Assembly (NCBI RefSeq): GCF_006345805.1 | Contig: NC_043001.1 | Span: 18,166,001-18,230,000 of the forward strand | Source: Octopus sinensis | Lineage: Eukaryota | Length of the DNA: 64,000 bases | Reading direction: 5' to 3' | In this document: positions 1 through 64,000 of the stretch, piece after piece | How positions within the stretch are numbered: the stretch's first letter is position 1 | Layout: every line of letters begins with the position of its first letter | Program-made: the position numbers and the translations under genes | The notes under the pieces: generated by a model | Database searches by the model: none | What the model saw: only the letters and a program-made list of their open reading frames with translations | Told to the model about the DNA's origin: nothing

Positions 1-190
1 CTGATTCCACTTTGGTAGTTTAGCTATTGTTATTATTATTATTTTTGTCTGTTGTAATTTTATTGTAATATCTTAAATATAAAATATACACCCACTCTTC
101 GCTGTTTATATTTTCTATGCACCCTAAAAATTCAACATATATATATATATATACACCCTAAAAATTCAATATATATATATATATATATAT

Positions 191-420
191 AAGGATAAGA
201 TCGTTAATTTAAAAATAAAATGACGATTTTATCAAGTGGTCAGCATGGAAAAAATAACCTTCAAAGGAAATAATTATTAAAATTATAAATTAGGGTATCT
301 ATGAGATACCACCATGCTGAAAATAGCAGCCATGATCTGACTCTAAAAGAGAGTCAGATCGTGGCTGTTGGCTGTTATTTTCAGCATGGTGGTATCTCGT
401 AGATACCCTAATTTATAATT
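191..420. mobile_element. (TA)n-embedded hairpin repeat (about 65 bp inverted arms, 281-344 and 350-420); second copy at about 34437-34738
   Basis: Near-perfect inverted repeat flanked by (TA)n on both sides, and a closely similar interspersed copy 34 kb away. Confidence 0.65.
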
Positions 421-458
<38 letters not shown>

Positions 459-891
459 CCTTGACTGTATGTGTATACATACACACACATCCTTGTGTTC
501 CCTATCATGTGTGTTGTTTCAATAAGGATGACTTGGCTGTTATTTCTAGCCAATTGAGTGACCACATAGGAGCTTCTTCCCTCTATTTGTTCAACTTTGT
601 ATCAAGCATATCAAAAGTTTAACGGTCTTGTGCGAGATAATACATCGCTTGCAGGGAACTTGCTGATTTGTCAGCCAGGGATGTGGAGTTACTATGGCAA
701 CGGGAATGGAAAGGATTTTTTTTTTTTTTTTTTTTTCAGGAATAAAAAAAGAAGCATGTTGCTAAGGCTTCCTCCATCAGCTGCTTCTGCATCCATTTCT
801 AAGTCCTAACTACCTCTCTAGTACCATAATTCTTCCACTGCAACCAGTTACTTGTAAACTGAGAAACCTTACACTTATATAAATATATATA

Positions 892-956
<65 letters not shown>

Positions 957-1729
957 TCTAATTGTCATCATTGATAATATAATCTTCTTCGTCATCTTTA
1001 CCATTATCACTATCATCATCATCATTATTATTATTATATTATTATTATTATTATAACTGCCAGTCTCCGCTTCGTCTTCATATAGCTGTCATTATGACGA
1101 CTATCGTTATTACCCTTGTTATTATCATAGCTGGCATCAATTATGACCATCATCGTGGAGCTACCTACAGCCCCTATATCAGTTAACAAATGGCTGTGTT
1201 ATCTTAACAGTTCATCTATTAAAACCTATTAATACAACCATTATTGCTGCCGATATTCTAGGCTCTTTTATTCCTGCTGCTGTTGTTGTTGTTGTTGTTG
1301 TTTAGTGCTAAATTGGATCATGCAGATATACTATATTGTCTTTTAGTTTCAGGAATAATGTACCCTGAGCTGCATTATCCAATATGCCTTTCCTTCTTTG
1401 AGGTGAAAGGGTGTGCTCTGAGGATGACTTGGCTGTTGTTTCTAGCCAATTAAGTGACCACATAGGAGCTTTTCCCCTCTATAGCTACTTTTTACTTGGG
1501 TAGGAGGGAGAAATAGGATAAAACCTGATTGCTGTAATGGATGTGAGTTTGCGATATTGTGAGCATGCACAAATGAAATGCAACACAATAGCTATAACAA
1601 AGAACGGAATCTGGTTCGCAGGCAATCTTCCAGAACTTACTGGTACCCTTTGGCAGTTTTTGACATAATTTTCATGTATTTGTAACAGCCAAACTTTAAG
1701 AATTATTACTAGTGTTTAATAACCTTTTG

Positions 1730-1940
1730 TACTCTAGGCACAGGGCCTGAAATTTTGTGGGAGGGAGACAGTCAATTAGATCTACCCCAGTATGCAATTG
1801 GTACTTAATATATCGACCCCTGAAAGGATGAAAGGCTCAGTTGACTGTGGTAGAATCTGAACTCAGAACGCAAAGACAGACGAAATACTGCTAAGCATTT
1901 CACCCAGCGTACTAACATTTCTACCAGCTCACCGCCTTAT
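1730..1940 (-). mobile_element. SINE family 2 (head GGCGGCGAGCTGGCAGAAACGTTAGCACG...GAGTTCAAATTCC). Other copies at about 2075-2280, 5940-6150, 8430-8850, 13725-14210, 31292-31530, 42442-42675, 48110-48345, 50275-50450, 63765-63970
   Basis: More than 10 dispersed copies of about 230 bp in both orientations, with a Pol III B-box-like GAGTTCAAATTCC. Confidence 0.75.
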
Positions 1941-2294
1941 TATTACTACTACTAATAATAATAATAATAATAGACTGGAGTCAGATACAGTTCCTTAGCT
2001 TGCTAGCCCTGGTAAAACCGTCCAACCCATACCAGCATGGACAAAAAAAGGTTAAATGATGATGATGATTTCAAATTTTTGCACACAGTCAGCAGATTCA
2101 GGGGTGGGGGTAAGTCGATTTCATCGACACCCCACCCCAGCGTTCAAACTTATTTTGTCAACCCATAGTGGATGAAGGGTAAAGTCAACCTTGGTGGAAT
2201 TTGAACTCAGAATGTAAAGATGGACAAAAAGCCACTAAGTATTTTGCCCAGCATACTAACGATTCTACCAGTTCACCACACTACTACTACTAAT

Positions 2295-2820
2295 CATCAT
2301 CATCATTGTTTAACATCCGCTTTCCATGCTGGCATGGGTTGGACGATTTGACTGAGGACTAGCGAACCAGGCTCCAGTCTGATCTGGCAGAGTTTCTACA
2401 GTTTGATGCCCTTCCTAATGCCAACCACTCCGAGAGTGTAGTGGGTGCTTTTATGTGCCACCGGGCACAGGGCCAGTCAGGCGGTACTGGCAACAACCTT
2501 GCTCGAATCTTTTACACATGCCACCAGCACAGGTGCCAGTAAGGCGATGCTGGTAACGATCACACTCGGATGGTGTCTTTTACGTGCCACCAGCACGGAG
2601 GCCAGATAGCCACTCTGGCAACGATCACACTCGGATGGTGCTCTTAATACCCTACTAGCACAGGGCTCAAGTACCAGTAATGCGACGCTAGTAACGAACA
2701 CGCTCGAATGGTGCCTTTTAAGTGTCACTGGCACGGAAGCCGGTTAGCCACTCTGTCAATGATCACACTCGTATGGTGCTCTTTGCACCCCGCTAGCACG
2801 GACGCCAGTCATCAAATTTG
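2295..2820 (-). mobile_element. Repeat family 3: (GAT)n-tailed retroposon/SINE with internal tandem units of about 55-60 bp. Other copies at about 4675-5020, 6805-7295, 12478-12700, 18413-18720, 19350-19735, 20705-20845, 21280-21495, 24795-25015, 26080-26505, 31545-31683, 32900-33285, 37725-38025, 39935-40280, 42960-43320, 44125-44450, 47375-47635, 49795-50165, 50500-50895, 54770-55230, 60085-60510, 60628-61120, 61360-61535
   Basis: Shared core GGTTGGCGTTAGGAAGGGCATCCAGCTGTAGAAA and 3' end CCATGCTAGCATGGAAAGCGGACGTTAAACGATGATGATG in more than 20 copies; the opposite end is variable and truncated. Confidence 0.8.
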
Positions 2821-3512
2821 ATTTTAATTTTGATTTTGATTTGATTATAGCAATATTATAGCAATGTATATCAGCACTGATCATTGCTGTCACTACACAG
2901 TAATTAAAAGCCATAATAATTTTCAACGACTTAAATCATTACTGTGTATTGCTGCTACAGGTGTGTGTGTGCACATGTATTAGAAATGGAATGTCCCATT
3001 AGTTAAGTAGTCCTTATCATTGAATTATGATTTAAAATTTGATAAATTTATGGAACACAATGCAAATTGTGTGTGTGTGTGCACTTATGCATTTGGAGTG
3101 TCCTGCAAGCTAGGCGGTAATTAACATTTGAACAATAATTTAATATCTGATAAATTCATGGAACATAGTGCAAGTGTGTGTATATATGTATTCAGCCTGT
3201 CCCATGAGTAAGGCAGTACTTTGCAGTGAACTGTGGGTGTATAATCTGATAAATCTATATGACACAGTGCAAGTGTGTGTGTGTGTGTGTGCATGTGTTT
3301 GTGTTAGTGTGTGCAGTTGCAAGACGGTTTGCATTGACTTCCACAAGTAATACATGTTCCTACATGTCCAAATAGAATAAAGGTTTTCATTTAGACCCCC
3401 TTACTGCATACTCTCGACTGCACAACTCTCAACCATCAAAATTGCAATTAAGATATTGCTTTTCTTTTTTTTTTTTTTTTTTTTTTTTTTAGATTACTTA
3501 GATTACTTTATA

Positions 3513-3905
3513 GGCGCAGGAGTAGCTGTGTGGTAAGTAGTTTGCATACCAACCACATGGTTCTGGGTTCAGCCCCACTGCGTGGCACCTTGGGCAAGTG
3601 TCTTCTACTATAGACTCGGACTGACTAATGCTTTGTGAGTGGATTTGGTAGACGGAAACTATAAGAAACCCGTCGTATATATGTATGTGTGTATATATAT
3701 ATGTGTGTATATGTATGTATGTGTATATGTTTGTGTGTCTGTGTTTGTCTCCCAACATCTCTTGACAACCGATGCTGGTGTGTTTACGTCCCCGTAACTT
3801 AGCGGTACTAGGCTTACAAATAATAAGTCCTGGGGTCGATTTGCTCAACTACAGGTGGTACTCCAGCATGGCCACAGTCAAATGACTGTAACAAGTAAAA
3901 GAGTA
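3513..3905 (+). mobile_element. SINE family 1 (tRNA-like head GGCGCAGGAGTGGCTGTGTGGTAAG...GGTTCAGTCCC, internal (TA)/(TG) tract). Other copies at about 6260-6610, 10055-10910 (cluster), 14565-14960, 17075-17450, 23578-23955, 24220-24590, 27652-27790, 30750-31150, 34036-34365, 38570-38795, 45280-45665, 48800-49120, 52375-52760, 61920-62565
   Basis: About 390 bp unit repeated more than 15 times in both orientations, with A-box-like TGGCTGTGTGG and B-box-like GGTTCAGTCCC. Confidence 0.8.
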
Positions 3906-4269
3906 AAAAAAGAGTACTTAAGGAACTCTATGTATACATGTGTGTATATGTATCATCATTGTCCTTTTAAGATTCAGTTTTCCCTGCTTTCGTTGGTCAG
4001 AGAGTTTTTATTGAGGCAGATTTTCCTATTGCCAACCCTCATCTGGCTCCATGACCAGACACCAGTGGCTGGTGTTTAGGAAGGGCATCCAACTGTAAAA
4101 CCCCTGCCAAAACAGACACAGTAGCCTAGGGTAGTTTTTCTACTAGGCCGGGTCCTATCAGCGATCCTCCCCATTCATGCATGGAAGATGAATGTTAAAT
4201 GATGATGATGATGATAGTATTACCTCTCTTTATGAGGACCTGCTTTATGAGACCCCAGATTTACGAGTT

Positions 4270-4520
4270 TTATTTTTCAAGCACAAGATCCAAATTTTGA
4301 ATGAAGTGCAAGAGTTTCTACTACCATAACAAATGCTTCTGTGTGTTGCCAAGATATTTATAGAGAGCGAAAAAAAAAAAAGCTACTTCTAAGCAAACAA
4401 CTCTAGACTGGTTTTTTAAAGAGAAATCTACAAGTCTGTCTGCAAGTGCTTGTGAATTAGCAATCGTATCTACAAGTGATGGTGTGTGCAAGTCTGATGT
4501 GAGCAAAAGTGATTCAGAAA
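4270..4520 (+). mobile_element. Degenerate pogo/Tigger-like transposase C-terminal remnant
   Basis: Translates to AQDPNFE*SARVSTTITNASVCCQDIYRERKKK...KQTTLDWFFKEK, the DPNFER...IYxEKK...KQTTLDxFF tail typical of Tigger transposases; contains a stop. Confidence 0.55.
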
Positions 4521-5252
4521 GTGATTATAATAGTATTTTTTTTTATAGTAAATGATCTTAACATTCTTTTTACTTTACATAAAATATTCTTTACATTCTA
4601 CTGTTGTTTTATTGCCATCTATTTACAAGTATTATAAATTTCATAGGTGAAATATTTTTCTGGGAACAAATTATGATCGCCAGCCTCGTCTGGCACCTGT
4701 GTCGGTGACACATAAGAAATCACCATCCGAGCGTAGCCGTCTGCCAGCCTCGTCTGGCACCTGTGTCGGTGGCACATAAAAAACACCATCCGAGCGTGGC
4801 CGTCTGCCAGCCTCATCTGGCACCTGTGTCGGTGGCACATAAAATCACCCACTACACTCTCGGAGTGGTTGGCGTTAGGAAGGGCATCCAGCTGTAGAAA
4901 CACTGCCAGATCTGACTGGCCTGGTGCAGCCTTCGGGCTTGCCAGACCCCAGTTGAACCGTCCAACCCATGCTAGCATGGAAAGCGGACGTTAAACGATG
5001 ATGATGATGATGATGATGATGATTGCTACTATGGGAAATTATTGCTCTGCTTTACAAATTTTCACTTTACGAGCGGCCTCTGGGAACAAATTAGCTCGTA
5101 TATCACACACACACACACACACACACACACATTTACATACAGTTTCTCCGATGTGGGGGGCATGTTAGGTTCAACAGATATCTAGGACTAGACTCTGATC
5201 TTTGACATTTCATTAGTTATATGTACTTTTTCGTGTATGAAACTTCAATTAA

Positions 5253-5471
5253 CCCTTTCGTTACCAACCCAGTCAAAACCGGCTCTGGCTCTGTAATACA
5301 AATGTCTTGTTTTCATAAGTTTTGCATCAAAATATACCACCAAACCTTAGTCGCAATTTATATTCCTAATACTAGCTTAATGATAACTAAGTTATTTTAC
5401 TAAATTCTTTGTTATATTTAAAATAATTGAAAGAAACAGAGCATTTCAAAATAAATACAGTAACGAAAGGG
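5253..5471. mobile_element. piggyBac-type MITE (TTAA TSD, CCCTTTCGTTAC TIR); second copy at 28641-28862
   Basis: TTAA|CCCTTTCGTTAC ... GTAACGAAAGGG|TTAA; the 28.6 kb copy shares the internal sequence. Confidence 0.7.
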
Positions 5472-7910
5472 TTAATGCTAGGCTGAGTCGATACATAGTA
5501 TTGTAAGAGCTAAATATTAAGAATTTAGCTCTTACAATATGTGTTGAATAATTTTTTCATTCATTAGTATGTGTGTGTTTGGAGCAAGCAGGAGAAATTA
5601 TACTCAATGCATGAACATACATATTTCATAATCGGCTGTAAAAGTTGCAAAAGTGACTCATGTCCCAAGAGTTTGAGACGTGACAGTCATGAAACTTTCC
5701 TGCCAATTTAAATGCTCATATATGCATACCCATGCATAATATTTGGCCACTCATGTTGTTCATAAATGTGTTCCGTGTATGTATGTTCAATGTGCATTCA
5801 TACATACATCTACACACAGGCCATGTGTTGGGAGCATTTGATGCTTAATAAAAAAAAAAAAAACGAATTAGGGGTTTGGGAATAATGACCACTAATTATG
5901 TATGTGCTTAATATTGGAGAATATGGCTTAATAACCTTTTCTACTCTAGACACAAGGCCTGAAATTTTGAGGGAGGGGGCCAGTCAATTAGATCGACCCC
6001 AGTATGCAACTGGTACTTAATATATCGACCCCGAATGGATGAAAGGCTAAGTTGACCGTGGTGGAATTTGAACTCAGAACGCAAAGACAGACGAAATACT
6101 GCTAAGCATTTCACCCAGTGTGCTAACATTTCTACCATCTCACTGCCTTATTATTACTACTACTAATAATAATATGACTGCTGTCATAGCCCTGTGACCT
6201 TCTTGGATATAGTTAATTATATTCACCACTAACACTAATTTTATCGTTTGTCATTTGCTCATTTCAGTCATGCTGGGGCACCACCTTGAAGGGTTTTGTC
6301 AAGCAAATCAACTCTAGTGCTTACTTTTTTTTTTAAAGTCTGGTACTTATTCTGTTGGTTTCTTTTGCAAACTGCTAAGTTATGGGGGTGTACCCCAACC
6401 CACACCAGTCGTCAGACTGTGATGAGGATAAAGATAAACACAAGGACAAGCTCACCCAGACACACACGACAGGTGTCTTTCGGTTCCCGTCTTCGAGGAT
6501 TTGGTTGATCCGAGGTTATAACAGAAGACATTTGCCAAAGGTGCTGCGGGGGGTGGAATTGAACTTGGAACCATGTGGCTGAGAAGCAAACTTCTTACTC
6601 ACTCAGCCACACCTTCACCTCCACACAAACAAGCCAACATCAAAAAAATAAGACAGAGTGGTAAGGATCTGAACCAATGTAGAGAGAGACATAACATAAT
6701 GTTCACACAATTCTCTGGATTTATTTGACTGTGTTTGCAGTATCATATCTCAGCCACTTCAGTAAAAATAAATAAATGAATAGAAATAAAATATATATAT
6801 ATATACGTGACCGATGCCAGCGCCACCTTGATTGGTTTCCATGCCAGTGAGACATAAAAAGCACCAACCGTCCTTGGCCGTTGCCAGACTCCCCTGGCAC
6901 CTGTGCCGGTGACACGTAAAAAGCACCATCCATACGTGGCCGATGCCAGCACCGCCTTGACTGGCTTCCGTGTCGGTGGCACGTAAAAAGCACCAACTGA
7001 TCGTGGCCGTTGCCAGCCTCCACTGGTACCTGTGCTGGTGGCATGTAAAAAGCACCATCCGTACATGACCGATGCCAGTGCCGCCTTAACTGGCTTCCGT
7101 GTTGGTGGCACGTAAAAACCACCAACCGATCGTGGCTATTTCCAGCCTCCCCTGGCACATAAAAAGCATCCAGCTGTAGAAACACTGCCAGACCAGACTG
7201 GAGCCTGGTGCAGCCTCCTGGCTTCACAGACCCTAGTCGAACCATCCAACCCATGCCAGCATGGAAAACGGACATTAAACGATGATGGTGATGATATGTA
7301 AAAAACAAAAAAAATAGCATTGGCATGATTGCCAATCTCCCAAATGCCAGTAATATAGACTTTCTGGCCAACTGTTGGCACATCTATTTTCATGTGATCC
7401 CTCTTTGGAAACAATTAGCTTAAGTGCTCTAGAATTTTTTTGCTTCTTTATTTCCTTTTTAATAAGCAGTAGTTGTTCGATATTGCTGCGATCACCACCA
7501 CCACCGCCACTATCAATGCTTGTAATGCCATCATCACCGACCACACCCACCGTTTCATCTAACTCATCACCTTGCCAATGGTGGTATATTATCCCTTGAT
7601 CGTATCTTCCTCACAACTTACATCTGCCACTACTCCTCTCATCACAAACACCGTCAATATTGTTATCACTGTAGCTTTACTGTTTACCATATAAACAACA
7701 GTGCTGTTATTAAACAGTTAATTGTGCGTGCAACACCACCATATAACCACTTATAATGGTGATGCTACCCTAATAACCACCACACCACTAACACAATATG
7801 CCTTTTATCTATTACTTGTTTCAGTCATTAGATTGCGACCATGCTGGGGCACTGCCTTTTAGTCAATTGAATCCGCCCCAGTTCCCATTTTTTTTAAAGC
7901 CTAGCATTTA

Positions 7911-8235
7911 CGAGGGGCGTTCAATAAGTAATGCCCTGACCCACTTCCCATAGCAGTAGAGCAACGAAACTTGGCACAGTTATTAGTCTTTTTCTACATA
8001 GGAACCACCCAGAGTTACGCATTTCTCCCATCGTTTGATGCGGCTCTGGAGACCGTTTTTGTAGAAGACCCCAGCTTGGTCCTCCAACCTCAACGTGACT
8101 TCAGAAATCAAGGCTGCATCATCTGGGAAACGCTTTCCTTTCAAAAACAACTTCATGATTGGGAAGAGGTGAAAATCAGAGGGTGCAAGGTCAGGAAAGT
8201 ATTCTGTCTGTCTTTTTTCCCAAACTACTAAGTTA
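7911..8235 (-). mobile_element. Mariner transposon 3' fragment (transposase C-terminus plus TIR)
   Basis: Minus-strand YFPDLAPSDFHLF...RIKRWEKCVTLGGSYVEKD* carries the mariner YSPDLAPSD motif; TA followed by TIR CGAGGGGCGTTCAATAAGTAA at 7909. Confidence 0.85.
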
Positions 8236-10604
8236 CAGGACTGCACTGGTTGTCAGGCGGTGATGAAGATAAACAAACAAACACACAGACACACGTATAC
8301 ATGTATTTATATACACAACGGGCTCTTTTCAGTTTCTGTCTACCAAACCTATTCACAAGGCTTTGGTCAGTCCATGGTGCTGCACTGCGGGACTGAACCC
8401 ACAACCATGTGGTTGGAAAGCAAACTTCTTATTTTTTGACTGCCCACAAGGGGCTACACACGGAAGGGACAAACAAGGACAGACAAACGGATTAAGTCGA
8501 TTATGTTGATCCCAGTGCATAACTGGTACTCAATTTATCGAACCCGAAAAAATGAAAGGCGAAGTTGACCTCGGCGGAATTTGAACGCAGAACGTAACGG
8601 CAGACGAAATACCTATTTCTTTACTATGCACAAGGGGCTAAACACAGAGGGGACAAACAAGGACAGACAAATGGATTAAGTCAATTATATCGACCCCAGT
8701 GCGTAACTGGTACTTATTTAATCGAACCCAAAAAAATGAAAGGCAAAGTTGACCTCGGTGGAATTTGAACTCAGAACGTAGCGGCAGACAAACTACCACT
8801 AAGCATTTCGCCCAGCATGCTAATGATTCTGCCAGCTCGCCGCCTTCTCACCACACAGCCACACATGTTTGCAAACCACCTAGAGAACCACTTCATTGTT
8901 TGTATAGTCTGCTAGAAATAGCACCTAAATTCCCTTCAAACTAATGCAGGCACGGGTGACTTTTACAAGAAGTGGGCTGCATGAGATATGGCTCACTATC
9001 AAGCAGGCTGCACTGCCAAAATAATTCAGGGTGATGATTTTTATTAGACATGCCGTTCAGCAAGGCTCATAGGCCATGGATTGCCCATGGTTGCTTCAGT
9101 GTCATCGTCATCATCATCATCGTTTTAGTGTCCACTTTTACATCTTTGGATAAATCAGACAAAATTTGTTGAGGCAAATTTTCTGCAGCTGGACGCTCTT
9201 TTTGTCACCGACCCTCACCATTTTCCAAGTAAAAATGGTATTGTTTTCAAATTTTGGCAACCAGGGAGCAGATAAGTCGATTACATCGCCCACAGTGCAT
9301 GACTGGTACTTATTTTATTCTCTCTCCCCCCTCACTGAAATCACTGTAGTCCTTGACAGAATATGGACGAAATGCTATTAAACGTTTTGCCCAGCATGCT
9401 AATGATTCTGCCAGCTTGCTGCCTTCGAGTAAGGTAATATTTCATCTTGGCCAGATCTGTTTCCATGGAAACGGCACTGCTTGCGTGATAGCATCTCTCA
9501 CTCACAATTATCATGTGATGTGAAAACAAGGGGATATGCACACACGCACACACACACACGTGTGTGTATTTGTATCTCCTTGTCTTCACATCAAAGAAAC
9601 CCTATACGCACACATGCATGTTTGTGTGTGTGTGTGTGTGTGTGTATAATAGGTTTCTTTCAGTTTCCATCTACCAAATCCTCTCACAAGGTTTGGGGTC
9701 AGCCTGGGGCTATATGAAAAAAGAAAAAAGAAAAGCACTTGCCCAAGATACCACAGAGTGGAACTGAACCCGAAACCATGGGGCTGGGAAGTGAACATCT
9801 GAACCACACACCCATGCTTGCGTCTAGCATCTTTAAAAAAAAACCGGAAGAATGAAGTTAATATATTTCTACATAGAGTGTATCTGAGAGAAGACAGAAT
9901 AGTCAATTACTGGATCTTAGCTCTGCTTGTTCTGTACTAGCAACCATCTAAACCAGTGATTCTCAACTAGGGTTCGTATGGCCCCTTGAGGACCTTATAA
10001 AATTTTGTTAAAATATTTTCAGTTTTTTTTTTTTTTTTTAATATGGTATTAGGGGCAGGCATAGCTGTGTGGTAAGAAGCTTGCTTCCCAACCACATGGT
10101 TCCGGGTTCAGTCCCACTGCGTGGCACCTTGGGCAAGTGTCTTCTACTATAGTCTCAGGCTAACCAAAGCCTTGTGAGTGGATTTGGTAGATGGAAACTG
10201 AAAGAAGCTCATATATATATATATATCTTTTACTTGTTTCAGTAATTTGACTGTGGCCATGCTGGAGCACTGCCTTTAGTCGAGCAAATTGACCCCAGGA
10301 CTTTGTAAGCCTAGTACTTTATCTATCGGTCTCTTTTGCTGAACCGCTAAGTTATGGGGATGTAAACACACCAGCATCAGTTGTCAAGCAATGTTGGGGG
10401 GACAAACACAGATATATACACACACACATACATATATATGACGGGCTTCTTTCAATTTCCATCTATCAAATCCACTCACAGGGCTTTGGTCAGCCCAAGG
10501 CTATAGTAGAAGACACTTGCCCATGGTTCCACGCATGGGACTGAACTCAGAACCATGTCATTGGTAAACAAGCTACATACCACAAAGCCACTCCTGCACC
10601 TATA

Positions 10605-10654
<50 letters not shown>

Positions 10655-11199
10655 TACATACATACATACATACATACATACATACATACATACATACATA
10701 AGGTGGTGCTCCAGCATGGCCGCAGTAAAATGACTGAAACATGTAAAAAAAATATGATGAGCTTCTTTCAGTTTCCATCTACTAAATCCACTCACAAGGC
10801 TTTGGTTGGCCCAAGGCTATAGTAGAAGACACTTGCCGAAGGTGCCATGCAGTGGGACTGAACCGTGAACCATGTGGTTCGTAAGCAAGCTACTTGCCAT
10901 ACCTGCGCCTCCTTATGCAGAATAGAAAGCAATTGAATGCTGGACAGCAGAGATTTGAGTTGATATTTGGCTGCTATTTTTCAGCAGGCTAAGCTGACAT
11001 AAGCAGCTCCCTTTTTAGCTCCTGGATATTCGTGTGGAAAACGGGTGGGAAGTTGTATAAGTAGGTAGGTAGAGAGATGGTTGGGTGGTGGAGTGCATCT
11101 TCAATTGCAAATTGCATTCTTAAAGACCTGTTTGCGAAAACCTCTTTACATATTGCTTGTTGCAACACAATACCTTCTACAAATGTCATTCAACACGCA

Positions 11200-11332
11200 T
11201 GCATACATATACATATATATATCTATTTATATGTGTGTGTGTGTGCACATTTATATATGTATATATGTGCCTCTACATATGTATATATGCATATATATGT
11301 ACACATGTATATATATACATACACACATATAT

Positions 11333-11363
<31 letters not shown>

Positions 11364-12190
11364 AGTATACACACACACACACACAGAGATATATATATAT
11401 ATATATATACCCACACACACACATATATATATACATACACGCATATGTGTGTGTATGTATATATATACATATGTATGTATGTATATATCCATGTATATAT
11501 GTGTGTGTGTATGTATATATAGGTATGTGTATATATATGTATATGCATATATATGTGTATGTATCTATATGTATATACATATATGGATTTCTATACACAC
11601 ACTCTTGTGCACAGTTTACATTAGAGTGGGCAAGGGGGACATTTCAAGTGACAGCAAAGCAAGCACTGAGTGTTCATAGAAAGAGAAACTATGACCAGAC
11701 ATGATGGGAAACCCACTTGCTACGTCTCTATTATTCATTCGCCTGCTGCTGCTGCTGCTATGCTGAACACATCACAGCTTTCTTTCCCTCAGCCTTTCCC
11801 TCTCTATTTCTTAATGTCACCAATTTATTTTGCTTGCATTATTTATCACTTAATGTTTATATATACACACATATATATATATATACAGGAAGAATATATA
11901 TACACATATATATATATATATACATATATTATATATACATATATATTATATATACATACATATATATATATACATATATATGTATATATATACATACATA
12001 TATATATATTATATATATATATATACATATATATATTATTATATATATACATACATATATATATTATATATATACATACATATATACATTATATATATAT
12101 ACATTATATATATATACATTATATATATATACACACACACATATATATATATACATATATATATATACACACACATATATATATATATGT
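11200..12190. repeat. Large compound (TA)n/(TG)n/(CA)n microsatellite fields (about 11200-11600 and 11860-12190)
   Basis: Directly visible; source of the Y/I/H/T ORFs in the track. Confidence 0.95.
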
Positions 12191-15100
12191 ATCATATTTT
12201 GTTTCTGTTTGTCTTTTTTTTTGTTCTTTCTTTCTCACCCTCCCCACTTGAGAGGGTCCATAATATCTGCAATAATTGTTTCTTACATGGTCATAACACC
12301 TTGACACACATGCACCCACACGCATACGTACACATGTGTAGATGCAGGTGTGGTTGTGTGGTAAGCAGTTTGCTTCCCGACCACCTGATTCCAGGTTCAG
12401 TCTCACTGCGTACCACCTTGCACAAGTGTCTTCTCCTATAGCTCCAGGCTGATCAAGGCTTTGTGTGGGGGTTTCGTCATCATCGTTTAACATCCGCTTT
12501 CCATGCTAGCATGGGTTGGACGGTTTGACTGAGGTCTGAAGAGCCAGCAGCTGCACCTGGCTCCAATCTGATCTGGCAGAGTTTCTACAGCAGGATGCCC
12601 TTCCTAATGCCAACCACTCCAAGAGTGTAGTGGGTACTATTTTATGTCCCACTGGCACAGGAGCCAGTTAGGTGGGCCTGGCATCAATCACATTCAGATT
12701 GTAGGAAACTGAAAGAAGCCTGTCGTATATGTGTGTGTGTGCTTGTGTCTCCTTGTCTTGAGGTGGTAGTTGTAAAAGATTGCCACTGTCATACCAGCAG
12801 TGTCAATCATTTCTAGTATTCTGCAAAAACATATCTGGCTATGGGGAAATATTTCCTTGGTTGGAAACATTTGGGGGTTGGTAACGGGAAGGGCATCCAG
12901 CCAGGTCTTCAAGCACAGTTTATTGCCCAATGATAGGGTACTCTTAAATGGGCCGGTTATGCTCCACTGGCATAGGCTATGGTTACAGTCTCACTTGGCT
13001 TGCTGGGTCTTCTCTAGCACAGCATATCTCCAAATGTCTCAGTCACTCATCATCACCTCCATGAGGCCCAATAGTCAGAGATCGTGCTTCACCACCTCAT
13101 CCCAGGTCTTTCTGGGTATAGTATGGCTCAATGGATAAGAGGTTTGTGTTGCAACCGTGAGGCCCTGTGTTCAATCCCACCACATGATGTCTTCGGTGAA
13201 TGTCATTTTCTGTAGTCTCAGATCAAGTCATGCTTTGCGAATTAGTTTGGATAATGGAAACTCTAGAAGCCCATCAGATGAATATATACCTGTAATACAA
13301 AGATAAGGCCTTATTACGTATTCTCTGTGGAGTACTCAGCCGTTTATATGCTAATTCAAAAGCAGGTAATTCTGTTGATTCATTGCCAAACAATAGAGGA
13401 CCATTCAGCCATCTGTGTATACACACACACATCCACATTCTGAGGTTTATTTATATATAATTCTAAATAGACGGTGGAATAGCAAATATAGTACACAGTA
13501 CTAAAACGATTCTCAGCAATGTACAAGAATGGTGAAGCAACAAAATCAATAGAAAAGAAATTAAAATGCCACGTAGTATTCTGTTACATCCCTCTACATT
13601 CTGAGTTCAAATTCCTGTCGAAATTAGCTTTGCTTTTCATCCTTCTGCACTTGATGAAATAAATTCCTCAATAAACAATTAGGGTATTGGCTTTCTAAAA
13701 TATTTTGTTGCAATTGGACTTGCTGTCTATTTCTTTACTACCCACAAGGGGCTAAACACAGAGGGGAAAAGCAAGGACAGACAAACAGATTAAGTCGATT
13801 ACATCGACCCAGTGTGTAACTGGTACTTAATTTATCGACCCCGAAAGGATGAACAGCAAAGTCGACCTAGGAGGAATTTGAACTCAGAACATAGCGGCAG
13901 ACGAAATACCTATTTCTTTGCTACCCACAAGGGGCTAAACACAGAGGGGACAAACAAAGACAGACAAACACTGCTCCAGCATGGCTGCAGTCAAATGACT
14001 GAAACAAGTAAAAGAATAAAAGAATAAAGAAATGGATTAAGTCGATTACATTGACCCCAGTGTGTAACTGGTACTTAATTTATCGACCTCGAAAGGATAA
14101 AAAGGCAAAGTCGACCTCGGCGGAATTTGAACTCAGAACGTAACGGCAGAAGAAATACGGCTACGCATTTCGCCCGGCGTGCTAACGATTCTGCCAGCTC
14201 GCCGCCTTGCAGTTGAACTTACTGTCATCAGCAGGTATTAGATTGTCTTGGAATGTTACCTTCTGTCCATGGGAACGCTAGTTTGTCATTTCTTAATGCC
14301 AAGTAACCAAACCCAAGTCCTGACCTTTGGGCTACTAGATTCATTGACATTTCATACTATTTTGCAATGTAGTTCTTATGTAGAATATTTCTGCACTACT
14401 GAGCCAGACCTAATTTTACTCAATTGTTTCACTATTACATTGCCTTGCTGATCACATTCTATGGTTATTGATTGGTTTTCGATGATTTGCTGCTAAAAAA
14501 AAGTGTGATATTTCAGGTGTTTAACGTTAGCTTTAAAGTTGCAAAAATCCAAAATATGTATACTCTTTTACTCTTTTACTTGTTTCAGTCATTTGACTGC
14601 AGCCATGCTGAAGCACCGCCTTTAGTCGAGCAAATCGACCCTGGGACTTATTCTTTGTAAGCCTAGTACTTATTCTATCGGTCTCTTTTGCCGAACTGCT
14701 AAGTGACGGGGACGTAAACACACCAGCATCGGTTGTCAAGCAATGCTAGGGGGACAAACAGAGACACACAAACACACACACATACATATATATATATACG
14801 ACAGGCTTCTTTCAGTTTCCGTCTACCAAATCCACTCACAAGGCATTGGTCGGCCCAGGGCTATAGCAGAAGACACCTGCCCAAGATGCCACGCAGTGGG
14901 ACTGAACCCGGAACCATGTGGTTGGTTAGCAAGTTACTTACCACACAGCCACTCCTGCACCTATTGTCAACTATGTTTCATCTCCAATTGTGGTCTTTCT
15001 TTGAGGTTACTGTTGCATGTATGTATGATGCAGGGTCTACTAGATAGCATTATTAACCCTTTCGAAACAAAGTGTCTTGATTTGAATCTGCTCTGGTACT

Positions 15101-15749
15101 ATGTACACACCTGGGAATAAGACATCCGATGTTAATCAGCGATCAAAGCTGATTTGTGGATATTAAGTGAAGGTGTAATGCTTGTCTCTAAAGACAGACA
15201 TGGCTGTGTGGGTGAGGAGATCGATTTGTAATCATGTGGGTTTGGTTTCAGTCCCACTGAATGGCACATTGTCTTCGCTGTAGACCCAGGTCGACCAGTG
15301 AATGAGTTTGGTAGACAGAAATTGTGTGGAAGCCTGTCATGCACTTGCGCACGCGTACGTATGTGTGTGCATATACATGTGTGTGTGTGTGTATATTTGT
15401 ATATATGTGTGTGTGTGCATGGGTAATATGTATGTATGTGCACATGTTTCTGATTGTCCCCCACCACAACTTGACAACCAGTGTTGGTTTGTTTACATCC
15501 TGAGAACTTAGTGGGTTGCCAAAAGACGCCGATAGAATAATACCAGACTTTAAAATAAATACTGGGGTCATTGTGTTCAGCTCTCTCTCTCTCTCTATCT
15601 CACACAAAATCCAGTAAGCTACTTTGCAAATCAGATGGTTATGCTTTATTTTACTATCATATATTTTTAAATGGGTCACTTCTTTTTTGGTGAGATTCAC
15701 AACTTTATGTTTATTCCAATCAAAACCTGCTTATGCATACAGCTTGTTT

Positions 15750-15804
<55 letters not shown>

Positions 15805-16226
15805 TATATATATATTGGAAGCATGACTGTCACCACTACTACATGAACCTGAAGATTACAGAATTTAATGCATGAAAGTACTAGTTCAATCAGAATGAAC
15901 ATTTAACATTCTACTATTTTATTTTATTCTATTATATTATCTTATATCATTATAAGATTGTAAATAAAACGTGAAAATCAGACAAGGTTGGAATTCCTTT
16001 TATTAATATATTCTTCTATACACAATCACACACACCCGTATATATATCTATATCTATATATATGAATAATTGAGTAGTTGAATGAATTATCTTATTATGG
16101 ATAATTCGGTTAACCGATACCTGGGTAGCAAATTCACGTCAGAAAAACACGGTTGAAGCTACATGCCTAGGGCAGAGATCACATGCTATCGTGTGGAAAT
16201 TTGTGTGTGTTTTTTAATACAAATAA

Positions 16227-16394
16227 ATGAAAGAATGGAGTTGAACGACGAATTAACAAAATTCCTTTATTTTATTTTCGACATATGTTTTCGAAGGCTG
16301 CATATTCCTTTGAAATTAGGAATATGCAGCCTTCGAAACATATGTCAAAAATAAAGGAATTTTGTTAATTCGTCGTTCAACTCCATTCTTTCAT
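16227..16394. mobile_element. (TA)n-associated hairpin element with a hammerhead-like stem II/stem III motif (Penelope-like remnant candidate)
   Basis: About 80 bp inverted arms; right arm reads AGG-aatatgcag-CCT-TCGAAAC-ATAT-GTC followed by AATAAA. Confidence 0.55.
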
Positions 16395-16810
16395 ATATCT
16401 ATATATATATATATATATCTCATTTTTCAAATGTAAGTCATAATATTGTATTATCTGTTTAAAATGATAAGCAGAGTGGCATGTTATGAAACTGGGTATT
16501 CATATTCAGTATTGTAAGACTCTCTATGATAACTGAAGGAATATTAGCCTTACATGGCAGAATCGTTAGCACATCAGACAAAATGCTTAACGGCATTTCT
16601 TCCAACCCATTAGGTTCTAAGTTCAAATTCCACTGGGGTTAGCTTTGCCTCTTATCTTTTCAGTGGAGTATTAAATAAATTACCGGTCTAGTTCTGGGGG
16701 TTGGTGTAATCAACCTCCACCCTTCCCTTGAAATTGTTGGCCTGGTGCCAAAATTATTTTATTTAATTAATCATTAATCTTGTGTTTTTGTTTCTGTTTT
16801 TTTTTTACAG

Positions 16811-16986
16811 ATTCTCAACAAAGAAAGCCTATCTGGTCACCTGCAAAAACCAAAAGCCATGAAAGCTCTAAGACCAAAGACAACATAAGTGATTCTGACA
16901 CAACAAACAAAGAACAAACCATGCAGACACCAGATTCAGAATCCCACATTGAGCTTCGAAGGGGACGTAGTGCACGATCAGTACAG
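16811..16986 (+). CDS. First recognisable coding exon (A) of the homeodomain/TFII-I/chromodomain gene: (D)SQQRKPIWSPAKTKSHESSKTKDNISDSDTTNKEQTMQTPDSESHIELRRGRSARSVQ, a disordered S/K/T-rich segment
   Basis: Polypyrimidine tract ending TTTTTTACAG at 16810; CAG|GTCAGT donor at 16987; open frame; phase 1 to 0, matching the next exon. Confidence 0.75.
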
Positions 16987-19900
16987 GTCAGTATATAAAT
17001 TTTAGCCTCTTAAATTCTTTATATAGCTCTTTCGCTTGTTTCAATCATTGGACTGCAGCCTTGGGCAAGTTTACTCTTTTACTTGTTTCAGTCATTTGAC
17101 TGTGGCCATGCTGGAGCACCACCTTTAGTCGAGCAAATCGACCCCAGGACTTATTCTTTGTAAGCCTAGTACTTATTCTAGCGGTCTCTTTTGCCGAACC
17201 GCTAGGTTACGGGGATGTAAACACACCAGCATCGGTTGTCAAGCAATGTTGGGGGGGACAAACACAGACACACAAACATATATACACTCACACACAAGAT
17301 GGGCTTCTTTCAGTTTCCGTCTACCAAATCCACTCACAAGGCTTTGGTCGGCTCAAGGCTTTCGTAGAAGACACTTGCCCAAGATGCCACGCAGTGGGAC
17401 TGAACTCGGAACCAAGTGGTTCGTAAGCAAACTGCTTACCACACAGCCATGCATCATTTCAAAAAGTTGAATTGTTCTCAACATTTTAATTCTTCTACCT
17501 GCTCATTCATGGTCCATGTTTTCAAAGTTTGGTGTGCTGCAGGTGTTTGTTTCATTCTCTATGTCATTTTCATTCTTTTTTTTTCTTGTGTGTGTTTGTC
17601 TTACAAATTTCTTGGTGACCTCGCTGGTGCTGGTGCCATGTAAAAAGTATCCACTTCACTCTGTAAAATGGTTAGCATTTGGAAGGGAATTCAGCTGTAA
17701 AAGCCATGCCAAAACAGATCCCACCAATGCTGGTCCCTTGTAAAATGTACCCAGTCTAATCTGTAAATTAGTTGGTATTAGGTGGGGCATCCACCCATAA
17801 AGCCTATGCCAAAACAGTGGAGCTTGGTACAGTTCTCTGGCTTGCCAACTCCTGTCAAACCATCCAAATAAAATAAATAATGTGCCCTTTTAAAGCCTAG
17901 CCAGGCTCATGGGCCCAGTTTCAGTGGTGTATGTGTTCCCCAGCTGGACAGGACGCCAGTCCATCGCAGTGTTACTCATTCTTGCCAGCTGAATGGACTG
18001 GAGCAACGTGAAATGAAGTGTTTTACTCAAGAACACACCACGTTGCCCGGTCCAGGAATCGAAACCACAATCTTACGATCATGATGCTGACACCCTAACC
18101 ACTAAGCCACATGCCTCCACTCAAGCCATCCAAACCATGCCAGTATGGAAGACGGACATTAGATGATGATGTTTATCTCATAGGTTGGGTGGTTTTATTG
18201 TTTATGTAGTTCTTTCTTACAATTGAATGTCTTTCCTACTAGATATGACTCAGCTGGGAATCAATGAGTGGAACTTGGTTTTTATTAGTCTGGCAAAATG
18301 GACAGATTTGGGTCCTTTTCTTCAAGGACTCAACGCAACAACAGTAATTAGATCACAACTTATTAGCTTATTATTCAGCACCTTGACCAAAAATCATTGT
18401 GCTCTTTTGTTTCATCATCGTTTAACGTCTGCTTTCCATGCTGTCATGGGTTGGACAGTTTGAGGATTGGCAAGCCAAGAGACTGCACCAGGCTCCAATC
18501 TAATCTGGCAAGATTTCTACAGCTGGATGTCCTTCCCAACGCCAACCACTCTGAGAGTATAGTGGTGCTTTTTACGTGCCACCAGCACAGGAGCCAGTCA
18601 GGTGGCACTGGCATCAACGACGCTCAAATAGTGCTTTTTACATGCCACTGGTACGAGAGCCAGTCTGGTAGGACTGGTATCAACCATGCTTGAATGGTGC
18701 TTTTTACGTACCACTCAGGCGGTACTGGCATCAGCCACAACAATGATTTCACTTGACTCAACAGGTCTTCTCAAGCCCTGTTTATTGTCCAATGTTTGAA
18801 GATACTCTTAAATGGGCCGGTTATGCAACACTGGCATAGGCCATGGTTACGGTCTCACTTGGCTTGCCAAGTCTTCTCAAGCGCAGCATATCTCCAAAGG
18901 TCTCAGTCACTTGTCATTGTCTCTGTGAGGCCCAACGTTTGTTTCAAATAATAAAAATTCATATTGGAACAAAGAAAATGGGTAATGTTCTAGAGGTCTG
19001 TAAGTGTTTTGAGACTGCAACAAATAGCCAGGTCATAGTGCTAGTCTGCAATAAATGCCAACTGATCCGGACAAGCATGGAAAACTAAACATTAAAACAA
19101 TGATGGGATGTCATTAAGCAAGAGAGGTGTTGATATACCCTCTGGTAGGGAATTAGTTTGTCCCATAAAAACCTTCTCGGGAAATTTTGGTGCCTGCTCT
19201 TCATAGTCAGCAATTTGCAGCATAGTGAATTAATTGTCTGTTCACAGGAAATGCCATGATATATCTGCAGAAGATTATGAACTCAAGAAGTTTGAAGTCA
19301 CAATCAGATAACTTAATAAAACTGCTGAAGTCAAATTCGATGACTGGTATCCATGCTAGTGGAGTGCTAAGAGTACCGTACAAGCGTGATCGTTTCCAGA
19401 ACAACAAGCTAGCATCTGTGCTGGTGGCACGTAAAAAGCACCATTCGAGCGAGGTCATTGCCAGTGCCGCTGGACTGGCTCCTGTGCAGGTGGCACATAA
19501 AAAGGACCTTTTGAGTGTGGCCATTGCTAGTACCGCCTAACTGGCCCTTATGCTGGTGGCACGTAAAAGCACCCACTACACTCTCGGAGTGGTTGGCAGT
19601 AGGAAGGGCATCCAGCTGTAGAAACTCTGCCAGGTCAGATTGGAGTCTGGTGCAGCCATCTGGTTCGCCAGACCTCAGTCAAATCGTCCAACCCATGCTA
19701 GCATGGAGAGCGGATGTCAAACGATGATGATGATGAACATAGCTTTCAGAGTTAACCTCTAATTGAATCAGATGTGCTAACGTTTCTTGGAAGAATTCAG
19801 GAGTTTGTAGCTTTTACTTTAACTCCATGGTTGCTTTGATTATGTGGACCTATGATCAAAAGTATTTTAGCCATCCCCTCCCAGGAATAAGATACTCTAG

Positions 19901-20232
19901 AATGCACTATCCATTATGTCTTTCCAACGTATCCATCTTTTTAAAGACAGTATGGTGTAGTTTAGAGGAAATTTAGCTGTTATTTCTACCAGATCAAGCA
20001 ACTCCCGCATTGGTTTGTGTTTTTCAGTCATTGTAAGTGTTTCCTTGCTGGACCCCACTTTTAAGGGTTGTAATCATTTAGATTTAACTTTACTGCTTAT
20101 GTTATATAATCACCTGGAACATTGTTTATGTAGGAAGAGGGAAAGATTTGAACTCTGAATCTGTAATCTACTGCCATGCTAAATCCTGTAGTTTTGAATC
20201 CTCCTCCATCTCTGTCCGTGTCCTCTTTACAG

Positions 20233-20403
20233 AATAACTCTGTTGATCAAAGGCCTATTCGCAGATGTTCGGAATTCAATGACACACAGCTGGCCTTTCT
20301 AGAGTCACAATGGCAACTAGGAATGGTGTCCGTGTCCCGTGACTGTTGGAAGATGATTGACGATACTGCTGAATGTATTGGAATTTCATCAGCTCGAGTA
20401 AAA
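20233..20403 (+). CDS. Exon B: helices 1-2 and start of helix 3 of an HDX-type divergent homeodomain (NNSVDQRPIRRCSEFNDTQLAFLESQWQLGMVSVSRDCWKMIDDTAECIGISSARVK)
   Basis: TCTTTACAG acceptor and AAA|GTAAGT donor, phase 0 to 0. The F-x-D-x-x-L-A-x-L-x3-W-x2-G-M-x-S-x4-C-x3-I-x3-A pattern matches the HDX homeodomain as I recall it. The intron falls at the common homeobox position just before the helix-3 xW. Confidence 0.85.
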
Positions 20404-21685
20404 GTAAGTTGCATTGCTATTATTATTATTTTTTTTTTTTTTTTTCCTTTCTTCAAATTTTCTTCCGTTTCTTGCCGAGTGTTTTCCGTACACCTAGGGC
20501 AGAGAAGCTCATTGTATGCATTCCCAGATTACACACACAAATTCACCAATAAAATATGTATTTAAAAATAAATAAATAAATAAATTCATGGATGGTTGTT
20601 GTTTTCACAGCAATAATGCCCTTTTCAGTACATGAGCTGTTCCAGTTATTATTATTATTACTACTACTACTACTATTATTATTATTATTATTATTACTAT
20701 TATGTGTCGGTGGCACATAAAAAACACCATCCGAGCGTGGCCATTCGCCAGCCTCGTGTGGCACATAAAAAGCACCCACTACACTCACAGAGTGGTTGGC
20801 GTTAGGAAGAGCATCCAGCTGTAGAAACACTGCCAGATCTGACTTGATTGAGTAATCTGAATGCTAAAGGGTTAAGCCACTAACATTTAAACTGGCCATA
20901 TCCAACCCAAATATTCTACTTGGTTTATGCTCTTACTAGCCACATCTGGCCGCTCACCTACTTTACAATGTCATTCTAAAAATAAGCAATCACGTCATTG
21001 AAATCTCAAAGCAATGAGTTAATGCATGATTGGTGCCATGTAAAAGGTATTTGTGCTGGTGCCACATAGAAGAAAGCACCCAGTACACTCTGTAAAGTGG
21101 TTTGGCATTAAGAAGGGCATCCAGCCATAGGAATCATGCCAAAACAGATAGCTGGTGCCCAGTGCAGCTCCCAGCCATACCAATTCGTCAAACCATCTGG
21201 CCCATACCAACATGGAAAACGGATATTGATGATGGTGATGATGACAACGAATAAATATGCATTACATTTCACAGAGTTATTGTTTAACGTCTGCTTTCCA
21301 TGCTAGCATTGGTTGAACAATTTGACTGAGGTCTGATGAACCAGATGGCTGCACCAGACTCCAATCTGATCTGGCAGAGTTTCTACAGCTGGATGCCCTT
21401 CCTAACGCCTACCACTCCGAGAGTGTAGTGGGTGCTTTTACGTGCCACCGGCACGAGGGCCAGTCCAGCAGTACTGGCAGCGGCCACGCTCAAATAATCT
21501 AAATACTAAAGCATTTAAGATATATTTAAGTTAAAACCTTTTTTTCATAATTTTATGCCAAAAATCTTATTGTGTTCCAGACACTGGCTTTTAACTGAAA
21601 ATTACTTTACTAAATTACGGAGATATACTTGCATAGCAAGTGACCTGATCTGAGACTATGTGCTGAAACAAAAACAGTTGCAGTA

Positions 21686-21945
21686 TGGAAGGTGTTTATA
21701 AGCCATTTAAAAGCACACAAAAACCATTAGATTCACTTCAACATTTAAATTCAATTTGTCAAAATATATTCATCGCTTTGAGACCCTGACTTGTTCACTG
21801 ACAAAATTCTGTGCTGCATGGAATTTTATCAGTGAACAGGTTGTAGTCTCAAAGCAACAAAAATATTTTGAGAAATTAAATTTAAATTTTGAAGTGAATC
21901 TAACGGGTTTTGTGTGTTTTTAAATGGCTTATAAACACCTTCCAC
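21686..21945. repeat. Inverted repeat with arms of about 125 bp; a single-arm relative lies at about 36302-36510
   Basis: TGGAAGGTGTTTATA...AAAATTC and GAATTTT...TATAAACACCTTCCA arms around an 11-nt spacer. Confidence 0.7.
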
Positions 21946-22079
21946 AATGCTATTTGTTTACTTTACTAAAACTTACCAAAATCTTAATTTTACTTCTTTT
22001 TTTTTTTTAAGTACAATGGTAGTTGTTTTTCATTTTAATCACAAATGGTTTAATGTAAAATCTTACTGTCTTCTTTTTA

Positions 22080-22644
22080 TTGGGTTGTCCAGAAAGTTTG
22101 TGCCGATTTATAGCAGCTTACCTTTCGACTTATTTTAGAACATGGTTGAGTCCGTAAAATTGAATTTGACTACACCTCCATTTAGAGCACAGTTTAAGCT
22201 AACTTTTTGTGGAAGAAGGTTTATGTTCCTATAACCTGTCTTAATTCTGTAACCCTTTAAAATGGAAAATAAGAAAGTTCATTTTCGGCACTTGATGCTT
22301 TGGGAACCAGACAAAAATTGCTGCAGCTCAGCTGGGATGTGTTACCTCACCCTCCATATTCACCAGATATGCTCCTTCGGATTTCCACTTATTCAGGTCT
22401 CTGCAGAATAGTCTTTATGGTAAAAATTCCAATTCCTTAGATGACATAAATAGACATCTTCATGAATTCTTTGCCATGAAACCACCTCAATTCTGGGAAG
22501 CGGGTATTTTCAAGTTAAAGGATAGATGGAGACGCATTGTGCAACAAAATGGTTCATATTTGGTTGATTTAAAATGTAATGGCAAGTATTTATTGACCTT
22601 TTTATTTCCTTTAAAAATTGGCACAAACTTTCCGGACAACCCAG
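22080..22644 (+). mobile_element. Internally deleted mariner with both 30-bp TIRs and TA TSD
   Basis: TA|TTGGGTTGTCCAGAAAGTTTGTGCCGATTT ... AAATTGGCACAAACTTTCCGGACAACCCAG|TA. The N-terminal MENKKVHFRHLMLW is joined directly to the C-terminal WDVLPHPPYSPD/APSDFHLF...RWRRIVQQNGSYLVD. Confidence 0.9.
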
Positions 22645-23352
22645 TATTATACTACTAATCCTTCTGCCAGCAAATACTAAGAAAAATGATTAAATAAAAA
22701 GGAAACACTAAAGTTCTATTAATTTCTTCTCTTGTTACTTCTTTACTTTCATCTCTATTTCTTTTCTACCCTTTTCCTTTTTTGCTCTTGTTAGCCCCAT
22801 GTAAGCCCCTTGTAAGAACTGATAGAGCAGAACTATAACCAAATGTATTCTAGTCACTGTTACCTTTTTTATTCCGAAAACAATTAGAACTACATTTCCC
22901 AAGTGTCCTTTTTCTTTTCCTTTCTTCAAAGGGTGTATGATACAAAGCAGATTTGACTGCTATTTCTAACATGTTGAATGACCACATAGAAACAGCTGCA
23001 TTGGATTTACAAAAACTGTTTCTCTCTCTCCCTCTCTCTCTCTCCCTCACCCTCTCTCTCTCTCCCTCACCCTCTCTCTCTCTCCCTCCCCCTCTCTCTC
23101 CTTCTCCCTATCTCTCTCTCCCTCTCTTTTTCTCTCTCTCCCTCTCCTCCAACTCTTTATTCTGTACTATTTAAAATATTCAAATTCTCAAAGCATATTT
23201 CCATAAATATTACTTTCATCTCTCACACACTCTCAGATTTGCAACTTTGGCATACACACACACACATTGTCTAAATGTCCAGCTCTGTTTTAAATCATTT
23301 CTCCACTCTTCCAAGAATAAAACTTATTGTTTTTTTTACCCAATTTTTCTAG

Positions 23353-23446
23353 CGGTGGATCCAAGAATACAGCAAAGCTCATGGTTTAGTCATAGATGAA
23401 CCTGTCACTAGAAAACGTAAATTATCAGAATCCAGAAATACAGATG
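23353..23446 (+). CDS. Exon C: remainder of homeodomain helix 3 plus a basic NLS-like motif (RWIQEYSKAHGLVIDEPVTRKRKLSESRNTD)
   Basis: TTTTTCTAG acceptor and ATG|GTTTGT donor, phase 0 to 1. Supplies the invariant helix-3 Trp in register with exon B (RVK|RW). Not in the ORF track. Confidence 0.8.
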
Positions 23447-25424
23447 GTTTGTATCATTATCATAATTGAAGTTTAATGTTTCTCTTGATGTTGTCTGCAG
23501 TAATAATAATAATAATAATCATTTGAAATAAACAAACAAACAAAAAAATCAGGAAGATAGGAAATATTCTTAGATATAGGCACAGGAGTGGCTGTTTGGT
23601 AAGTAGCTTGCTTACCAACTACGTGGTTCCGGGTTCAGTCCCACTGTGTGGCACCTTTGGCTAATGTCTTCTGCTGTAGCCTCAGGCAGACCAAATCCTT
23701 GTGAGTGGATTTGGTAGATGGAAACTGAAAGAAGCCCATCATATGTATATGTTTGAGTGTCTGTGTTTGTCCCCCCACCATCGCTTGACAACCAATGTTG
23801 GTATGTTTACGTCCCTGTAACTTAGCAGTTCGGTAAAAGAGACCAATAGATTAAGTAGTAGGCTTATAATGAATAAGTCCTGGGGTTGATTTGTTCGACT
23901 AAAGGCAGTGCTCCAGCATGGCCACAGTCAAAAGACTGAAACAAGTAAAAGAGCATAATGGGTGCTGCCATTTAAACTGGCTCGCTTGTGCTTCTGCCAC
24001 GTATAAAGCACTTAGTCCACTGTTGGATGGTTGGTGTTAGGAAGGGCATCCAGCCGTAAAAACCCTGCCAAAACAGACACAGAGGCTTGGTGCAGACTCC
24101 TGCCAAACTGTCCAACTCCTGTCAACATGGAAGGCGGATATTAAATGATGATGATGATGGTACATTATCAAAATCTCAAAGCTGCAAAATAATAGATGAT
24201 TAATTCAAAACAATATGAGGCCGTGTGGTAAGTAGCTTGCTTACGAACCACATGGTTCCGGGTTCAGTCCCACTGCATGGCACCTTGGGCAAGTGTCTTC
24301 CACTATAGCCTCGGGCTGACCAAAGCCTTGTGAGTGGATTTGGTAGACGGAAACTGAAAGAAGCCCGTCATATATATATGTATGTGTGTGTGTCTGTGTT
24401 TGTTCCCCCTACATCACTTGACAACCGATGCTGGTGTGTTTACGTCCTCGTCACTTAGTGGTTCAGCAAAAGAGACCGATAGAATAAGTACTAGGCTTAC
24501 AAAGAATAAGTCCTGGGATTAATTTGCTCGACTAAAGACGGTGCTCTAGCATGGCCACAGTCAAATGACTGAAACAAGTAAAAGAGTATTATATTTGACA
24601 GTAATCTGAATGCTTAAGGGTTAAACTGGCCATACCTGGCCAAAATATATTCTACCCGTTTCATGTTCAAACCTGCCTGAGCCAGCCTCTCACACCAACC
24701 TACAATCCTACAATGTCATTCTAGAAACAAATAATCACATCTTTAAAGTCTTGGGGCTTCAAGACAATGTATGATTGATTCAAAGCAGTGTGAATCATCA
24801 TCATTGTTTAACGTCCGCTTTCCATGCTAGCATGGGTTGGATGGTTCAACTGGGGTCTGGGAAGTCAGGAGGCTGCACCAAGCTCCAGTCTGATCTGGCA
24901 GAGTTTCTACAGCTGGATGCTCTTCCTAACGCCAACCACTCCGAGAGTGTAGTGGGTGCTTTTTACGTGCCACCAGCACTAGTGCCAGATGAGGCTGGCA
25001 AACGGCCACGATCAGAATAATATTACATTTGACGGACAGAGTAATCTGAATGCTAAAAAGTTAGGAAGTTCACTTAACAACCATGTGGTTCCGGGTTCAA
25101 TCCCACTGCATGACTACTTTGGGGATGTCCTTCATCGTGGCCTCATGAAGCCCAATGTTAAACTTCCCAACTATTGCTGGAACTCATTTTACACTTGAGA
25201 AACTGGAGCAGTGTGAAATGAAGTGTTTTGCTCAAGAACTCAATGCACACCGTCTGATTCAGGAGTTGAAACCACAATCTTGTAGTCATGAGTGCAACAC
25301 TTTAACCTCTAGGCCATGTACATTTACAGTAAAATAATAAAAGAGTGGGTGGGAAAAAAATCCAGATTTGAAAGTTGTTGCAAGTTTTATAATAATTGCG
25401 TGTTTTGTGAATTCCATTTTATAG

Positions 25425-25609
25425 ATTTTGGTTCCGATACTGGAGGTGAAGAAAATGAAGAACTTGAGAGTGCGGCGAAAAAGAGTAAGAAAAGTCCATC
25501 TAGAAGCAAGACCAAAGAAAACAGAGAGACGACGGACAAAAAAGAGACTAACCGGAACCAGAACAAGCGTGAACAAATTGTGGGGTTACTGGGGAAACTC
25601 AGCCACACT
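25425..25609 (+). CDS. Exon D: acidic/basic linker and start of a TFII-I-type leucine zipper (...NKREQIVGLLGKLSHT)
   Basis: CATTTTATAG acceptor and ACT|GTAAGA donor, phase 1 to 0. The C-terminal EQIVGLLGKLSHT resembles the DEIITSLVSALDSM segment of GTF2IRD1 (recalled). Confidence 0.8.
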
Positions 25610-26693
25610 GTAAGATCCATTTCCATCATCATCATCATCATTATCATCATCAGTTGAAGCATTTGAATATTGCAATGTTTTTAAGAACCCCTTTAGAATT
25701 GTGTGATGAAATAATTGCTTAACCGATTGAGTCCTGTTGTTAATGTTCCTGTTTATGTTTGTTCATTAGCTCCACTCAGTTCTGTTCTGTGATAACAAAT
25801 ATTTTGGATGGGAACACCACTGCATTGACCTGTTGCTATTGTTTTGCATAAATCTTCATGTTGTTGTGGAAGCAAGCTGGTCTCAGATGTTCAAAACATG
25901 ATTTCTTCGGTCTTGGTGTTATGGTGTCATTGAGACCCAAAGGTGCCTTATGACTTAATTCTTCCTTTCACACCGTCTCCGATGAAAGGTCTTGGTGTTA
26001 TGGACATCTTAGACATACTACAGTAGCCGCAGGACAGTGTTGCCCTCTCCAGACCCATCGTAGCAGTTGGTCACAATGTTCATCATCATCGTTTAACGTC
26101 CGCTTTCCATGCTAGCATGGGTTGGACGAATGACTGAGGGCTGGTGAACCAGATGGCTGCACCAGGCTTCAATCTTGATCTTGCAGACTTTCTACAGCTG
26201 GATGCCCTTCCTAATGCCAACCACTCCGAGAGTGTAGTGGGTGCTTTTATGTGCCACCGGCACAGGGCCAGTCAGGCGATGCTGGTAACAATCACACTCG
26301 AATGATGTCTTTTACATGCCACCGGCACGGAGGCCAGATAGCCGCTCTGGCAACGATCACGCTCAGATGGTGCTCTTAATACCCTACTAGCATGGGGCTC
26401 GAGTGCCAGAAAGGTGATGCTGGTAATGATCACGCTCAAACGGTGCCTTTTAAGTGCCACTGGCACGGAAGCCAGTTTGCCAGTCTGTCAATGATCACAC
26501 TCGTAGTGTTGTCAGCTAATAAATCATTTGTCACTTATATTCTACTGTTGATGCTATTTACTGCAGTAATTTATTTTTATCTCATGGTAGCTATTTTCAG
26601 CTAAGGCAACCGATCATTTGCGAATCACACCTATCTTGAACATGAATGCAATGCTCTGCAGGTGGCTGGATATGAACCACCAACCACCCTGCT

Positions 26694-26985
26694 GGAGGCA
26701 CATGGCCTAGTGGTTAGAGCAGCGGACTTGCGGTCGAGAGATTGTGGGTTCGAATCTCAGACCAGGCGATGTGTGTGTTTATGAGCGAAAACACCTAAGC
26801 TCCATGTGGCTCCAGCAGAAGGTAATGGCAAACTTCTGCTGACTCTTTCGCCACAACTTTCTTTCACTCTTTCCTCCTGCATCTTGCAGCTCACCTGCGA
26901 CAGACCGGCATCCCGTCCAGGTGGGGGAACCTATATGCCAAGGAAACTGGCCCTTATGAGCCAGGCGTGGATCGAGAAGGAGCAA
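26694..26985 (+). mobile_element. tRNA-derived SINE (family 4). Related heads at about 53063-53295 (+), 45908-46045 (+), 63295-63432 (-), 17880-18120 (-)
   Basis: A-box TGGCCTAGTGG and B-box GGTTCGAATC followed by non-tRNA body; dispersed copies. Confidence 0.7.
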
Positions 26986-27319
26986 ACAAAACAAACAACC
27001 CTGCTGGTTGTTAGTTATCCTATCCACTTTGCCATCTACATTTTCATAAAAGAAATACAAACTATCACCCGGGGAATCCATGCAATGATCTTCTTTACCA
27101 TTTGTAACCAGAGTGCTTTACTATCTGAGCCAATTCCCCAACTGATAATGCTATGCCATAGACGCACTAACACTAAACATAATCATATATTTACTGAGAT
27201 TCACTCAACTTTAGCATTGGTTTGTTTGTTGTTTTTGTTCCTGTTCCTTTTTTTTTTTTTTTTTTTGTCATGTCTTCCTAATTAATTACTGAATTGTTCC
27301 TATTATAAATTATTTTTAG

Positions 27320-27461
27320 TGTTCATCATTGTCATCTCTTGGTGTTGAAACTGCCTGTCTAGCTGTCAACAAACCAGTTGTTTTCACACTAGGTAGTAAA
27401 TATGGTACAAACTTCCTTAAAAAAGAAAAGCAATTACAGAACAAATTTCTTGCCTACTTAG
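27320..27461 (+). CDS. Exon E: TFII-I family N-terminal leucine-zipper/dimerisation region (CSSLSSLGVETACLAVNKPVVFTLGSKYGTNFLKKEKQLQNKFLAYL)
   Basis: TATTTTTAG acceptor and TAG|GTTGGT donor, phase 0 to 1, 142 nt. Aligns without gaps over 47 aa to GTF2IRD1 [47 protein letters not shown] (recalled), with 20 identities by hand. Confidence 0.85.
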
Positions 27462-28357
27462 GTTGGTATTCATTTAAGATACATATTTTTTTTGTTCTTT
27501 TTGTTTTGTTTTTGCCTTGGATTGTAACAAAGGGACGGAGGAAGCATTTTTAATGTGTATTCTAGAACTAGCACCGCCTTTGATTTTGGAACTTGCACAA
27601 AACTAGAGTAATTAATTCTATGTGATATCTTCGTTTCTATTTTGTTGGTACTCTTTTACTTGTTTCAGTCATTTTGACTGCGGTCATGCTAGAGCACCGC
27701 CTTTAGTCGAGCAAATCGACCCCGGGACTTATTGTTTGTAAGCCCAGTACTTATTCTATCGGTCTCTTTTGCCGAACCGCTAAGTGACGGAGTAACAAAA
27801 TGAAGCCTAGTGTTATGAACCCGTGGCTGAACCAGGATTCTTGACATTAGGAATTAGCATTTTATTTAGCTTCTTTTGTTGAAAATTTTTTTTTAATTAC
27901 TGAGGTAAGAATATTTACTACTAAACTATTGACAATATATGCATAAGTTCAAATCTTACCAAAACCACTGTTATATACTCTAGGCAAGACTTATAACTCT
28001 ACTTGTCACAGTTAGCTCACCATTTCAATTCCTTGGGCCACTGCCTCCACCATCTTACCATTATTGCCATTATTTTGTGTAACAACTCTTCAGCTTTTAT
28101 CCTTCCTCTTCACTGTTTTGTCTCTCAGAGAAAAGAAACTATATCCAAAACATTAATGGCTTTATTTTTCCTCACTACAGAAATTTCCTTAAAAACGAAA
28201 AACAATTAACTGCATTTATTTATATTACTTATTTCCTTTGAATTATTAATAAAATAGTTTGTTTCATACAGCTTTAGTTATTTAATTAAAATCACTCACA
28301 CTATGAACTGTGATTTGTATAGACTAAAAATATTTTCTCTTCTTTTATTCGTTTCAG

Positions 28358-28435
28358 CCAAGGGCAAAGATCAGCCCAAAAACAATCGTAAGAAGCTTGC
28401 AGAAGAAGTGAAGGCCTTATTCAATGAGAAGTTTT
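28358..28435 (+). CDS. Exon F: start of a GTF2I (I-) repeat (AKGKDQPKNNRKKLAEEVKALFNEKF)
   Basis: TTCGTTTCAG acceptor and TTT|GTGAGT donor, phase 1 to 1. LAEEVKALFNEKF matches the I-repeat first helix (LRKQVEELFNEKY). Confidence 0.85.
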
Positions 28436-29099
28436 GTGAGTCCATTTTCATAACACTTTATTTCAGATTTATAAAAGAGTCACATACACACATTCAAATT
28501 ACATCTTATCATTTGGATGGTGGGGAGAAGGAAACATTCCGTGATGTTGCACTGATGTAGAGGCTCCTTCTTTAGTTATGAACTGTGACTCTGATTACCA
28601 GAAGAGATCATATTTGTTAACTTGGTGCTGGAGTCCTTAACCCTTTTGATACCAACCTGCCTGAAACCGCCGCTGGCTCTGTAGTACAAATGTCCTGTTT
28701 TCATAAGTTTTGAATTAAAATCTTCCACCAAACCTTAGTCACAATTTATGTTCCTAATACTAGCTGAATGATAACTAAGTTATTTTACTAAATTCTTTGT
28801 TATATTTAAAATTAATTGAAAGAAACACAGAGCATCTCAACAGAAATACAGTAAAAAAAGGGTTAAAGCAGTCTAGTGAATTCCCAGTATTGCTCTGACG
28901 ACTCCTGCATCTCAACACGGATACCATATCCTTTCTTTAGATTACATCAGTGTTGAAGAGAGTATGAACCTATTTCGGTTTTCATTTAGGCATATTGGGT
29001 CATTTGATAGTAAAGTATGCTTATATTGTATTATTCTACAAGGCTGCATTACTAGTAATCACTAAAATACCTATTGAAGGCTTAGCGAGCCTTCAATAT

Positions 29100-29468
29100 T
29101 GCAGAATCACCTCCCTCCGACAAGTCACCCTAACGTGACGTCTGCGTTAGCTGGGTCATGCCCTCCGTTGTTAGCCAGGAGAATTCATCTACGAAGCAAT
29201 TGCCCCAGCTCCCCTTCAGGGTTGGCGAAAGCGATGTGGTGGACAACGAAAAACCTGGCTGATGACAGTCAAGGCTGATCTGGAACCTAACCTAGGTCCC
29301 CATATCTACGGCGTTCGCCGCTGGAATAAGGAGTGGTTGGAGATCACGCGGTCGTTAGCCTCAAATTGCCAGGCCTTGTCGGCGTTTGTGAGAGATGCAG
29401 CATTGAGGATGTATGAAGCCAGCTCAACCCACCCCGGGTGCATGCTGTCTCAAGTCAAGTCAAGTCAA
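29100..29468 (+). mobile_element. RTE-clade LINE 3' end fragment with a (CAAGT)n tail
   Basis: Translates to (R)WLGHALRC*...GWRKRCGGQRKTWLMTVKADLEP...RRWNKEWL...SAFVRDA, then TCAAGTCAAGTCAAGTCAA. Confidence 0.7.
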
Positions 29469-29668
29469 AATACCTATTAGATTTGGTGGGTGGGATCCAG
29501 TTTTAAAAGAGAAAACGTTAAAAATATTTTGGAAGGAAAAATAGCTCCATTTGAAATTTCTGATCTTGGTTTTTGTATTTACTGAAATTGGTTCACCTTC
29601 ATATTAATTGCTGGTTTCCTTCAACTGTATTTACACACCCAATAATCTTGGCAATATTCAACTTTTAA

Positions 29669-29978
29669 CCCCTTACCCAACAATTATTTTGAAAAATAAA
29701 TGTATTTTTTCAGACATATTTTTTAATTGTTTTATTTTACTATGTTTTGAATGGTGATTTCGAGGTATATTTCAAACCTTATTTATTATGAATTTTAATT
29801 CAATAATATTGATTTTAAATTACCGCTTTGGGCAGAAACGAGTTAACCCGTTTTTAGACGAAGGAACTCGTTTGCTGACGGTTTTGGCGAGTCTATCTTT
29901 TGACGAGTTAACTCGCCAGAGATAGAAAAAAAACGATTTCGGTCAAAACGCATATATTCGTTTCTGCCGGGTAAGGGG
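29669..29978. mobile_element. piggyBac-type MITE (TTAA TSD, CCCCTTACCC TIR)
   Basis: TTAA|CCCCTTACCC ... GGGTAAGGGG|TTAA. Confidence 0.7.
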
Positions 29979-30069
29979 TTAAAACTGTTAATCTTCCACT
30001 TTCACTCTTCTCTTTATCTATATATCTATCTATTCTGCTCACTTATTTTCTTCTCCTTTTTGCTACCAG

Positions 30070-30247
30070 CTTTATGTTGCGGCAGTACTCGGACCATGCC
30101 ATATGTTAAACTGGAAAAAGATCCTATGTTTATCGACATTGAAGGCTTCCCGGATGGCATTATCCTAAAAAGACCACAGTCCTATGGAATATCGGATCTT
30201 CGGAAAATTTTAAATGCTTCTGAAAAAATCCAGTTTCACCTAAAGAA
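30070..30247 (+). CDS. Exon G: body of the GTF2I (I-) repeat (SLCCGSTRTMPYVKLEKDPMFIDIEGFPDGIILKRPQSYGISDLRKILNASEKIQFHLK)
   Basis: Long pyrimidine tract then CTACCAG acceptor; GAA|GTAAGT donor; phase 1 to 2. PY-x8-I-EG-x-P-x-GI-x3-RP-x2-YGI-x2-L-x2-IL-x5-I-x-F matches the I-repeat signature (VPY...[26 protein letters not shown]...IRFVIK). Confidence 0.9.
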
Positions 30248-31688
30248 GTAAGTTTTGCTGTTTAAATAAATATTTACCAAAATAATATTTGGTGTTTGGT
30301 AGGGCATCCAGCTGTAGAAACTATACCAAAGCAGGTATTGGAGCTTGACACTATACTCTGGCATGTCGGCTCCTCTTGAGTATGAAAAATAGACATTAAA
30401 TGACAATGACAACAACTACTACTATTACAACCATGACCACCACCCCTGCCACAGTTATTATTATAGTATTTTCTGTAAGAAAAGGTAGCAAGACTTGGGC
30501 ACCAAATGTAGAAGTTCTGCAGTGTCTTGAGGGAATTAATTTGTATATGATTCATTGTATAAATCTGACATGAAGCAGCCTTTTTCAAGGGGCCACATGA
30601 GAGGTGGCTCAACATTCGGCAGACCATGCCACTAAACAAAATTCAAGGTAATTTTTCGTTAGGTGTACATTCAGAGAGTCCTGTGAGCTGCAGTTTGTCC
30701 GTGACTGATGTCAATGTTAACTCACAGGAGAAACTAAGTGAAAATAGTGTACTCTTTTACTTGTTTCAGTCATTTGACTGCGGTCATGCTGGAGCACCAG
30801 CCTTTAGTTGAGGAAATCGACCCCAGGACTTATTCTTTGTAAGCCTTGTACTTATTCTATCGGTCTCTTTTTGCTGAACTGCTAAGTTACGGGGACATAA
30901 ACACACCAGCATCGGTTGTCAAGCGATGTTGTGGGGAACAAACACAGACACACAAACACACACACATATATATACATATACATATATACGACAGGCTTCT
31001 TTCAGTTTCCGTCTACCAAATCCACTCACAAGGCTTTGGTCGGCCCAAGGCTATAGTAGAAGACACTTGCCCAAGGTGCCACGCTGTGGGACTGAACCCG
31101 GAACCATGTGGTTGGGAAGCAAGCTACGTACCACACAACCACTCCTGCGCCCAAAGTACTGACAACATAAGCCAATGTGTACAAGACAATCAGGTGCCCT
31201 GATACAGACAATAAATGTTGAAGAGCAAGCTCTTTATTTAATCTTTATATTACATTTAGTGGACAGTAGCGTTGTTGGTTATATATTTCCAAAGGTGGCG
31301 AGCTGGTAGAAACGTTAGCACGTCGGGCGAAATGCTTAGTGGTATTTCGTCTACGGTTACGTTCTGAGTTCAAATTCCTCCGAGGTCGACTTTGCCTTTC
31401 ATCCTTTCGGGGTCAATTAAATAAGTACTAGTTACGCAGTGGGGTCGATATAATCGACTTAATCCGTTTGTCTGTCCTTGTTTGTCCTCTCTGTGTTTAG
31501 CCCCTTGTGGGTAGTAAAGAAATAGGTTATATATTTCGGAGTGGTTGGCGTTAGGAAGGGCATCAAGCTGTAGAAACTCTGCCAGATCAAGATTGGAGCC
31601 TGGTGCAGCCATCTGGTTCGCCTGTCCTCAGTCAATCGTTCAACCCATGCTAGCATGGAAAGCAGACATTAAATGATGATGATAAATA

Positions 31689-32201
31689 CCGTAAATCCTC
31701 AAGTATAGTCCGCCTTTGAGTATAATACACAGGGGATTTTTAGGGGGCTGTACCTCTGAAAAACCTAAACCTTGTGTATAGTACACACCCCTTCTCTAAC
31801 TTGAGTCAAGGAGGTCTATATAACGTCTTTGGTTTGTAAAACTGTATACGGTAACGTCCTTTATTATTATTGTATATATAACCTAATGCAAACGAGTAGC
31901 TTTTTTGTGCATTTTGTTTGCAGAAAATAAAGAAATAACAGTAATAACGTTTAATAAATGTTGCTTATTGCGAGTTATGGATGATTCTTTTATGACTTCA
32001 TTGCTTTCAGGCTTAGCTTAAGGTATTTTCACACCCAACATCAGAAAATGCGTCTTGAATAAACATTGCCAGACAGCAAATAGAGATTCGGACATTGCTT
32101 AGAAAATAATTTTCATTTTTAACCTCGTATATAGTATGCACTTGGGATTTTGATTTTTAAATTTTTGGGAAAAAATGTGGATTATACTCGAGGATTTACG
32201 G
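31689..32201. mobile_element. Tc1/mariner-superfamily (Tc2/pogo-like) MITE, TA TSD
   Basis: TA|CCGTAAATCCTCAAGTATAGTCC ... GGATTATACTCGAGGATTTACGG|TA, a 23-bp TIR with no ORF inside. Confidence 0.8.
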
Positions 32202-32532
32202 TATGTGTTGTATATGGAAGATGACAGTTGGGTTAATTATATGCTAAACCATCCATTTGGAAGAATTATGGAAAGAACCGGCAATAGCTGATCTCATGGG
32301 GCTGAACAACATGTAGGAGATGACGGAAGGTTGCAATAACTGGCAATACACTTCATGAGAGACGGATCTGTTCCAACTCAGTCAAACATGGAGCGGAGAA
32401 GTAATCATAAAAAGATAACCATGCGTAGGTTTTGTTTTATTCTTTCACTGGTTTTAGTCAGGTAACTTACGTTTATTTTTTAATTTACATTGATTGTTTG
32501 TTTATTTTCTGTTTGTTTGTTTGTTTGTTCAG

Positions 32533-32666
32533 TCCACAGCCAAACAAAAAGAAAGTCACTTCTAACCCGACGCCAAAGAAAGAAAATACGAGTACAGAAT
32601 CCACAGAGAACAATTTACCGCCTCCTACTTTACCTGCTCAGTCCAATGACACACAACCTAATAAAG
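32533..32666 (+). CDS. Exon H: P/T/S/K-rich disordered linker (NPQPNKKKVTSNPTPKKENTSTESTENNLPPPTLPAQSNDTQPNK)
   Basis: TTTGTTTGTTCAG acceptor and AAG|GTGAGA donor; phase 2 to 1, which bridges exons G and I exactly. Confidence 0.75.
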
Positions 32667-33726
32667 GTGAGAACTTTCAAACAGTACCTAACATAGCTTT
32701 TTTGCATTCCCTTGTTTGATCACCCAAAGCCGATAATGAGTGTGTGTGTATTTGTTCTCCATCACTGCTTAGCAACTAATGTTGGTGTGTTTGGGTGCCC
32801 CATAACTTAGTGGCTTCACAAAAGAGACTGATAAAATACATACCAGGTTTAAAAAAGTTGAGTACTTTGGTCAATTCATTCAACAGAAATCCCTCATGGC
32901 CATCATCATCACCATCATCATCATCATCATCATTATCATCGTTTAACGTCTGCTTTCCATGCTAGCATGGGTTGGACGTATGACTGAGGGCTGGTGAACC
33001 AGACTCCAATCTAATCTGGCAGAGTTTCTACAGCTGGATGCCCTTCCTAACGCCAACCACTCCAAGAGTGTAGTGGGTGCATTTACATGCCGCCAGTCAG
33101 GTGGCACTGGCAATGACCTCGCTCAAATGTTTTACACATGCCACCGGCGCGGGTGCCAGTAAGGCGATGCTGGTAACGATCACGCTCGAATGGTGTCTTT
33201 TACGTGTCACCGGCACGGAGGCCAGATAGCCACTCTGGCAACAATCACGCTCGGATGGTGCTTTTGGCACCCTACTAGCACGTATTGCTTTAATATCTCT
33301 AAATGTTTCATTTTATTCCTTAGTTTGGTCAATACTTTCCTCTTTGTAGTCTGACCCTTAGATAGAATAGAAATTTGTAGTCAACCTGATCCTTTTATTT
33401 TCTTTCCTCTATTTTTTTTTATCTATACATTTTGTATTTTGATTAATTGTATCTTGTCCGTCACTATATCTGTGGTTTTAGTTTTGTCTGTGAAAAGCTG
33501 GGAATGACACACCACTCTGGGTATATGTGACCAAACTGAGTGAAATTGTGAAAGGATCTAATCAAGAACTTATTTGAACAATCTCCTGAGGAGGCACATT
33601 CTACACCTTTGTTGTAAAATAATGAATATGCAACATCTCACCTATATATGACAGGTGTATGAATGCATTGAAACAATTGTAGTGATTTTAAATTCCATTG
33701 TTAATTTCATTTTCTTTGATTTGTCC

Positions 33727-34036
33727 ATATATATATATAAAATACAAAATGGGACAAGAACGCAAAACATCCGGACAACTAGGTGATACAAAAAGGGACA
33801 ACAAAACATCCAGATAGACGATACAAAAAAAACAAGGACAGGTCATTCGAAGTTTTCTATCTTCAGTCAAGAACCAGATTATCCTCGCAATTTCGGCTGA
33901 TTATTCTTGAGATTGCTCTAATCTGGACTTGTTTACTTGGTATCGTCTATCTGGATGTTTTGTTGTCCCTTTTTGTATCACCTAGTTGCCCAGATATTTT
34001 GCGTTCTTGTCCCATTTTGTATTTTATATATATATA
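33727..34036. mobile_element. (TA)n-flanked hairpin element with arms of about 95 bp and a CTGAAGA...CGAA motif in the loop
   Basis: Arms 33727-33824 and 33940-34036 are near-perfect reverse complements; minus strand 33845-33866 reads CTGAAGATAGAAAACTTCGAAT. Confidence 0.55.
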
Positions 34037-35279
34037 GCGCAGGAGTGGCTGTGTGGTAAGTAGCTTGCTTACCAACCACATGGCTCCAGGTTCAGTCCCA
34101 CTGTGTGTCACCTCGAGCAAATGTCTTCTACTGTAGCCTCAGGCAGACCAAAGCCTTGTGAGTGGATTTGGTAGACGGAAACTGAAAGAAGCTCGTCGTG
34201 TGGGTGTGTGTGCTTGTGTTTGTACCCCTACCATCAGTTGACAACTGATGCTGGTTTGGCAAAAGAGACCAATAGAATAAGTACTAGGCTTACAAAGAAT
34301 AAGTCCTGGTGCTCCAGCATGGCTGCAGTCAAATGACTGGAACAGGTAAAAGAATAAAAGAGTATATATGGACAAATCCAAGAAAATAGAATTATATATA
34401 TATATATATATATATATACATAAATTTATATAAATAAGGATAAGATCGCTAATTTAAAAATAAAATAACGATTTTATCAAGTGGTCAGCGTAGAAAAAAT
34501 AACCTTCAATGGTAATAATTATTAAAATTTATAAATTAGGGTATCTACAAGATACCACCATGCTGAAAATAGCAGCCATGATCTGACTCTAAAAACTAGT
34601 AATTTTTTACTAATTTCATCTTGTCTCTTTGTTTTCTCTCCATGTTGATATATGGACAATTTAGGTGGTTTTAGAGTCAGATCATGGCTGCTATTTTCAG
34701 CATGGTGGTATCTCATAGATACCCTAATTTATAATTTTTATATATATATACATATAGATAAATAGATATATATGCAGAGAGAGAGAGAGCATATTTCTTT
34801 TCCAACTATACCTACTTAACCACAACTAGCTGTATTTTTGTTTACACATATCATCCAATGTTTTGGAAAGATTAACATTATTTTGCTACATCGGAAAACT
34901 ACACAATTTCACTTTTTTTTCTTCAGAATCTGTAAAAATGATTAGTGATATCCTTAAACAAGGACTAGATTCTGTTGAGGGTGTAGACTGTTTTATACAC
35001 TTCTGTTTCATTGGGAATGCTACCAGCTCTTGTTAAATTGAATATCTTTGGAATCTCCATATAGCTTTTCCTTTTTGATAAATACATGTTCCTATTTCAT
35101 TCACAAATAGACCGAGGCTAACATTAACCCTTAACAACTCAATTTTTATGTGGAAAAAAGAAGAAATGTAGGTATAAAGAACCTTCTTATACTTTCTGAA
35201 AGGAAAAAGCATATGTTTGAACTTTTCTCAAAACTAAGGGTGTTGAGGTGTTGATGATATTTTTTGGTTTTTATTTCAG

Positions 35280-36116
35280 ACCTCCGAACAAAATCAGACA
35301 GTTTTGGTAATAGTGGCAACAAAAGGAATAATTCCACTCCTCCTCCACCTCAGCTTGAACCTGAACGTCCACAACTTGAGTTGAACATGGATTCAAAGAC
35401 TAAACCAGATCAAGTTCCAAAATTTGGTACAGTTGAGCCTCAGTTCTCAACGTTACCAAAAGCCTTTCAGACTTCAGGGAACACTCCAGGAAGTGAGTCT
35501 TTCTTACACAGTTCGTATATGACTACAAATTCAAACACGGGTTCCCAGGCACAAAACCCCAATAAATCCTTACAAATGAGACAAAGTGCTGCGTTTGGCA
35601 GCAAGCCCATTGTCACAAGCCCTGCATTCTTGCAGCACAGAACTACTTTCGGTTCTGGGAGCAGTCGCCGAAAAGCTCTAGAATTAGCACGCTCAGAGCA
35701 GAAAGCTCTGGAAGAGAAATCTAAAAAGGCTGTTGAGACACTGAAACCTGTTGAGCAGCCCAAGACTGATTTTCAGCAGAATTCGGACAGCAAGTCTGTG
35801 GCCAAATTTGACATCAGTTCAAGATCTGTTGAAGCTTCCAAATTTAAACCAATTGATTCAATGCAATTCAAACCTATGGAGAGCCCTAAGTTTAAGGGCA
35901 TAGAAATTGCTAAATTCAAACCTATAGAGAGTGCTAAATTCAAACCAATGGACAGTAAGTTTAAACCTGTAGAAACGACCAAATCTGACAAAAAATCTTC
36001 TGACAGTGTTCTTGTTGAAAAGAAAAAACCTGAAACACCAAAATCTCAAAAGAAAGAATCAGAAAACACAAAATCACAGAAGTCTAAAGATTCTGATGGC
36101 AAATCAGGAACTGAAA
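35280..36116 (+). CDS. Exon I: 837-nt disordered S/K/P-rich exon containing a short coiled-coil-like stretch (RRKALELARSEQKALEEK) and six KFKP-type repeats
   Basis: Longest non-repeat ORF in the window (35264-36130). TTTTTATTTCAG acceptor and AAA|GTAAGT donor, phase 1 to 1. Confidence 0.85.
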
Positions 36117-39100
36117 GTAAGTATACTTAGAACAGTTTTGCTTTGTCTGATTGTATATGCAACGTCAAATTAAGAAATATTTGGGTCTGGGGTTTCTAGA
36201 TTCTCATTGACCAACACCCAGTTGTCTGGCTTTAGAGTCATTTCATAAAAACTTAATTTTTTTATGTGACAATGCTTCAGTATAAACTATCCAAAATAGT
36301 ATAAAATTTACGGAGATGTACTTGCATAGCGAGTGACTTTATCTGAGATCATGTGCTGGAACGAAAACAATTGCAGCGTGGAAGGTGTTTATAAGCCATT
36401 TAAGAAACACACAAAAACCATTAGATTCCCTTCAACATTTAAATTTAATTTGTCAAAATATTTTTGTCGCTTTAAGACCGCGACCTGTTCCACTGACAAA
36501 ACTTCATACAGCATCTCTTATAAAATTTCTTTATAGTAAAAGTAGATGGTGTAGTCCAAATTTACAAATGCATGAATTGTAGATTGATGGAATTAGTGAA
36601 GTAAAATAATTATACCAAATTGGATGGTATTTGTTCTAAGAACAAGTCAATATATACCAGTGCAGACTATATAATTATTGTTCCTATCCTGATTCCATGT
36701 TTTTCACTGTGTGTAAACTTGTGTGTTAAATCCTGTTTGTATATGAGCCATTTGTTAGGTGTGTGTATGTGTGTTGTGTATCTTAGGACGGTGAAGCCCT
36801 TAACCAGCTGGGTAATAGCAACACTTGTGTAATGTATTGAGGACAAGTCAGGGGGGTTGAACACATCCCTCTCCAAGCAGTTCCCTCAAGCTATGGAATC
36901 AACCATCAATTTTGCACACAGAATGGAGTTTCTCTATGGACAGTCATTCTGCTAGTAATAACAACCAAATCTTCTTCAACTCACATCCCATGCTCTTTGA
37001 GAAGTGGTAGGGCACCTCAGATATGTAGTCCTACTCACCTTTAAAATGACAGGATGGCCACAATGGAATGCATTTGATCATTGTTCTGCTTGATTACAGC
37101 TAATCTGGGGACTAAGCAATAACAACAGCAATCCTGCCTTACAGCAGGATGTTTTTTTATTTCTTTGTTGTACTTTCTTACAATTGAGAAGATCGGTCAA
37201 GCCAAGTGAGACCGTAGTCATGGCCGATGCCAGTGTTTCATAACTGGCACCTGGGCCAGTGGCACATCCAAAACACCCACTGCACTCTTGGAGTGGTTGG
37301 CGTTTGGAAGGGCATCCCGCTGTAGAAACCATGGCAAATCAGATTGAAACCTGGTGCAGCTCCCCATCTTGTCAATTTTCAGTCAAACTGTCCAACCCAT
37401 GCCAGCATGGAAAGCAGACGTTAAATGACGATGATGATGATGATGATTATCCATGACCTGGACATTGCCAGCAGCCTTCTCCTTGGCTGTGTGGTTAAGA
37501 AGTCTGCTTCTAGCCATGTGGTCTTGGGGTCAGTCTCACAGCATTCTGTGCAAGTGCTTTCTACTATAATGTTGGCTGACCAATGCCTCGTGAGCTGATT
37601 TGATACATGAAAACTGGGTTATTGGAGAAGACACTTGCCCAAGGGTCCACACGTTGGGACTGAACCCGAAACTACTTAGTTGCAAAGTAGACTTCTTAAC
37701 CACAGAGCTGTGCATGCTTCTAGTATCATCATCATCATCATCATCATCATCATCGTTTAACGTCCGTTTTCCATGCTAGCATGGGTTGGACGGTTCAACT
37801 GGGGTCTGAGAAAGCAAAAGGCATGCTCCAGGCCCAGTCTGATCTGGCAGTGTTTCTACAGCTGGATATGCCCTTCCTAACGCCAACCACTCCGAGAGTG
37901 TAGTGGGTGCTTTTTATGTGCCACCTGCACAGGTGCCAGGCGAGGCTGGCAAAACAGCCACGATCAGGTGGTGCTTTTTACATGCCACCAGCACGGGGGG
38001 GCCAGACGAGGCTGGCAACGGCCATTTGTGCAAATTAATTACCTTAGTGATTGTTTTTTAATGACACTTGGATTGCTTTTGGAATGAGAGAATGTGATGG
38101 AGGTTGACTGTTTGGAGGGACATCATCAGGGTTAAGTGTGTGTGTGTGTGTTTTGATGGTGTGTTCGGATGTATGTTGAAGGACACTAACCACTACTCTT
38201 GTGATTGGGGTAAGGTAAAGGGACACACGTGTACTGGGGTGGAGGGATGTAATGACACAAAAGTAAGGGTTTGGTGAGGAAGGGTTAGATCAGTCTCCAA
38301 GTGGAATTCTTTAAGGTGGAACAAGATTGTTTTTAGGTCCAGTGAGCCCCCTCAAAATACAGGTTGGCTCTGAAAGGTATTGTTTGGGGGGGGGCAGGGT
38401 GGTGGAGTGCTTGTCATGTTTCTAGGCCCCAAGCTGATGTACCTGCTGAGCCACCCCTCTCACTATTATAAACCATTAGTGAGGTAAAGCATTCATTGTG
38501 ATTATGAGAAAAGTGAATGCTTGATATGGAAGCAAAGAAATGGTTAGATATTCACCAGAATATATATATATATATGTGTGTGAATATGTTTGTGTTTCTG
38601 TGTTTGTCCCCCCTCCCCCAACATTGCTTGACAACCGATGCTGGTGTGTTTATGTCCCCGTAACTTAGAAGTTCGGCAAAAGACACCAATAGAATAAGTA
38701 CTAGGCTCGCAAAGAATAAGTCCTGGGGTCGATTTGCTCGACTAAAGGCGGTGCTCCAGCATGGCCGCAGTCAAATGACTGAAACAAGTAAAAGAGAGAA
38801 TGGTAAAGAGGTATACAAACACACTTGAAAACTTATGCACCAGTTTATGCTGCTGCGGTTGCTGCATGCCTTGTAATTCTAGCTGCACATGTGACTGCAC
38901 ACTTGTTGCCTGTAGTTATTTCTATCCTTGCTGCATGCCGGCAGTCTAAAACAAGCATCATTTGTAGGTAGATGCACAATTGCCTGTTGCTGGTTGTTTA
39001 CATTTAGCTGCACATTTTGGTGTAAATTTGCCTGAAGTTGTATCTTACATCAATCTGAGTCTGTTGCAACATCTTTGCTTGTTGCAGCTTGTTTAGTGCT

Positions 39101-39124
39101 GCTCACTGTTGATGTGCATATGTA

Positions 39125-39520
39125 TCTATATATATAAAGATGAAGTTGTCTGTGTGTGGCAGGTTTGGTAGCCTTCAACTAATGCTATCTCTCCTCCGAG
39201 ACCCTGCAGGACAAGTTGACCAAAATTGAGAGTATGATAGAAGAAGGCTTACTCTTCCTTCCGTAGAAGATAAAATTCAAATCAGACCATGTTAACACCA
39301 AAAATTATTTACATAAAAAAGGTGCTTTTTTTTTCTATGAAAATCCCTATTTTTTAACGATTTTTTTACTGCTGTGTCGCCATTTTATGGTGTATTTCAA
39401 CCAGAAAAATGTTCACTTAAAGAGAACAACAAGCTACATAATGCAAAATTTTTTACTTTTCAAAAATTCCAATTTTAAAGGGTCGAAACAAACCCGAGCA
39501 ACGCCAGGCGATACTGCTAG
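39125..39520 (+). mobile_element. Non-autonomous Helitron-like element
   Basis: Begins A|TCTATATATATAAAG and ends with the GC hairpin-like CCCGAGCAACGCCAGGCG, then CTAG|T. The A|T insertion site has no TSD. Confidence 0.7.
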
Positions 39521-40477
39521 TATATTTATATATGTTTATGTCTAGTTTCACTATTCAATGTATATCCGTGTTTAGCTCTTTGCTTTCCTATAGCTACACA
39601 TGTTGATGTATATCGTGTTCATTGTTCACACCTCCTGTCACCTTTAGATACACACCTGCCTGTTAATTTAGTTTAATGCCAAGAGATGATACATGCAGCT
39701 ACAAAATATAAATAAGAAAATAATTCATTAACAATTTAGTTTATGTTGTTTCTCCCCCTTTTCTGTTTTTAACTGTGAAATGTTAAAATGATAAGAAAAC
39801 TGCTGGTAGTCTGTGTATTGATAGGAGACAGTTCAAAGTGTGTGTTTCTTGGTGTATAAAGAAGAGAAAATATATTCATTGCTATCACATTCATTGAGAC
39901 AAATGAATATTTATGTATATACACACACACATACATCATCATTGTTTAACATCCGCTTTCCATGCTGGCATGGGTTGGATGGTTTGACTGAGGACTGGCA
40001 AACCAGAAGGCTGTACCAGGCTCCAATCTGAGCTGGCAGAGTTTCTACAGCTGGATGCCCTTCCTAATGCCAACCACTCTGAGAGTGTAGTGGGTGCTTT
40101 TACATCCCACCAGCATGGTGGGGAGGGCAGTCAGGCAGCACTGACATCGACCACACTCGAATGGTGGTTTTTACCTGCCACCGGCACTGGCATCAGCCAC
40201 GTTCAAATGGTGCTTTTTACATGCCAGCAGTACTGGCATCGTCCATGCTTGAATGGTGATTTTTACCTACCCCCCGACACGTGTGTTATGTATGATCGTG
40301 TTGATGTAAAATGAGGATTTAATTTAACATTTCATACAGAGGTATAAAAAAAGAAATTTATTTGAATGAATCTTTACACAGACAGTATTAAGTAGAAAGG
40401 CAAAGCACAGCTGAGTGGGGGATGTTACAGATGTAGTTTGAGGAAAGTTAAAAAAAGATGCTGAAAAATTTGTTAAA

Positions 40478-40866
40478 GCCGGCAGTTTGTTCCATACTTC
40501 AGCAACTCTTAGCGTGAAAAAATGTTTCCGAAAGTCATGGGGGCTGTGCTGTTTTCTGACTTTGTAACCATGCCCATGGGTGTTAGATAGGTGGAGTTTG
40601 AAAAGGTGCTCAGAGTTATTATTTGTAAGATGGTTAATAATTTTATGGGTGTCTACCAAGTCAGCTGCCAGATGTTAGAGTTTCAATGTATCTATGCCCA
40701 GGGAAGTAAGGCATTCAGAATATGCCTGATGGAGGGTATTCTCTTGGTTGCACGTTGCTGAACAGTTTCCAGATGATTAATATCCTGGGCAAGATAGGGG
40801 TTCCAGACCGGTGATGCAAATTCCAGGTGAGGCCACACCATAGCTATATAAAGCCTCAGATAGATA
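40478..40866 (-). mobile_element. CR1/L2-type LINE reverse transcriptase C-terminal remnant (frameshifted)
   Basis: LYIAMVWPHLEFASPVWNPYLAQDINHLETVQQRATKRIP...THGHGYKV...RKHFFTLRVAEVWNKLP. Confidence 0.85.
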
Positions 40867-41167
40867 GCCGGAGAGCAGCTCACAAAGGACTTGGTAATAA
40901 GTACTTCTGTAATAAGTACAGTCTGTGAAAATGTGATTAAGAACTCAATCGGGGCTAATGAATGTGTGGTAGACCTTATATTAATATATGTTTGAAGATG
41001 TTGACATTGTTGTTCTAAAAACTTATGAACGCTCTTGTTAGATTGCAGATAAACCATGGTGAGTATCACAAAACTTGCTACCCTCCTGCCTACTTTTCAT
41101 GCAACCACTTTGCTCTTTTAATTATTCAGGTTTCATAGAACTAAATTTGCTCACTTGTTCACACATA

Positions 41168-41200
<33 letters not shown>

Positions 41201-41242
41201 ATATATATATATTAGAAGGTTTGGAGATGATGTACAGGTATT

Positions 41243-41596
41243 ATATATTAGAAGAAATGAGGTACCCAGAAATCTGGATGGTTTTATATTTACAGATATT
41301 TATTAATATGTTGCATATTTTTATAAACCATATATCATATATTAGCGCTTTCGTCCACTCTAGTGGAGTTTTCAATTTGAAACGTTTATGAAAGAAACTG
41401 GGCTATTTCTTGCAACAAATACATCTGAATCAAAATTTCTTTACAGACCCTTAAATTTCAAATTGAAAACTCCACTAGAGTGGACGAAAGCGCTAATATA
41501 TGATATATGATTTATAAAAACATGTAACATACTTATAAATATCTGTAAATATAAAACCATCCAGATTTCTGAGTACCTCATTTCTTCTAATATATA
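41243..41596. mobile_element. (TA)n-flanked hairpin element with arms of about 140 bp carrying a hammerhead-like motif; the loop is a hAT-MITE fragment
   Basis: Arms 41243-41382 and 41456-41596; + strand 41463-41495 reads TTGAAAAC-TCCAC-TAGA-GTGGA-CGAAAGCGCTA. Confidence 0.55.
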
Positions 41597-42416
41597 TATA
41601 TATATACACACACACACATGTCTCCATCTATACATCGCTTCATGCACTCACTCACACCAAATGTACCCTATCTACTATACACAAAATAACCCTACTCTCC
41701 TACATGTGCAAAATGATCTTATTGTCATACACATAATACACATACTCCCTCTTTCTTTCTCTGTCTCACACACACATACATCTTACTCGCAAGCCAGCAA
41801 GAAAGACTCCTAGCAGCTAAACCTATCGTAAATTATGCACAAACATCTTGAAGGGCAGGACACATCAGATAATGTAGTCCCTATACACACTTAAAATGAG
41901 ATGGAGGGGTGGTTGTAGCTGGATCACTTTTCCTTATACATTCGTTTGATCAGGTTTCACTTTGGACTAAATAAAACACTCACTCCCTCTCACATACATA
42001 CTTGCTTCTCTCTCTCCCTCACACACACTCACTCACTCAAAATGCTACACTGTCATACACAAGCATACATCCCTCTTGTCTGAAAATCCCATCTCAACAG
42101 AGACAGCCTCAAACATCCACATTTTAAATACTCGGGTATTACTAATATTGCTTTCAATTAAAACAACAAATAGTTATAAATCACTAGTAGCTAATCAAAG
42201 AGCTTGTGATAATCTCACTTCCTTGTAGTAAGCATTTCCCTTCACCTAATACTGGCTTTTTTTCTAGTTCCCCGATGTTTCTGCTTAAGCCATTCTTCAA
42301 CAACCATGTTTTTTTTTGTTTTTATTTTGGTTTGTTTGGGGTTTTTTTTATTTCCACTAGACTTACTTTTGGTTGAAGGGATCATTGATTAGTCACTAAT
42401 TAGTAATTGGTTAGAC

Positions 42417-42933
42417 TATTGGTTCTCAACAGTAGTGTATTGATTTCTTAACTATCCACAAGGGGCTAAACACAGAGGGGACAAACAAGGACAGACAAAC
42501 GGATTAAGTCGATTACATCGACCCCAGTACGCAACTGGTACTTAATTTGTCAACCCCGAAAAGATGAAAGGCAAAGTCGACCTCGGCGGAATTTGAACTC
42601 GGAACGTAACGACAGACGAAATACGGCTACGCATTTCGCCCGGCGTGCTAACGTTTCTGCCAGCTCGCCGCCTTATCAACAGTAGTGTATTAAGGGTCTG
42701 TAAAGAAATTTTGATTCAGATGTATTTGTGGCAGGAAATAACCCAGTTTCTTTCACAAACGTTTTATATAGTTCCACCTAGACAAGTTAATGCGTGAACA
42801 GCAAAATGGGAATTTTGAAAGAGGCATCTATGAAACTAGTTTTTAAATATAGAATGCCTATGAGGGTCCAGCAAAATAAAATAATTATCAAAGGGGTCCA
42901 TAAATAAATTTAAAAAATGGTTGAGAACCACTG
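42417..42933. mobile_element. hAT-type MITE interrupted by a family-2 SINE (42442-42675)
   Basis: TIR (CAGTG)GTTCTCAAC ... GTTGAGAACCACTG with a degenerate 8-bp TSD (GGTTAGAC/TGTTAGAT). The SINE is flanked by a perfect 16-bp TSD, TCAACAGTAGTGTATT. Confidence 0.75.
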
Positions 42934-44728
42934 TGTTAGATTAAACGAATAGCCGATTGTCATCATCATCATCATCATTTAGCGTCCGTTTTCCATGCTA
43001 GCATGGGTTGGACGGTTCAACTGGGGTCTGTGAAGCCAGAAGGCTGCGCCAGGCCCAGTCTGATCTGGCAGTGTTTCTACGGCTGGATGCCCTTCCTAAC
43101 GCCAACCTCTCTGCGAGTGTAGTGGGTGCTTTTTACGTGCCACCTGCACAGGTGCCAGACGGAGCTGGCAAACGGCCACGAACAGATCGTGCTTTTACCT
43201 GCCACTGGCACGGGGTCCAGGCAGGGCTGGCAACGGACACGAACGGATGGTGCTTTTACGTGCCACCGGCACGAAGGCCAGTCGGGGCAGCGCTGGCAAC
43301 GGCCACAATCGGATGGTTTGCTTAAACCACAGCTGCAATTTCCATTGATGTTGATCGACTTCGATTTTGGTTCTGCTCTCTGATATCTGATTTGATTTGG
43401 TTTGATTGTGTATGTGTATTTCAAACCTGGGTTGGATGGTTCTACAAATTTTGATTTTTGCATAACCATTTAGATTATACAGGACAAATGGCTGGATCTG
43501 TAGAATTTCAGACAGAATAACTTGTGGTATTTCTCAGTTCAAATCCCATCATCCAGGTTCAGTTTCCTTTTAATCCTTTTAGTCAATAAAATAAGTACTG
43601 AAGGTCAATGAACTCAACTACAAGTTAGAAGCTGGTGCTCCTGTGTGGCCACAGTCCAGAGACTGGAAATGATTTTTTAAAAATACTGTTCATAGCACTA
43701 TCATAGGTGGATTATCCATATTTTCAGTGGGAATAGGCTACCTTGGATAGTCCAATCTACAGTACAATAAGGACAGATGTGCTAAACACAGACAATTATG
43801 GTTGAGCCTGTAGAGATGTTTGAAATCATAGAGTTCCAAAGGAAGGATTAAGAGCCAGGAGACAAGAAAAGCCCTTTGTAATATTTGTTGAATGTCAACA
43901 TCATCAGGAGTTAGATAATTCATACATTGTTGCAAGAATTGTTTAATATACCAAAAAAATCTTAACTTTTCCTCCTATCATTGTTTTTTAAATGAGAACC
44001 ACTTGTAATTTCAGAATTGTGTTCTCACAACCAAATTGGAGCGGCTGTGGCTTGGATGCCAATCGAACCCTCTAGAATTTTCCATTAGCTTCTTTCGTGT
44101 CTTGAGTCTGCTTCGTTAAAGCTAATCATCATCATCATCGTTTAACGTCCGCTTTCCATGCTAGCATGAGTTGGACGATTTGACTGAGGGCTGGCGAACC
44201 AGATGGCTGCACCAAGCTCCAGTTTTGATCTGGCAGAGTTTCTACAGCTGGATGCCCTTCCTAATGCCAACCACTCCGAGAGTGTAGTGGGTGCTTTTAC
44301 GTGCCACCGGCATGGGAACCAGTCGGGCGGTACTGGCAATGACCTCGGTCGAATCTTTTTACACATGCCACCAGCACAGGTGCCAGTAAGGTGATGCTGG
44401 TAACAATCACGCTCGAATGGTGCCCTTTTACATTCCACCGGCACGGAAGCCAAAAGCTATTTAACAACAACAATAGCAACAGAAATGATATCCTTATCAT
44501 TTTTATATTTAATGTCTGTATAATGGAATCCAAGATTCATGATATCTGCAGCGTGTCTCCTTCTCCCATTACAATTATTTTCTGTAGTCTTAGGATCTGG
44601 AACTCAAAGAAGAAGCTTACAAGCAGATGCAATTCAATGGTTGTTTATTTTAGTTCTCATTTGTGTGGCTCGTTCCCGGTGACAGCTCATGGTTCATTGT
44701 TCTGTTTTTGATTTGACGGTCATTCAGA

Positions 44729-44943
44729 ATGCTCACAGCAGCCATATTCCTACCGCTCTATGTCACGCTGGTGAGACCCATATTGGAGTACGGGATTCAA
44801 GCCTCTTCTCCTTATCTCCTTAAAGACATACATCATCTCGAAAGAGTCCAGAAGCTGGCAACCCGCATGGTTCTTGGTCTCAAGCATTTGTCTTATGAAG
44901 AAAGGCTGAAGACGCTCGACCTTTATTCTCTCGAAAAACGACA
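44729..44943 (+). mobile_element. CR1/L2-type LINE reverse transcriptase C-terminal fragment
   Basis: LYVTLVRPILEYGIQASSPYLLKDIHHLERVQKLATRMVLGLKHLSYEERLKTLDLYSLEKR. Confidence 0.85.
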
Positions 44944-47072
44944 ACCGGTGAAGTTAGAGCAGGATAAGAATCTGCTGTGAGATGCCAGCTGGCAGTGTTT
45001 CTCAGCGCAAGTGAGAAAGAGAAGAGAGACTGAATGCCTTAATACGCCTGCTTAAATAGTCATTGGCGACGAGATCTTGCTCTTATCTCAGACATGGCTA
45101 TGGCTGCCAGCGAGATCTTGTACAAAATGGTACTGGCTTCTTGTGTCACGCTACACCTGTTTTGTACACCTATATGAATTATGTCGGTGTATTTCTGTTA
45201 CGGCTATCAACGTATGAATTCCATATAAATGGGTTAGAATTGAAGATGAACAGAGCAATATTCAACCGAAAGAATCAATAGGCGTAGGAGTGGCTGTGTG
45301 GTAAGTAGCTTGCTTGCAAACTACATGGTTCCGGGTTCAGTCCCACTGCGTGGCACCTTGGGCAAGTGTCTTCTACTATAGCCTCGGGCCGACCAAAGCC
45401 TTGTGAGTGAATTTGGTAGACGAAAACTGAAAGAAGCCCATCATATATGTGTGTGTGTGTGTGTGTGTGTTTGTCCCCCCAACATTGCTTGACAACCGGT
45501 GCTGGTGTGTTTACGTCCCCGTAATTTAGCAGTTCAGCAAAAGAGACCGATAGAATAAGTACTAGGCTTACAAAGAATAAGTCCTGGGGTCGATGTGTTC
45601 AACTAAAGGCAGTGCTCCAGCATGGCCACAGTCAAATGACTGAAACAAATAAAAGAGAAAGAGAGAGAGTAAAGCTGTGTGGTAAGAGGTTTGCTTCCGA
45701 ACCACATGGTTCCAGGTTCAGTCCCACTGCATTGCATCTTACCAAAGTGTTGTGAGTGGATTTGGTAAGCAGAAACTGAAAGAGGCCCACCGGGCAAGCG
45801 CACGTGTGTGTGTGTTATGATTTTGCTTAGACATGGTGATACTAATAACCAGTTGTTAGTACTCTATATACATGTGCTTTAGAATAAAGCATTAAGTACA
45901 ATTCATGACGGCACATGGCTCAGTGGTTAGAACATCAGGCTCGCAATCATGAGGTAGTGAGTTTGATTCCCAGACCAGGCTGTGTATTGTGTTCTTGAGC
46001 AAGACGCTTTATTTCACGTTGCTCCAGTTTACTCAGCCGTAGAAATGAGTTGCATACACACACACTTCCAGAGTTTGGACAAAATAATGGAAACACCTTA
46101 AAATTTCAAACAAATTTATTTTAATATTGGGTAGGACCGCCTTGAATTCTATGAGGTGTTGGCCTTTGCCTTTCCCTGGGATAATATTTGTGTCATGGAT
46201 AGGAGAGGCTGGTATGCATGGGCACCTGCCAGTCTTCCATAAACAATCTTGCCCAGACTTGTGCCTCAGAGGGTAACTTTGTAAGTGCAATCCCATGGTC
46301 ATTCATGACCGATGCAGGTCTTTACTCCTTACAGATCATAATATTGATTATTGAGTGACAAGGAACCGGAATTAGGGAGGGAGAGAGAGAGATATAGTCT
46401 TATTTTGTAAGAGTCTTTTAATGCTTATAAATACTCACACTGATTGCTGTTTTTGTTGTTACTTAGAGTTCCAAAAATTTTCAGTACAAAGATGGACATA
46501 GCTGTGTAGTTAAGAAGTTTGTTTCATGATCAGACTGTTCTAGGTTCAATCCCTCAACATAGCACCTTGAGGAAGTGTCTTCCACTGTCGCCTGAGCCAA
46601 CCGAAGGCTTGTCGAGTGGGTTCAGAAGACAGAAACTGAAAGAAGCCTGTTTTTTGTGTGTGTTTGTGTCTCTTTATCTTGGCATTTTACTCTAAGTATA
46701 AATGAATGATGTACTTGCTAATATGCAATCTGCTGTAAAAACATGTCCGGCCATCATACTGTTATTGTTTGAAAGTGTATATAGAAAATACTACCTTGCT
46801 TGAAGATAGGTGAATGTTGGTGACAGGGAAAGCATCAGGTCAGAGAAAATTTACTTCAGTGAATTTCACCCAATACATGCAAGCATAGAAAAGCCGATGT
46901 TATGATATTGTCACCATGGATACCAATTTTTCTGGTGACCTTCATGAACTGTTTAAATTTTGGGGATTATGGCTAAAACCAAAGTGACCATGTTGTAGGG
47001 TTTGATACAACAATATTAGTTTCTTCTCATGGTTTCGGATTGAAATTCTTACTAAACGTGTGTGTGTGTGTC

Positions 47073-47296
47073 CACCGTTTCTCAGCTGGGGTTCCCCAGA
47101 ACTCTAGGGTCCTGCAAAAGGTTCCTAGGGGTTCTACGAGAAAGACTGAGATAAGCTAATGCTAATTTCATGATCATAATATTACTGTACATGCACAACA
47201 TATTATTGGTTATTGTAATATTGTTATATAGGCATCATCCTATCTAACCTATTATGTTATCAAAAAAATATAACTATATATATATATAATATATAT

Positions 47297-47343
<47 letters not shown>

Positions 47344-47856
47344 TATATATATTCACATGGTAAATATCATATCATCATCATCATCATCATCATCGTTTAA
47401 CGTCCGTTTTCCGTGCTAACATGGGTTGGACGGTTCAACTGGGGATCTGGGAAGCCATAAGGCTGCACCAGGCTCCAGTCTGATCTGGCAGTGTTTCTAC
47501 AGCTGGATGCCCTTCCTAACGCCAACCTCTCCGTGAGTGTAGTGGGTGCTTTTTACGTGCCACCTGCACAGGTACCAGGCAAGTCTGGCAACGGCCACGG
47601 TCGGATTGGTGCATTTTACGTGCCACCGGCACGATATATATATATATATATGATAGTTTATATCTATATATATATGCAGAAGTACAAATAAAGGTTACAA
47701 ACCTCATTAAGGGATAGCAAAACCCTATGAATGCACTGGTTAGTTACCTATACAAAGAATGTTGAACATTACAGTTAATACTCAACTGCAAGGTAACTAT
47801 ATAAACCATGGTTTATATATATTCATTTATTCTTTTCTTATATATATATATGTATG

Positions 47857-47925
<69 letters not shown>

Positions 47926-48062
47926 AAGGTATTTACCATGTGAACTACGATGAAAAAAATACGAGAAAGATATGGTATATAATTTTTTTTTTGTCCAAGA
48001 GTTCCTTGAGACATGTAATTTATTTAAGGGTTACGCAAGGGTAAAAAGGTTGAGAAACACTG
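47073..48062. mobile_element. hAT-type MITE with nested (TA)n tracts and a family-3 repeat
   Basis: Termini CACCGTTTCTCAGC ... GGTTGAGAAACACTG inside a (TG)n site. Confidence 0.5.
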
Positions 48063-50138
48063 GTGTGTGTGTGTGTGGCAAAGAACAAAACAAATTCAAA
48101 ATAACGGCAAAGGTGGTGAGCTGGCAGAAACGTTAGCACGCCGGACGAAATGCTTAGCGGTATTTCATCTGCCGTTACGTTCTGAGTTCAAATTCCGCCG
48201 AGGTCAACTTTACTTTTCATACTTTCAGGGTCGATAAATTAAGGACCAGTTACGCACTGGGGTCGATGTAATCAATTTAATCTCTTTGCCTGTCCTTGTT
48301 TGCCCCCTCTATGTTTAGCCCCTTGTGGGCAATAAGGAAATAAAATGAGTTAAGTTTCCAGTGAAAACTAATAGTTTGATGCTCAGAGTAAAAGAAAGAA
48401 TTAATTGTTATGACATTTTGGACATTGCCCTTCTTTGGATAGACTGGAAAGAGAAGAGTAAAGACGGAGAGAAACTGGAAAAAGAAAGGAAATTATCATT
48501 GTAGTAAAACAAAATTAAAAAGTGCAATTCGAGCAAAACAAAAGCCATGCAAAAGTTGGTCTACATGTTTCCCAACCACATGATTTCAGGTTCAGAACCA
48601 CTGCGTGGCACCATTGGGCAAGCAGCTTCTACTATAGCCCCAGGCTGGTGAGTGGATTTGGTCGGTGGAAACTGTTTGAAAGCCCATTGTATCATCATCA
48701 TCATCGTCTTCATTTTAACATGCTTTTTTGCATGTGTGTTTTATTGTCTCCTTGCCCTGACAACACGTGACAGCTGTAAATGAATGACATTGTGATGCAA
48801 GTGGTACTGCGTGGCATCTTGGGCAAGTGTCTTCTACTATAGCCTCGGGCCGACCAAAGCCTTGTGAGTGGATTTGGTAGACGGAAACTGAAAAAAGCCT
48901 GTCGTGTATATGTTTCTGTATCTGAGTTTGTCCCCCCCCCCCCAAACATCACTTGACAACCGATGCTGGTGTGTTTACATCCCCATAACTTAACGGTTCG
49001 GCAAAAGAGACCAGTAGAATAAGTACTAGGCAAGTCCTGGAGTCGATTTGCTCAACTAAAGGCAGTGCTCCAGCATGGCCACAGTCAAATGACTGAAGCA
49101 AGTAAAAGAGTCAAAGAGTACTCTTTGTTTCCAGTCTTCCGTGGAAACCTGTCTGATCATGGGGAGACGTTAGCATGCTTGGAAACCAGTGAGGGTTGTC
49201 TGCAGGAAGGGCATCTAACCCCAAGAAGATCTTGCCTCAACAAATTCCATCCGACCTATGTGTGAGCATGGGAAAGTGGACATTAGAAAGACGATGATGA
49301 TGACGATGATGATGATGATAATATACAAATAAATTGTAATAATAATTATTCTTTATATCATTTTTGTAACTACTTTGTAGATGCTGTGGTTCTTATTCAG
49401 TAAGTATAGCAACATGTATGCATTGTCAGCTTGGATTGAATAGTACCTTTAGGCAGCGAATTTAGTAGCAGCAGCAGCAGCAGTGGTGGTGGTGATGATG
49501 ATAGTAGTGATAATAGTGGTGGTGGTGGTGGTTGGTGTTGTCTGTTGTTGTTGCATTGCTTGTCGGGGATGCAAACACTGATTCCTAGTTGTAACCCTTT
49601 ACCTCTATGCCTGCTGGCTGATGGTGAAATTAATGCTTACTGCTTGTTACCCCCCCTGCTGTTGTGCATCTGCTAAATCAACCTCCACCCCCCACCCCGT
49701 CCCAACCTTATGTGCAGATGATATATTTTCGTTCCGACATTTGTGACTGTGAAAAGCTTATCACATATTCTTTTTTTTTTTTTGTGTTATAACGTAACAA
49801 GCACCATCCGATCGTGGCCGTTTGCCAGCCTCATCTGGCACCTGTGTCGGTGGCACATAAAAAACACCATCCGAGCGTGGCCGTCTGCCAGCCTCGTCTG
49901 GCACCTGTGTCGGTGGCACATAAAAAACACCATCCGAGCGTGGCCGTTTGTCAGCCTCGTCTGGCACCTGTGTCAGTGGCACATAAAATCACCCACTACA
50001 CTCTCGGAGTGGTTGGCGTTAGGAAGGGCATCCAGCTGTAGAAACACTGCCAGATCTGACTGGACTGGTGCAGCTTTCGGGCTCCCCAGACCCCAGTTGA
50101 ACCGTCCAACCCATGCTAGCATGGAAAGCGGACGTTAA

Positions 50139-50169
<31 letters not shown>

Positions 50170-51152
50170 TATACGACTTAGGGAAGCTCATCATATATTT
50201 TCGTTATAACATTTTGGAACTTTGAAAAGCTGGTCACATCTTTGTTATTAAATTTGTGGCTTTAAAAAGACAGCAAGCTGGCAGAAACGTTAGCATGCTG
50301 GGCAAAATGCTCAGTGGTATTTCGTTTGCCTTTCATCCTTTCGGGATCAATAAATTAAGGACCAGTTATGCACTTGGGTCGATATAATCGACTTAATCCA
50401 TTTGTCTGTCCTTGTTTGACCTCTCTGTGTTTAGCCCCTTGTGGGTAGTAAATGAAAGTACTAGTGCAATCAGAATGGACATTTAATATTCTATCATTTC
50501 ATTCATCATCATCATCATCGTTTAACGTCTGCTTTCCATGCTAGCATGGCTTTGGACGATTTGACTGAGGACTGTCGAACCAGATGGCTGCACCAGGCTC
50601 CAATTTTGATTTAGCAGAGTTTCTACAGTTTGATGCCCTTCCTAATGCCAACCACTCCAAGAGTGTAGTGGGTGCTTTTAAAGTGCCACCGGCACGAGGG
50701 CCAGTCAGGCGGTACTAGCAACGGTCACGGAAAATCGTGTTTTCTCTTTTTACGTGTCACCTGCACACCGGCACAAGTGCCAGTAAGGTGACGCTGGTAA
50801 CAATCACATTTGAATGGTGCTTTTTACATGCCACCGGCACAGACGCTAGTTAGCTGCTCTGGCAACGATCACGCTCGGATGATGCTCTTAGTGCTCATAA
50901 GATTGTAAATAAAACGTGGAAATCATACAAAGTTGGAATTTCTTTGAGTAATATATATGTGTGCATGTTATTATTATTATTATTATTATTTTAGAAATAC
51001 AGATATGTCATAAACAATTAATTCCCCGGCAAAAATGCACCCAAATAATCCAAACAGCAGCAGATTCTAAACAAATTTTAATGCTCAAGTTTTTTTTAAC
51101 TTCCTGGCATTTTTTTTTATTCACCCTCAAAACACAGAGGAAGCATATATGG

Positions 51153-51605
51153 TCATCATCATCATTGTTCGACCGTGGTCGAGACAATGGAATTTACCAT
51201 GCTACGCCAGACTTCACGGTCCATCATGGCATTACGGAGGTCCTGTTGCTGGATGCCTGTATCCCTGGAGATTACATCAGGGTAGGATAGTGTGCGCCCT
51301 CTGGTATCGCGAGCAGATGGCTTCCAGAGGAGAAGAGTAGAAGTTACCTGTTTTTCAGCTCTACAACAATGTCCAGCAAACTGGACTCTCCTACCTTTCA
51401 CAAGAGATGACACAGGTGGTAGTTTCCCATATATTTGCATTTTGGTTGGATGGTGCTTCCACGAGAGATTTTGAGCTCTCATAAGGAGGCGAGTGTAGGT
51501 TCCATCCAACCGCCTCTCAAGCTTCTTTGATAACGTCCAGGTTTCTGAGCCATATAGTAGAATTGGTTCGACTGTGGCTTTGAAGATACATGGTACAATG
51601 GCCTG
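51153..51605 (-). mobile_element. RTE-clade LINE 3' end (intact reading frame to the stop) with a (GAT)n tail
   Basis: FKATVEPILLYGSETWTL...RRVQFAGHCCR...LLWKP...RGR...AMMDREVWRSMV, followed by ATGATGATGA. Confidence 0.9.
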
Positions 51606-52841
51606 TAGCATGAGCTTGTTTGGAAATTACAGCTATATGGGGAATGTGTTAAGCCTAGCCATTTGTTAGAGAATACATCATTTGATTTATCTCAGTTGTG
51701 TATTGTTTATAAGGAGTAATAGTGTTGTGTTGTAGGTTTGTTTCTTTGAGATGTAAGTCTCTGTTTTTTAGTGCAATTTGTGTGTCTGTCTGTGTGTCTA
51801 TCTATAGTTGTGAGAATTGTTACCATCTCCTCTTCTAACGTTACACATTCTATTGTTAGTCTAACTCCAGATCAGCCCTGATAAACAGGCTTGTTGATCA
51901 GAGGCATTCCAGCCTTGGCCATCCCTTTTATTCATTTAGTTTTGATTATTATTATTTTTTTTTTCTCATTCAGATAGAGTGTAACTAGGACTTCATTATC
52001 CAATATGTCAGTATGTTGTTCCTTTTATTTTATGGTTCTAGGGAGTGGTTTGAGAGAGATTTAGTTTCTATTTCATGCAGGTCGGTCAGAGTGCCATGTT
52101 GAGAAACCCTCATTGGTAGGTAGTACATTGTTGTGTGTCAGAGGGTCAAACAAAAAGTTAGTAACATAAGTAACAGTCATGATTGGAGGTTGATCTCACT
52201 CTCTCTCTCTCTTGCACAAACAGAACAGCAAATATTTCCATCAAAGTCAGCTCACCAAAGACTTAAATTCTGGTTCCTCTGATGAGTGTGAGCGATCTCA
52301 TCCTGACTCTTGTCTTCTTTCGTGATAATCTATCATAGCTTCAGTTTCCCTATCAATATATATTTGTATATATAGGCGCAGGAGTGGCTGTGTGGTAAGT
52401 AGCTTGCTAACCAACCACATGGTTCCGGGTTCAGTCCCACTGCGTGGCATCTTGGGCAAGTGTCTTCTGCTATGGCCCCGGGCCGACCAATGCCTTGTGA
52501 GTGGATTTGGTAGACGGAAACTGAAAGAAGCCTGTCGTATATATATATATATATTTGTGTGTTTGTGTTTGTCCCCCTAGCATTGCTTGACAACCGATGC
52601 TGGTGTGTTTACGTCCCCGTCACTTAGCGACTCGGCAAAAGAGACCGATAGAATAAGTACTGGGCTTACAAAAAGAATAAGTCCCGGGGTCGATTTGCTC
52701 GACTAAAGGCGGTGCTCCAGCATGGCCACAGTCAAATGACTGAAAAGAGTAAAAGAGTATGTCATGGTCTTGATAAATACACATCACATAATCAGGGAGA
52801 ATACATTTTGCCTCTCTGCATTCATCAGTATCTTCATTTAA

Positions 52842-53522
52842 CCCTTTAACATTTAAACCATCCATATCAAGCCAAAATATTCTCCCTTTGTCTTTGTTGT
52901 ATTAAACTGGTCAGATCTGGCCTCTCACACCTATCCTACAATGCCATTCTAACAATATACAACCACATCATCGAAACCTCAAAGCTACAAGATAACGCAT
53001 GTGTAATTCAAAACAACGAATAAATAAGCATTACATTTGACAAAGTAATCTGAATGTTAAGAAGGCGCAATGGCCCAGTGTTTAGGGCAGCGGACTCGCG
53101 GTCGGAGGATCGCGGTTTCAATTCCCAGACCGGGCGTTGTGAGTGTTTATTGAGTGAAAACACCTAAAAGCTCCATGAGGCTCCGGCAGGGGGTGGTGGC
53201 GACCCCTGTTGTACTCTTTCGCCCCAACTTTCTCTCACTCTCTCTTCCTGTTTCTTGAGTAACGCTGTGAAAGACTGGCATCCCATCCAGCTGGTTTGAG
53301 AGAGATTTAGCTTCTATTTCATGCAGGTCGGTCAGAGTGCCATATAGAGAAACCCTTATTGGTAGGTAGTACTTTGTTGTGTGTCAGAGGGTCAAAGAAA
53401 GAATTAGTAAAATAAGTAACAGTCATGATTGGAGGGAACACATATATCACAGAGACCTGGCCCATGAGCCTGGCTAGACTTGAAAAGTGTGCATAAATAA
53501 ATAAAATCTGAATGCTAAAGGG
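52842..53522. mobile_element. piggyBac-type MITE (TTAA TSD, CCCTTTAACATT TIR) with an inserted tRNA-SINE; relatives at about 20850-21030, 24600-25075, 63500-63612
   Basis: TTAA|CCCTTTAACATTT ... GAATGCTAAAGGG|TTAA, with the SINE at about 53063-53295. Confidence 0.6.
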
Positions 53523-55896
53523 TTAATGTCCACTTTTTCATGCTTGCATGGGTCACAACCCTCACCTGTTTCCAAACAAGGTAATATTTTTCTCGTGGCC
53601 TGACATGATTTTTTTTTTCACGGAACACTGGAAAACAAACCACTTTGCTCTGTATGACAGCAATGCTCTTTTACAAATCTCACGTAGCATCAAAACAAGG
53701 GTACACACACACACACACACACACACAACAGGCTCCTTTCAGTTTCCATCGAACAAATCCACTCACTTTTTGCCTTTTCATCTTTTCGGTGATCAATAAA
53801 ATAAGTTCCAGGCACTTGCTCGAATCACATCAGTTGATTGTTTCATCCATCACACTCCTTTTCCAAGCACATAGTCTAGATTCAATGTGAGAACTCCTCA
53901 TCATCATCATCATCATCATCGCCATCATCATCATCATTACCATCATCATCCTTATTTCTTTTCTTTAAATATAACTCTATTTTTGAAAGGTTCCTTGATA
54001 TAATGCACCAATGTTCTCTAAATCCTGAATTTGAGATGACACCAAGTGCTAGTGCAGTGAGTAATGTTTAACTGATACTCACATTAACACCACCCCCCAA
54101 CCTCTTTTATTCGTGTGTCAATCCCTTAATACTTGTGTCCCTTATTTTCCGTTTGCCACCAGCTAATTACTTCCCTTGTTCTTTACCCCTTACTTATCAC
54201 TATTTCCATCCTTTCACACTCAGAGATATTATTCTGCATTTGCTCATATATTTCTTCTTTTGTTTTCTGAAAACTCAGCTTCGTACAAAAAAGGAACCCC
54301 TGTGCGGCCATCCAAACTGCTAGAAATAGCAGCCAAATCTCTTTCGTTTCACAGCTTCCGGTCTTCGAAAAGAAAGACTCACTGGATTTTGTAGTACTGG
54401 GGGTTGCACTATGCCAGAGAAAAGATGAGCTGAAAGCAAAGTCAACTTCGGCTGCATTTAAGCTCTGAATATGTAAAGCTGGCGAAAATGCTACAAAACT
54501 ACAAAATACTTTGTAGCATTTTGCCCTCCATGTTAACAATTCTGCTAGCTCGTTGCCTTTGGATTTTGGCACAAGGCCAGCAGTTTTCAAGGGAAGAAGT
54601 TAGTTCATACCATCAACCTCCAACTGGTATTTTATTCTATTGAACCTGAAAAGATGAAAGGCAAAATTGACCTCTCTGGGATTTGAACTCACTGCATAAA
54701 TAGATTTAACTATACTTGACTACATTTTGTCATCACTCATGTAAATTGTGCAAGGACCCAATCCTATTAATCATCATCATCATCATCATCGTTTAACGTT
54801 CGCTTTCCATGCTAGCATGGGTTGGACGATTTGACTGAAGTCTGGCGAACCAGATGGCTGCACCAGGCACCAATCTTGATCTGGCAGAGTTTCTACAGCT
54901 GGATGCCCTTCCTAACGCCAACCACTCCAAGAGTGTAGTGGGTGCTTTTATGTGCCACCGGCACGAGGGCCAGTCTGGTGGTACTGGCAACGGCCACGCT
55001 CAAAAATGGTGTTTTTTTTACGTTCCACCTGCACAGGAGTCAGGCCAGCAGCACTGGCAACGACCTCGCTCGAATGTTTTGTTCACGTGCCAGTAAGGTG
55101 ACGCTGGTAACGATCATGCTCAAATGGTGCTTTTTACGTGCCCACTGGCACGGAAGCCAGACAGCTGCTCTGGCAACGATTACGCTCAGATGGTGCTCTC
55201 AGTGCTCCATTGGCACGGGTGCCAGTCATCGAATAATGATTCTAATTTCTCCAGAAGGGCACATTATATTGATCTCTTTGTTTGACTAGTACCTATATTC
55301 TATTGATCCAGAACTCATAAAAGGCAAGTTTGACTTTCACAGGATTTGAAACCAATACAGAAAGATAGAAAACTAGACGCTAACTCAAAGGCATTTTATC
55401 AATTCTCCCAGCTGCAGGCCTACATAACAATCCTTTTATTTGCCACAAGGGTTTGGGGGTAGAGTATAGTTGGTTAGATCAAAGCCAAAAACTACAAAGG
55501 GTTTTTTTTTTAATGCATTTCACAGCATAGCAGCCTGGGTGGGACAGGCTTTGCTGGAGTAATTGTCTTCAACAGTTGCTTGTCCGGCCTTCTTATTGCT
55601 AACTACTCAACCATAAGACATGGGTGAGACCTGACTGTGACCATAACTTATGTGTCCGCTCCCACTCCTGATGAGCAGGAGGTCTCTCCTCCAGTCATCT
55701 ATAACACCTTGTGTTGTCCAGTTCACTTAAACCAATTAAAATGATGTTATACTTGGGACAGCTTAGCATCAATCAATTAAACTGCTTCAGTCTCTTTCTG
55801 TCTGACATCATTGGAACCACTCATCAATTTATTATACCTTATTGTAGACATTCCTGTCTCTTCTTTCCCCCACAACTACTCCCATCCTACAGCTAC

Positions 55897-55900
<4 letters not shown>

Positions 55901-55986
<86 letters not shown>

Positions 55987-55995
55987 CTCTCTCTT
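55901..55995. repeat. (CT)n/(CTAT)n microsatellite upstream of the terminal exon acceptor
   Basis: Directly visible. Confidence 0.95.
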
Positions 55996-56157
55996 ATACT
56001 CCCCCTCTTTACTCCAACTAGTTCGTTTCTCTGTTTAACCATTTTCTCTCTACCAATCCTCTGCTATTCTAACCACAGCTACCGTGACACTGCTGTGAGT
56101 AACCTGTTAATTAATTAATAACACCTGTGTTCTTTTCTGTGTTTCATCTCTTTCCAG

Positions 56158-56291
56158 GTGAGGTTTTTATTGTAGAGAAAGTCTTAAAGAAACGTGTGCA
56201 GAAAGGTCATCAAGAGGTTTTGGTCAAATGGAAAGGTTACAGCAATCGTTACAACTCATGGGAACCAGTGGACAACATTTTCACCATGTAA
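56158..56291 (+). CDS. Terminal exon J: Polycomb/CBX-like chromodomain (EVFIVEKVLKKRVQKGHQEVLVKWKGYSNRYNSWEPVDNIFTM*)
   Basis: Strong pyrimidine tract then TTTCCAG acceptor, phase 1; TAA stop at 56289-56291. Has the classic xF/YxVExI...LVKWKGY...NxWEP chromodomain motif. Too short for the ORF track. Confidence 0.85.
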
Positions 56292-56328
56292 ACCTTTCAG
56301 TTTTTGGGGAGGAGGGGTAAAAAGTAAA

Positions 56329-56334
56329 AATAAA
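56329..56334 (+). promoter_or_regulatory. Candidate polyadenylation signal (AATAAA) 38 nt after the stop codon
   Basis: The hexamer is present, but the region is A-rich so it could occur by chance. Confidence 0.3.
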
Positions 56335-56794
56335 TAAGTAAAAAAAAATAATACTTTAAAACAAAAAAAAAAAAATAATCTCAATGAAGTAGAACTCATT
56401 TCAGCTTGTAGATCAGATTTTCACTAGATTGTTGGTCCTGCCAACATCTAATCACATGACTATTTGCACTACATTTCTTTTTTTTCTTTTTTTTTTTTTT
56501 TTAATAATAATTATAATTATAATTAATAATAATTATAAAAGTTTGGAGAGCAAAGGATCTCAGGGCTAGAACACATGGAAATTTATCTCTTTCTCTCTAT
56601 CTCTCATTCTCCCCCCCGCCTTCCCCCTTCCCTGCCCCCCTTAATGCAAATGCATAAACACATATGCATGCACAACCATACAGAAAGAAAAGAAAAGAAA
56701 AGAACTTTAAGGTTACCTTCGTGAAAAATTCCCTAAGAAAATCTTTGAAAATTCCGAAATATTCAGATTTAGATTAAAATATGGAAAAGAAAAA

Positions 56795-56821
56795 TAATAT
56801 ATATATATATATATATGTATG

Positions 56822-56853
<32 letters not shown>

Positions 56854-56889
56854 ACACACATATACATATATATATATATGCACATATAC

Positions 56890-56922
<33 letters not shown>

Positions 56923-56968
56923 TACATATATATGTATATATATATACACATATACATACATATATATG

Positions 56969-57046
<78 letters not shown>

Positions 57047-57052
57047 ACATAC

Positions 57053-57085
<33 letters not shown>

Positions 57086-57103
57086 CACATATACATATAT
57101 ATG

Positions 57104-57149
<46 letters not shown>

Positions 57150-57193
57150 CATATATATGTATATAAATATATATATATGTATATACATACATA

Positions 57194-57245
<52 letters not shown>

Positions 57246-57270
57246 GTTAACCCCGACTCAACCCGGGACC

Positions 57271-57312
<42 letters not shown>
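56795..57312. repeat. About 500 bp (TA)n/(CA) compound microsatellite
   Basis: Directly visible; source of ORFs 56713-57315. Confidence 0.95.
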
Positions 57313-57316
<4 letters not shown>

Positions 57317-57997
57317 AAACTTAACAAGAAATGATACTTGGATTTTTTATTTATCCTCCTACCACCGACCACCCCTCCAGGGCCAATGATTTTTCTGAAA
57401 AGGATTTTTGTCAAAATGAAAATGAATCTTGGATCTTGTTTTAGTCTACTTAGCATTAGGGAGAGACAGCATTAAGTTGGGTTTTTTTTTAACTCTACTT
57501 TCTCGAATTTTATTTCTTCACAATCAATAATTGCACAAAATTTGTCTACATGCTTAATATAAACACTTGTAGAATGCCCGATTTTGTATGTAGGAAACTA
57601 ACAGATTAAGAAATTCCCGAAACGTTTGTCAGCTTGTTTTGTAACTAAGCGAGGGGAGACTTTTGATACATGTTTCTATAAGTGTGCATTGTGCTTGCAC
57701 ACGCATGCATTCTGTGTGATACTTAGGCAGTGTTAACATCTTAATATGTGTTTGTGTGTGTGTGTGTGTGTGTATATGTGCCTTAATGTTACTGGGTTTT
57801 GAGCGGGGCAGGACTGGATTTGTTCGACACTATTTATATGTCGATTACAGCTGAACTAATAGGGATTATTAGGAAAGAATAAATTCTGTTTTGGAATTTC
57901 ATTTTCTAGCGTTGGTTAAGTGAAGCAAAAGTTTAAATTGTGCATACGTATTATATATCGTGCTAGCGCGGAAAACGGACGTTAAATGATGATGATG

Positions 57998-58033
<36 letters not shown>

Positions 58034-58209
58034 CACATATATACATATACATATATATACATACATATATATATATATACATACATATATATATACACAT
58101 ATATATATATATATATAAAATTGAATAAGGGTAGAAATTGATATTAATCAATTAAAACCAGTGGCCTAACATATTAAAGAAATCCGAAGATTAAAATATT
58201 TTTACATAC

Positions 58210-58390
58210 AAAATTTAAAGGACTGACCACTAAAAGTGGACGGTCAACATGCTAGATATAGACGTCAAAATCGCTATTTTCCACGAAGAACGTGTTTATT
58301 TGAGAACACGTTCTTCGTGGAAAATAGCGATTTTGACGTCTATATTTAGCATATTGACCTTCCACTTTTAGTGGTCAGTCCTTTAATTTT
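58210..58390. mobile_element. (TA)n-flanked hairpin element with arms of about 86 bp
   Basis: AAAATTTAAAGGACTGACC...ACGTGTT / TATTTGAG / AACACGT...GGTCAGTCCTTTAATTTT. Confidence 0.6.
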
Positions 58391-58451
58391 ATATATATAT
58401 ATGTATATGAGTGTGTGCGTGTATCTCTGGATAGCCTTGTTGCTTATTTTG

Positions 58452-58518
<67 letters not shown>

Positions 58519-61500
58519 GAAGAGCATAGGCTCGAAACGTCAAATACTCTTCCATTTTTCCTGAGCGTCAAACTAATACACCTTGTTCGTTGTTCCCTCA
58601 TCTGTCTATGTCTTAAGTTTACTGTACAATTTTGAACCACCATGTGTGTTTGTGTGTATCTATGTATGTGTGTGTGTATATATATATATGTATGTATGTA
58701 TATAGATATTTGATTAATGAGAGAGACAGATGGAAAATATGAGAACCACTGCAATTTTTTTTACCCATCTAACAATGATCCCTCTCAGGTGGGATACTGA
58801 ACAACTGGTTTAGGAGTAGCCGGCAGTGTAGATGTGTCTCTTCAGGTGATTATAAGACATATCTCCCTAAAATAACGACTGTTCTGCAAGATATCTTCTC
58901 GGTTTGTGTATAGAAAAACAGCAAGTGTCTCTGTATGTGTGTGTGTGTGTGTATGCATACACGCTCAGAAGTTCTGGTGATTCACAGAATTTCTCACAAT
59001 GGAAGGAATCCTCTTTCCATATTGTAATGATGGAATGAATCCTCTGCTTCTTCCACATGAATAAACACAATTAAGGAGTTGGGAGTAATTTCAAAATAGG
59101 AAAACAAGTTTTCTAACATATTTATCAGATTTCAAGAGTTTTATTTCAGTAAGTTCAGCTCTTTATTTCATCTTCTCCCTTTGTAGTGTAAACTGGAATA
59201 TGTACGCCATATAGAAACCAAAAAAAAAAACAAAACAACATAATCTAAAGACAAGAAGGAAATGATTGAGTTATTATTACCAGCATATATCTCATCAGTT
59301 CATAGCAACAACCCCATTGTCATTTTTAATCAACAACTATAATATTTTTAAAAGCATTTTATCCCCCCGTCACCATGTCCATACAAAACCCAGAACAGTT
59401 AGAAAGCTTGAGAATTTATCAAACATTTCTGCGAAAAATAATATCTTGATCAACACCCCCCTGAAAGTCACTATTGTCATCTCCTGTGTAGGATTTTTTC
59501 AAGAAGGTTCTTTTTGTTTTTTGGGGGGTTTTTTTTTTAAAAAAAAAAAAAAGGAATTTTTTTTTTTTAACACAATTCTATCTCCAAACTTGTTCTGGCA
59601 AAAATCTTTTAAGAAGCAGATCCATTTAAAAAAAAAAAAAGAAAGAAAAAAAGAAGCAGGAGAGAAAGTATATCTCCTAAACAGTAGCAATATGAACAAA
59701 TACCTAAATTTTTTTTTTCTCTCATGGAATGAATAAAAGAAAGAAAGAAAAATATCTAAAAAAAAAAACAAAGAAATCAAAATACTGTTCTTTTGTCATT
59801 TTTGTTTGTTCTTAACTGTTTTTTTTTATGCATTGTCTGTTAATCCTTTGAGTGGATTGGATTGGTTGTTTGTGTTCAGTACACAGCAGGAGGAGGTCAT
59901 CAGCATGTTCTCTTTAACCATAGCCCAATGTGGAGGCCATGAATTTGAGCTTGAGATCACACTGGTTTGATGAGTCTACCCTGCCACACTGGTTCAGAAG
60001 GGTACAGTTTTTATATCCTTACCCAGGTATAGTTAAGACAATTATATCAACCCCTGTGCTCTACTGGTACTTATTTTATCTGAAAGGATATGGCACGTTA
60101 AAAGCACCATCCGAATGTGGTCAATGCCAGTGCCGCCTTGACTGGCTTCCGTGCCTGTGACACGTAAAATGCATCAACCGATCATGGCCGTTGCCACCCT
60201 GTGCCAGTGGCACGTAAAAAGCACCATCCGAATGTGGTCGATGCCAGCGCCGCCTTGACTGGCTTCCGTGCCTGTGACACATAAAAAGCACCAACCAATC
60301 ATGGCTGTTGCCAGCCTCCCCTGGCACCTGTGTCGGTGGCACATAAAAAGCACCCACTACACTCACGGAGTGGTTGGCGTTAGGAAGGGCATCCAGCTGT
60401 AGAAACACTGCCAGATCAGATTGGGGCCTGGTGCAGCTTCCTGGCTTCCCAGACCCCAGTCAAACCCATGCTAGCATGGAAAATGGATGTTGAACGATGA
60501 TGATGATGGATGAAAGGCAAAGTCGACCTCAGCAGAATTTGAACTTAGAATATAAGCATGGATGAAATACCACTAAGCATTTCGTCTGGCATGCTAATGA
60601 TTCTGCTAGCTCAACACCTTCAACCCCTCATCATCATCGTTTAACATTTGTTTTCCATGCTGGCATGGGTTGGACGGTTTGACTGGGGACTGGCAAACCA
60701 GGAGGCCGCACCAGGCTCCAACCTGATCTGGCAGAGTTTCTACAGCTGAATGCTCTTCCTAACACCAACCACTCTGAGAGTGTAATGGGTGCTTTTTATG
60801 TGCCACTTGCATGGGAGCCAGTCAAGCGGCACTGGCATCAGCTATGTTTGTATGGTGCTTTTTACGTGCTACCGGCACAGAAGCCAGTCAGGGCAAGGGG
60901 GGCTGGCATTGACCATGTTCAGATGATGCTTTTTACATGCCACCAGCACAGGGAGCCAGTCAGGTGGGCTCTGACAGCGACCCACACGCGAATGGTGCTT
61001 ATTGCGTGCCACCAGCACAGGGAGCCAGTCAGGTGGGCTCTGACAGCGACCCACACACGAATGGTGCTTATTGCGTGCCACTAGCACTGGTAACGGCCAC
61101 AAATACAATTTCCATTTGATTTACTTGACTCCATAGGTCTCCTCAAGCACGGAATGTCACCCAATGATTCAAAGGGACTTTTTAAATGGGCTGGTTATGC
61201 TCTTATGCGACCCTGGTGTAGGCTATGGCTGGGACCTCACTTTCCTTGCTGAGTCTTCTCAATCACAGAATATCTCCAGAGGTCTCGGTCTTTCATCAAA
61301 AATGTGCAAATACGTGTGTAATATTTAAGACCGCAAATAATTATTAACTGTTCGATGGCCCGTAAAAAGCACCCACTACACTCACGGAGTGGTTGGCGTT
61401 AGGAAGGGCATCCAGCCGTAGAAACATTGCCAGATCAGACTGGAGCCTGGTGCAGCCTTCTGGCTTCCCAGACCCCGTTTGAACCGTCCAACCCATGCTA

Positions 61501-64000
61501 GCATGGAAAGCGGACGCTAAATGATGATGATGATATGAATAGATAGGCACACGTGTGGCTATGTACTTAAGAAGCTTGCTTCCTAAAAATGTGGTTTTAG
61601 GTTCAATCCCACTGTACAGCACTTTGAACAAATGTCTTCTACTACAGCTTTGAGCTGACCACAGGTTTGTAATTGAATTTGCTAGACAGAAACCGAAAGA
61701 ATCTTATGTGTGTGTGTGTGTACCCTTGTCTAGGCATCATGATAATTGTAAACATCATTGAAGTTGTTTGTTCCCAGTCTCCCATGAAAACCATGCCAGG
61801 CTCTGGGGAACTATGACTTTGTTGGGAAACAGGTGGTGGTTGGTGACAGAAAGGGCATTCAGCTGTACAAAATGTGTGTCAGCTTATTACATCCAACCCA
61901 TGCAAGCATGGGAAAGTATTACAGGCACAGGAGTGGCTGTGTGGTAGATAGCTTGCTTACCAATGACATGGTTCCAGGTTCAGTCCTACTGCATAGCACC
62001 TTGAGCAAGTGTCTTCTACTAAAGTGTCAGGCCAACCAAAGCCTTGTGAGTGAATTTGGTAGATGGGAACTGAAGGAAGCCTGTCGTATATATATATATG
62101 TTTGTGTATCTGTGTTACGTCCCTGTAACTTAGCGGTTCAGCAAAAGAGACCGATAGAATAAGTACTGGGCTTACAAAGAATAAGTCCCGGGGTCGATTT
62201 GCTCGACTAAAGGCAGTGCTCCAGCATGGCCGCCTTTAGTCGAGCAAATTGACCCCGGGACTTATTCTTTGTAAGCCCAGTACTTATTCTATCGATCTCT
62301 TTTGCCGAACCGCTAAGTGACAGGGACGTAAACACACCAGCATTGGTTGTCAAGCAATGCTAGGGGGACAAACACAGACACACAAATACATATATATATA
62401 CAACAGGCTTCTTTCAGTTTCCGTCTACCAAATCCACTCACAAGGCATTGGTCGGCCCGAGGCTATAGCAGAAGACACTTGCCCAAGGTGCCACGCAGTG
62501 GGACTGAACCCGGAACCATGTGGTTGGTAAGCAAGCTACTTACCACACAGCCACTCCTGCACCTATATCATGTGCAGAATTATTAACATAAGCCTTAGCA
62601 GTTTGGGATTTTCATTAGATCTATGTTTTGTGATGTGGTTTTAACAGCTGGATGTGCCCTTCTCACTGCAAACCACTTTACAGCATGTACCAGGTACATT
62701 TTGTTATGTTCCCCTCCGCTGCTTGCACTGGATAAGTCTGACAATTGAATTATACTCTCCAGATTGTATCAGCGTTTATGTCGTTGATTTAAACAGGTTG
62801 TTTTTATTGCTGTTTGGGAAAACCACATTTCACCCAACACACATATACAAAGTGACAACAAAGCTGTTAACTTGGGTTTGGTTAACTCTTTTTATATAGT
62901 TATTAGTGAATGTCATTGTGTTTAGTCATTTAACACCTTGGGTTTTTTTGTTGTTTATATTTACTTTATCCTGTCAGAAATGTTTCCAAAAGCATTCTAA
63001 CATGTGATTCATTCAGTTTTTCTTTTTTTCTCAGTAGTTTACCTCAGTCTTTTTCTTTCCAAAAGCAATAGCATATTTGGCTACTATTTTTAGTCAGCCA
63101 GGTGACCATGAACTTTTTAACATTTAAAGTGGCCATTCCCAGCTCAAATATTGTAGCTGCTTTATGTCAAAACTGGTCTCTCACATCTGGGCAAGGTTCT
63201 TTGTGGAAGACCAGCAGTTTGTCCATGCATAACAGCCTCCCCTCTCCACACCACTGATGTTGTTCAAGGGAAAGGCAAAGGGGCCGATACAGCTTGGCAC
63301 CAGTGACATCACAACTCATTTCTACAGCTGAGTGAACTGGAGCAACGTGAAATAAAGTGTCTTGCTCAAGAACACAACACACAGCCTGGTCTGGAAATCG
63401 AACTCACTACCTCATCATTGTAGCCCAACGCTCTAAGCACTGAGCCACGTGCTCAGAAGGTATAAGGAGATAATACTGGTAGGTACAGAAGAACAATGTC
63501 ATTCTAAAAATAAACAATCAAATTTTTTGAAATCTTAAAACTATGAGATAATGCATGATTAATTCGAATTAATAAGCATTACATTTGACAGGGAAATCTA
63601 GATGTTAAAGGGCTTTGAGGCCTCCATATGACTAGGGTTTATCAAAGCTAATTTTGTTGTTTTTGTGAGATGTTTCCTGGTGATGAAGTTTGGTTTTGTT
63701 TCATTTTAATTTAGGGAGTTAAGGACTGGTGACTGGAGAAAGAATAGCAGAAGAGGCAACGAGCTGGCAGAAACGTTAGCACGCCAGGCGAAATGCTTAG
63801 CAGTATTTTGTCTGCCGTTACGTTCTGAGTTCAAATTCCGCCGAGGTCGACTTTGCCTTTCATCCTTTTGGGGTCGATAAATTAAGTACCAGTTACGTAC
63901 TGGGGTCGATGTAATTGACTTAACCCGTTTGTCCTCTCTATGTTTAGGCCCTTGTGGGCAATAAAGAAATAAGAATAGCAGAAGGGGTGAATTCAGGAAT

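What the first reader, a model, noticed from the sequence alone, without database searches (positions are those of the whole stretch)
16811..56291. Apparently undescribed nuclear protein: HDX-type homeodomain + TFII-I leucine zipper + GTF2I repeat + Polycomb-type chromodomain
Seen: ten + strand exons with canonical AG/GT sites whose phases chain (1-0, 0-0, 0-1, 1-0, 0-1, 1-1, 1-2, 2-1, 1-1, 1-stop) into about 709 aa with no stop, plus several basic NLS-like clusters (RKRK, KKSKK, PNKKK). Established: HDX, TFII-I (GTF2I/GTF2IRD1) and Polycomb/CBX are separate gene families in vertebrates, and I know of no protein joining these modules. Inference: a single polypeptide that may combine dimerisation, I-repeat DNA or protein binding and methyl-lysine reading, i.e. 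a candidate built-in targeting factor for repressive chromatin in a cephalopod.
Basis: partly seen in the sequence, partly recalled or inferred. Interest (0 to 1): 0.92.

Follow-up and report, generated by a model that had tools for sequence, protein, structure and literature searches.

The report
Octopus homeodomain, TFII-I repeat, chromodomain protein
The ten exons are the real 3' part of one octopus gene whose protein joins an HDX-type homeodomain, the TFII-I N-terminal region, one TFII-I repeat and a chromodomain; this uncharacterised family runs from jellyfish relatives to amphioxus, so TFII-I-type modules are not confined to vertebrates.

Summary
**Observation: confirmed.**
- The ten + strand exons (16811-56291) splice into 708 codons plus a stop.
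- The product is an exact suffix of public Octopus vulgaris and O. sinensis proteins.
- A cuttlefish transcript contig carries the same protein uninterrupted, including the 36116>56158 junction.

**Domains**
- GTF2I repeat: Pfam 1.6e-15.
- Chromodomain: Pfam 4.7e-12.
- TFII-I/GTF2IRD1 N-terminal "leucine zipper" region: hhalign 94.9%; BLASTP colinear with repeat 1, 4e-16.
- Homeodomain that specifically matches PDB 2da4: family profile 4.5e-16, other homeodomains 7e-7 or worse. That 2da4 is human HDX is from memory.

- The architecture is not cephalopod-specific. Scallop, echinoderms, amphioxus and a hydrozoan have it, usually with an HMG box as well.
- Intron positions and phases are shared with scallop, amphioxus and Clytia.
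- All these proteins are unnamed database predictions, and I found no paper on them.
- Cephalopod copies are derived. The HMG box is lost, homeodomain Asn51 is acidic, and the chromodomain stops before its C-terminal helix.
- An alternative terminal exon at 41042 gives a chromodomain-less isoform.

**Function (inferred):** a dimeric chromatin-bound transcription regulator. "Polycomb-type" cannot be separated from HP1-type.

**Verdict:** moderately high interest; a new variant of a known kind.

The parts
16811..16986 (+). Coding exon, phase 1 to 0. Ser/Thr/Lys-rich segment (SQQRKPIWSPAKTK...). It is the first exon of this gene inside the window; earlier exons lie upstream of base 1.
   Evidence: Acceptor and donor read. 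Exact match to O. vulgaris and O. sinensis proteins. 53% identical to cuttlefish.
20233..20403 (+). Coding exon, phase 0 to 0. HDX-type homeodomain: N-terminal arm, helices 1 and 2, and the start of helix 3. It ends ...ARVK|.
   Evidence: PDB 2da4 hit at E 0.0012 without gaps; family profile 4.5e-16. AF2 predicts three helices at pLDDT about 90. The intron after ..VK, phase 0, is shared with scallop, amphioxus and Clytia.
23353..23446 (+). Coding exon, phase 0 to 1. Rest of homeodomain helix 3 (RWIQEYSKAHG, where Asn51 is Glu and Arg53 is Ser), followed by the RKRK basic cluster.
   Evidence: alignment to the WFQN of canonical homeodomains.
25425..25609 (+). Coding exon, phase 1 to 0. Acidic/basic low-complexity segment (KKSKK) sitting where relatives have the second half of an HMG box. 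Its last 23 codons start the TFII-I-like N-terminal helix (KREQIVGLLGKLSHT).
   Evidence: A2 alignment. The HMG-like profile matches relatives but not cephalopods and hits TFAM and HMGB1 boxes in the PDB. Flanking introns are shared with scallop and amphioxus.
27320..27461 (+). Coding exon, phase 0 to 1. Core of the region homologous to the TFII-I/GTF2IRD1 N-terminal 'leucine zipper' region. It is the best conserved exon: 94% identical between octopus and cuttlefish.
   Evidence: hhalign 94.9% and E 4.8e-8 against GTF2IRD1 26-89. BLASTP colinear with TFII-I 22-186. The local profile hits the N-termini of TFII-I and GTF2IRD1. AF2 predicts a helix, a hairpin and two helices at pLDDT 81-94. Identity.
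28358..28435 (+). Coding exon, phase 1 to 1. First helix of the single GTF2I-like repeat (KKLAEEVKALFNEKF).
   Evidence: Pfam PF02946 over model residues 270-340, E 1.6e-15. PDB GTF2IRD1 and TFII-I repeats at 5e-12. The intron after ..NEKF, phase 1, is shared with scallop and amphioxus.
30070..30247 (+). Coding exon, phase 1 to 2. Remainder of the GTF2I-like repeat.
   Evidence: Pfam hit on this exon alone, E 5.2e-15. Foldseek matches GTF2I domain structures 2dzq, 2eje and 2dn5.
32533..32666 (+). Coding exon, phase 2 to 1. Linker containing PNKKK; predicted disordered.
   Evidence: 51% identical to cuttlefish.
35280..36116 (+). Coding exon, phase 1 to 1. 279-residue, mostly disordered Lys/Ser/Pro-rich linker with conserved islands (PPPPQLEPERP; FGSGSSRRKALE.ARSEQK, predicted helical).
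   Evidence: helix 448-466 in the cuttlefish model, pLDDT about 74. Donor AAA|GTAAGT at 36116.
35837..35974 (+). Run of about seven short (7-9 residue) 'KFKP/KFKG' repeats inside the long exon. Conserved between octopus and cuttlefish and absent from non-cephalopod relatives.
   Evidence: Coordinates; sequences.
41042..41052 (+). Start and coding part (AT TGC AGA TAA, giving ..E-NCR*) of an alternative terminal exon inside the 20-kb intron. It produces the chromodomain-less isoform X2 annotated in O. sinensis and O. bimaculoides.
   Evidence: Isoform C-termini ...SGTENCR. This is the only matching site in the window, and it follows an AG.
56158..56291 (+). Last coding exon, phase 1 to stop. 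CBX/HP1-class chromodomain with an aromatic cage of Phe, Trp and Tyr. It ends NIFTM* before the usual C-terminal helix.
   Evidence: Pfam PF00385, E 4.7e-12, matching profile positions 1-39 of 53. PDB CBX8, CBX2, CBX4 and CBX5 at 3e-13 to 5e-12. AF2 predicts three strands at pLDDT 93 and no helix; Foldseek rmsd 0.5-1.3 A to CBX, HP1 and LHP1. The scallop gene has the same intron position and phase. 89% identical to cuttlefish.

Best explanation
**Shown.** Window bases 16811-56291 hold the last ten coding exons of a single octopus gene. It is annotated as O. sinensis LOC115211899, and O. vulgaris CAI9722904.1 carries the identical sequence; the window's 708 aa correspond to residues 558-1265 of the O. 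vulgaris protein. The protein carries, in order:
- an HDX-type homeodomain;
- the region homologous to the N-terminal dimerisation ('leucine zipper') region of TFII-I/GTF2IRD1;
- one GTF2I repeat;
- a long disordered basic linker;
- a C-terminal CBX/HP1-class chromodomain.

It is the cephalopod ortholog of an old, unnamed metazoan gene whose ancestral form was homeodomain, HMG box, TFII-I-like region, I-repeat, chromodomain.

**Inferred.**
- The protein is nuclear.
- It pairs through the TFII-I-like helix.
- It contacts DNA or partner proteins through the I-repeat. In non-cephalopod relatives the homeodomain and HMG box would add to this.
- Its chromodomain docks it on methylated histone H3 tails (K9 or K27). 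This would couple sequence-directed regulation to marked, probably repressive, chromatin.
- Use of the alternative terminal exon at 41042 removes the chromodomain and would release the protein from that tether.
- In cephalopods the homeodomain has probably become a protein-contact module, because Asn51 and Arg53 are replaced.
For: **Gene model**
- Exact identity to public proteins.
- Cuttlefish transcript contig with an uninterrupted ORF.

**Domains**
- Pfam GTF2I and Chromo.
- PDB sequence hits and profile hits.
- TFII-I N-terminal homology.
- AF2 folds each module confidently, and Foldseek confirms the I-repeat and the chromodomain.

**Orthology and age**
- The same colinear architecture occurs in Pecten, Holothuria, Anneissia, two Branchiostoma species and Clytia.
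- In scallop, all six introns from the homeodomain to the end of the I-repeat, plus the one just before the chromodomain, match octopus in phase. Five match in position exactly and two are one codon off. Four positions also match amphioxus, and two are directly readable in Clytia.
- In amphioxus and Clytia the chromodomain shares its exon with the linker, so the architecture there does not rest on any splice.

**Selection**
- Octopus-cuttlefish identity is 94% for the TFII-I-like exon, 89% for the chromodomain, 72-77% for the homeodomain and I-repeat exons, and 44-58% for linkers.

**Cage and isoform**
- The three aromatic cage positions are kept as Phe, Trp and Tyr in the alignment to CBX8.
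- The chromodomain-less isoform is annotated in two species, and its exon is present in the window.

**From established knowledge, not tested here**
- The TFII-I leucine zipper mediates dimerisation.
- I-repeats bind DNA and partner proteins.
- CBX/HP1 chromodomains bind H3K27me3 or H3K9me3 through the aromatic cage.
Against: - No functional data exist for any member.
- The cephalopod chromodomain ends four residues after the conserved '..NI' and lacks the C-terminal helix that packs on the sheet in CBX and HP1. Folding and peptide binding on its own are therefore uncertain, although AF2 still predicts the three strands.
- The homeodomain lacks Asn51 and Arg53 and the HMG box is gone, which leaves only one I-repeat as a candidate DNA-binding module.
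- Which methyl mark is read, and whether the outcome is repression, are not determined by sequence.
- The relative abundance of the isoforms is unknown, because no octopus reads were examined.
Confidence: 0.6

Rival explanations
1. Chimeric prediction. The homeodomain, TFII-I-like and chromodomain exons belong to two or more neighbouring genes and only appear to chain.
For: The last intron is 20 kb and full of repeats. An alternative terminal exon at 41042 ends some transcripts before the chromodomain.
Against: A cuttlefish transcript contig carries everything in one ORF. Amphioxus and Clytia encode the linker and the chromodomain in one exon. Scallop has the same pre-chromodomain intron, same position and same phase. 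The model is identical to three public protein models.
Confidence: 0.02
2. It is a TFII-I-like scaffold whose chromodomain no longer reads histones. The truncated C-terminal beta-sheet would be a protein-protein contact or a degenerating remnant, and the protein would act as a signal-responsive or structural transcription cofactor in the way TFII-I and GTF2IRD1 do, without methyl-lysine targeting.
For: The C-terminal helix is missing: the Pfam match stops at profile position 39 of 53 and AF2 shows no helix. A chromodomain-less isoform exists. Octocoral and teleost relatives lack the chromodomain altogether.
Against: The chromodomain exon is 89% identical between octopus and cuttlefish, second only to the TFII-I-like exon. 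All three cage aromatics are kept. The segment up to '..WEPxxNI', which I recall lining the peptide groove in CBX/HP1 structures, is retained.
Confidence: 0.25
3. It is an ordinary sequence-specific homeodomain transcription factor (simply 'octopus Hdx') that works mainly through homeodomain-DNA contacts, with the other modules accessory.
For: The homeodomain is HDX-type. A cnidarian homeobox survey counts one Hdx gene in Clytia, the one cnidarian in that table from which I recovered a member with all five modules (PMC7642931). NCBI names one octocoral fragment 'highly divergent homeobox-like'.
Against: In cephalopods Asn51 is Glu or Asp, Arg53 is Ser or Gly, and arm residue 5 is Cys. The best conserved parts are the TFII-I-like region and the chromodomain, not the homeodomain.
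Confidence: 0.1
4. The gene is carried by, or recently domesticated from, a mobile element.
For: Members are multi-copy at above 90% identity in Dendronephthya (at least 11 loci) and in Apostichopus. Fish and crinoid members are fused to jerky-like, DUF3504-containing or zinc-finger parts. From memory, vertebrate GTF2IRD2 carries a transposase-derived C-terminus.
Against: NCBI lists one gene identifier per species in O. sinensis and O. bimaculoides. The gene is intron-rich, and its intron positions are conserved with scallop, amphioxus and Clytia. No transposase or integrase domain appears in the octopus protein.
Confidence: 0.03

Closest known systems
TFII-I family (GTF2I, GTF2IRD1) of vertebrates
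   Same: The N-terminal 'leucine zipper' region is followed directly by an I-repeat, colinear and significantly similar (BLASTP 4e-16 to TFII-I 22-186; hhalign 94.9% to GTF2IRD1 26-89). The I-repeat passes the Pfam threshold and matches solved GTF2I domains.
   Different: There is one I-repeat instead of five or six. It has a homeodomain (and ancestrally an HMG box) in front and a chromodomain at the end, which I do not recall for TFII-I or GTF2IRD1. It occurs in cnidarians, molluscs, echinoderms and amphioxus, whereas TFII-I is described as vertebrate-specific (PMC10721858).
HDX (highly divergent homeobox), vertebrate gene of unknown function placed near the POU class
   Same: Both have an atypical long homeodomain with the W..GM..(x)..WIGN signature. 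The family profile hits the solved HDX homeodomain 2da4 at 4.5e-16, nine orders of magnitude better than any other homeodomain. That 2da4 is human HDX is from my memory; NCBI's 'highly divergent homeobox-like' name for a family fragment agrees with it.
   Different: From memory, HDX has two homeodomains and no annotated I-repeat, HMG box or chromodomain; this protein has one homeodomain plus those modules. Holland et al. 2007 listed Hdx as having no invertebrate ortholog (PMC2211742). Whether vertebrate HDX is an ortholog, a paralog or a fragment of this gene was not testable here.
CBX/Polycomb and HP1 chromodomain proteins
   Same: The chromodomain sequence is 52-58% identical to CBX chromodomains over the aligned 38-45 residues. 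The aromatic cage is kept and the three-strand fold superposes at 0.5-1.3 A.
   Different: The chromodomain is at the C-terminus, not the N-terminus. Pfam reported no Pc-box and no chromoshadow family. The cephalopod copy lacks the C-terminal helix. It cannot be assigned to the Pc or the HP1 subclass.
Teleost zgc:113176-type proteins and unnamed invertebrate predictions (e.g. Pecten XP_033744347.1, Branchiostoma XP_019643776.1, Clytia XP_066914415.1)
   Same: These are true relatives. They share the module order and, in the three loci examined (Pecten, B. belcheri, Clytia), intron positions.
   Different: They keep the HMG box, Asn51 and (where a chromodomain is present) its full C-terminal helix. 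They lack the long low-complexity N-terminus and the KFKP-repeat linker of cephalopods. The teleost and octocoral copies lack the chromodomain.

Membership tests
TFII-I / GTF2I-repeat family | At least one GTF2I-like repeat (Pfam PF02946) | tested here: met
   E 1.6e-15, 57.6 bits against a cutoff of 27. PDB repeats at 5e-12. Foldseek hit 2dzq at 6e-7.
TFII-I / GTF2I-repeat family | N-terminal leucine-zipper/dimerisation region immediately upstream of repeat 1 | tested here: met
   hhalign 94.9% and E 4.8e-8. Colinear BLASTP at 4e-16. The local profile hits the N-termini of GTF2IRD1 (4e-11) and TFII-I (3e-8). Dimerisation itself was not testable.
TFII-I / GTF2I-repeat family | Multiple (five or six) tandem I-repeats | tested here: not met
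   There is a single repeat in octopus, cuttlefish and most relatives.
HDX homeobox family | Atypical HDX-type homeodomain sequence | tested here: met
   Octopus alone against 2da4: E 0.0012, gapless over 58 residues. Family profile 4.5e-16. The Pfam Homeodomain model gives no hit for octopus and only sub-threshold hits in relatives, as expected for a 'highly divergent' domain. The identity of 2da4 as human HDX is from memory.
HDX homeobox family | Two homeodomains per protein (as recalled for vertebrate HDX; 'multi-homeobox' in PMC6118893) | tested here: not met
   Only one homeodomain match per protein in every member.
DNA-binding homeodomains in general | Helix-3 contact residues Trp48, Phe/Ile49, Asn51, Arg53 | tested here: not met
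   Octopus has W-I-Q-E-Y-S-K and cuttlefish W-I-K-D-Y-G-K. Relatives keep W-I-G/D-N-x-R/K-K.
Polycomb/CBX | N-terminal chromodomain with an aromatic cage | tested here: inconclusive
   The cage is present (F/W/Y) and the best PDB hits are CBX8, CBX2 and CBX4. However, the domain is C-terminal and scores almost equally against HP1-class domains.
Polycomb/CBX | C-terminal Pc box that binds RING1 | tested here: not met
   Pfam reported only GTF2I, Chromo and a weak HTH_23 hit on the full model. The protein ends within the chromodomain.
HP1 | Chromoshadow domain | tested here: not met
   Pfam reported no chromoshadow family, and the AF2 model shows no second chromo-like fold.
Unnamed metazoan homeodomain / HMG / TFII-I-like / I-repeat / chromodomain family | Colinear module order plus shared intron positions | tested here: met
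   Module order. Introns. Cephalopods lack only the HMG box.

The most novel reading that the evidence does not exclude
This gene family is the surviving form of a single pre-bilaterian gene from which both the vertebrate HDX homeobox gene and the TFII-I/GTF2IRD1 (Williams-syndrome region) genes descend. On this reading TFII-I began as a homeodomain/HMG DNA binder with a built-in methyl-histone reader. In cephalopods, alternative last exons would switch the protein between a chromatin-tethered and a free form.
Probability: 0.3. Interest if true: 0.75.

Novelty: new variant of a known kind. Interest (0 to 1): 0.6.

Why it matters
**TFII-I and HDX origins.** TFII-I and GTF2IRD1 are studied intensively because of Williams-Beuren syndrome, and TFII-I is described as vertebrate-specific (PMC10721858). 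HDX is a human homeobox gene that was listed without invertebrate orthologs (PMC2211742); I know of no described function for it.

This locus and its relatives show two things:
- The TFII-I N-terminal region and the I-repeat predate vertebrates by hundreds of millions of years.
- They were ancestrally joined in one gene to an HDX-type homeodomain, an HMG box and a chromodomain.

**Testable consequences.**
- It gives a concrete hypothesis for the origin of both vertebrate families.
- It offers tractable non-vertebrate systems in which to ask what an I-repeat does. From general knowledge these would include Clytia, amphioxus and sea urchin.

**For cephalopod biology.** It is a candidate chromatin-linked regulator with lineage-specific remodelling. 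The HMG box is lost, the homeodomain is degenerate, the chromodomain is truncated, and large low-complexity regions have been added.

**Limit.** Every module is of a known kind and no function has been measured. The interest is evolutionary and hypothesis-generating rather than a new mechanism.

Tried and rejected
- **Upstream exons.** tblastn with the 560 N-terminal residues of the O. vulgaris protein found nothing in the window. The 5' half of the gene lies outside it.
- **Exon continuing past NIFTM\*.** I considered whether the 'GT' in ATGTAA could act as a donor leading to a helix-encoding exon. I rejected this because the cuttlefish transcript and all octopus models end there. The cuttlefish contig continues for 154 further bases of non-coding sequence.
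- **Word-indexed protein searches.** The search with residues 59-345 returned nothing. The search with a 13-sequence family profile returned only 4 proteins. These results were uninformative, not negative. The exhaustive HMMER search supplied the relatives.
- **Vertebrate intron comparison.** Genomic loci for GTF2IRD1- and TFII-I-like hits P0006, P0017 and P0008 were not on record. Intron positions could not be compared with vertebrate TFII-I genes.
- **TFII-I-like region in the PDB.** It has no solved homolog.
- **Transposon-looking ORFs.** Pfam gave no hits for the ORFs at 22296-22655, 40327-41096, 44717-44977 and 51165-51626. Their mobile-element nature is only an impression.
- **RNA genes.** No tRNA or Rfam family was found in the window.
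- **Literature.** Searches combining HDX, GTF2I, chromodomain, zgc 113176 and DKFZp686K21156 found nothing relevant.

Full report

I listed stop-free stretches on the + strand, scored AG/GT sites and searched for exons with the required entry and exit phases. This recovered ten exons:
- 16811-16986
- 20233-20403
- 23353-23446
- 25425-25609
- 27320-27461
- 28358-28435
- 30070-30247
- 32533-32666
- 35280-36116
- 56158-56291

Joined, they give 2129 nt, which is 708 codons plus TAA.

The product is an exact suffix of three public proteins:

| Accession | Species | Length |
|---|---|---|
| CAI9722904.1 | O. vulgaris | 1265 aa |
| XP_029636503.1 | O. sinensis | 1264 aa |
| XP_036359081.1 | O. sinensis | 711 aa |

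The window therefore comes from O. vulgaris, O. sinensis or something very close to them. It holds only the 3' part of the gene. The roughly 557 N-terminal, low-complexity residues are not encoded in it.

A protein search found cuttlefish homologs. One of them sits on a 3624-nt Logan contig as an uninterrupted 953-codon ORF ending ...SEVFIVEK...NIFTM*. That is a spliced transcript joining the long exon to the chromodomain exon. All ten exons align to it.

**2. The modules**

*GTF2I repeat and chromodomain.*
- Pfam on the whole model gives GTF2I (residues 270-340, E 1.6e-15) and Chromo (residues 668-705, E 4.7e-12, profile positions 1-39 of 53).
- Solved structures agree. GTF2IRD1 and TFII-I repeats score down to 5e-12. 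Chromodomains of CBX8, CBX2 and CBX4 score 3e-13 to 2e-12, and HP1-class CBX5 scores 5e-12.

*Homeodomain.*
- Pfam's Homeodomain model does not hit the octopus sequence.
- The segment aligns without gaps over 58 residues to PDB 2da4 (E 0.0012). To my knowledge 2da4 is a homeodomain of human HDX.
- A profile of the same segment from 12 family members hits 2da4 at 4.5e-16. The next best homeodomains (ZFHX3, LHX4, Exd/PBX, DUX4) reach only about 1e-6.
- NCBI independently named one octocoral fragment of the family 'highly divergent homeobox-like'.
- A cnidarian homeobox survey counts one Hdx gene in Clytia (PMC7642931). Clytia is the one cnidarian in that table from which I recovered a member with all five modules. 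I did not verify that it is the same gene.

*TFII-I N-terminal region.*
- The segment between the homeodomain and the I-repeat is homologous to the N-terminal 'leucine zipper' region of TFII-I and GTF2IRD1.
- hhalign of the family alignment against elephant-shark GTF2IRD1 aligns residues 26-89 at 94.9% probability, E 4.8e-8.
- BLASTP of the octopus segment plus I-repeat against caecilian TFII-I gives one colinear alignment to residues 22-186 at 4e-16.
- A profile built only from invertebrate members finds the N-termini of many vertebrate TFII-I-family proteins, always just upstream of their first repeat.

*Predicted structure.* AlphaFold2 on the cuttlefish protein with a 21-sequence alignment predicts:
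- a three-helix homeodomain, pLDDT about 90;
- a long helix, a hairpin and two helices, followed by the I-repeat, pLDDT 81-94;
- a three-stranded chromodomain, pLDDT 93, with no C-terminal helix;
- disorder elsewhere.

Foldseek matches the I-repeat and the chromodomain to solved structures, at rmsd 0.5-1.3 A for CBX, HP1 and LHP1.

**3. It is not a cephalopod invention**

An exhaustive HMMER search of 1.84 billion representatives returned colinear relatives at 21-31% identity. Their names and sources were looked up.

| Taxon | Species |
|---|---|
| Bivalve | Pecten maximus |
| Sea cucumbers | Holothuria, Apostichopus |
| Crinoids | Anneissia, Antedon |
| Sea urchin | Lytechinus |
| Starfish | Acanthaster |
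| Amphioxus | Branchiostoma lanceolatum, B. belcheri |
| Tunicates | Ciona, Phallusia |
| Hydrozoan | Clytia |
| Octocorals | Dendronephthya, Xenia |
| Teleosts | carp 'Zgc:113176', Poecilia, Cottoperca |

Almost all are 'uncharacterized protein'.

Local profiles for each module and Pfam gave these architectures:
- **Common form:** homeodomain, HMG-like box, TFII-I-like region, I-repeat, C-terminal chromodomain. It is found in scallop, Holothuria, Anneissia, both amphioxus species and Clytia.
- **HMG-like box:** its profile hits TFAM and HMGB1 HMG boxes in the PDB (2e-6).
- **No chromodomain:** octocoral and teleost members.
- **Other variants:** some echinoderm members have two or four I-repeats or added zinc fingers.

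**4. Orthology by gene structure**

I resolved the exons of the amphioxus gene (L002) and the scallop gene (L003) so that they reproduce the proteins exactly. I read the Clytia locus from its ORFs. "-" means not resolved.

| Octopus junction | Octopus | Scallop | Amphioxus | Clytia | Phase |
|---|---|---|---|---|---|
| Homeodomain helix 3 | ..VK\|RWI.. | ..VV\|NWI.. | ..VK\|RWI.. | ..VK\|EWI.. | 0 |
| Former HMG box | 23446/25425, sequence not alignable | ..KR\|(G) | ..MK\|(G) | - | 1 in all three |
| Before the TFII-I-like core | ..HT\|CSS | ..EN\|CTM | ..GV\|VSK | ..DL\|CKE | 0 |
| TFII-I-like region / I-repeat boundary | ..AYL\|(A)KGK | ..HVI\|(G)VEK, one codon off | same phase, variable-length loop | - | 1 |
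| Inside the I-repeat | ..NEKF\|(S) | ..ASCW\|(Y) | ..NAIS\|(S) | - | 1 |
| End of the I-repeat | ..FHLK\|(N) | ..RFVV\|(C), one codon off | phase 1, one codon off | - | 2 in octopus and scallop |
| Just before the chromodomain | ..GTE\|(S)EVF | ..KTS\|(D)DVY | no intron here | no intron here | 1 in octopus and scallop |

In amphioxus and Clytia the linker and the chromodomain lie in one exon. This pattern establishes a single ancient gene and rules out a chimeric model.

**5. What is special in cephalopods**

- **HMG box lost.** It has been replaced in place by an acidic/basic low-complexity stretch (exon 25425-25609).
- **Homeodomain helix 3 altered.** It reads RWIQEYSK in octopus and RWIKDYGK in cuttlefish, where relatives have WIGN.RKK. 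Asn51 is acidic, Arg53 is Ser or Gly, and arm residue 5 is Cys. Canonical DNA contact is unlikely.
- **Chromodomain truncated.** The exon stops at NIFTM*, ten residues short of the scallop end (NILDEGLLKAFYGI*), so the C-terminal helix is missing.
- **Added sequence.** A roughly 560-residue low-complexity N-terminus and a roughly 320-residue linker with about seven KFKP/KFKG repeats (35837-35974) have been added.

Even so, octopus-cuttlefish identity by exon shows constraint on all folded modules. It is 94% for the TFII-I-like core, 89% for the chromodomain, 72-77% for the homeodomain and I-repeat exons, and 44-58% for linkers.

**6. Isoforms**

RefSeq isoform X2 in O. sinensis and in O. bimaculoides ends ...SGTENCR*. 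The only site in the window that can encode this after the 36116 donor is an exon starting at 41042 (AG|AT TGC AGA TAA), inside the 20-kb intron. The gene therefore appears to make both chromodomain-bearing and chromodomain-less proteins.

**7. Mechanism**

*Shown:*
- gene structure;
- module identities;
- conservation;
- alternative 3' ends, as annotated.

*Inferred from what the modules do elsewhere (established knowledge, not tested here):*
- nuclear localisation, from several basic clusters;
- pairing through the zipper-like helix;
- DNA or partner binding by the I-repeat;
- docking on H3K9me or H3K27me through the aromatic cage (Phe, Trp, Tyr kept).

I put about 0.6 on this chromatin-tethered regulator model. 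The main rival, at about 0.25, is that the truncated chromodomain no longer reads histones. The sequence does not say whether the outcome is repression, nor which mark is read. 'Polycomb-type' is not distinguishable from 'HP1-type' here, and Pfam reported neither a Pc-box nor a chromoshadow family.

**8. Known or new?**

- The protein models are public but unnamed or misnamed: 'probable serine/threonine-protein kinase ifkA', 'myb-like protein V', 'MAL13P1.304', 'La ribonucleoprotein'.
- Full-text searches found no paper describing the architecture.
- The literature calls TFII-I vertebrate-specific (PMC10721858).
- It listed Hdx as lacking invertebrate orthologs (PMC2211742) and later treats it only by its homeodomain.

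I therefore class it as a new variant of a known kind: a known set of modules in an undescribed, ancient combination. The most novel reading still open is that this gene is the common source of vertebrate HDX and of the TFII-I family. I could not test that, because vertebrate loci were not retrievable.

Noticed in passing
window 41042-41052 (+), within intron 36117-56157: An alternative terminal exon encodes only N-C-R-stop and yields the chromodomain-less isoform X2 annotated in two octopus species. It overlaps a 134-aa minus-strand ORF (40695-41096) that looks like a retroelement remnant to me, although Pfam gave no hit for it.
   Followed up: partly
window, at least 25 sites, e.g. 2305-2508, 19510-19725, 21279-21495, 26088-26306, 44137-44354, 54788-55004, 60636-60837: An interspersed repeat of about 215 bp lies on both strands at 79-91% identity to one copy. 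It fills the introns and flanks of the gene. No tRNA-like part was detected.
   Followed up: partly
window about 11070-12440, 56770-57390, 57960-58140, 58350-58760: Long AT-rich simple-sequence tracts that translate as YIYIYI... in several frames. GC drops to 0.28-0.31 at 56-60 kb, just downstream of the gene's stop codon.
   Followed up: no
window 35837-35974 (+): About seven tandem short (7-9 residue) 'KFKP/KFKG' repeats sit in the disordered linker. They are conserved between octopus and cuttlefish and absent from other phyla. They could be a cephalopod-specific short linear motif array.
   Followed up: partly
window 22296-22655 (+), 44717-44977 (+), 51165-51626 (-), 40327-40674 (-): Intronic ORFs of 87-154 aa resemble transposase or reverse-transcriptase tails by eye. 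Pfam found nothing, so this stays an impression.
   Followed up: partly
related proteins P0084/P0161-P0173 (Dendronephthya) and P0030/P0178-P0185 (Apostichopus): The family is multi-copy at above 90% identity, across many loci in the octocoral and across several contigs in the sea cucumber. Fish and crinoid members are fused to jerky-like, DUF3504-containing or C2H2 zinc-finger parts. This suggests repeated amplification of, or capture by, mobile elements in some lineages.
   Followed up: no
public records of this gene: RefSeq names for the octopus gene are misleading: 'probable serine/threonine-protein kinase ifkA', 'myb-like protein V' and 'MAL13P1.304'. I presume they were driven by the low-complexity N-terminus. 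An amphioxus ortholog is named 'La ribonucleoprotein'.
   Followed up: no
tool behaviour: The word-indexed protein search missed the cuttlefish homologs it had found before when it was given only residues 59-345. It also returned just four family members for a 13-sequence profile. Absence of hits from that tool should not be read as absence of relatives.
   Followed up: no

What the first reader, a model, noticed from the sequence alone, without database searches (positions are those of the whole stretch)
20233..23446. HDX-class homeodomain with the DNA-contacting helix-3 residues replaced (WIQEYS instead of WFxNRR)
Seen: from Phe8 to the helix-3 Trp there are 4 extra residues relative to a canonical 60-aa homeodomain, with GMxSxxxxC in the helix 1-2 loop. 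Helix 3 has Glu at position 51 and Ser at 53. Established: Asn51 and Arg53 are near-invariant DNA contacts, and the GM..S....C insertion is characteristic of HDX (recalled HD2: FSDRDLATLKKYWDNGMTSLGSVCREKIEAVATELNVDCEIVRTWIGNRRR). Inference: an HDX-lineage homeobox that has probably lost canonical TAAT binding and may act as a protein-interaction module.
Basis: partly seen in the sequence, partly recalled or inferred. Interest (0 to 1): 0.7.

Follow-up and report, generated by a model that had tools for sequence, protein, structure and literature searches.

The report
Divergent HDX-like homeodomain in octopus chromodomain protein
Two exons of an octopus gene encode a conserved three-helix domain that looks most like the homeodomains of the vertebrate HDX protein but lacks the usual DNA-reading residues, and it sits inside a large, functionally uncharacterised chromatin-type protein.

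Summary
Exon A (20233-20403) and exon B (23353-23446) are real, spliced coding exons. Together with eight other exons in the window they encode the C-terminal 709 residues, at 100% identity, of Octopus vulgaris CAI9722904.1 and O. sinensis XP_029636503.1 (LOC115211899). Decapod mRNA contigs show the same K|RWI junction.

The domain has the 4-residue helix 1-2 loop insertion (GMVSVSRDC) and helix 3 reads W48-I-Q-E51-Y-S53.

Among homeodomains its closest relatives are those of HDX:
- the only homeodomain hit in the PDB is 2DA4;
- hhalign P is 4e-8 against HDX, versus 0.025-0.49 against the PRD, ANTP and POU sets;
- both HDX homeodomains carry a phase-0 intron at the same position, 46/47.

It is not an HDX-type gene. 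The host protein has one such domain, followed by a GTF2I-like repeat and a C-terminal CBX-type chromodomain. Helix 3 is not decaying. W-I-x-[E/D]-Y-[S/G]-K-A-[H/N]-G is kept between octopus and decapods (dN/dS about 0.07). Locally it resembles transposase-type helix-turn-helix (HTH) domains.

Loss of canonical TAAT reading is a reasonable inference. A protein-interaction role is untested. I rate this a new variant of a known kind, of moderate interest.

The parts
16811..16986 (+). Upstream coding exon (…DSQQRKPIWSPAKTK…ELRRGRSARSVQ). It ends in phase 0 and joins exon A. The first roughly 556 residues of the protein lie upstream of the window.
   Evidence: tblastn of P0002/P0012/P0014 and exact splice reconstruction
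20233..20403 (+). Exon A. It encodes the basic N-terminal arm (RPIRRC), Phe8 (20275-20277), helix 1, the 4-residue-longer loop GMVSVSRDC (20317-20343), helix 2 and the start of helix 3 up to Lys46.
   Evidence: The orthologous exon in L001 has the same donor, and dN/dS is 0.16.
20404..23352 (+). Phase-0 intron between homeodomain codons 46 and 47 (2949 nt). It is filled with repeats: SINE-like copies, a hairpin with 149-nt arms, and an element with 35-nt terminal inverted repeats.
   Evidence: Both HDX homeodomains of a fish locus (L007) have an intron at the same position and phase.
23353..23446 (+). Exon B. It encodes R47 W48 I49 Q50 E51 Y52 S53 K54 A55 H56 G57, then LVIDEPV and the basic stretch TRKRKLS. 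It ends in phase 1.
25425..25609 (+). Exon encoding a charged linker (DFGSDTGGEENEE…KREQIVGLLGKLSHT). The phase fits exon B (G + AT = Asp).
27320..27461 (+). Exon encoding most of the best-conserved block of the protein (CSSLSSLGVETACLAVNKPVVFTLGSK…). No Pfam family matches it.
   Evidence: 95% amino-acid identity between octopus and decapod
28358..30247 (+). Two exons (28358-28435 and 30070-30247) that encode the GTF2I-like repeat.
   Evidence: Pfam PF02946, 54-57 bits against a cutoff of 27. PDB GTF2IRD1/TFII-I repeats, E 2e-11. Exon mapping.
32533..36116 (+). Two exons (32533-32666 and 35280-36116) that encode a long low-complexity region rich in Lys, Ser and Pro.
56158..56291 (+). Last exon. 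It encodes a CBX/HP1-type chromodomain (…EVFIVEKVLKKRVQKGHQEVLVKWKGYSNRYNSWEPVDNIFTM) and the stop codon.
   Evidence: Pfam PF00385, 44-45 bits. PDB CBX8/CBX5/CBX4/CBX2, E about 1e-10. Coordinates.

Best explanation
The two exons encode a single divergent, homeodomain-derived three-helix domain. It lies in a cephalopod nuclear protein (O. sinensis LOC115211899 / O. vulgaris CAI9722904.1) whose other recognisable modules are a GTF2I-like repeat and a C-terminal CBX-type chromodomain.

Shown: the domain shares with both HDX homeodomains the 4-residue loop insertion G-M-[TV]-[SN]-x4-C, the Ile/Val at position 49 and the phase-0 intron at 46/47. It most likely descends from an HDX-type homeodomain that became part of a multi-domain chromatin protein. 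Its recognition helix has been rebuilt from W-[IV]-G-N-[RK]-R-R to W-I-x-[E/D]-Y-[S/G]-K-A-[H/N]-G. The new motif is held by purifying selection across octopus and decapods.

Inferred: without Asn51 and Arg53, with an acidic residue at 51, with position 50 free to vary (Q, K, N) and with a net domain charge near zero, the domain cannot read TAAT in the canonical way. I think it most likely works as an accessory module of a chromatin reader or adaptor. The chromodomain would bind methyl-lysine and the GTF2I-like repeat would be the likelier sequence-specific DNA binder. The domain itself would act either as a partner-binding surface or as a low-specificity, non-canonical nucleic-acid contact, through its still basic arm (R3, R4) and helix 3 (R44, K46, R47, K54).
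For: Real, spliced and annotated:
- 709/709 identity to the octopus proteins.
- Decapod mRNA contigs carry the same junction.
- The representatives search returned full-length cephalopod orthologues at 92% and about 70% identity over the domain.

Constraint:
- pN is 0.12 and dN/dS about 0.07 for the domain, the same as the GTF2I-like repeat (pN 0.12). Linkers have pN 0.23-0.48.
- 28 columns of the domain alignment are invariant, including W48, I49, Y52, K54 and A55.

HDX affinity:
-.
- An HMM built only from HDX HD1 and HD2 finds exactly this site, and only this site, in four cephalopod proteins at 18-20 bits.
- The intron position and phase are identical at the DNA level.

Helix 3 is why the domain escapes annotation:
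- Pfam Homeodomain gives 27.4 bits for human HD2.
- It gives 20.8 bits for octopus exon A joined to the human helix 3.
- It gives 14.3 bits for the human N-terminal part joined to the octopus helix 3.
- It gives nothing for the native octopus domain.

Architecture.

Charge: net 0 to +2, against +4/+5 for HDX and up to +12 for canonical homeodomains.

Fold: three helices are predicted and helix 3 runs across the exon junction.
Against: - The HDX link rests on about 25-28% identity and one loop motif. In the 1.84-billion-protein library no HDX protein reached E 1e-3.
- Intron 46/47 is also typical of PRD-class homeoboxes (my knowledge), so it is not unique to HDX.
- The AlphaFold models are of low confidence (pLDDT about 60) and Foldseek gave no significant hit. 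The top two were an IS-type transposase HTH (2RN7) and 2DA4, E 0.7-0.8.
- The region from helix 2 to helix 3 scores better against bacterial HTH repeats than the whole domain does against HDX.
- Helix 3 keeps a net charge of +3/+4, so DNA or RNA binding is not excluded.
- No binding, expression or interaction data exist.
Confidence: 0.65

Rival explanations
1. The domain is still a sequence-specific DNA-binding HTH with a new specificity. The rebuilt helix 3 (S-A-R-V-K-R-W-I-x-E/D-Y…H-G) would dock like a transposase/IS3-type or paired-type HTH, using the N-terminal half of the recognition helix and the basic arm. In this reading the homeodomain changed its reading mode rather than losing DNA binding.
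For: - hhalign P is 4e-9 against bacterial HTH_23/HTH_Tnp_1-type repeats, over helix 2, the turn, helix 3 and the tail. The pattern A..[LI]GIS..[TR][VL]..W…Y…HG[ILV] is shared. The shuffled maximum was 20 against 46 observed.
- Pfam HTH_23 and HTH_28 are the only, sub-threshold, hits.
- Helix 3 has a net charge of +3/+4 and R3/R4 are conserved.
- The motif is strongly conserved.
Against: - The bacterial family was picked as the best of 1.8 billion sequences and scores through 4-5 repeats, so the match may be generic HTH resemblance or convergence.
- Position 50 varies (Q/K/N) among orthologues and the overall charge is about zero.
- All Pfam HTH hits are below their cutoffs.
Confidence: 0.25
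2. The domain is not of HDX or homeodomain descent at all. It would be a domesticated transposase-type HTH (HTH_23, HTH_28 or HTH_Tnp_1 like) whose helix 1 and loop resemble HDX by chance.
For: - Native Pfam hits are only to HTH_23 and HTH_28.
- The top Foldseek hit is the IS-element TnpE.
- The bacterial HTH repeats are the next-best hits in the large library.
Against: - The bacterial similarity covers only 29 columns. The N-terminal two thirds (Phe8, helix 1, the loop with G-M-x-S-x4-C, helix 2) align without gaps to HDX.
- That part scores 20.8 bits on Pfam Homeodomain once a canonical helix 3 is attached.
- The phase-0 intron at 46/47 is shared with both HDX homeodomains.
- HDX and canonical homeodomains themselves match the same bacterial repeats at P 3e-5 to 2e-4. 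The resemblance is therefore partly a general HTH property.
Confidence: 0.08
3. The exons are a gene-prediction artefact or a decaying pseudo-exon pair with no function.
For: None found. The database names are uninformative or spurious ('uncharacterized', 'ifkA-like', 'myb-like protein V').
Against: - mRNA-type contigs from 16 samples.
- Conserved splice sites.
- dN/dS of 0.07-0.16.
- An intact reading frame across 10 exons.
Confidence: 0.02

Closest known systems
HDX (highly divergent homeobox) homeodomains HD1 and HD2; structure 2DA4
   Same: - Atypical length, with 4 extra residues in the helix 1-2 loop.
- Loop motif G-M-[TV]-[SN]-x4-C.
- Trp or Tyr at position 20 and Ile or Val at position 49.
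- Phase-0 intron between codons 46 and 47.
- Best profile-profile and PDB match.
   Different: - HDX keeps W-[IV]-G-N-[RK]-R-R and passes Pfam Homeodomain, whereas the octopus domain has W-I-Q-E-Y-S-K and gets no Pfam hit.
- HDX has two homeodomains and, as far as the fish locus shows, no region similar to the rest of the octopus protein.
- The octopus protein has one such domain plus a GTF2I-like repeat and a chromodomain.
- Holland et al. 2007 (PMC2211742) list Hdx among families without invertebrate orthologues.
HOPX and other homeodomains that lack the DNA-contact residues (for example the CERS/Lass Hox-like domain) - from my own knowledge
   Same: A homeodomain fold is retained while Asn51 and Arg53-type contacts are lost. 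Function is thought to be through protein partners.
   Different: There is no detectable specific sequence relationship. HOPX is a stand-alone 73-residue protein, whereas here the domain is embedded in a 1265-residue multi-domain protein. This comparison is an analogy only and was not tested.
Transposase-type or 'homeodomain-like' HTH domains (Pfam HTH_23, HTH_28, HTH_Tnp_1; for example IS-element TnpE, 2RN7)
   Same: The pattern from the end of helix 2 through the turn, helix 3 and the tail, A..[LI]G[IV]S..[TR][VL]..W…Y…[HN]G[ILV]. These give sub-threshold Pfam hits and the top, non-significant, Foldseek hit.
   Different: The similarity covers only 29 columns. Helix 1 and the long loop do not match. 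All scores are below the family cutoffs. The domain also carries a homeobox-type intron.
TFII-I / GTF2IRD1 I-repeats and CBX/HP1 chromodomains (the host protein's other domains)
   Same: There are clear Pfam and PDB matches. The three aromatic-cage positions appear to be present (F, W, Y) when read by eye against HP1 and Polycomb from memory.
   Different: There is a single I-repeat rather than 5-6. The chromodomain sits at the extreme C-terminus and stops 7 residues after WEP, without the usual C-terminal helix. I do not recall having seen the combination with a homeodomain-like domain described, and I did not find it in the papers I searched.

Membership tests
Homeodomain (Pfam PF00046) | Score above the Pfam gathering threshold (22.9 bits) | tested here: not met
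   The native domain gets no PF00046 hit even at E<=10. The chimera of octopus exon A with the human HDX helix 3 reaches 20.8 bits. Human HD2 reaches 27.4 bits.
Homeodomain (Pfam PF00046) | Three-helix fold with core residues F8, L16, F/W/Y20, W48 and a hydrophobic residue at 49 | tested here: met
   F8, L16, W20, W48 and I49 are present and invariant in cephalopods. AlphaFold predicts three helices in the expected places, at low confidence (pLDDT about 60). Homeodomains give TM about 0.5 at 3.0-3.4 A over about 51 residues, but the Foldseek E-values are not significant.
Homeodomain (Pfam PF00046) | Asn51 and Arg53 (near-invariant DNA contacts) | tested here: not met
   Position 51 is E or D and position 53 is S or G in all five cephalopod sequences.
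HDX family | Atypical homeodomain with extra residues in the helix 1-2 loop carrying G-M-T-[SN]-x4-C | tested here: met
   The domain aligns without gaps to HD1 and HD2, and all canonical homeodomains need a 4-column gap. The octopus loop is G-M-V-S-VSRD-C.
HDX family | Phase-0 intron between homeodomain codons 46 and 47 | tested here: met
   Octopus: GTA AAA|gtaagt…ttctag|CGG TGG. Fish HD1: GTT AGA|gtaagc…tttcag|ACA TGG. Fish HD2: ATC AAG|gtcagg…ttccag|ACG TGG. All ten vertebrate HD2 exon ORFs I read (of 39 hits) end …[RK] followed by V (GTn). This intron is not exclusive to HDX, because PRD-class genes share it (my knowledge).
HDX family | Closer to HDX than to any other homeodomain class | tested here: met
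   hhalign P is 4e-8 (HD1+HD2) and 2.8e-7 (HD2), against 0.025 for PRD, 0.057 for ANTP-type and 0.49 for POU. The PDB-wide search hits only 2DA4 among homeodomains.
HDX family | Two homeodomains per protein and HDX-like sequence outside them (gene-level orthology) | tested here: not met
   Each cephalopod protein has a single HDX-like site. tblastn of the cephalopod proteins against a 20-kb fish HDX locus finds nothing beyond chance. The architecture is homeodomain-like domain, then GTF2I-like repeat, then chromodomain.
HDX family | Recognition helix W-[IV]-G-N-[RK]-R-R | tested here: not met
   Cephalopods have W-I-[QKN]-[ED]-Y-[SG]-K.
Transposase-type HTH (Pfam HTH_23 / HTH_28 / HTH_Tnp_1) | Score above the family gathering threshold over the whole domain | tested here: not met
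   HTH_23 gives 16-17 bits (cutoff 24.6) and HTH_28 14-15 bits (cutoff 25), matching only helix 2 to helix 3.
CBX/HP1-type chromodomain protein (host protein) | Pfam Chromo above threshold | tested here: met
   PF00385 gives 44-45 bits against a cutoff of 25.1. CBX8, CBX5, CBX4 and CBX2 match at E about 1e-10. Only profile positions 1-40 of 53 are matched, and the protein ends there.
GTF2I-repeat protein (host protein) | Pfam GTF2I-like repeat above threshold | tested here: met
   PF02946 gives 54-57 bits against a cutoff of 27, with one repeat. GTF2IRD1 repeat 2DZQ matches at E 2e-11.

The most novel reading that the evidence does not exclude
The HDX type of homeodomain is not a chordate invention. 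It would date back at least to the protostome-deuterostome ancestor. In cephalopods it was captured into a chromodomain plus GTF2I-repeat chromatin protein, and its recognition helix was rebuilt into a new, conserved, HTH_23-like reading surface (W-I-x-E/D-Y-S/G-K-A-H/N-G). That surface would give a new nucleic-acid or partner specificity. This would be a natural example of a homeodomain changing its recognition mode rather than simply dying.
Probability: 0.25. Interest if true: 0.6.

Novelty: new variant of a known kind. Interest (0 to 1): 0.45.

Why it matters
HDX is one of the least understood homeobox families. It is only tentatively attached to the POU class and is listed as lacking invertebrate orthologues (PMC2211742).

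A cephalopod domain that shares its peculiar loop and intron would push the origin of that domain type back. It would also give a second, independent context in which to study it.

The case shows as well that homeobox surveys based on Pfam can miss real homeodomain descendants when only helix 3 has changed. Here the native domain gets no hit, against 20.8 bits for the chimera.

Finally, the host protein combines a homeodomain-like domain, a GTF2I-like repeat and a chromodomain. It is an uncharacterised, strongly conserved cephalopod chromatin factor that may be worth functional study.

Tried and rejected
- **Word-index protein searches.** With the 88-residue domain and with a 373-column cephalopod profile they returned only one hit each, P0001 and P0003. 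They missed the annotated octopus proteins, so they say nothing about orthologues outside cephalopods.
- **HDX HD2 query.** It returned only exon-sized ORFs from vertebrate genomic contigs and no invertebrate HDX.
- **Second HDX-like domain.** I searched the window and the full-length proteins and found none.
- **Alternative exon supplying W-x-x-N-[RK]-R.** I scanned both strands of the window and found none downstream of exon A.
- **Gene-level similarity to HDX.** tblastn against a fish HDX locus found nothing.
- **Structure.** Two AlphaFold runs, one single-sequence and one with a 5-sequence alignment, stayed at pLDDT about 60. Foldseek against the PDB gave no significant match. Structure therefore cannot discriminate between homeodomain and transposase HTH.
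- **Transposon-like ORF fragments.** Pfam gave no hits for those in the introns.
- **Literature.** Four searches found no report of a mollusc or cephalopod Hdx, nor of this domain combination.
- **Exon swap.** I considered and rejected the idea that exon B was swapped in from a foreign HTH, because the HTH-type similarity spans the exon A/B junction.
Full report
**What is in the sequence.** The window is AT-rich, repeat-laden animal DNA. On the + strand, 20233-20403 is an open exon bounded by …ctttacag| and |gtaagt. 23353-23446 is a second exon bounded by a strong polypyrimidine acceptor (…tttttctag|) and |gtttgt. Joined in phase 0 they read NNSVDQRPIRRCSEFNDTQLAFLESQWQLGMVSVSRDCWKMIDDTAECIGISSARVK|RWIQEYSKAHGLVIDEPVTRKRKLSESRNTD. 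Phe8 to the helix-3 Trp is 44 residues rather than 40. The loop reads G-M-V-S-VSRD-C. Helix 3 is W48 I49 Q50 E51 Y52 S53.

**The exons and their junction are real.**
- A genomic contig from a cuttlefish-like species (L001) carries the orthologous exon A. Nucleotide similarity (82%) begins inside the exon and stops exactly at the shared AAA|GTAAGT donor.
- Differences fall 6/2/20 on codon positions 1/2/3, and dN/dS is 0.16.
- An exhaustive HMMER search of 1.84 billion cluster representatives with the 88-residue product returned full-length cephalopod proteins that contain exons A and B joined in this same way. These are O. bimaculoides XP_014770978.1 (92% identity), Acanthosepion pharaonis CAE1255533.1 and a decapod Logan protein (about 70%).
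- Ten exons in the window translate to the last 709 residues of O. vulgaris CAI9722904.1 and O. sinensis XP_029636503.1 with no mismatch. The exons are 16811-16986, 20233-20403, 23353-23446, 25425-25609, 27320-27461, 28358-28435, 30070-30247, 32533-32666, 35280-36116 and 56158-56291. The window therefore comes from one of these two species or a very near relative.
- In a decapod, an 889-codon uninterrupted ORF on 3.4-3.8-kb contigs found in 16 sequencing runs can only be spliced mRNA. It reads …ISPARVKRWIKDYGKANG….
- No other exon downstream of exon A in the window could supply W-x-x-N-[RK]-R.

**What the gene is.** Pfam finds no Homeodomain in these proteins. It does find a GTF2I-like repeat (54-57 bits, cutoff 27) and a chromodomain at the extreme C-terminus (44-45 bits). 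PDB sequence searches agree: GTF2IRD1/TFII-I repeats at E 2e-11 and CBX8/5/4/2 chromodomains at about 1e-10. Public names are uninformative or spurious ('uncharacterized protein', 'Chromo domain-containing protein', 'ifkA-like'). The finding is thus one unannotated domain inside a 1265-residue, low-complexity-rich nuclear-type protein. It is not a small homeobox gene.

**Is the domain HDX-like?**
- *PDB search.* Across all PDB sequences, the only homeodomain the octopus domain hits is human HDX (2DA4). E is 1.3e-3 with the single sequence and 0.017 with a five-sequence cephalopod profile. The alignment is gapless over 51-58 residues.
- *Profile comparison.* Profile-profile comparison gives 93% probability and P 2.8e-7 against vertebrate HD2, and 95% and P 4e-8 against HD1 plus HD2. 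The corresponding P values are 0.025 for PRD, 0.057 for ANTP-type, 0.49 for POU and 0.007 for all eight canonical homeodomains.
- *Shuffle control.* Column-shuffled versions of the cephalopod alignment scored 10.4 ± 2.1 (maximum 17.2 of 120), against 38.5 observed.
- *Reverse search.* An HMM made only from HDX HD1 and HD2 finds exactly this site, and no other, in four full-length cephalopod proteins.
- *Multiple alignment.* The cephalopod and HDX domains share the four extra loop residues, and every canonical homeodomain needs a gap there.
- *Gene structure.* The vertebrate HD2 exon ORFs I read all stop at …EI[VI][RK] followed by a GTn codon. In a fish HDX locus (L007) both homeodomains are interrupted by a phase-0 intron between codons 46 and 47. 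HD1 reads AGA|gtaagc…tttcag|ACA TGG and HD2 reads AAG|gtcagg…ttccag|ACG TGG. The octopus has the same arrangement, AAA|gtaagt…ttctag|CGG TGG.
- *Caveats.* Identity is only about 25-28%, and on residue scores alone En and Otx2 are not far behind. The 46/47 intron is also a PRD-class feature (my knowledge). No HDX protein reached E 1e-3 in the large library.
- *Conclusion.* I rate specific HDX affinity of the domain at about 0.7.

At the level of the gene, orthology with HDX is not supported. The protein has one domain instead of two. Nothing else in the protein resembles the fish HDX locus. The architecture is different.

**The replaced helix 3.**
- *Why Pfam misses the domain.* A Pfam chimera test shows where the signal is lost. 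Human HD2 scores 27.4 bits on PF00046. Octopus exon A joined to the human helix 3 scores 20.8. The human N-terminal part joined to the octopus helix 3 scores 14.3. The native octopus domain scores nothing. The N-terminal two thirds are therefore still recognisably homeodomain, and helix 3 is what hides the domain.
- *Not decay.* W-I-x-[E/D]-Y-[S/G]-K-A-[H/N]-G is shared by octopuses, cuttlefish, another decapod and even a divergent intronless copy. Between octopus and decapod the domain has pN 0.12 and dN/dS about 0.07. That equals the GTF2I-like repeat (pN 0.12) and is far below the linkers (0.23-0.48). Synonymous sites are saturated, so the ratios are rough.
- *Resemblance to bacterial HTH repeats.* The next-best hits in the large library were bacterial proteins made of HTH_23/HTH_Tnp_1-type repeats. 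A profile of their repeat units matches the end of helix 2, the turn, helix 3 and the tail of the cephalopod domain at P 4e-9 over 29 columns (…A.[LI]GIS..[TR][VL]..W…Y…HG[ILV]). The shuffled maximum was 20 against 46 observed.
- *How I read that resemblance.* HDX and canonical homeodomains match the same repeats at only 3e-5 to 2e-4. The bacterial family was selected from 1.8 billion sequences and scored through 4-5 repeats. The match does not extend to helix 1 or the loop. I read it as convergence on, or retention of, a generic HTH recognition-helix pattern rather than as evidence of transposase descent. It does, however, warn against assuming the helix is inert.

**How it most likely works.**
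- *Shown.* This is a conserved, expressed three-helix domain of HDX-like sequence without Asn51 and Arg53, embedded with a GTF2I-like repeat and a chromodomain.
- *Inferred.* Canonical TAAT reading is lost. Position 51 is acidic. Position 50 varies among orthologues (Q/K/N), which would be unusual for a specificity-determining residue. Net charge is 0 to +2, against +4/+5 for HDX and up to +12 for classical homeodomains.
- *Most likely role.* The protein would be a chromatin reader or adaptor. The chromodomain supplies methyl-lysine binding and the GTF2I-like repeat supplies DNA contacts. The homeodomain-like module acts either as a partner-binding surface or as a non-canonical, low-specificity nucleic-acid contact.
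- *Open point.* Helix 3 remains basic (+3/+4) and the arm keeps R3 and R4. A new DNA specificity therefore stays a live rival, at about 0.25.
- *Structure.* The predictions give three helices with helix 3 continuous across the exon junction. Confidence is low (pLDDT about 60). Foldseek found nothing significant. An IS-element TnpE and 2DA4 came top, followed by many homeodomains at about 3 Å over about 51 residues.

**Novelty and verdict.** The gene is already in public databases as an uncharacterised protein, but its homeodomain-like domain is not annotated. Holland et al. 2007 list Hdx among families without invertebrate orthologues and place it only tentatively in the POU class. I found no report of a mollusc Hdx or of this domain combination. 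Within the library searched, the domain was detectable only in cephalopods.

I class it as a new variant of a known kind: a homeodomain of HDX type with a rebuilt, conserved recognition helix in a new protein context. Interest is moderate at 0.45.

Noticed in passing
window 21666-21964: A near-perfect hairpin lies inside the A-B intron. Its arms are 149 nt each, 83% complementary and separated by 1 nt. It looks like a foldback or MITE-type element.
   Followed up: partly
window 22078-22646: A 569-bp element has 35-nt terminal inverted repeats (22078-22112 and 22612-22646, 89% complementary). It encloses an ORF fragment (22296-22655) with …PSDFHLFRSLQNSL.GK…, which I recall as the C-terminal motif of mariner transposases. 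A similar fragment lies at 7986-8252 on the - strand. Pfam gave no hit.
   Followed up: partly
window 20768-20847 and 21360-21439 (and many other places, e.g. 4622-4990, 19412-19678, 49722-50135): Copies of an abundant SINE-like repeat (…GGCACATAAAAAGCACCCACTACACTC…) occur in both orientations throughout the window. Two inverted copies, 90% complementary, sit in the A-B intron.
   Followed up: no
window 56158-56291: The chromodomain of the host protein ends 7 residues after the WEP motif (…WEPVDNIFTM, then stop). It therefore lacks the C-terminal helix of CBX/HP1 chromodomains. The same stop is conserved in the decapod mRNA (L002).
   Followed up: partly
window 25590-25609 + 27320-27461 + 28358-28375: A 65-residue block (REQIVGLLGKLSHTCSSLSSLGVETACLAVNKPVVFTLGSK…YLAKGK), just upstream of the GTF2I-like repeat, is the most conserved part of the protein. 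It is 95% identical between octopus and decapod (pN 0.03) but matches no Pfam family.
   Followed up: partly
L005 215-523 and L006 213-521 (Logan ERR12370324, ERR12370320): An isolated, intronless copy of the homeodomain-like domain alone (P0006) is 49% identical to the decapod domain. It is flanked by stop codons and has one extra loop residue, but keeps W-I-N-D-Y-S-K-A-N. It may be a retrocopy or a domain-only paralogue in another cephalopod.
   Followed up: partly
window 36117-56157: The last intron is 20 kb long. It carries several ORF fragments that look like LINE reverse-transcriptase remnants (40695-41096 -, 44717-44977 +, 51165-51626 -) and long TA/CA-type microsatellites. Pfam gave no hit for two of them.
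   Followed up: partly
L007 3490-3603, 6974-7000, 10043-10183, 12383-12409 (GCA_977065575.1): A compact fish HDX locus shows that both HDX homeodomains carry the same G-M-T-[SN]-x4-C loop and the same phase-0 intron at 46/47. This suggests that HD1 and HD2 arose by tandem duplication of an already split homeobox.
   Followed up: partly
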